Source: Nitrospirota bacterium (GTDB lineage: Bacteria > Nitrospirota > UBA9217). From it: a stretch of 29,692 nt of DNA. The notes below the pieces were generated by a model, which did not search any database, was not told where the DNA came from, and was given only the letters and a program-made list of their open reading frames with translations. The first letter of the stretch is position 1; each line of letters begins with the position of its first letter. The translations under genes and the position numbers were made by a program. The stretch is taken from assembly GCA_041484215.1 (NCBI GenBank), contig JBGPHF010000001.1, positions 1-29,692 of the forward strand, given 5' to 3'. This document shows positions 1 to 29,692 of this stretch, piece after piece.

Positions 1-1
1 G

Positions 2-628
2 AAGCTCCTGCGCGTGCTGCAGGAGCAGGTGATCGAACGGGTCGGCGGCGGCAAGCCGATCAAGATCGAGGTGCGCGTCATAGCGGCCACGAACAAGAAC
101 CTCGAAAAAGCGGTTTCCGAAAAACTTTTCCGCGAAGACCTTTTTTACCGCCTGAACGTTTTCCCGATTACCATACCGCCGCTCCGCGAGCGCCGGGCCG
201 ACATCCCCCCTCTGGCCCAGCACTTTTTGACGAAGTACTCCGCGGAGGTAAGGAAAGGGCCGATTACGATCGCCGACGAAGCCATGGATATTCTCATGAA
301 ATGTCCCTGGAAAGGAAACGTGCGGGAACTTGAAAACGTGATCGAGCGCTCGGTCATTTACGCGGAGGGCGGTGTGATCCGCTCCCAGGACCTCGGCATC
401 AGCGAAGCGAACATTCTCGACGCCCTTGCCGAGCACGTCCCCATGGACGGTCCGCTGCACGCTGTCGCCGAGGCTGCAACGCGGATCGCCGAATCGCGCA
501 GGATCAGGCAGGTCTTGAAACAAACCGGCGGGAACAAGACCCGCGCCGCGGAAATACTCCAAGTAAGCTACAAGACACTCCTCACGAAGATCAAGGAATA
601 TCGCCTGGAGGAGAAGAGTGAAGAGTAG
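2..628 (+). CDS. sigma54-dependent (NtrC/Fis-family) transcriptional activator, 5'-truncated by the window edge
   Basis: Frame is open from base 2 (KLLRVLQEQ...). AAA+ activator motifs are present: [48 protein letters not shown]-terminal Fis-type HTH follows ([25 protein letters not shown]). The GAFTGA loop and N-terminal domain lie outside the window. Confidence 0.93.
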
Positions 629-655
629 AAACTGACCCGAGAGAGTGCCCACACT

Positions 656-1834
656 ATGGTCAAATCAATGCAAAAATGTTTTTTCTCCAAAGCCATGAGA
701 AGCAGGTGGCGGGGCCGATGCGCGAGTGTCGTCGCTTTATTTTTGGTCCTGACCGCGCAGGGATATGCACCGGCTGCTGCGGCAGAGAGTGACCAAAAGT
801 CTGCCGTGGGCCAGGACGCGCATAAACAAATTGCGCGATTGGACAAGGAAGCGCAAGCCCTCTACGCGAAAGGCAGCGTGCAGGAAGCCGTCGTTGTCTG
901 GGGAAAAGCGGTCGAACTCGCAGGCGTCGGAGAGGCCGAAAACCCTTCGCAGGTTGAAATGATGACCCGGTTGTTTTCGGCGTATGCAAGAATGGGCAGC
1001 CAATATTTTCCCCTTGCTGAAAAATTAATCGAGCGCGTTATCAGCGTCGATCCCAATGTGTCGACTGCCTATCTGGTCCAGGGAGACATTTGTTTCGAGA
1101 ACGGTGAAATAGAATGCGCACTCGGCAACTACGATCTGTTGCTTCATCTGAACCCTGAATATGCGAATGCCGTCAGGGTGAACCAGAAAATACAGGCTCT
1201 GGAAGGGTTGAAAAATAAGCCGTCCCGAACGCTCACTCGGCCCGACGGATATCGCGGTAAATATGTCTATCATATAAAAGCCGAAGTCGATTGGCCCGGT
1301 TTTGATTTTTATGTGACCACGGACATGGATTTCTACCTCTCGCGCATCGATATTCTTCGGGGGAACGACGCGATGATATTTCAATCGCTGCTGTTCGAGG
1401 ATTCCGACATCCAGTGCAAAGCCCCCGCAGGCGGCGAAAAATCGTTCGAGGTGAAGGATTTTAACGGAGACGGGTATAGTGACGTAAAAATATTCTGCCC
1501 TTCGGGTGAAGCAGGGAAAGGGTATCTTTATTTCCTTTACGACAGGAAGAGCGCCCTCTTTATGCTTTTTAACGGCGGTATGCTTCCCGATCAAGCGCGC
1601 GGTCGCGGCGCACGGGAAATACGCACCTATGAAAGGCCGAGCGAGACGGAACCGCGCGGGGTGGAAAGGGTCTATGCGCTGTCAGGGGGAAAACTTGTTT
1701 TAATAAAAGAGGTTATACAAGGAAAAGCGGAAATCCATGAGGGCAGGAAGGCTTACCGAAGAACGATCAACGAGCACAGACAGGATGAAATGACCGCGTC
1801 CAGTGAAGCGTGGGTTGCCGTTGAAGGGAAATAA
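656..1834 (+). CDS. Secreted TPR-containing protein with a C-terminal DxNxDG calcium-binding beta-rich domain (XAC2610-like pattern)
   Basis: Basic-then-hydrophobic N-terminus (RWRGRCASVVALFLVLTAQGYAPAAAA) resembles a Sec signal. TPR-like helices follow (AYLVQGDICFENGEIECALGNYDLLLHLNP). C-terminal half has KDFNGDGYSDVKI...YLYFLYD. The true start may be a later ATG. Confidence 0.6.
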   Translation: MVKSMQKCFFSKAMRSRWRGRCASVVALFLVLTAQGYAPAAAAESDQKSAVGQDAHKQIARLDKEAQALYAKGSVQEAVVVWGKAVELAGVGEAENPSQVEMMTRLFSAYARMGSQYFPLAEKLIERVISVDPNVSTAYLVQGDICFENGEIECALGNYDLLLHLNPEYANAVRVNQKIQALEGLKNKPSRTLTRPDGYRGKYVYHIKAEVDWPGFDFYVTTDMDFYLSRIDILRGNDAMIFQSLLFEDSDIQCKAPAGGEKSFEVKDFNGDGYSDVKIFCPSGEAGKGYLYFLYDRKSALFMLFNGGMLPDQARGRGAREIRTYERPSETEPRGVERVYALSGGKLVLIKEVIQGKAEIHEGRKAYRRTINEHRQDEMTASSEAWVAVEGK

Positions 1835-1899
1835 GAAGCGCGGTTGCGGAAAAAAAACCGGTTAACGTGCGAAGCAAAAGTAAAAACAATTGACTGTGT

Positions 1900-3977
<2,078 letters not shown>

Positions 3978-4007
3978 TACCGGAGTTCGGACGGAAGGGT
4001 GTGCTGA

Positions 4008-4850
4008 ATGACCGCAATGATCGACAAGTCATCCGGAAACGGTGACAGGAAGTATCGCCGGAAGGCCGTGAGAAAAACCGGACCTGCTCAGATATTGCTC
4101 GTTGACGATACGGAGCTCCTCTACCAATATGCCAAGACCCTTTCCGAATCCTATCGAGTCGTCACGGCCCAGACCGGCCGCGTTGCGATCGAGCGGGTAA
4201 AACGGCGCGGCGACATTGACCTCGCGGTCATCGAATACCGGCTGCCCGATATGTCCGGCATCGAGGTCATGAAAGAGATCAAGGACATTGAGCCCTCCGT
4301 TCTCGTTATCATCGCTACGGCATACGGCGACGAGGACGTGGCGGTCGAGGCATTCAGGAGCGGCGCCCGCGATTACCTCAAGAAGCCCTTCAGCATATCC
4401 GAGCTTTCCACGAAGATCGACTTCTATCTCGCCCTCAGGCAAGCGGATAAACAGCGCAGAAAGAACATCCTTCCCGGGTCCGGGACGCCGTCGCAGTCAG
4501 GAACGCCTTCCACCGTCACCCTCAGCCGGTATCATAAGATCCAGCAGGCAGTTCGTTTTATCAATGACAACTACCGTACCGATATCCGCCTCGACGTCGT
4601 TGCCGGGGAGGCCGGCATGTCCCCCGCCCACCTTTCCAGAATATTCAAGAAGGTAATGGGCTTGTCCTATCAGGATTATCTCAATAACCGAAGAATCACG
4701 AAGGCCAAGAACCTTCTCCTCACCAGCGCCCAGAACGTAGCCGAAATCGCCGTCTCCGTGGGTTTTTCCGATCCGACCGGTTTCGGCAGAATTTTCAAGA
4801 AGCTGACCGGCCATACGCCTTCCGCCTTCAGAAGCCTGCCCCTGAAGTAA
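4008..4850 (+). CDS. Response regulator: receiver domain plus AraC/XylS-family HTH, with an atypical receiver (Glu76 at the phospho-acceptor position)
   Basis: Receiver motifs ILLVDD, DLAVIEYRLPDMSG, IIATAYG and DYLKKPF. AraC domain runs IQQAVRFINDNY...LDVVAGEAGMSPAHLSRIFKK...AKNLL...VAEIAVSVGFSDPTGFGRIFKKLTGHTPSAFR. SD-like GGAAGG lies upstream. Confidence 0.93.
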   Translation: MTAMIDKSSGNGDRKYRRKAVRKTGPAQILLVDDTELLYQYAKTLSESYRVVTAQTGRVAIERVKRRGDIDLAVIEYRLPDMSGIEVMKEIKDIEPSVLVIIATAYGDEDVAVEAFRSGARDYLKKPFSISELSTKIDFYLALRQADKQRRKNILPGSGTPSQSGTPSTVTLSRYHKIQQAVRFINDNYRTDIRLDVVAGEAGMSPAHLSRIFKKVMGLSYQDYLNNRRITKAKNLLLTSAQNVAEIAVSVGFSDPTGFGRIFKKLTGHTPSAFRSLPLK

Positions 4851-4869
4851 TTTTATTTGCCAAAAAAAG

Positions 4870-4905
4870 CATAAGAAGCCGTGAGCATGTCATAAAAAGC
4901 CGAGA
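4870..4905 (+). promoter_or_regulatory. Direct repeat with 21-bp period, candidate AraC-family operator
   Basis: CATAAGAAGCCGTGA at 4870 and CATAAAAAGCCGAGA at 4891 are 13/15 identical, with starts 21 bp apart. The second copy overlaps a -35-like GAGACA. Confidence 0.55.
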
Positions 4906-4931
4906 CAGAAACGATTAATATCTGGTAGAGT
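4902..4931 (+). promoter_or_regulatory. Putative activator-dependent sigma70-type promoter for the adhesin operon
   Basis: -35-like GAGACA (4902-4907), 18-bp spacer, -10-like TAGAGT (4926-4931) with an extended TG at 4923-4924. Confidence 0.4.
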
Positions 4932-5074
4932 TATCCTAGAGCGGACTTTCCGGTCACAGCAGCGCAGGCAGCGGATCCTGCGAGGAAAGGATGTGAAGGG
5001 GTTATCGGGGTTCGTATCCAGTTCTCCAGGTCTACTGCCAATTCCGCCACGGCAGTGATTTCTCAATACGGACT

Positions 5075-8000
5075 ATGTCACAGCCTATGAGAGAACAGGA
5101 AAAGCTTCGGATGTGTTCGAACCACAAGGCTTGGCGGGAAAGTTTCCTTACGGCCCTGGCGGCACGCGCCAGGTTCGGTTTCCCGCTGCTGCTCCTTTTC
5201 GCCCTGGCGCTGGGAAACGCCCATTCCGCGCAGGCGGCGACGGTTCTGTGCTCCCAGTTCAGCGAAGGCGGAGTCCCGGGTATCGTTGACGGTTTTGATC
5301 CCGCTACTCTCGCAATTATTCAATCCTCTTCCACGTTCGGGATCGACATGAACTGCACGGTAAAGAATTTTCCGCAGTCCATGGGTGGGTTTCCGATCAC
5401 GAATATCAACTTCAATTTCCCCGGGCAGCAATCGTTTTACATAGTTTTCGACAATGTTTATTACCCGGGCAACATGTCGTGTAACGACCCGACGCAATCA
5501 ACCTTCTGGATCTACTGGGCGCCCGGCGGGTTTAACAACATCAGTTCGAAATGCCAGTCATTTATGGTGCCGGTGGACGCAGTTCTGAAGCAGGACCCCC
5601 CGGCACAGAGCACGGCCGCCATCGGTGTGCCCTTTACCTATACGATCACGGCGCCGCTCCTGGGCCAACTGGATTCAACCGGCACCTTCCAGTATGTCGC
5701 CAACTTTGACACCAACGATATAGCAAATGTCGTTATCACCGACGATCTCACCACGAATCCGGGTGTGGCTCTGAGCTATGTGACGAACACCGCCTACCTG
5801 GTGAGTTCGAGCGGTATCAGAACACCGATGGGCACGCTGACGCTGGGCGCAAGCAGTACTTGGCTGACTAATCACCCGGGTATTTTGTCGGATACTACGA
5901 AGCATCTTGTCTTCTCGTATGAAAATAATTCGTCTCTCGCTTCGATCCCGGCCGGAAATCACATTGAGATCGACCTCACGGTCATCCTCGATAACAATCC
6001 GACGACCGTGAACGTGGCCGGGACGCAGTTCAGCAACACCTCCAATGCGTGGTTCAACAAAACGATCAATTCGACTCCCCTAGTCGATCTCCAGGCGTGG
6101 CCCGGCACCACGCCGGTGATGACTATTATCGAGCCCAATCTCCAGGTCACCAAGACGAGCACGGCGACGAACCTGAATGTGGGGACCAGGGCGCCCTATA
6201 CCATCAACGTCCAAAACACCGGCAGCAGCGATGCCTGGAACGCGACGATCACCGACAATATCCCCGCCGGCATGTGCGCTTTCGACCCCACGTCCACGGT
6301 CACCGCGCGGATCTTTGCGGCTGACGGCACCACCCTGGTCTCTAATCTGGTCAACGGCGCCGATTTCTCCGTCACTTGGAACGGCGGTACCGCGTCCGCG
6401 TGCCAGCTCAGTCTGGCCATGCTTACGGCCGCGGCCAAGATCGGGCCCACCCAACGCCTGATCATCAACTACCAGGCCATGCTCGACGTCGGTATCTCAT
6501 CCGGAACATTTACCAACGTTGCCGGCGCCACCCAGTGGTTCAGTGCCGCCAATCCCCCCTATACCGGCCGCCGGGAATACGACCGGATACTCACCAACGG
6601 CACACCGGGGGTAGCGGATTTCCAAGACGCCTACACCGTCACGGCTGCAGTTGCCGGTTATTTCTTTTTAAAGTCGGTCCAGGACCTTACCACCGGGGTC
6701 TCTACGTATTCAGCCGCCACGCCCCTTACGGCCTTTTCAGGTGACCGCGTGCGCTACACGCTGCAACTCCAGAACTTTAACATCCCCGAGCTCGACACCA
6801 TCGTTATCACGGACGACCTGGGCGCCCAGAACGCATCGGCGGTCTTCGTCTCGGGGACGCTCTCGCTCGCCGGCAGCAACCTCCCCGCGGGCAGCACACT
6901 AACCATCAATCCCACGGGCGGCACGAACGGAGCAGGCACCGTTACGATCAGCGGCCTGACGCTGAAGTCCGGAGACCAGTACCAAGTCCAGTTCGATGTC
7001 ACGCTGGCTTCGCCGCTCGCGAACGGCACAATCGTCACCAACCAGGCGAACATCACCGGCACCAATGTGTCCGGCGCCGTGTCCGGCGTCAGTGATGACC
7101 CGCACATCAACGGCCCGGCCCTGCTCGGTACAACCGGTGATGAAACCCCCATCACGATCCAGGCGCCCGGGGCGCTCTCGAAGACGTCGCCTATCCCGGC
7201 CACCGCGACAATCGGTCAGCAGTTCAGCTATCTCATCACGGTGCCCGCGACCCCGGTCAGCATGCCTTTGTACGATGTGCAGATACAAGACACGCTGCCC
7301 CCCAACGTGAGTTTTGTGAGCGCACAGATGCAATCCGGCGGCGCCTGGAACCTGACCGGCACCGGCACTGCCCCCCTGATTATCAAGGATCCCACTACCG
7401 GCGGCATCGATATTCCCGCGAACGGCCAGGCGGTTGTCCGGGTGACGGTGGCCTTGCAGAACACTATCACGAACATCAGCGGCGTGTCGTTTACCAACAG
7501 CGCAACGTACACCTACGACAAGAGCAACGGCGCCAGTTCCACGCAAGGGACCGGCGCCGCGGGTACGGCCAACATGAACATTATCGAACCGCACCTGACC
7601 GCCGCGAAGACGGTGAGCTATGCCTCGCCGTCGGGCCAGGCGATAACCGTTCCTGCCAGGGTAGGCGACATTCTCCAATATAGGGTCACTGTCACGAATA
7701 ACGGAAACTCCGAAGCGTTTGATGCCGATGTCATCGACACATTGCCGTCGAACCTACTGCTCAACGGCACTCCTGCGGCGCAGATCAACGGCGTTTCGGT
7801 CGCGGGTTTTATACCGACGCCGGCCACTCTGCCCGGCGGAACCGTGGCGTGGGGCAGCCAGTATAACAACGACGACAGCCTCGACATCCCCGTTGGGCAG
7901 TCGCTGGTGCTGACTTTTCAAGCGCAAGTGCTGTCGGTGGACGGCTCATCGATCAGCAACACAGCCTGGGCGGCTTGGACCTCGCTTGACGGCGGAATCT

Positions 8001-11000
8001 CCGGAGAACGCACCGGCAGCGGTTGCCCCGCGGTCACGTCACCGAACAATTATTGCACTTCTCCGGCCGCTGCCATCCCGGTTCCCACGGTCGATCCGAC
8101 CAGCTTCGCCAAATCGGTGGTCTCTGACACCTGGACTACTGCACCAAGCACGGGCACGGACTCGACCTTGCGCGTCGGCGACACCGTCGTTTATAGCCTC
8201 GCCCTGACACTGCGCGAAGGGGTGACTCAGAATGTGGTGGTCACCGATCAGCTGCCTGCTAACCTTGCCTTCGACAGCATGGTGAGCATCGCCCCTGCTT
8301 CGGGCGGCAACTTCACCTATGCCGTGTTTACCCAACCAACGGCCGGCGACACCGGCACACTGACCTGGAATCTGGGAAACATCACCAATGCCGTTGACAA
8401 CAACGCTGCCAACAACACCATTGTCATCGAATACCGCGTACGGGTAATGAATACGGTTGCGCAGACACCCACCGTGCGGGCGTTGCTAAATAACGCCACG
8501 CTCTACTACTCCATTAACAGTGTTGCAGCGACGAAGACCGCCGGCGCGACGATCAATCTTTGGCAGCCGATGCTAAGCGTGTCCAAGAGCGCGGCTCCCG
8601 GAGGCGGCGGCACCGTCATCAGCGCCGGCGAACTCATTACGTATACCGTCAACATCACGAACAACGGCTCGGCGCCCGCCTATAACACCGTGCTCACCGA
8701 TACGCTGCCGGTCGGTCTGCGTCAGGCCGGGGTGACCACCACCTCCATCACGCTGGTCAATGCGGGTACGGTACTGCCTGCGCTGAATGCCCCGTATTTT
8801 TCGTATAACAACGCGACGGGTGTTGCGACCTGGAACTTCGACACCGGTGTCGCCGGCGCCTACGCCGTCCCGCCAGGCGAGACCCTGCGCGTGGTCTATC
8901 AGGTCACGGCCGACGGCACGCTCGGTGCGGGCACGACACTGAACAATCAGGCGCTGGTCCAGCATTACTACTCGTTGGACAGTCAAGACCCGAACGGCGG
9001 GTATCGAAAGGATTACTTCGCGACCAGTCCTTCCGTCGCCCAGTTGACCTCCGTGTCGCCGATGGCGCTGTCGAAGAATGCCCTGGTGACGACGGCTGCG
9101 ATCGGCCAGCCCTTCACCTATCAAATCATGATTCCGTCTTCGCCGCAGCCTACCGCGTTGTACGACGTGCACGTCACGGATAATCTGAGCCTGGCAACGA
9201 CCGGCGTGTCCCTGAGTTTTGTGAGCGTCAATGCGCATCTCGTATCGAACACGCAGTCCTGGGCGACGTTGAGCAATTCGGGGACTGCCGTCAATCTCAA
9301 CCTGTCGGACCCGGCCAACGGCTTGGATATCCCTGCCAACGATCAACTCGTGGTCAGCATCACCGTTGTGCTTACCAACGACACCGTCAACAACACGATA
9401 GGAAAGGTGTTCCAGAACACCGCGAACTACACGTTCGACAGCATCAATAACGACACGACTTCGGTGAAGAACGGCGCTCCGGGGACCAGCGGTTCCATCA
9501 CCATCGTCGGCCCTGTTCTGATCATGCAGAAGAGCGGCCCGGGCACGATGCATGTGGGGCTGCTCGGCGCTTTTACGTTAAACGTGCAGAATACCGGCGG
9601 CAGCACCGCCTGGAACACGACCCTCACGGATATCCTTCCGAACGTGACGAGTCCCCCGACGGGCGGCATGTGCGGTTCCGCGCCGACCAGCATTACGGCG
9701 AGGATTTACCAGGCCGATGGGGTCACCCCTGTCTCCGCTCAACTGGTGAGCGGCACCGACTTCTCCGTTAGCTTCGCGGGTGCGCCTACCTGTACCTTGA
9801 CGCTTGCCATGAAGTCGTCCGCAGCGGTAATTCCGGCGACGGATCGCCTGATCGTTACCTATAGCGTCTCGCTAGACCCCAACACGGCCAGCGGTATGGC
9901 GCTGACGAACATTGCCGGCGCGACCCAGTGGCTGAGCGCCGATCCCGCTGTCACCGCCTCGGGGAACGTGGCTACGTATCCCGGCCCGCTGACGAACGGT
10001 ACGCCGGGCGTATCGGATAATCAGGATGCCTTCACGGTGACCACCGAATCGCCGGTGCTGACTTTCACGAAGACCGTGTACGACGTGACAACCGGCCAGT
10101 CCGGCGCCAACGCCAAACCCGGTGACACGCTGAAGTACACCCTGACGATCCAGAACCTCAGTCCGGTAAATGCGACGAACTTCTCGTTGACGGACGAGTT
10201 GGACAAACTGAATACGACCGCCATGTTCGTGCCGGGTAGCCTGATTCTCCTCACCGTTCCCACGGGTGCGAATACCACACTGACCTCTGCGACCGGCGGG
10301 ACCAAGGGCACGGGGCTGGTGAGTATCAGAAACCTGAGCATCGATCCGCAGGGCGGCGCCAACGACAAACTGGTCATCGAGTTCCAAGCTGCCTTGACGC
10401 CGGTGATCACCAGCGGCGCCATCGTTCTGAATCAGGCGCAGACCGGCTCGTCCATACTGCAAACGCAGTTGAGCGACGATCCGTCCATCACCGGGACCGC
10501 CAATCCGACCCAGACGCTCATCGCGTCGGCGCCGGCATTCCGTGTGCTGAAGACGGTACAGGATATTACGTCCGGCGCCTCCACCGTCATGGCGGGCGAC
10601 ACCTTGCGCTACACCATCACGGTGAAGAACATCGGCACCGAGAACGCGGTAGGCGTGACATTGCGCGATCTGGTCCCGGCGTACACGACCTACGTGGCCA
10701 ACAGTACCAAATTGAACGGTGCGGCTGTGGCTGATTCCGGCGCCGGCGTCAGCGCGCTGCAAAACGGCATGTTGATAAACTCGCCCGCGAACCTGACAGC
10801 GGGAGCCATGCCCGCGAATGCGGGCGCGACGACGACCAATGTGGCCACGATCACGTTCAATGTACAGATTAGCCAGAACGTGGTCAACGGCACGATTATC
10901 TCCAACCAGGGCTTTGTGGACGGTTCCGGCACAAATGGACCTTTCCCCGAACTACCTTCCGACAACCCGGCGACTCCCATACCGAACGATCCGACGTCGG

Positions 11001-13753
11001 TCATTGTGGGTAACTTGCCCTTGGTCTATGCGCTGAAGACCGTTCAGCTTGCCGTGGACGCCAATAGCAATGGGTACGTTGATCCGGGCGACACGCTTCA
11101 ATACACCATCACCGTGACCAACTCCGGGGGCACTCCGGCGACGGGCGTGATATTGACCGACGCCGTTCCTGTCGATACCACGTATGTGGCCAACAGTTCC
11201 AGGTTGAATGGTTCGGCTGTGGCGGATCCCGGCGCCGGTATATCACCTCTCGTCAATGGCATGGGTGTCGTTTCCTCCGGCCTCACGCCGCCGTCGCCCC
11301 CGTCGAACGGCGGCACCCTGGCAGCAGGCGGCACGGGCATCGTGACCTTCAAAGTAACGGTCACCGGGGGCGTGGCTTCGGGAACGATCATCAGCAACCA
11401 GGGCAGCGTGGCTACCGCGCAGTTGCCGACGCTGCTGACTGACTCGGACGGCAACCCGACCAACGGTTTTCAGCCGACCGTTATCACGGTAGGGAACGCG
11501 CAAGAGCTCTCCATCACCAAATCCGTGGTCGTGGTGGGCGGCGGCGCCGCACTGCCGGGAAGCGTGCTGGAGTACACCATCCAGGCCACCAATATCGGCA
11601 TGGTTCCGGCCACCAACGTCGTGATTACGGATGACCTGACCCAGCTTTCGGCTCAGACCGCCTATGTAGCCAATTCCGCGACCATGAACGGCTCCACCAA
11701 CGGTGTGAGTTTCGCATCGCCGGTGGTCACGGCGAATTACGGCACCACCTACGGCACGCTTGCACCGGGCAGCTCGGTCATCGTGCGGTTTGACGTCAAG
11801 TTGAACAACGCAGTGGCAACCGGGACCACTGTTACCAATACCGCACAGGTTAGCTGGAATTCGCCCCCCCAGATCTTAAATGCGAGTGTATCCGTTACTG
11901 TCGGCGCTATACCGGGCAGCGCGAGCTTGAACGGTTCGGTTTGGCAGGACGTGAACTTCAACAACTCACAGGACAGCGGCGAGCTTGCTCTCGCCGGGTG
12001 GGCCGTGGACTTGTACGAGAATGGGAAAGTGCAGGGCACGGTTTCTACCGCTGCCGACGGTTCCTATCATATCTTTGGTGTGACGCCGAACGCGGCAACC
12101 TCGATCCAGTACGAGCTTCGTTTCCGCGCGCCGGGCGCGGGTTCGAAGACGGCCATGCTGGGCCGGGCTAATGGCCCATACCCCTCCTTCGTCTACGACT
12201 TGCAGCGCATTTCGAACATCGTCGCCGGTTCGGACAGCGTTCTGCAGAATCTGAACCTTCCGCTGACCCCCAACGGCGTGGTGTACAACTCGGTGACGCG
12301 TGCGCCGATCTCGGGTGCGGCACTGATCATGGTCCAGGCGTCGACCAAGGCGCCGCTGCCGAGCAGCTGCTTCAACGATCCGGCGCAGCAGGGCCAGGTC
12401 ACACTGAGCAGCGGTTATTACAAGTTCGACCTCAACTTCAGTGGTTCTTCCTGCCCAGCCCCCGGTGGAGACTATCTGATTCAGACCACGCCGCCGGCGG
12501 GCTACACCGCGGGCTTGTCGAAAATAATCCCGCCGAAGTCGAGCGACGGCACGGCGGCGATCTCTCTCCCGACCTGTCTCTGGAACGGCAGTTCCGCGGA
12601 CGCGGTGACGAGCACGCCGAATTATTGCGAGGCGCAAGTCTCCGACCTGGCGCCCGCCACTTCTGCGACGGATACAACCTACTACGTGCATCTCACAATA
12701 GCGCAGAACATCGCGCTGCCTGAAGCAAGCCAGATCTACAATAACCACATCGCGATCGATCCGGCGCTCAGAACGGAAGTTTCGATTAAAAAAACGGCAG
12801 CGCTCCTCAATGTCACGCGCGGGCAACTGGTTCCGTACACGATCACGGTCACGGTCAATAACACGGTCAGCGTGCTGGTTGCGAGCCTCGTGGATATCTT
12901 CCCTCCCGGCTTCAAATATGTCGATCAGTCCGCGCGTTTCGACGGCAGCCCGCTCGAGCCCGTAAAAACCGCACGTGAGCTGCGCTGGGAGAATCTGCAG
13001 CTGACGGGCGGTGCAAATTCCACGACTCACACCATCAAACTCCTTCTTATTGTCGGCGCGGGCGTAAGGGAAGGTGAGTACGTCAACAACGCGCAAATAA
13101 GAAACGCCGCGGGTGAAGCGCTGTCGGCGACGGCGACCGTGCGCATCGTGCCGGACCCCACCTTCGACTGCACGGACATCATCGGCAAGGTCTTCGATGA
13201 CGCCAACGCCAACGGCTACCCCGATCCCGATGAAAAAGGTTTGGGCGGGGTGCGGATCGTGAGTGCGCGCGGTCTTATTGCTACGACGGACAAGGAAGGC
13301 CGTTTCCACATCACCTGCGCGGCGGTCCCCAATGAGGATCGCGGCGGCAACTTCATCTTAAAGGTCGATGACCGCACGCTGCCGACGGGGTATCGCATCA
13401 CCACGGAAAACCCGCTCGTACAAAGAGTCACACGCGGCAAAGCGATAAAATTCAACTTCGGCGCGACGCTGCACCGCGTGGTGAGCCTGGATATTGCGGA
13501 TGGCGTGTTCGAGCCGGGATCGACCGAGATGCGGCAGCAATGGAAACCGAGGCTCGAAATATTGCTGAGCGAATTGGGCAAAGCGCCTGCAATTCTCCGT
13601 ATCTCGTATCTCGCGGACGTAGAGGACCCGGCAGTTGTGAAGGCGCGTACGGAGGCGGTTAAGCGTCTCATCGCAAAACGGTGGGAGGGAAGCTACGAAT
13701 TGACGATCGAGACGGAGATCTTCTGGCGGCGGGGCGGACCGCCGGACAAATGA
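5075..13753 (+). CDS. Giant secreted DUF11 (conserved repeat / isopeptide-forming CnaB-like) adhesin-like protein with SdrD-B-like domains and a C-terminal OmpA-like remnant
   Basis: 2892 aa with a long signal peptide (FGFPLLLLFALALGNAHSAQA-A). Fourteen domains share the pattern xK(T/S)...Gxx(V/L/F)xY(T/x)(I/L)...D(x)(L/I/V)P...NxA. SdrD-B-like motifs are present (GSVWQDVNFNNSQDSGE, GKVFDDANANGYPDPDEKGL). Composition is Thr/Asn/Gly/Ala-rich. Start could be 5075, 5087 or 5111. Confidence 0.9.
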   Translation: MSQPMREQEKLRMCSNHKAWRESFLTALAARARFGFPLLLLFALALGNAHSAQAATVLCSQFSEGGVPGIVDGFDPATLAIIQSSSTFGIDMNCTVKNFPQSMGGFPITNINFNFPGQQSFYIVFDNVYYPGNMSCNDPTQSTFWIYWAPGGFNNISSKCQSFMVPVDAVLKQDPPAQSTAAIGVPFTYTITAPLLGQLDSTGTFQYVANFDTNDIANVVITDDLTTNPGVALSYVTNTAYLVSSSGIRTPMGTLTLGASSTWLTNHPGILSDTTKHLVFSYENNSSLASIPAGNHIEIDLTVILDNNPTTVNVAGTQFSNTSNAWFNKTINSTPLVDLQAWPGTTPVMTIIEPNLQVTKTSTATNLNVGTRAPYTINVQNTGSSDAWNATITDNIPAGMCAFDPTSTVTARIFAADGTTLVSNLVNGADFSVTWNGGTASACQLSLAMLTAAAKIGPTQRLIINYQAMLDVGISSGTFTNVAGATQWFSAANPPYTGRREYDRILTNGTPGVADFQDAYTVTAAVAGYFFLKSVQDLTTGVSTYSAATPLTAFSGDRVRYTLQLQNFNIPELDTIVITDDLGAQNASAVFVSGTLSLAGSNLPAGSTLTINPTGGTNGAGTVTISGLTLKSGDQYQVQFDVTLASPLANGTIVTNQANITGTNVSGAVSGVSDDPHINGPALLGTTGDETPITIQAPGALSKTSPIPATATIGQQFSYLITVPATPVSMPLYDVQIQDTLPPNVSFVSAQMQSGGAWNLTGTGTAPLIIKDPTTGGIDIPANGQAVVRVTVALQNTITNISGVSFTNSATYTYDKSNGASSTQGTGAAGTANMNIIEPHLTAAKTVSYASPSGQAITVPARVGDILQYRVTVTNNGNSEAFDADVIDTLPSNLLLNGTPAAQINGVSVAGFIPTPATLPGGTVAWGSQYNNDDSLDIPVGQSLVLTFQAQVLSVDGSSISNTAWAAWTSLDGGISGERTGSGCPAVTSPNNYCTSPAAAIPVPTVDPTSFAKSVVSDTWTTAPSTGTDSTLRVGDTVVYSLALTLREGVTQNVVVTDQLPANLAFDSMVSIAPASGGNFTYAVFTQPTAGDTGTLTWNLGNITNAVDNNAANNTIVIEYRVRVMNTVAQTPTVRALLNNATLYYSINSVAATKTAGATINLWQPMLSVSKSAAPGGGGTVISAGELITYTVNITNNGSAPAYNTVLTDTLPVGLRQAGVTTTSITLVNAGTVLPALNAPYFSYNNATGVATWNFDTGVAGAYAVPPGETLRVVYQVTADGTLGAGTTLNNQALVQHYYSLDSQDPNGGYRKDYFATSPSVAQLTSVSPMALSKNALVTTAAIGQPFTYQIMIPSSPQPTALYDVHVTDNLSLATTGVSLSFVSVNAHLVSNTQSWATLSNSGTAVNLNLSDPANGLDIPANDQLVVSITVVLTNDTVNNTIGKVFQNTANYTFDSINNDTTSVKNGAPGTSGSITIVGPVLIMQKSGPGTMHVGLLGAFTLNVQNTGGSTAWNTTLTDILPNVTSPPTGGMCGSAPTSITARIYQADGVTPVSAQLVSGTDFSVSFAGAPTCTLTLAMKSSAAVIPATDRLIVTYSVSLDPNTASGMALTNIAGATQWLSADPAVTASGNVATYPGPLTNGTPGVSDNQDAFTVTTESPVLTFTKTVYDVTTGQSGANAKPGDTLKYTLTIQNLSPVNATNFSLTDELDKLNTTAMFVPGSLILLTVPTGANTTLTSATGGTKGTGLVSIRNLSIDPQGGANDKLVIEFQAALTPVITSGAIVLNQAQTGSSILQTQLSDDPSITGTANPTQTLIASAPAFRVLKTVQDITSGASTVMAGDTLRYTITVKNIGTENAVGVTLRDLVPAYTTYVANSTKLNGAAVADSGAGVSALQNGMLINSPANLTAGAMPANAGATTTNVATITFNVQISQNVVNGTIISNQGFVDGSGTNGPFPELPSDNPATPIPNDPTSVIVGNLPLVYALKTVQLAVDANSNGYVDPGDTLQYTITVTNSGGTPATGVILTDAVPVDTTYVANSSRLNGSAVADPGAGISPLVNGMGVVSSGLTPPSPPSNGGTLAAGGTGIVTFKVTVTGGVASGTIISNQGSVATAQLPTLLTDSDGNPTNGFQPTVITVGNAQELSITKSVVVVGGGAALPGSVLEYTIQATNIGMVPATNVVITDDLTQLSAQTAYVANSATMNGSTNGVSFASPVVTANYGTTYGTLAPGSSVIVRFDVKLNNAVATGTTVTNTAQVSWNSPPQILNASVSVTVGAIPGSASLNGSVWQDVNFNNSQDSGELALAGWAVDLYENGKVQGTVSTAADGSYHIFGVTPNAATSIQYELRFRAPGAGSKTAMLGRANGPYPSFVYDLQRISNIVAGSDSVLQNLNLPLTPNGVVYNSVTRAPISGAALIMVQASTKAPLPSSCFNDPAQQGQVTLSSGYYKFDLNFSGSSCPAPGGDYLIQTTPPAGYTAGLSKIIPPKSSDGTAAISLPTCLWNGSSADAVTSTPNYCEAQVSDLAPATSATDTTYYVHLTIAQNIALPEASQIYNNHIAIDPALRTEVSIKKTAALLNVTRGQLVPYTITVTVNNTVSVLVASLVDIFPPGFKYVDQSARFDGSPLEPVKTARELRWENLQLTGGANSTTHTIKLLLIVGAGVREGEYVNNAQIRNAAGEALSATATVRIVPDPTFDCTDIIGKVFDDANANGYPDPDEKGLGGVRIVSARGLIATTDKEGRFHITCAAVPNEDRGGNFILKVDDRTLPTGYRITTENPLVQRVTRGKAIKFNFGATLHRVVSLDIADGVFEPGSTEMRQQWKPRLEILLSELGKAPAILRISYLADVEDPAVVKARTEAVKRLIAKRWEGSYELTIETEIFWRRGGPPDK
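5582..11920 (+). repeat. Array of 13 consecutive DUF11-type domain repeats (a 14th starts at about 12779)
   Basis: Approximate repeat starts: 5582, 6140, 6662, 7172, 7595, 8105, 8573, 9065, 9518, 10058, 10538, 11024, 11507. Each begins with a Lys-containing strand and has a DxL/IP-type motif and a late NxA/G motif. Confidence 0.85.
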
Positions 13754-13756
13754 TAA

Positions 13757-13798
13757 GAAACACCTTTGACTTGTTTCATGGTTGCCGGTTTATCCGGC
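13757..13798 (+). other. Two short inverted repeats in the adhesin/OmpA-barrel intergenic region
   Basis: GAAACA(13757-62)/TGTTTC(13772-77) and GCCGG(13784-88)-TTTAT-CCGGC(13794-98). No U-tract follows, so this is not a canonical terminator. Confidence 0.3.
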
Positions 13799-13816
13799 TA
13801 AGGTAATGCAAAGCAA

Positions 13817-16800
13817 ATGTTGAAACGTATCCTCATAATCGCGGTTTCCTGTCTCGTTTCCGCCGTTGCAATAGCGGAAACGAATACGGCTGCTGTTTCA
13901 TCCCCGCCCGCGGCTTCGGGAACGGGGGTGACGGAGTCGCCCCCCCTCGGCCAGGCGGTCGAGAAACAGGAGGGGACCGATCAGCCGCGCACCGTATGGG
14001 GACGCGACGGGGACGCGGACGGCAAGCAGGGTGACAAAGTCGAAACGAAGAAGGTCCTGGAGAAAGCGGTAAAGACCATCAAATTGCAGAACCTCGTCCC
14101 GCCGATCCACTTTGCGTCCGGAGAAGCGGAGATTCCCGAAGGCTATGTCCAGCGTTTGCGCGACGTGCTCGACGGCATGAAGGGACGCGACAACGTCCGG
14201 TTGCATTTTGTGGGGTACTCGGACAACGCGCGGCTGTTCGGCAAAGTGAAACAAAAGTACGGCGACAACCTCACCTTATCGCGGGAACGGGCGGGAGTCA
14301 CCGCCGAGTATTTCCAGAAGGCCCTCCATCTTCCGCCCGAGTCGATCACGTACGAGGGTATGGGCGAATCCCAGCCGATAGCGAGCAACGCCACCAAGGA
14401 AGGCAAGGCACAGAATCGGCGGGTCGAAGTAGAGGTCTGGTACGACGAGATCACCGACAAGCTCGTGGACAAAGAGGTGGTGGTTACGGAGCAGACGAAT
14501 CGCGTAAAAGTCTGCCGCGTCGAGACGGTCTGTAAGCTGCGCTACAAGGAAGGACACTCCAAGCGTGCCCGCATCAAGAACCTGGTGGAGTCTCTTCACT
14601 TCGATGATGACACGACGGCCATCCCCGATGAATTCGTCCGGAAAATGCGGCAGGCGCTCGCCAACCTGGCGACAAAACAGCACGTCGTCGTCAACTTCAT
14701 CGGATACACCGACAACCTGCCCCTCTCGGGGCGGGCCGAGCGCGTCTACGGCAACGCGGTTGCCTTGTCGAAGGCGCGGGCGCGGCGGGCGTCTCTGGCC
14801 ATTCAGGATGCGCTGAAACTCCCAACGTCGGGAATCGACGTGGACGGCAGGGGCGGGGCCAATCCCATCGCCTCGAACGACACCGAGAAAGGGCGGGCGC
14901 TGAACCGGCGCATCGAAGTCGAATTCTGGTATGACGACGCCCTGCAGGAGCTGTCGGACGAGCCGCAGCTCTGCCCGGGGGCCGCGGGTGCGGAAACCGT
15001 GACCCGCGTGTACGATTCGCCGGTTGGCGGCGTCAAGCCGATCCTCTTCGAGCAGGGAAAACCGGTCGTTACGCCGGAGCAGCTGGAGCGCATGCTCGGC
15101 AGCATGGACGAGATCCGCGATAAAACGAGAGTGCGTTTGCGCTTCATCGGCTATACGAACGACGAGCGTCTCGCGCGCCGCACCGCAATGGTATACGGCG
15201 ACGATATCGGTCTTTCGACCGCACGCGCCCGGCGGGCCATGAATGCCGTCGAAGAACAGTTGGGTCTTACGGAGGAGCAGGTGGAGTTCGAGGGTCGCGG
15301 TTATGTGCAAGCGGCTGACGTGGTCAATACGGGCTTTATCGAGTCCGATACGGCGCGCGTCGAAGTTCAGGTCGTGTATGACGAACTGATGGCGCTTGAC
15401 AACACCGAGGGAGTGGACATTACGCGCTTCACGCGTGAGGTCGCTCCGAAGGACCCCCTCGCGCTGAACCTCATGCGCATCACCGTCGACGGCAAACCGG
15501 TCGACGATCCGAACAAGGGCATCGCCGATATCGAGCGGTGCACCGACGTGGCGCTGGACAAGGCGAACGTGCAGTTCAAGTTCGACAACCTGGAGCTGAA
15601 ACCCCGGCTCACCGCGACGGCCTGGCCGAATTCCATCCGTTATCAGGATGACCCGGAAACGGAATACCCGGAGAACCTGATGTGGTTCCGCACGTACACG
15701 AACTACGCCGCGTTCATCAAGAGATCGGAAATCCGCATCTTCGACGCACAGGAGTCGGTAAACGGAACACCCCTTGCGGTCATCGAGGTGGGCAAGGACG
15801 GCCGCGCGGAATGGCAGCCGACTTTCCCGGCATACAAGGCCCCGGGGCTCGAATTGAAATACGTGCTGCGTGTCTCCGACGCCGCGAATCATTTCGACGA
15901 GACGAAGCCGCAGCCGATCTGGATCACGAACAGGCAGGATTCCGATATTCAGGATCAAGACGCAGAGGAAGAGTTGCTGGTCGGTTACGGCGAGAATAGC
16001 CTCGCAACGGACAACATCCCGAAAAAAGGCGGGACGATCAAGGTCTACGGCAGCGCGGTCCCGGCTGATCATTCGGTGTTTGTGGCAGGCCGCGCGGTGC
16101 CGGTCGGGGAGGAAGGCAAGTTCGTTACGGAAGAAATTTTGCCGTTGGGCGTGCACACTGTCGAGGTGGCGATACTCGATACATCGGGGAACGGCGACCT
16201 GTTCCTGCGCGATCTCGACCTGAAAAAGAACGACTGGTTTTACGTCGGCATCGCCGATGTCACGGTTGCCCGGGATAAGACGACCGGCCCGGCGCGGCTC
16301 GTTACCAACGATCAGACGCACTACAACAACGAGCTCAGTTACGACGGCCGGCTGGCCTACTACACCAAGGGCAAGTTCGGCGAGGGCTGGGAGTTGACCT
16401 CAAGCGCGGACACGCTCGAAGGACCGGTCAAAGACATCTTCGGCAACCTGGGGGACAAGTCACCCGACTCATTGTTCCGGCGCATCGATCCGCAGTATTA
16501 CTATCCTACCTACGGAGACGACGGCAGCGTGGAGGAGGGGGCGCCGACGCTCGGCAAATTCTATCTCAAATTGAAGAAGGACGAGAGCTACGGACTGTGG
16601 GGCAACTTCAAGATCGCCTACAACGACAATGATCTGGCGCACGTCGATCGCGGCTTGTACGGCGCAAATGTCCATTATCAAACGCAAGCGACGACGAGCT
16701 TCGGCGAGAAGCGTTTCCTGATCGACGGCTTTGCCGCGCAACCGGGCACGGTCGGAACGCGGGACGAGTATCTGGGCACCGGCGGTTCGCTCTATTACCT

Positions 16801-18952
16801 CCATCATCAGGACATCCTTATCGGCTCCGAGCGCGTGCGCATCGAGGCGCGCGACAAGGATTCGGGCATCGTCACCTCGGCCAAGAATCTGACGCCGACG
16901 CTCGATTACACCGTCGATTATCTGCAGGGACGCATTTCGCTTTCGCAACCCCTGTCGCCGACCGCGAGCGACAATCTTATCGTAGCGAGCGACACCGCGG
17001 GCGGCAATCCGGTTTATCTGGTCGTGCGCTACGAATACGTACCGAGCGCGGGAGACACCAACAGCATGAGCGTCGGCGGCCGGACCCATGTGTGGCTGAA
17101 CGATTACGTGAAACTCGGCATAACGTCAAGCCGGGATGGGGATTCGGAGAACCGCACAGGACTCAATGCCGCCGATATTACCGTGAGGAAGAGCGCCGAG
17201 TCTTGGATCAAGGTGGAGTCGTCCAAGAGCACAGGGCCCGGCCTGACCTCGCTCTCATCCAACGACGGCGGATTCACCTTTAATTCGACCAATACGTTCG
17301 ACAGCAACGAGAACATCAGCGCCGGCGCGTACCGGGTCGACACCAGCATCGGTTTCAACGACATCATCAAGGGGGCGAACGGCCAGGCGACGTTTTACAC
17401 GCAGAGCCTGGATGCCGGCTATTCGGCGCCGGGCCTGCTGACGGCCACGGATACCAAGCAGTACGGCGGCACCCTGAAGTGGCCGGTAACGGAGAGAATC
17501 AATGTAACCGGCAAGGCGGACAAAACGAGCCGACAACAGGGCCTCGAGACCAGTGCGTCCGAGGTCGATGTCAATTATCGTTTGACTGAGTATTGGACCC
17601 TGAGCCCGGGGGTGAGACTCGACAGCCGCGAGGATCACTCGCCGGTCGTGCCGGCGACGCAGATGGAGGGTGATCGCACGGATGCGGCGGTACGGGCGAC
17701 CTACGATTCCAAGGAAAGATGGAGCGCCTACGGTTTCGCCCAGGACACGGTCAGCAAGACCGGCAACCGCGAAGACAACGGTCGCGTGGGTTCGGGCGGC
17801 GCGTACCGCGTCACCGACCGGTTCAAGATAAACGGTGAAGTGTCGGACGGTGATCTCGGCGGCGCCGCCAAGGTCGGTACGGAGTATCTCTACTCCGACC
17901 GGACAAATCTGTATCTGAATTACGTGTACGACAACGAGACCCCGGACAACGGCATCCGTTCGAACAAAGGAAATATCGTCTCCGGGGCCAAGACCCGCTA
18001 CTCCGACAGCACGAGCGTGTATGCGGAAGAAAAATACACCTACGGTAACGTGCCGACGGGCCTCACCAATTCCGCGGGAGTCGACCTCGCGCCTTTTGAT
18101 CACTGGAACTTCGGCGTCAACGTGGATTTCGGAACGCTGCGAGACCCCATCACCGACGCCAGCCTCGAGCGCAAGGCGGGCGGCGTACGGGTCGGCTACA
18201 AGGTTGGTGATTTCACCTGGAACACCGCGTTCGAATATCGCGAGGATAAGACCGAAGACCCCGCAACCTTGAACGTATCCGATCGGGACAGCTGGTTGAT
18301 CAAGAACAATTTCAAATACCAGATGAATCCCTCGTCGCGGCTCCTCGGCAAACTGAATCACGCCGAGAGCAAGAGCTCCCTCGGCACTTTCTTCGACGGG
18401 GATTACACGGAAGCCGTCCTGGGGTATGGCTATCGGCCCGTGACGAACGATCGGCTCAACACCTTGTTCAAAATTACGTATTTTTACAATCTCCCGACAG
18501 CGGGCCAGGTCACCGATACGGTCGCCAATACGGCCGCTAATACCGTCACGAATACGGCCGCGGATTTCATTCAGAAGAGCAAAATCTTCTCGTTGGATAT
18601 GATGTATGATCTCACGCAGCGTTGGAGCATCGGCGGCAAATACGCCTATCGCCTGGGACAGGTGAGCATGGACCGGGTCAATCCCCAGTTCTTCGAAAGC
18701 CGTGCGTCCCTGTATATCGCGCGTGCCGACTGGCACTTCGTCCACAGCTGGGACGCCCTGATCGAGGGCCGCTTGCTCGACCTGCCCGATGCCCAGGACC
18801 GGCTCAGCGGGGTATTGGTGGGCATTTACCGGCATCTGGGCAATTACATCAAGCTGGGGGTCGGGTACAACTTCAGCAAATTCTCGGACGATCTGACCGA
18901 CCTCGGGTACAAACACCAGGGGGTGTTCATCAATGTGATTGGGGAAATATAA
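13817..18952 (+). CDS. Large outer-membrane protein: three OmpA C-like peptidoglycan-binding domains, Ig-like linkers and a ~900-aa C-terminal beta-barrel-like region
   Basis: Signal peptide MLKRILIIAVSCLVSAVAIA. OmpA-like motifs occur at about 14096-14443 (HFASGEA...GYSDN...LSRERA...NRRVEV), 14585-14932 (GYTDN...LSKARA...NRRIEV) and 15032-15379 (GYTND...LSTARA). From about 16232 the sequence shows alternating aromatic/hydrophobic strands (e.g. WHFVHSWDALIEGR, GVLVGIYRHLGNYIKLGVGYNFSKF). Confidence 0.85.
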   Translation: MLKRILIIAVSCLVSAVAIAETNTAAVSSPPAASGTGVTESPPLGQAVEKQEGTDQPRTVWGRDGDADGKQGDKVETKKVLEKAVKTIKLQNLVPPIHFASGEAEIPEGYVQRLRDVLDGMKGRDNVRLHFVGYSDNARLFGKVKQKYGDNLTLSRERAGVTAEYFQKALHLPPESITYEGMGESQPIASNATKEGKAQNRRVEVEVWYDEITDKLVDKEVVVTEQTNRVKVCRVETVCKLRYKEGHSKRARIKNLVESLHFDDDTTAIPDEFVRKMRQALANLATKQHVVVNFIGYTDNLPLSGRAERVYGNAVALSKARARRASLAIQDALKLPTSGIDVDGRGGANPIASNDTEKGRALNRRIEVEFWYDDALQELSDEPQLCPGAAGAETVTRVYDSPVGGVKPILFEQGKPVVTPEQLERMLGSMDEIRDKTRVRLRFIGYTNDERLARRTAMVYGDDIGLSTARARRAMNAVEEQLGLTEEQVEFEGRGYVQAADVVNTGFIESDTARVEVQVVYDELMALDNTEGVDITRFTREVAPKDPLALNLMRITVDGKPVDDPNKGIADIERCTDVALDKANVQFKFDNLELKPRLTATAWPNSIRYQDDPETEYPENLMWFRTYTNYAAFIKRSEIRIFDAQESVNGTPLAVIEVGKDGRAEWQPTFPAYKAPGLELKYVLRVSDAANHFDETKPQPIWITNRQDSDIQDQDAEEELLVGYGENSLATDNIPKKGGTIKVYGSAVPADHSVFVAGRAVPVGEEGKFVTEEILPLGVHTVEVAILDTSGNGDLFLRDLDLKKNDWFYVGIADVTVARDKTTGPARLVTNDQTHYNNELSYDGRLAYYTKGKFGEGWELTSSADTLEGPVKDIFGNLGDKSPDSLFRRIDPQYYYPTYGDDGSVEEGAPTLGKFYLKLKKDESYGLWGNFKIAYNDNDLAHVDRGLYGANVHYQTQATTSFGEKRFLIDGFAAQPGTVGTRDEYLGTGGSLYYLHHQDILIGSERVRIEARDKDSGIVTSAKNLTPTLDYTVDYLQGRISLSQPLSPTASDNLIVASDTAGGNPVYLVVRYEYVPSAGDTNSMSVGGRTHVWLNDYVKLGITSSRDGDSENRTGLNAADITVRKSAESWIKVESSKSTGPGLTSLSSNDGGFTFNSTNTFDSNENISAGAYRVDTSIGFNDIIKGANGQATFYTQSLDAGYSAPGLLTATDTKQYGGTLKWPVTERINVTGKADKTSRQQGLETSASEVDVNYRLTEYWTLSPGVRLDSREDHSPVVPATQMEGDRTDAAVRATYDSKERWSAYGFAQDTVSKTGNREDNGRVGSGGAYRVTDRFKINGEVSDGDLGGAAKVGTEYLYSDRTNLYLNYVYDNETPDNGIRSNKGNIVSGAKTRYSDSTSVYAEEKYTYGNVPTGLTNSAGVDLAPFDHWNFGVNVDFGTLRDPITDASLERKAGGVRVGYKVGDFTWNTAFEYREDKTEDPATLNVSDRDSWLIKNNFKYQMNPSSRLLGKLNHAESKSSLGTFFDGDYTEAVLGYGYRPVTNDRLNTLFKITYFYNLPTAGQVTDTVANTAANTVTNTAADFIQKSKIFSLDMMYDLTQRWSIGGKYAYRLGQVSMDRVNPQFFESRASLYIARADWHFVHSWDALIEGRLLDLPDAQDRLSGVLVGIYRHLGNYIKLGVGYNFSKFSDDLTDLGYKHQGVFINVIGEI
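18515..18562 (+). repeat. In-frame 4 x 12-bp tandem repeat (DTVA NTAA NTVT NTAA)
   Basis: gatacggtcgcc / aatacggccgct / aataccgtcacg / aatacggccgcg. Confidence 0.8.
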
Positions 18953-18972
18953 ATGCGTAACAGGAGGCAGCC

Positions 18973-19488
18973 ATGTTCACCATTTTAAAAGGGTTCATTC
19001 TTTCCATTGCGATGCCGATGCTGATGCTGAGCTTCCCTGCTTATGCCGAGGAAGTATCCAAGGAACAGATCAAGGGCTTGGATGAACAGGTCCAGGAAAT
19101 CAAGACCGATGCTCTGGGCATTGCGGCGGAACTGAATCAGCTTGAAGAGAAGCTGCTGTATCCGTCCAATACGCAGGTCGCGGTCTTCGTATCACTGGTC
19201 CGGGGAGAAACCTTCCGTCTCGACTCGGTCGAGATCCGGTTGGACGGCAAGCCGGTTGCCCATCACCTGTACTCCTTCAAGGAACTCGAAGCCTTGCAGA
19301 AGGGCGGGGTGCAGCGCATCTATGTCGGCAATATCAAATCCGGCGAGCATGAGCTCCAGGTCTTTGTCGCGGGGAAAACCGGGGGAACCGCCGATTTCAA
19401 AAAATCGGAGAGCTTCAAGATCACTAAGGATGTGAGCCCCAAGATCGTGGAAATATCACTGGCCGCACAAAGCATTACCCTTAAATGA
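18973..19488 (+). CDS. Small secreted/periplasmic protein (coiled coil plus beta-rich domain), function unknown
   Basis: Strong SD AGGAGG at 18962-18967. Signal peptide ends ...SFPAYA. A heptad helix (IKGLDEQVQEIKTDALGIAAELNQLEEKLLYP) is followed by beta-strands (VAVFVSL, LDSVEIRLDG, HELQVFV). No HTH. Confidence 0.75.
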   Translation: MFTILKGFILSIAMPMLMLSFPAYAEEVSKEQIKGLDEQVQEIKTDALGIAAELNQLEEKLLYPSNTQVAVFVSLVRGETFRLDSVEIRLDGKPVAHHLYSFKELEALQKGGVQRIYVGNIKSGEHELQVFVAGKTGGTADFKKSESFKITKDVSPKIVEISLAAQSITLK

Positions 19489-19498
19489 CGGGGAGACC

Positions 19499-21388
19499 AT
19501 GAACAGGTTATTTGTTCTATTGACAATTCTGATATTCTCAGCACCGGCGCGCGTGGCCCCGTCCGCTCCGAAAGAACTGAAGGACCTTTATTTCGGAGAG
19601 GCCCTGTATCACGCATTTCAAGGGGACTGGTTCGATGCCATCGCCAGGCTCGACACTGAGCTTGCGCAGCACCATGGGATCGATGAGCCCGAACGCGACA
19701 CCCTTCATTACTATATCAACCAGGCAGAGTTCGACGTGGGTGATTTCGAATTGGCATACCGGATGCACCAGCGCGCCGGGCGCGCCATCAAGGCGGTGAT
19801 CGAGGGCAATGTCGAGGAGCCGGTGCGCAATGAGGCCATTTTCCGTCTGGCCCGGATCTACTTCCAGAAAGACCAGCCGCAGAACGCCTTGCAGGCCGTG
19901 GAGCGCATCAAAGGCTCCGTTCCCGACAACATTCGCGATGATCTGGCTTTCCTGCGGGCGCAAATTTATATGGCCAACGGCCGCTTCGATGATGCGGCCC
20001 GCATCCTTGCGGAGCTCCAAGGCGCGAAGGGCCTGGAAGGTTTTACCACGTACAACCTCGGGATCGCGCTGCTCAAGAGCGGGAAGGTGCGGGAAGGGCT
20101 CCTCTCGATCGACCGGACGGGCCGGATCGAGAGCGATAATCCAGCAACGCTGGCGATCAAGGATAAATCGAACCTCGTCCTCGGCGACAGGCTGATGAGT
20201 GAAAAGAATTTCGAGGGAGCCAAGGAGGTCCTCGACCGGGTGCGCCTGAACGGCCCGTTTTCCAACCGCGCTCTGCTTGGTTCGGGTTGGGCCGACGCCT
20301 CCCGGGAACAGTTCGAAAATGCCCTGGTGCCATGGAGCATCCTGGCCGAGCGCGAAGTCACTGATCCGGCGGTGCAGGAAGGCCTGCTTGCCGTCCCCTA
20401 TGCCTACGAGAAACTCGGCGTATACAGCCAGGCGGCGCTGAAGTACGGCAGGGCATTGGAGGCGTTCAGCAAGGAGCTTGATAAGCTCGGCGCTTCGATC
20501 ACCAGTATCCGCGAAGGCAAATTCTTGAAGGCCCTGGTGCGGGAAGAGCTGAAACAGGACCCCAACTGGGTCGTCAAACTGCGCGAGCTGCCGGAAACGC
20601 CCGAGACATTCTACCTGCTCGACCTGATGGCCTCCCATGATTTCCAGGAATCGCTGAAAAACTATCTCGACCTCGAAGAGCTGCGCAAAAAATTTGATGT
20701 CTGGTCGGAAGACCTGGCCGCCTTCGAGGATATCATCGCGCAGCGCCGGACGTATTACCAGCCGCTCTTGCCCGCGATCGACCGGGAATTCAGGCGGCTG
20801 GATTCGCAGATGCGGTTTCGATTGGAGCAGCGAAGCCGGATCGAGCAACGGCTGCAGGCCATGCTGGTGGCGCCGAGGCCGGACTACCTGGTGACCGCGC
20901 AGGAGCGGATTGTCGGGGAGCGCATTGCGCGGCTGGAGAAGGCCCTGACTACGCGGGGCGGCGCGGCTGCACGCGACGACATGAAAAGCCGCGTCAGACG
21001 TCTGCGGGGAGTGCTGGACTGGAAGATATATACGGAATATGACCAACGCCTTACGGAGGCGCACAAAGATCTTCGGGACCTGAATCACGTCATTGACGCG
21101 CTGCGCAAGCAGTACACCTCTTTTGTACGTACGCGCCAGGCGGCCACGCAAAGCTACCAGGGCTACGACAAGGTGATCCGCACCCAGCAGACCCGGATCA
21201 CGGCAGCCCGGGAAAAAGTGGACGAATTGATGGCCCGTCAGGGTCATATGCTCGAAGCCATGGCACAGAATGAACTCACCAAACGGCGCGATCGGCTCGA
21301 AGAGTTCCGGACCAAGGCGCGCTTCGCCATGGCGGACAGTTACGATCGCGCCATCAAGGCCCAACTCCGGAAGGGGGCCGACCAATGA
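19499..21388 (+). CDS. Secreted TPR plus coiled-coil protein, GltC-like
   Basis: Signal peptide, multiple TPRs (NEAIFRLARIYFQKDQPQNALQAVERI; ALLGSGWA...ALVPW; EGLLAVPYAYEKLG) and a long C-terminal coiled coil ending ARFAMADSYDRA. Position fits the Agl-Glt core order. The GltC assignment is an inference. Confidence 0.72.
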   Translation: MNRLFVLLTILIFSAPARVAPSAPKELKDLYFGEALYHAFQGDWFDAIARLDTELAQHHGIDEPERDTLHYYINQAEFDVGDFELAYRMHQRAGRAIKAVIEGNVEEPVRNEAIFRLARIYFQKDQPQNALQAVERIKGSVPDNIRDDLAFLRAQIYMANGRFDDAARILAELQGAKGLEGFTTYNLGIALLKSGKVREGLLSIDRTGRIESDNPATLAIKDKSNLVLGDRLMSEKNFEGAKEVLDRVRLNGPFSNRALLGSGWADASREQFENALVPWSILAEREVTDPAVQEGLLAVPYAYEKLGVYSQAALKYGRALEAFSKELDKLGASITSIREGKFLKALVREELKQDPNWVVKLRELPETPETFYLLDLMASHDFQESLKNYLDLEELRKKFDVWSEDLAAFEDIIAQRRTYYQPLLPAIDREFRRLDSQMRFRLEQRSRIEQRLQAMLVAPRPDYLVTAQERIVGERIARLEKALTTRGGAAARDDMKSRVRRLRGVLDWKIYTEYDQRLTEAHKDLRDLNHVIDALRKQYTSFVRTRQAATQSYQGYDKVIRTQQTRITAAREKVDELMARQGHMLEAMAQNELTKRRDRLEEFRTKARFAMADSYDRAIKAQLRKGADQ

Positions 21389-24300
21389 GGACAACGCGTT
21401 ATCTTCTCTGGGGATTGCTCACGCTGCCGCTCCTCCTCTTCGCCTGTCAGTCGGTCGGCGGCAAGGATACGATTGCTAAGTTGCATGCCAGGCACATGGA
21501 GATCAAGGAAGAGAAGATCGAAGGCGGGCTTGAGCAAGCCATGGAGGGTTACCAGCGCTTTCTGGAAGAAACGACGGACTCCGCCCTGAAGCCGGAGGCC
21601 ATCCGCCGCCTGGCGGACCTGAAGATAGAGAGGGAATACGGTCAAATCACCGGCGGAGGCAAGCCGTCGGGCCAGGCAGCGTCGAAAATAGCGGCTGCGG
21701 CAAAGCCCTCTTCGGCGCCGTCCACCCTGGCGTCCGCACCGACGTCGTCCCGCGCGGAGTCCGCTGCTGATTTCGAGAAACGAACGACCATCGGCGGACG
21801 GGTCACACGCACGCCGACGGAGGGAGTAACCTTACCAGGCGCCGAGGATTTGGAACGGGCAGGAGCGCGCGAGGCCGTCGAACTCTACAAAAAACTGTTA
21901 CACGATTATCCGGCGTACGAGCACAACGACCAGGTGCTGTATCAGCTGTCCCGTGCTTACGAAGAGCTGGGCGAGATCGAGGAGGCCATGCAGGTCATGA
22001 ACCGGATGGTGCTGGAGTATCCGCACTCACGTTATATGGATGAAGTGCAGTTCCGGCGGGCCGAATACTTCTTCACCCGCAGGCATTACCTGGATGCCGA
22101 GGAAGCCTACGGCAGCATCGTGACCATGGGCGTCACTTCCTCCTATTATCAGCTCGCCCTGTACAAGCTGGGCTGGACCTTTTACAAGCAGGAGCTCTAT
22201 GACGAGGCTGTGGACCGATTCATTGCCCTGCTGGATAACAAGGTGTCGGCGGGCTACGACTTTGCTCAGACCGCGGATGAGGCGGAACGCAAACGCATGG
22301 ACGACACCTTCCGCGTCATCAGTCTGAGCTTTTCAAACCTCGGCGGCGCCAACTCCGTGGTCGAGTACTTCACCCGCCACGGCAAGCGCGGTTACGAGGA
22401 CAGCGTCTACAGCAACCTCGGCGAATTCTACTTCGAAAAACGCCGTTACGCCGACGCCGCCGCGGCCTACAACGCCTTTGTCAGCCGCAACCCGTTACAA
22501 AAAGTTTCGCCGCAATTCGCCATGCGGGTGATCGAGATCCATCTGGCCGGGGGGTTCCCCAGCCTGGTCATTGACGCGAAAAAGCAATTTGCCGAAAAGT
22601 ACGGACTCCAAGCCGAATACTGGCGGCATTTCGAACCGGGCAGCCGTCCGGAAGTTCTGGCCTGGCTCAAAACGAACCTCACGGATCTGGCCAAGCATTA
22701 TCACGCGCTTTACCAGAGCCCGCAGCAGATCAAGGAAAAAGCGACGAACTTCGTGGAAGCGCGGCGTTGGTATCGGGAATTTCTCACTTCCTTTCCGATG
22801 GATTCCGAGTCGCCGGCCATTAATTATTTGTTAGCGGACCTGTTTATGGAAAACGGCTCCTTCGATCTGGCGGCGGCGGAATATGAGAAGACCGCCTATG
22901 AATATCCGCGCCACGAAAAGTCCTCGCAGGCCGGCTACGCGGCAGTTTACGCTTATCGCCAACAGCTGACGGGAGTTGGAGCCGAGGCGAAAGATACGGT
23001 GAAGCGGGAGGTCGTACGCAGCTCGCTGAAGTTCGCCGACACCTATCCGGAGCATGAGAAGGCAGCGATCGTTCTGGGGGCTGCCGCGGATGATCTGTAC
23101 GGCATGCGGGATTATGAACAGGCGCTGGCTACCGCGCAAAAACTCGACAAGGTTTTCCCCGGCGCCGATAAGTCCGTCAAGCGAGGGGCCTGGGATGTCA
23201 TCGCCCATTCCACCTTCGAACTCCATCGCTACAGCGAGGCCGAAGCCGCGTACGTAAAGCTCCTGGGCTTGGTCCCCGAAGGCGACAAGGAACGCAGCGC
23301 CCTGGTGGACAACCTCGCGGTCTCGATTTATAAGCAGGGTGAAGAGGCGAACGCCCGTACGGATTACCGAGTGGCGGCCGACCATTTTCTTCGCGTAGGG
23401 GTCCTCGCGCCGGACTCCAAAATAAGGCCGAACGCCGAATACGACGCCGCCGCCGCCCTGATCCAGCTCAAGGACTGGAAAAAGGCGGCCGCCGTGCTGG
23501 CCGGGTTCCGCGACAAATTCCCCGGTCATGAGTTGCAGCCCGAGGTGACCAAGAAGGTCGCTTACGTCTATAAAGAGGATGGCCAGCTGGCGCAGGCAGC
23601 AAATGAGTATGAACGCATAGAACGGGAATCCCGGGATGATGAAGTACGGCGGGAGGCCCTGCTGATTGCGGCGGATCTCTATGAACAGGTGAGCAGCATC
23701 GACCGCGCGATCGAGGCTTACCGTCGCTACGTGGGGTATTTCCCGCACCCGGTGGAACCCAACCTGGAAACGCGCAGCAAAATCGCGGAAGCGCTGAAGA
23801 AAAAAGGTCGGGATAACTATCTCGGGGAACTCAAGGAGATCGTGATCATTGATGCGTACGCAGGAGGCGAGCGTACGCCGCGGACCCGCTATCTTGCCGG
23901 CACGGCCGCGTTGGTCTTGGCCGAGTTGAGCTTCGACAAATTCGCCGGGGTCAAGCTGGTCGAGCCGTTCAAGGCCAACCTGGACAAAAAAAAGGACTTG
24001 ATGAAGATTGCGACCGAGCAGTTTAACCAACTCATCGACTATGAAGTCGGCGAGGTCACCGCTGCGGCGACCTTTTATCTGGCCGAGATCTATGCTCACT
24101 TCAGCAAGGACCTGAAGGAATCCGAACGCCCCGCGGGACTGAGCGCATTGGAACGGGAAGAGTACGAACTTGCCATCGAGGACCAGGCGTATCCCTTCGA
24201 AGAAAAGGCCATTTCGATGCATAAGAAGAATCTCGAGCTGATCTCCCTGGGTGTTTACAACGAGTGGGTCGACAAGAGTTTGCAGGAACTGGCCAAGTTC

Positions 24301-24531
24301 ATGCCCGCGCGTTACGATAAACCGGAGGAGGAGAGTCCCGTCATCGCTTCGTTGGATAGTTACAAGTTCGCCATCGAACGTCGGGAGCCGCCCGCGCCAC
24401 GGGCGCCCGAGGGGGCGGCGCGGACCGGAGAAACGAAGCAGGATGCGAAACCGGTAGGGGCCGAAGAAGCGGCGCCGGCAGCGGGCGACAGCGGCGATAA
24501 AGATGCCCCGCCTGATGCGGTGGTAAAATAG
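21385..24531 (+). CDS. Large TPR-rich lipoprotein, GltD/AgmU-like
   Basis: Lipobox LLFA-C21. Many TPRs (DQVLYQLSRAYEELGE, FRRAEYFFTRRHYLDAEEAY, LYKLGWTFYKQ). C-terminal AATFYLAEIY...YELAIEDQAYPFEEKAISMHKKN block. ATGA overlap with the upstream gene. Confidence 0.8.
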   Translation: MRTTRYLLWGLLTLPLLLFACQSVGGKDTIAKLHARHMEIKEEKIEGGLEQAMEGYQRFLEETTDSALKPEAIRRLADLKIEREYGQITGGGKPSGQAASKIAAAAKPSSAPSTLASAPTSSRAESAADFEKRTTIGGRVTRTPTEGVTLPGAEDLERAGAREAVELYKKLLHDYPAYEHNDQVLYQLSRAYEELGEIEEAMQVMNRMVLEYPHSRYMDEVQFRRAEYFFTRRHYLDAEEAYGSIVTMGVTSSYYQLALYKLGWTFYKQELYDEAVDRFIALLDNKVSAGYDFAQTADEAERKRMDDTFRVISLSFSNLGGANSVVEYFTRHGKRGYEDSVYSNLGEFYFEKRRYADAAAAYNAFVSRNPLQKVSPQFAMRVIEIHLAGGFPSLVIDAKKQFAEKYGLQAEYWRHFEPGSRPEVLAWLKTNLTDLAKHYHALYQSPQQIKEKATNFVEARRWYREFLTSFPMDSESPAINYLLADLFMENGSFDLAAAEYEKTAYEYPRHEKSSQAGYAAVYAYRQQLTGVGAEAKDTVKREVVRSSLKFADTYPEHEKAAIVLGAAADDLYGMRDYEQALATAQKLDKVFPGADKSVKRGAWDVIAHSTFELHRYSEAEAAYVKLLGLVPEGDKERSALVDNLAVSIYKQGEEANARTDYRVAADHFLRVGVLAPDSKIRPNAEYDAAAALIQLKDWKKAAAVLAGFRDKFPGHELQPEVTKKVAYVYKEDGQLAQAANEYERIERESRDDEVRREALLIAADLYEQVSSIDRAIEAYRRYVGYFPHPVEPNLETRSKIAEALKKKGRDNYLGELKEIVIIDAYAGGERTPRTRYLAGTAALVLAELSFDKFAGVKLVEPFKANLDKKKDLMKIATEQFNQLIDYEVGEVTAAATFYLAEIYAHFSKDLKESERPAGLSALEREEYELAIEDQAYPFEEKAISMHKKNLELISLGVYNEWVDKSLQELAKFMPARYDKPEEESPVIASLDSYKFAIERREPPAPRAPEGAARTGETKQDAKPVGAEEAAPAAGDSGDKDAPPDAVVK

Positions 24532-24561
24532 GGTTAGGTACACGAGAGAGGGAGCCGGGCG

Positions 24562-25239
24562 ATGCAGGTCAGGAATGCAGGGCTGGTATGGCGGTCGAAA
24601 GTCCGAAGGCGGGCCGGGTGGTTGGCCCTGATGATTGTGCTCGAGGTTTTTTCCGCATGCGCAACCGACGGCAAGGTCACGCCGCAGCCCGTTACAGCGC
24701 CGGGCTTATCCGTGTCGCGACCCGGGAACGGGCGACAAGGTTTTGTCATCCGGGAAAGCGCGAGCGTGGACGGTGAGACGCGCGGCGAATTCGAGCGCGC
24801 CGTCGCCATGATGAACGACGGAAAAAATGACAAGGCCATCGAACTTCTGGCAAAGGTGATCGAGCGTTCCCCGCGGGTCACGGCGCCGTATATAGATATT
24901 GCAAAGGCGTATATGCGGACCGGAAAGCCGGAGCCTGCCGAGCAGCACCTCAAAACAGCGCTGGAACTGGTTCCGAATCATCCGGTGGCCAGTAATGAGT
25001 ATGGGTTGCTGCTTCGCAAGGGAGGCCGCTTTAAGGAGGCCCGGGAAATCTATGAGAAGGCGCTCGCGAGTTTTCCCGATTATCTTCCGATCCATAGAAA
25101 TCTCGGCATCCTCTGTGATCTGTATCTCAATGACCCGGAATGCGCGCTCAAACAATTCGAGATATATAGCGAGGGGATGCCGGCGGACATGCAGGTCAAA
25201 ACCTGGATCGCCGAGTTGCGTGTGCGGCTCGGGCGTTAG
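24562..25239 (+). CDS. TPR lipoprotein, GltE/AglT-like
   Basis: Lipobox FSA-C33. Consecutive TPRs (ASNEYGLLLRKGGRFKEAREIYEKAL; HRNLGILCDLYLNDPECALKQFEIY) ending VKTWIAELRVR. Confidence 0.75.
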   Translation: MQVRNAGLVWRSKVRRRAGWLALMIVLEVFSACATDGKVTPQPVTAPGLSVSRPGNGRQGFVIRESASVDGETRGEFERAVAMMNDGKNDKAIELLAKVIERSPRVTAPYIDIAKAYMRTGKPEPAEQHLKTALELVPNHPVASNEYGLLLRKGGRFKEAREIYEKALASFPDYLPIHRNLGILCDLYLNDPECALKQFEIYSEGMPADMQVKTWIAELRVRLGR

Positions 25240-25258
25240 GTGAAAGGAAGGAAGGAAT

Positions 25259-25579
25259 ATGCATCGAAAAGTATTGCTTGGGTTGTGTTTGCTTCTGGCA
25301 CTGGCCGGCACGGCCACGGCCGAAACCAAAAAATCGACGACCAGAAAATCGACGACCAAGGAAACTTCGACCAAGGAACCGGCGGCCAAAGAACTTTCGG
25401 GCATGTCAATCGTCGGTAACGATGAAGCCCCGAAAGCCTTGTATATCGTGCCCTGGAAAAGTTCTGAACTCGGCGTGGAGACAGGTTTCAGCAGGATGTC
25501 GACGGAAAGCGCCGTGCCCGTGGACCGGGATGTGTTTATGCGGCAATTGAATTTTTTCGAGGTCAGCACCAAAAAATAA
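25259..25579 (+). CDS. Small secreted protein, GltF-like
   Basis: Signal peptide ...LALAGTATA, then the motif GMSIVGNDEAPKALYIVPW. It sits between the GltE-like and ExbB-like genes. The GltF assignment comes from position and motif recall. Confidence 0.68.
   Translation: MHRKVLLGLCLLLALAGTATAETKKSTTRKSTTKETSTKEPAAKELSGMSIVGNDEAPKALYIVPWKSSELGVETGFSRMSTESAVPVDRDVFMRQLNFFEVSTKK
25325..25399 (+). repeat. In-frame 5 x 15-bp tandem repeat (TKKST TRKST TKETS TKEPA AKELS)
   Basis: accaaaaaatcgacg / accagaaaatcgacg / accaaggaaacttcg / accaaggaaccggcg / gccaaagaactttcg. Confidence 0.85.
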
Positions 25580-25614
25580 CTTTGTCGTCTCGTTAAAAAA
25601 AAGGAGGAAAAAAG

Positions 25615-26313
25615 ATGTTACACGGAATGCTGAGGTTTTTTCAGGCAGGTGGGTTGTACATGTTCCCCATTCTCTTCACGCTTGCGATCGGGCTGGCCAT
25701 CGCGTTTGAACGCTGGGTCCAATTGAAACGGACCGCGGACACAAACCAAAAAGTATGGGACTTGCTGTATCCGGAGCTGGAAAAGGGAGATTTCGATAAG
25801 GCCCGGGAAATAGTCAACAATGACAAGTCCAGTATGGCGCAAATGCTGGGGATGGGACTGGCGCGCCAGGGGGCGGTCAAGCGGCGGGACGATATAGAAA
25901 TCGCCATGGAAGAGAGCATGATGGAAATCATCCCGCAATTGGAAAAGCGCACACCGTACCTGGCGCTGCTGTCGAATATCGCCACCCTGTTCGGACTGCT
26001 CGGCACCATCATGGGTCTTATCCAGGCCTTTGCCGCGGTTGCCACCGCGAGCCCCGCCGAGAAGGCCGCTCTGCTCGCGGCCAGCATTTCGGAGGCCATG
26101 AGCTGCACTGCCTTCGGTCTGATGACCGCCATCCCGCTTCTCCTGTTCCATGCCCGTCTGACAACAACCACGGGCCAGATCGTGAACAGCCTGGAGATGG
26201 CATCGGTAAAGGCGCTCAATTATATGTCAACGTTTACCAAGCGCCAGTTTGACACTGCAAGTTTGCCAAAAGCCAATTTGACAGGAGCTACCCATGTCGA
26301 GACGATTTCGTAA
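25615..26313 (+). CDS. MotA/TolQ/ExbB proton-channel protein (AglR-like)
   Basis: FFQAGGLYMFPIL...AIAFERW (TM1); IATLFGLLGTIMGLIQAF (TM2); ISEAMSCTAFGLMTAIP (TM3). Strong SD AGGAGG at 25602-25607. Confidence 0.92.
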   Translation: MLHGMLRFFQAGGLYMFPILFTLAIGLAIAFERWVQLKRTADTNQKVWDLLYPELEKGDFDKAREIVNNDKSSMAQMLGMGLARQGAVKRRDDIEIAMEESMMEIIPQLEKRTPYLALLSNIATLFGLLGTIMGLIQAFAAVATASPAEKAALLAASISEAMSCTAFGLMTAIPLLLFHARLTTTTGQIVNSLEMASVKALNYMSTFTKRQFDTASLPKANLTGATHVETIS

Positions 26314-26797
26314 CAGAAGAAAACAAGAAGAGGTCGCTACGGATATCATGGAAGTGTTGAACCTGACACCGATGATGGATATCCTTACCGTTCTGGTGGT
26401 CTTTTTGCTCATTACCGCCGTTTTTATGAGTATTACGATCCAGGAATTGAGCGTCCCGACCAATGCCAGCGGAACGGCCGGTCAAGCGAATTTCGCCATC
26501 GAGGTGATCGTTCGCAAGACGGGGCTGCAGATCGGCAACGGGAGGTCCGTGGAGGCCGCGATCCCGAAAAAAGGCGATGACTACGATCTTGAGCTGCTGT
26601 CCAAAATGCTCGTCCGCCTGAAGTCCCAATATCCGGATAAGGAAGACGCGACGGTTTTGATGGAGCCGGATATCAAGTACGACTATCTGATCGAGATCAT
26701 GGACGCAGTTCGTGAGGCCGACGTGCGGACGGAAGGGAGCAAAGAGATCACCAAAATAGTTCTCTTTCCCAAAATATCGCTGGGAGACGCGCCATGA
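26294..26797 (+). CDS. ExbD/TolR-family protein (AglQ/AglS-like), copy 1
   Basis: LNLTPMMD29ILTVLVVFLL transmembrane motif with the conserved Asp. Periplasmic domain includes IKYDYLIEIMDAVR. Overlaps the upstream gene by 20 nt. Confidence 0.9.
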   Translation: MSRRFRNRRKQEEVATDIMEVLNLTPMMDILTVLVVFLLITAVFMSITIQELSVPTNASGTAGQANFAIEVIVRKTGLQIGNGRSVEAAIPKKGDDYDLELLSKMLVRLKSQYPDKEDATVLMEPDIKYDYLIEIMDAVREADVRTEGSKEITKIVLFPKISLGDAP

Positions 26798-27294
26798 GAG
26801 ACAGCAGACGTATGAAGCGGATGGAGCGCACCAACAGGAAAAGTAACGTCAAAGGTCTCGGCATAAACTTGATACCGATGATGGATGTTCTTTGCGTTCT
26901 GGTGTTCTTTCTGCTGTATCACTCGTTCAACACTACTCTGCCGGATGCGCAGATCACGCTGCCCGCTTCCGTTGTCGAGACACACCCACGGGAGACCGTG
27001 ACGATCGTGGTCACCCCCGACGTAGTAATGGTTCAGGGCGAACCCGTGGTCAACACCTCCACACTGTTCGACGACAGCAGCGGGATCGTGTATGAAGTAC
27101 GGTCGCGACTGGAACAGATTGAACGCAATATTATCGAGACAGGCACCAAGACGTTTGCCGAAGGCAAGGAAATCACTCTCCTTGCCGATAAAACGATTCC
27201 GTTCAAAGCGCTTAAAAAAATAATGTCGACCTGCACGGCTTCCGGATACGGAAAGATTTCCCTCGCCGTTATCCAGAAGGAGGCAAAAAAATAG
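26794..27294 (+). CDS. ExbD/TolR-family protein (AglQ/AglS-like), copy 2
   Basis: INLIPMMD31VLCVLVFFLL, then LLADKTIPFKALKKIMSTCTASGYGKISLAV. ATGA overlap with copy 1. Confidence 0.9.
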   Translation: MRDSRRMKRMERTNRKSNVKGLGINLIPMMDVLCVLVFFLLYHSFNTTLPDAQITLPASVVETHPRETVTIVVTPDVVMVQGEPVVNTSTLFDDSSGIVYEVRSRLEQIERNIIETGTKTFAEGKEITLLADKTIPFKALKKIMSTCTASGYGKISLAVIQKEAKK

Positions 27295-28646
27295 TGGCGA
27301 AATGCTCGAATACATCGATATTAGATGAGGAATTGGCGCAACTGAGCGCGCAGATCGAGCAAACCCGGAAAAAACAGGGTGTGCTGGAAGGCGAGTTGCG
27401 CGCCGTAGACGCGGAGTTGGAAACCTTTTCCGCCGACAGGCAGCGGTTCGATGCCTTGCGGGACGTCTACAACGCGCTCGACAAGCTGGGCAAACTGAAA
27501 GCGGGTGAACTCTTTTGGGAAGATGTCCAAAATGCCCCCGGACACCTGGAGCGGGTGAGGAGCCGGGTTGCCCAATTTGAGGGAGAAATAAGCAAGGTCC
27601 TGCAAAAACAGGCATCCCTGCGGAGGCAGATCAACGGATGCCTGGATGAACTGGACTTATTCAACGAAGAAGTACGCGATGTGTACGCCTGTGAAGAACG
27701 GCGCCAGGAAGAGTATGCCGTAGAACGGGAGATTTCGTCCTATCCGTATCAATTGACCATACGGGCTGAGAGCGAACAACGCTTCCGCAAGGCGCTGCGT
27801 ACCGCTTTGTTGGTGTGTTTCCTTTTCAGCCTTGTTATACTCCTTTGGAAATTGCCGCCGTCGACACGCCCGGCCGTGGCCGTGGTCCCGGAACGGCTGG
27901 TCTCCATGCTGAAAAAGGAGCCGCCCAAGCCTGAGCCGCCACGCCCGAAAGAAGAAAAACCCGATCAGGAAAAGAAGCCGGAGAAAGCGAAGGAAGACCG
28001 GCCCAAACCAACCACCGTAGAAAAAGAGGCCGCGCGTCAAAAAGCAGAGAGCTCGGGGGTCCTGGCCTTCAAGGAGGCTTTTAAGGATCTCATGGCCGAA
28101 ACTCCCGCTGCGCAGCTCGGCTCCGAGGCGCGTCTGAATAACCAGTCGGCGACAGGCCAGGCCCGGTCCAGCCGGTCGCTCATCGCCATGCAGTCAGCGG
28201 GCGGCTCCGGCGGCAGTGTTGCCAATGCCGCGGTCAGCCGCAATGTCGGGGGCAGCGGCAGCGGCATCGGCGGTGTCGGTTTTACAAGGGTACAAAGTGC
28301 GGTTGCGGGACTGACGGAGGGGGCGAGACCGCTCAGTTCCGGACCCGGGCCGTCCCGAACCGACGAAGAAATTCAGATCGTCTTCGATAAATACAAGGCG
28401 ACGCTCTACCGGATCTACAATACCGAACTGCGCAAGAACCCGACCCTGCGCGGCAAGATCATACTGCGCATTACCATCGAATCGGGCGGCGAGGTCTCCG
28501 CATGTACGGTGCAGTCGAGCGAGCTTGCCTCGCCGACGCTGGTGGAGCAGATCGTGGAGCGCGTCAAGAAGTTCAACTTCGGACCGAAGGAGAAGGTTTC
28601 CAAGACGACGATTCTGTACCCGATTGATTTTCTGCCCGGAGGTTAG
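27294..28646 (+). CDS. TonB-like energy transducer, GltG/PglI type (AgmX/PglI C-terminal domain), with an N-terminal coiled coil
   Basis: GTG start overlaps the upstream TAG, with SD AGGAGG at 27278. Architecture: ~155-aa heptad-rich N-terminus, single TM (27795-27848), Pro/Lys/Glu spacer (PPKPEPPRPKEEKPDQEKKPEK), Gly-rich stretch, and TonB-C-like domain RTDEEIQIVFD...YNTELRKNPTLRGKIILRITIESGGEV...YPIDF. Confidence 0.86.
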   Translation: MAKCSNTSILDEELAQLSAQIEQTRKKQGVLEGELRAVDAELETFSADRQRFDALRDVYNALDKLGKLKAGELFWEDVQNAPGHLERVRSRVAQFEGEISKVLQKQASLRRQINGCLDELDLFNEEVRDVYACEERRQEEYAVEREISSYPYQLTIRAESEQRFRKALRTALLVCFLFSLVILLWKLPPSTRPAVAVVPERLVSMLKKEPPKPEPPRPKEEKPDQEKKPEKAKEDRPKPTTVEKEAARQKAESSGVLAFKEAFKDLMAETPAAQLGSEARLNNQSATGQARSSRSLIAMQSAGGSGGSVANAAVSRNVGGSGSGIGGVGFTRVQSAVAGLTEGARPLSSGPGPSRTDEEIQIVFDKYKATLYRIYNTELRKNPTLRGKIILRITIESGGEVSACTVQSSELASPTLVEQIVERVKKFNFGPKEKVSKTTILYPIDFLPGG

Positions 28647-28787
28647 CGCCTGAGGCCGGAGACCGACGTCGGATTCAAGAAGGAGAAAGGGACCTTTCGC
28701 GGCGGGAGGTTGAAACGATTGTTTTTTTAGAGGCGGACTTCCGGAGGGGGCTCCACCAAGATCGCTTCGGGAAAAGGGGAACTCGAG

Positions 28788-29666
28788 ATGAAGAAGATCA
28801 TCTGCATGCTCACCATTGCAGCGTTCGTCCCAGCCGTGCTCACGGCATGCTTGGTCACGGGAATGGTGAAGAAAGACCGTTTAGCCGGGACGCGCAGGAT
28901 CGCAATAGTCAGCGTCGTCATGCCCCGCATAGCGGACACTACCGTGGACAAAAACAGGGCAGCGCTCCAAGCCTGCGTGCAACGGGCCTTTGCCCGAATT
29001 CAGACGAATCTCAAATCGGTGCGGAACTGGACGGTGGTGGACCCGGCCGAGTACAAAGGGTTTCCCTCGGTCCTGTCCATCAGTAAGGTTCCCAACGAAG
29101 AGATAGCGGCCCGGTTCCCGTCTCCCGAAGAACGGAAGAGGGCAAAAGAGGTGGTAGCGTCGGAACTGTCGCAATGGAAACGCGGCTTTATCGGCGCGAA
29201 GGGGTTGCCGGTCGTTCCCCGCTCCGGACTGATTCCGAATCGCGGCGATAGCAGCCCCCTCGCCATAATCCCCGCTACCTTGCTGAAACGCGCCGGGAAG
29301 CTGTGCCGCGTTCTGAACGTCGATGCGGTAGCTTTCGTCGATGTTGCGGCGAGCATCAGCCATCAAAATACCGGTAAGTTCCATGTAAAGAACAATCGGA
29401 CCGATGGCGCCATTCATATGGCGCAGACCATCGTGATCGTGGATAAGCGGGGCGAGCTCATTGTTGATATGGGTTCGCCGTCCCTCAGGAGTGCGAAAAC
29501 CAGGGATATGCTCCCCCTGTATATCGGCTCCGGGGAGGACGCCATAAAAGAGGACAACATTAATCTGGCTGATCCTCAAAACAAAATTCAGAAGGCTATT
29601 TTCTCGTTGATCGATGAAACAGCTTCCGACATGATCAAAAACCTCAAAAAGGCCATAGCAACATAG
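28788..29666 (+). CDS. Uncharacterised lipoprotein (alpha/beta fold)
   Basis: Lipobox LTA-C21. RIAIVSV strand and KLCRVLNVDAVAFVDV helix-strand pattern. 292-aa ORF with a purine-rich SD upstream. Confidence 0.72.
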   Translation: MKKIICMLTIAAFVPAVLTACLVTGMVKKDRLAGTRRIAIVSVVMPRIADTTVDKNRAALQACVQRAFARIQTNLKSVRNWTVVDPAEYKGFPSVLSISKVPNEEIAARFPSPEERKRAKEVVASELSQWKRGFIGAKGLPVVPRSGLIPNRGDSSPLAIIPATLLKRAGKLCRVLNVDAVAFVDVAASISHQNTGKFHVKNNRTDGAIHMAQTIVIVDKRGELIVDMGSPSLRSAKTRDMLPLYIGSGEDAIKEDNINLADPQNKIQKAIFSLIDETASDMIKNLKKAIAT

Positions 29667-29675
29667 GAACTTATT

Positions 29676-29692
29676 ATGAAAATCGGTTTTCA
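29676..29692 (+). CDS. Possible start of the next gene (MKIGF...), truncated by the window end
   Basis: AGGA at 29665-29668 lies 7 nt before ATG 29676. Only 5 full codons are visible. Confidence 0.3.

What the first reader, a model, noticed from the sequence alone, without database searches (positions are those of the whole stretch)
4008..28646. Candidate undescribed PMF-powered adhesin system: Agl-Glt core motor joined to a giant isopeptide adhesin and an OmpA-anchored giant barrel
Seen: 12 co-oriented, tightly packed genes (regulator, adhesin, OmpA x3 barrel, small periplasmic protein, TPR x3, small secreted protein, ExbB, ExbD x2, TonB-like). Established: AglRQS plus GltC/D/E/F/G are the motor and periplasmic core of Myxococcus gliding; phylogenomics (Luciano et al. 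2011) described an ancestral core of unknown function in non-myxobacteria; in M. xanthus the surface platform is GltA/B/H/K with the CglB adhesin. None of those surface genes, nor GltI/GltJ, is recognisable in this window. Inference: the DUF11 adhesin and the barrel fill that role, giving a motor-to-adhesin chain across the envelope for export, retraction or gliding, conceptually like the T9SS SprB adhesin but driven by an ExbBD-type motor. Similar neighbourhoods probably exist in other genomes, but I know of no functional characterisation.
Basis: partly seen in the sequence, partly recalled or inferred. Interest (0 to 1): 0.92.

Follow-up and report, generated by a model that had tools for sequence, protein, structure and literature searches.

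The report
Glt-type motor linked to giant adhesin
This 24-kb operon joins the proton-driven "core" motor from which Myxococcus gliding evolved to a giant surface fibre and its own huge, cell-wall-anchored outer-membrane barrel, and the same trio stays together in many phyla, which suggests what this unexplained motor acts on in non-gliding bacteria.

Summary
Twelve co-oriented, tightly packed genes lie at 4008-28646 in a Nitrospirota MAG. Nine of them (p171, three TPR proteins, p106, ExbB, two ExbD, a TonB-like protein) are the published Agl-Glt "core complex" of Luciano et al. 2011, whose function is unknown. Family profiles hit a genuine Myxococcaceae GltD (E 4e-45), GltE (6e-21), AglR/Q/S (reciprocal best hit) and GltG (5e-7). 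The GltC match is weak and there is no GltF match.

The linkage does not appear in the papers I could search. In 38 of 39 assessable loci from five or more phyla, a giant DUF11/CLIPPER protein lies next to the core, and where the flank reaches far enough the 3xOmpA-barrel giant follows it. The pair lies upstream in one clade and downstream in the rest. In one Nitrospirota genus the adhesin and barrel protein form a single 4,549-aa ORF. The modules can separate: three genomes hold the pair alone and at least two hold the core alone.

The best reading is one envelope-spanning system in which the barrel anchors or passes the adhesin and the motor gates or loads it. That mechanism is inferred, not shown, and gliding is unlikely. 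This scan reached the same conclusion earlier on other genomes (e1-5282303, e1-2993085, e1-3316468). It is a new variant of a known kind.

The parts
4008..4850 (+). Response-regulator receiver plus AraC-type HTH regulator. It is a lineage-specific add-on to the cluster.
   Evidence: Pfam Response_reg and HTH_18. It lies in the same position in Nitrospirota relatives G087 (77% id) and G042 (74% id, three tandem paralogs), but only weak partial hits appear in other phyla.
5075..13753 (+). Giant fibrillar adhesin (2892 aa): Sec signal peptide, Cys-rich N-terminal region, about 14 DUF11/CLIPPER isopeptide-type Ig-like repeats, SdrD_B-like domains, and a conserved charged C-terminal module.
   Evidence: The C-terminal third is 52-72% identical across phyla, while the N-terminal 1600 aa fall to 18-26%. 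It is fused in frame to the next gene in genus g7.
13817..18952 (+). Outer-membrane giant (1711 aa): signal peptide, three OmpA_C peptidoglycan-binding domains, beta-sandwich middle region, and a large C-terminal beta-barrel.
   Evidence: Pfam OmpA x3. AF2 model and Foldseek hits to LptD, SlpA, TonB-dependent transporters and MtrB. Full-length homologues at 62-66% identity occur in Gammaproteobacteria, including Sulfurifustis variabilis. There is no homology to GltA, GltB or GltH.
18973..19488 (+). p171: a secreted protein with a long helix plus a transthyretin-like beta-sandwich. It is the first gene of the conserved 9-gene core.
   Evidence: AF2 pLDDT 87 and only generic fold matches. It is present at 45-77% identity at the same position in the surveyed loci. 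There is no GltF match.
19499..21388 (+). Periplasmic TPR protein (629 aa), a GltC-position protein.
   Evidence: TPR Pfam hits. NCBIfam GltC and the family HMM give no hit. hhalign to Myxococcaceae GltC gives 72.5%, E 3e-5, the best among controls. Luciano Table S3 lists the 629-aa Gura_3077 as the GltC homologue.
21385..24531 (+). TPR lipoprotein (1048 aa), a GltD homologue.
   Evidence: Lipobox. Family HMM to GltD gives 149 bits, E 3.6e-45, the only hit among 419 ORFs. hhalign gives 99.8-99.9% over 787-873 columns.
24562..25239 (+). Small TPR lipoprotein (225 aa), a GltE homologue.
   Evidence: Lipobox. Family HMM to GltE gives 69.5 bits, E 6e-21. hhalign gives 96.9%.
25259..25579 (+). p106: a small secreted protein with a conserved C-terminal half. 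It is the 'additional gene' of the published core complex.
   Evidence: Signal peptide. It is conserved at 46-86% identity over residues 46-106 in nearly all loci. Its position equals the unlisted Gura_3074 and GM21_0441. No family match.
25615..26313 (+). ExbB/TolQ-family proton channel, AglR type.
   Evidence: Pfam MotA_ExbB. The best hit in Myxococcaceae G201 is the 246-aa gene followed by 161- and 194-aa ExbD genes, which matches the AglR/Q/S sizes. The reverse search returns the cluster's ExbB at 132-137 bits against 47 or less for other paralogs.
26294..26797 (+). ExbD paralog 1 (AglQ position), with transmembrane Asp29.
   Evidence: Pfam ExbD. The family HMM prefers the first ExbD of both Myxococcaceae Agl-type clusters. 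Sequence.
26794..27294 (+). ExbD paralog 2 (AglS position), with transmembrane Asp31.
   Evidence: Pfam ExbD. The family HMM gives 94.8 bits to the second ExbD (the 194-aa AglS position). Sequence.
27294..28646 (+). TonB-like transducer, GltG type: about 165-aa cytoplasmic coiled coil, one transmembrane helix, Pro/Lys/Glu-rich spacer, Ser/Gly linker, and an AgmX/PglI-type C-terminal domain.
   Evidence: NF033768 at 66 bits over a cut-off of 40, and the GltG model at E 8e-8. Family HMM to GltG gives E 5e-7 and hhalign gives 95.4%. There is no FHA domain and no conserved His in the transmembrane helix.

Best explanation
The eleven structural genes encode one envelope-spanning system. In the inner membrane, an AglR/AglQ/AglS-type 5:2 proton motor (ExbB plus two ExbD paralogs) engages a GltG-type TonB-like transducer. 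The transducer's long periplasmic arm reaches a periplasmic scaffold of GltD-, GltE- and GltC-like TPR proteins, together with p171 and p106. In place of the myxobacterial GltA/B/H/K-CglB platform, the outer-membrane end is a single giant protein: its three N-terminal OmpA domains staple it to peptidoglycan and its C-terminal part forms a very large barrel. The Sec-exported 2892-aa CLIPPER/isopeptide adhesin is held by its conserved C-terminal module at the periplasmic, OmpA end of that protein, and its variable N-terminal stalk is passed outward, most simply through the barrel. The motor's work is then applied to this barrel-adhesin complex, either to gate the barrel for threading or exposure of the fibre, or to load and unload the anchored fibre. 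This would resemble the way Agl-Glt force unmasks CglB at focal adhesions. What is shown: gene content, homology to Agl/Glt core proteins, linkage conserved across phyla, the adhesin-barrel gene fusion, and the barrel-class fold. What is inferred: the physical contacts, the adhesin's topology, and what the motor does.
For: Homology to the Agl/Glt core comes. The core's gene order is invariant in about 80 loci from Nitrospirota, Thermodesulfobacteriota, Pseudomonadota, Acidobacteriota and Myxococcota MAGs. A giant DUF11 protein lies next to the core in 38 of 39 loci with at least 3 kb of flank on both sides, and the OmpA giant follows wherever the flank reaches. The pair lies upstream in one 100%-supported clade and downstream elsewhere, which needs a single change on the GltD-like tree, so the linkage survived a rearrangement and inter-phylum transfer. 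In 12 of 12 Nitrospirota genomes with both, the two are about 8.5 kb apart on the same strand. The adhesin and barrel protein form one 4,549-aa ORF in G087, and open frames of 4,291-4,655 aa occur in three further g7 genomes. The junction lacks the barrel protein's signal peptide, which places the adhesin C-terminus and the OmpA domains in the same compartment. The adhesin's C-terminus is the conserved part and its N-terminus is variable. The barrel class is supported. Both ExbD paralogs keep the proton-accepting Asp. A separate canonical TolB locus exists in relatives. A precedent is the Fibrobacter cluster FSU_2396 (OmpA)-2397/2398 (TPR)-2400..2403 (ExbB, ExbD, ExbD, TonB). It is up-regulated on cellulose, and its OmpA and TPR proteins were found in a surface complex with an adhesin-like fibro-slime protein (PMC6851124). 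It corresponds by order and size to Luciano's Fisuc_1892-1897 core.
Against: The modules are separable. G069, G050 and G193 hold a paralogous adhesin plus OmpA-barrel pair but no GltD-like or TonB-like gene. G123 and G119 hold the core alone. The adhesin can therefore presumably be deployed without this motor, and the motor can have other targets. The barrel model has low confidence and its strand number is uncertain. No contact between any core protein and the barrel or adhesin could be modelled. The fused form requires an unusual topology in which the stalk is outside, the OmpA domains are in the periplasm and the barrel is in the outer membrane. Surface exposure of the adhesin is assumed from its domain type.
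Confidence: 0.6

Rival explanations
1. There are two independent modules that merely travel together. One is a self-sufficient adhesin plus barrel pair, working like a two-partner or autotransporter-type display system. The other is a Glt-type motor with a different, unknown target. They are co-located on a mobile island without physical coupling.
For: The pair occurs without the core in G069, G050 and G193, and the core occurs without the pair in G123 and G119. The whole block shows inter-phylum transfer.
Against: Adjacency holds in 38 of 39 assessable loci, on either side of the core and across at least five phyla. It is hard to maintain that by hitch-hiking alone. Intergenic gaps are 11-64 nt, operon-like. 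The core has no other outer-membrane component in any locus examined.
Confidence: 0.15
2. It is a Tol-Pal-like envelope-integrity system. The OmpA-barrel giant is an outer-membrane-to-peptidoglycan staple like Deinococcus SlpA or OmpM. The motor with its CpoB/YbgF-like TPR proteins remodels this tether. The DUF11 protein is a structural periplasmic or outer-membrane-associated fibre rather than an adhesin.
For: The GltD-like protein carries up to seven YbgF/CpoB-type TPR units (116.7 bits). SlpA is among the best fold matches. The architecture has three peptidoglycan-binding domains. The fusion puts the fibre's C-terminus in the periplasm.
Against: The distribution is patchy: 16 of 44 genomes of the family and 0 of 157 elsewhere in the phylum sample. 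A canonical TolB locus is present elsewhere. The N-terminus of the fibre is hypervariable, as expected for a ligand-binding tip. Isopeptide CLIPPER stalks are characteristic of surface fibrillar adhesins (PMC12617251).
Confidence: 0.13
3. It is a gliding machine in which the adhesin is moved along the cell body by the motor, as with SprB in Bacteroidota or the focal adhesions of Myxococcus.
For: The motor and periplasmic scaffold are homologous to the Agl-Glt gliding machinery.
Against: All Group A gliding genes are missing: GltA/B/H/K, CglB, GltF, GltI, GltJ. The transducer has a coiled coil instead of the FHA domain that couples GltG to GltI. Three OmpA domains fix the outer-membrane part to the sacculus. 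Luciano et al. argued that the core alone does not give motility.
Confidence: 0.07

Closest known systems
Agl-Glt 'core complex' (Group B genes aglR, aglQ, aglS, gltC, gltD, gltE, gltG plus one extra gene) of Geobacter, Gamma- and Betaproteobacteria and Fibrobacter (Luciano et al. 2011, PMC3169522)
   Same: It has the same genes in the same order and with the same sizes. Gura_3070-3077 are 484, 166, 166, 211, [unlisted], 240, 1108 and 629 aa, against 450, 166, 167, 232, 106, 225, 1048 and 629 aa here. Geobacter and Geomonas loci fall in the same clade as the window.
   Different: The paper describes neither p171, nor the giant adhesin, nor the OmpA-barrel gene beside the core, and it leaves the function open. 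Nitrospirota were not among its hosts.
Myxococcus xanthus Agl-Glt focal-adhesion gliding machinery with the CglB adhesin (PMC9946355, PMC11761067)
   Same: It has a homologous motor, transducer and GltD/E(/C) scaffold. The logic of inner-membrane motor, periplasmic scaffold, outer-membrane platform and surface adhesin is shared. GltD and GltE are lipoproteins in both.
   Different: The outer-membrane platform and adhesin are unrelated: one 1711-aa OmpA-barrel protein and a 2892-aa CLIPPER fibre replace GltA/B/H/K and the vWA lipoprotein CglB. GltF, GltI and GltJ are absent, there is no FHA domain, and the outer-membrane part is anchored to peptidoglycan.
Fibrobacter succinogenes FSU_2396-FSU_2403 (OmpA, TPR, TPR, ExbB, ExbD, ExbD, TonB) cellulose-adhesion-associated cluster (PMC6851124)
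   Same: An OmpA-family gene lies directly upstream of Glt-type TPR genes and an ExbB-ExbD-ExbD-TonB set. The proteins are up-regulated during attachment to a solid substrate and were found in a surface complex with an adhesin-like protein.
   Different: Homology to the window's proteins was not tested here, because no sequences were available to me. The correspondence rests on gene order and on Luciano's Fisuc_1892-1897 list. That paper interprets the motor as a cellodextrin importer. No DUF11 giant is reported next to it.
SiiAB-SiiE of Salmonella SPI4 (a MotAB/ExbBD-like PMF unit accessory to a giant adhesin's type 1 secretion system; bioRxiv 10.1101/641415)
   Same: It pairs a proton-driven stator-like unit that has a peptidoglycan-binding component with the deployment of a giant repetitive Ig-like adhesin.
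   Different: SiiE leaves by an ABC/TolC-type T1SS with a C-terminal signal. Here the adhesin has a Sec signal and there is no ABC transporter. The motor family and scaffold are also different.
CLIPPER (DUF11) fibrillar adhesins of Gram-negative bacteria with a C-terminal OmpA-like anchor, e.g. Acinetobacter silvestris B9T28_05395 (PMC12617251)
   Same: They have a tandem CLIPPER isopeptide stalk, a variable N-terminal end, and an OmpA-type peptidoglycan anchor at the C-terminal end. The anchor is in trans here and in cis in the g7 fusion.
   Different: Here the anchor protein also carries a giant barrel, and the pair is embedded in a Glt-type motor operon.
T9SS GldLM-SprA-SprB
   Same: It works alike in outline: a PMF motor, a very large outer-membrane barrel and a giant mobile adhesin.
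   Different: There is no homology. No T9SS C-terminal domain is present. SprA appears only at rank 22 of the fold search, with TM 0.07-0.11. The motor family is different.

Membership tests
Agl-Glt core complex (Luciano Group B) | AglR-type ExbB followed by two distinct ExbD paralogs (AglQ, AglS) | tested here: met
   Pfam. Reciprocal best hits with the Myxococcaceae 246/161/194-aa cluster score 132-137 bits against 47 or less. ExbD1 and ExbD2 profiles each prefer the positionally equivalent paralog.
Agl-Glt core complex (Luciano Group B) | GltD homologue (about 1000-1200-aa TPR lipoprotein) | tested here: met
   HMM gives 149 bits, E 3.6e-45, and is the only hit in 419 ORFs. hhalign gives 99.8-99.9% over about 800 columns, against 77% or less for other TPR proteins.
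Agl-Glt core complex (Luciano Group B) | GltE homologue (TPR lipoprotein) | tested here: met
   HMM gives 69.5 bits, E 6e-21. hhalign gives 96.9% against less than 5% for controls. The match covers only the TPR part (122 columns).
Agl-Glt core complex (Luciano Group B) | GltG-type transducer (transmembrane helix, Pro-rich spacer, AgmX/PglI C-terminal domain) | tested here: met
   NF033768 scores 66 bits over a cut-off of 40. The GltG model gives E 8e-8. HMM gives E 5e-7 and hhalign 95.4%. Pairwise BLASTP finds nothing.
Agl-Glt core complex (Luciano Group B) | GltC homologue | tested here: inconclusive
   NCBIfam GltC gives no hit in the window. The family HMM gives no hit. hhalign gives 72.5%, E 3e-5 over 215 columns, the best of the controls. 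Luciano lists the 629-aa Geobacter orthologue as GltC-like.
Agl-Glt core complex (Luciano Group B) | All genes in one locus, with one extra small gene absent from Myxococcales | tested here: met
   p106 occupies the unlisted Gura_3074 and GM21_0441 position.
Complete Myxococcus-type gliding machinery | Group A genes GltA, GltB, GltH, GltK, CglB, GltF, GltI, GltJ | tested here: not met
   The CglB model gives no match in the genome (the MAG is only 63% complete). The GltJ model matches only the shared C-terminal domain (35.7 bits against a cut-off of 450). p171 against GltF gives 3%. The barrel against GltA/B/H and all G1/G2 ORFs gives less than 2%.
Tol-Pal system | TolB and Pal encoded with TolQRA | tested here: not met
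   No TolB or Pal is in the cluster. Bona fide TolB (379-409 bits) lies at other loci, next to other TolQ-like genes, in relatives G087, G042 and G200.
TonB-ExbBD uptake system | TonB with the SHLS-type His in its transmembrane helix, and a TonB-dependent transporter (plug plus 22-strand barrel) | tested here: not met
   There is no conserved His in the transmembrane helix across 49 family members. TonB_C scores below the Pfam cut-off (19.7 against 24.6). No Plug or TonB_dep_Rec domain is found in the barrel protein.
Type V secretion (autotransporter, two-partner, inverse autotransporter) | Autotransporter, ShlB/POTRA or intimin-type barrel domain | tested here: not met
   No such Pfam or NCBIfam match is found, even at E of 10 or less. 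There is no PDB sequence match. A functional analogy is not excluded.
CLIPPER/DUF11 fibrillar adhesin | Signal peptide, tandem DUF11 repeats with isopeptide-type domains, cell-envelope anchor | tested here: met
   DUF11 scores 217.7 bits in 9 stretches. TIGR01451 gives 11 stretches and TIGR04226 gives 6. Signal peptide. The OmpA anchor is in trans here and in cis in genus g7. Isopeptide bonds themselves were not verified.

The most novel reading that the evidence does not exclude
The ancestral job of the Agl-Glt core motor is to power a previously unrecognised outer-membrane export and display pathway. In it, a Sec-exported giant isopeptide adhesin is threaded through, and stays tethered to, a dedicated peptidoglycan-stapled mega-barrel. 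A GltG-type transducer gates or pulls on that barrel using proton-motive force. This would in effect be a new secretion or adhesion system, from which myxobacterial gliding later evolved by swapping the outer-membrane module.
Probability: 0.3. Interest if true: 0.9.

Novelty: new variant of a known kind. Interest (0 to 1): 0.78.

Why it matters
The function of the Glt core complex outside Myxococcus has been open since 2011, and a 2026 gliding review does not discuss it. A conserved partnership with a giant adhesin and its own barrel gives that motor a concrete candidate substrate. It also suggests how a focal-adhesion gliding machine could have arisen from an adhesin-handling machine. The idea can be tested in cultured carriers: Geobacter uraniireducens, Geomonas diazotrophica, Lysobacter niastensis and Sulfurifustis variabilis. 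It may also explain particle and mineral attachment in abundant sediment and groundwater lineages such as Nitrospirota, Woeseiaceae, Thiohalomonadaceae and Steroidobacteraceae.

Tried and rejected
- Pairwise BLASTP of the TonB-like protein against genuine GltG found nothing. Only profiles see the relation.
- NCBIfam GltC and CglB models gave no match in the window or genome. NF033759 turned out to be TraA, which is irrelevant.
- NCBIfam at E of 10 or less for p171, p106 and p292 gave nothing useful.
- PDB sequence search of the barrel part gave zero hits.
- The AF2 model of residues 512-1711 has low confidence (pLDDT 53.6), so its fold matches are read at class level only.
- The p171 model is confident but matches only generic transthyretin/Ig-like sandwiches.
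- hhalign of the barrel against GltA, GltB, GltH and every ORF of the Myxococcaceae G1/G2 loci gave less than 2%.
- The neighbourhood of the Sulfurifustis variabilis homologue P0195 could not be fetched because it is not on record.
- Promoter and terminator consensus scans at both ends of the operon found nothing.
- The SprA-like motif idea from a sibling note gets no support: SprA is at rank 22 with TM 0.07-0.11.
- Identity with Tol-Pal is rejected, because TolB lies elsewhere.
- Homology of the Fibrobacter FSU_2396-2403 proteins to the window's proteins could not be tested, because no sequences were available.

Full report
**1. What is in the window**

One search shows twelve + strand ORFs from 4008 to 28646. 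From the adhesin gene onward the gaps run from a 4-nt overlap to 64 nt, which is operon-like. Pfam and NCBIfam give the following:

| Coordinates | Size | Content |
|---|---|---|
| 4008-4850 | 280 aa | Receiver plus AraC regulator |
| 5075-13753 | 2892 aa | 9-11 DUF11 (now 'CLIPPER') repeats, six RrgB-type isopeptide domains, SdrD_B domains |
| 13817-18952 | 1711 aa | Three OmpA_C domains after the signal peptide, then about 1200 residues without any family |
| 18973-19488 | 171 aa | Secreted, no family (p171) |
| 19499-21388, 21385-24531, 24562-25239 | 629, 1048, 225 aa | Three TPR proteins; the last two have lipoboxes |
| 25259-25579 | 106 aa | Secreted, no family (p106) |
| 25615-26313 | 232 aa | ExbB |
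| 26294-26797, 26794-27294 | 167, 166 aa | Two ExbD, both with the transmembrane Asp |
| 27294-28646 | 450 aa | TonB-like; C-terminal domain passes the NCBIfam 'AgmX/PglI C-terminal' model at 66 bits against a cut-off of 40 |

The adhesin has a Sec signal peptide. Named homologues place the host in Nitrospirota. The genome is a 63%-complete MAG.

**2. The barrel**

Residues 512-1711 of the OmpA protein were modelled with 25 homologues.
- Confidence is low (pLDDT 53.6, pTM 0.35), but the chain is almost entirely beta.
- Two better-predicted sandwich domains are followed by about 28-32 long strands from residue ~1066 to the C-terminus.
- Every significant Foldseek hit is a large outer-membrane barrel: LptD, Deinococcus SlpA, TonB-dependent transporters and MtrB. 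E-values are 1e-6 to 1e-4 and TM-scores are low.

I read this as 'large outer-membrane barrel' and nothing finer. No Pfam, NCBIfam or PDB sequence match exists for this part. It shows no profile similarity to GltA, GltB or GltH.

**3. Is the core Agl/Glt?**

I located a Myxococcaceae genome (G201) that holds bona fide GltG (960 bits against a cut-off of 650) and GltC (967 against 450). I took its G1, G2 and Agl-type loci. Profiles built from 49-74 orthologues of each window protein were searched against all 419 ORFs of those loci. hhalign with cross-controls followed.

| Window protein | HMM result | hhalign result |
|---|---|---|
| 1048-aa TPR | Only GltD: 149 bits, E 3.6e-45 | 99.8% to GltD; 77% or less to other TPR proteins |
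| 225-aa TPR | GltE: 69.5 bits | 96.9% to GltE |
| ExbB | The 246-aa gene that precedes 161- and 194-aa ExbD genes: 172 bits | not run |
| ExbD1, ExbD2 | Each prefers the positionally equivalent paralog | not run |
| TonB-like | GltG: E 5e-7 | 95.4% to GltG |
| 629-aa TPR | No hit | 72.5% to GltC, E 3e-5 (weak) |
| p171 | No hit | 3% to GltF (no relation) |

The 246/161/194-aa sizes match AglR, AglQ and AglS of M. xanthus. The reverse search from that AglR-type protein returns the cluster's ExbB in three complete relatives at 132-137 bits, against 47 or less for other TolQ/ExbB paralogs.

Luciano's Table S3 lists Geobacter uraniireducens Gura_3070-3077 with the same order and sizes. It assigns them to GltG, AglS, AglQ, AglR, [one unlisted gene], GltE, GltD and GltC. 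The nine genes from p171 to the TonB-like gene therefore include the published 'core complex'. p106 is its 'additional gene', and p171 is a further conserved member.

This is not Tol-Pal. Genuine TolB lies at other loci, next to other TolQ-like genes, in relatives.

**4. Linkage with the adhesin and the barrel**

*Within Nitrospirota (201 sampled genomes).* The TonB-like gene occurs in 16 of 44 genomes of the window's family and in none of the other 157. The system is therefore accessory. Full-length orthologues of the barrel protein occur in 13 genomes of the family. In all 12 that hold both genes, the two lie about 8.5 kb apart on one strand.

*Beyond the phylum.* The barrel protein has full-length homologues at 62-66% identity in Gammaproteobacteria, among them cultured Sulfurifustis variabilis. 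In two such contigs the order is core, then adhesin, then barrel.

*Wider survey.* A scan with an alignment of GltD-like proteins returned 80 loci. They come from Nitrospirota, Thermodesulfobacteriota (Geobacter, Geomonas diazotrophica), Pseudomonadota (Woeseiaceae, Steroidobacteraceae, Thiohalomonadaceae, Lysobacter niastensis, Burkholderiales), Acidobacteriota and Myxococcota MAGs. The nine core genes keep one order throughout. Of the 39 loci with at least 3 kb on both sides:
- 31 have tblastn matches to the adhesin and/or the barrel protein.
- Five more have a 3'-open ORF of more than 1450 aa starting right after the TonB-like gene. It carries DUF11 domains behind a divergent N-terminal ~1500 aa.
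- Two have the giant gene upstream and divergent.
- One (L099) has none.

On a GltD-like tree, the 'pair upstream' arrangement forms one clade with 100% support, made up of Nitrospirota plus Thermodesulfobacteriota. It needs a single change. The linkage therefore survived a rearrangement and repeated transfer between phyla.

**5. A gene fusion**

In four genomes of one Nitrospirota genus, the open frame around the barrel protein is 4,291-4,655 aa. In G087 a single 4,549-aa ORF encodes both adhesin and barrel protein. At the junction the barrel protein's signal peptide is replaced by a Ser/Ala-rich linker. The adhesin's C-terminus and the OmpA domains therefore act in the same compartment.

Consistent with a docking role, the adhesin's C-terminal third is 52-72% identical across phyla, and residues 2600-2800 reach 62% even in a distant paralog. 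The N-terminal 1600 residues fall to 18-26%. Gram-negative CLIPPER adhesins with a C-terminal OmpA-like anchor are known (PMC12617251).

**6. Modularity**

G069 (one contig, 98% complete), G050 and G193 hold a paralogous adhesin plus OmpA-barrel pair (37-45% identity, one OmpA domain). They hold no GltD-like or TonB-like gene. G123 and G119 hold the nine-gene core with unrelated neighbours on both sides. G147 lacks the barrel gene directly upstream. The coupling is frequent but not obligatory. This argues against the motor being strictly required for export of every adhesin of this class.

**7. Mechanism**

The most economical reading is an Agl-Glt-type force-transmission chain whose outer-membrane end is the OmpA-barrel/adhesin complex rather than GltABHK-CglB.
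- The barrel protein is stapled to peptidoglycan.
- It holds the adhesin's conserved C-terminal module on the periplasmic side.
- It probably passes the stalk outward.
- The GltG-like transducer and the GltD/E/C-like scaffold deliver motor work to it, either to gate the barrel or to load and unload the fibre.

Three peptidoglycan-binding domains, the absence of all Group A gliding genes, and a coiled coil in place of GltG's FHA domain make gliding unlikely. None of the contacts could be modelled here, since only single-chain prediction was available. No expression data could be obtained.

A suggestive precedent is Fibrobacter succinogenes FSU_2396 (OmpA)-2397/2398 (TPR)-2400..2403 (ExbB, ExbD, ExbD, TonB). 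It is up-regulated on cellulose, and its OmpA and TPR proteins are found in a surface complex with fibro-slime protein. By order and size it corresponds to Luciano's Fisuc_1892-1897. I could not test that correspondence by sequence.

**8. Novelty**

The core is known. I found no paper that links it to a giant adhesin and a dedicated barrel, although the library lacks most subscription journals. Earlier follow-ups in this scan reached the same conclusion on other genomes. My analysis is independent of theirs and adds four things:
- the in-frame fusion;
- the single-origin rearrangement;
- the profile tests against a genuine Myxococcaceae Glt/Agl set, with cross-controls;
- the evidence that the modules can exist apart.

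I class it as a new variant of a known kind.

Noticed in passing
window 1923-3977; L040:5194-7200; L053:5263-7270: NAD-dependent DNA ligase (ligA) lies just upstream of the cluster in the window. It also lies directly upstream of p171 in two Thiohalomonadaceae MAG loci (46-47% identity). It is not there in Nitrospirota relative G087, so this may be chance or a recurrent insertion neighbourhood.
   Followed up: partly
L013:5015-7305 (G042): Relative G042 carries three tandem paralogs of the receiver-AraC regulator upstream of its adhesin gene, where the window has one.
   Followed up: no
G042:C9:269136-271910 (L107:13963-19920) and similar ~2000-aa ORFs in G075, G115, G127, G173 and others: There is a second, more distant family (28-35% identity over residues ~750-1710) of ~2000-aa OmpA-plus-barrel proteins. 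It is widespread in Nitrospirota genomes and sits in a different gene context, with no core and no DUF11 giant seen in L107/L108. Its partners are unknown.
   Followed up: partly
L050:14072-16726, also L052, L055, L063, L068, L081: In the Acidobacteriota clade, the motor genes between p106 and the TonB-like gene are too divergent for tblastn with the window's ExbB and ExbD. Two ExbD genes are still there by Pfam.
   Followed up: partly
window 28788-29666: The 292-aa lipoprotein gene after the TonB-like gene has no family and no counterpart in any of the ~90 related loci. It is probably not part of the system.
   Followed up: partly
L002 (ERZ25039462 contig_8104): A 2.35-Mb contig of a close relative shows the same cluster broken into many short ORFs (ExbB, ExbD2, the 629-aa and 1048-aa genes). 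This looks like frameshift errors of a long-read assembly rather than pseudogenes.
   Followed up: no
window 27294-27790: The ~165-aa cytoplasmic coiled coil of the TonB-like protein, and an R-F-R motif just before the transmembrane helix, are conserved across the 49 family members aligned. L016/L018 has a shorter 349-aa form that lacks most of the coiled coil.
   Followed up: partly
window 1-29692: G+C is about 0.60 over the adhesin, barrel and TPR genes (6-25 kb). It is 0.48-0.55 in the upstream flank and 0.53-0.54 over the motor genes. This is uneven composition inside one operon.
   Followed up: no
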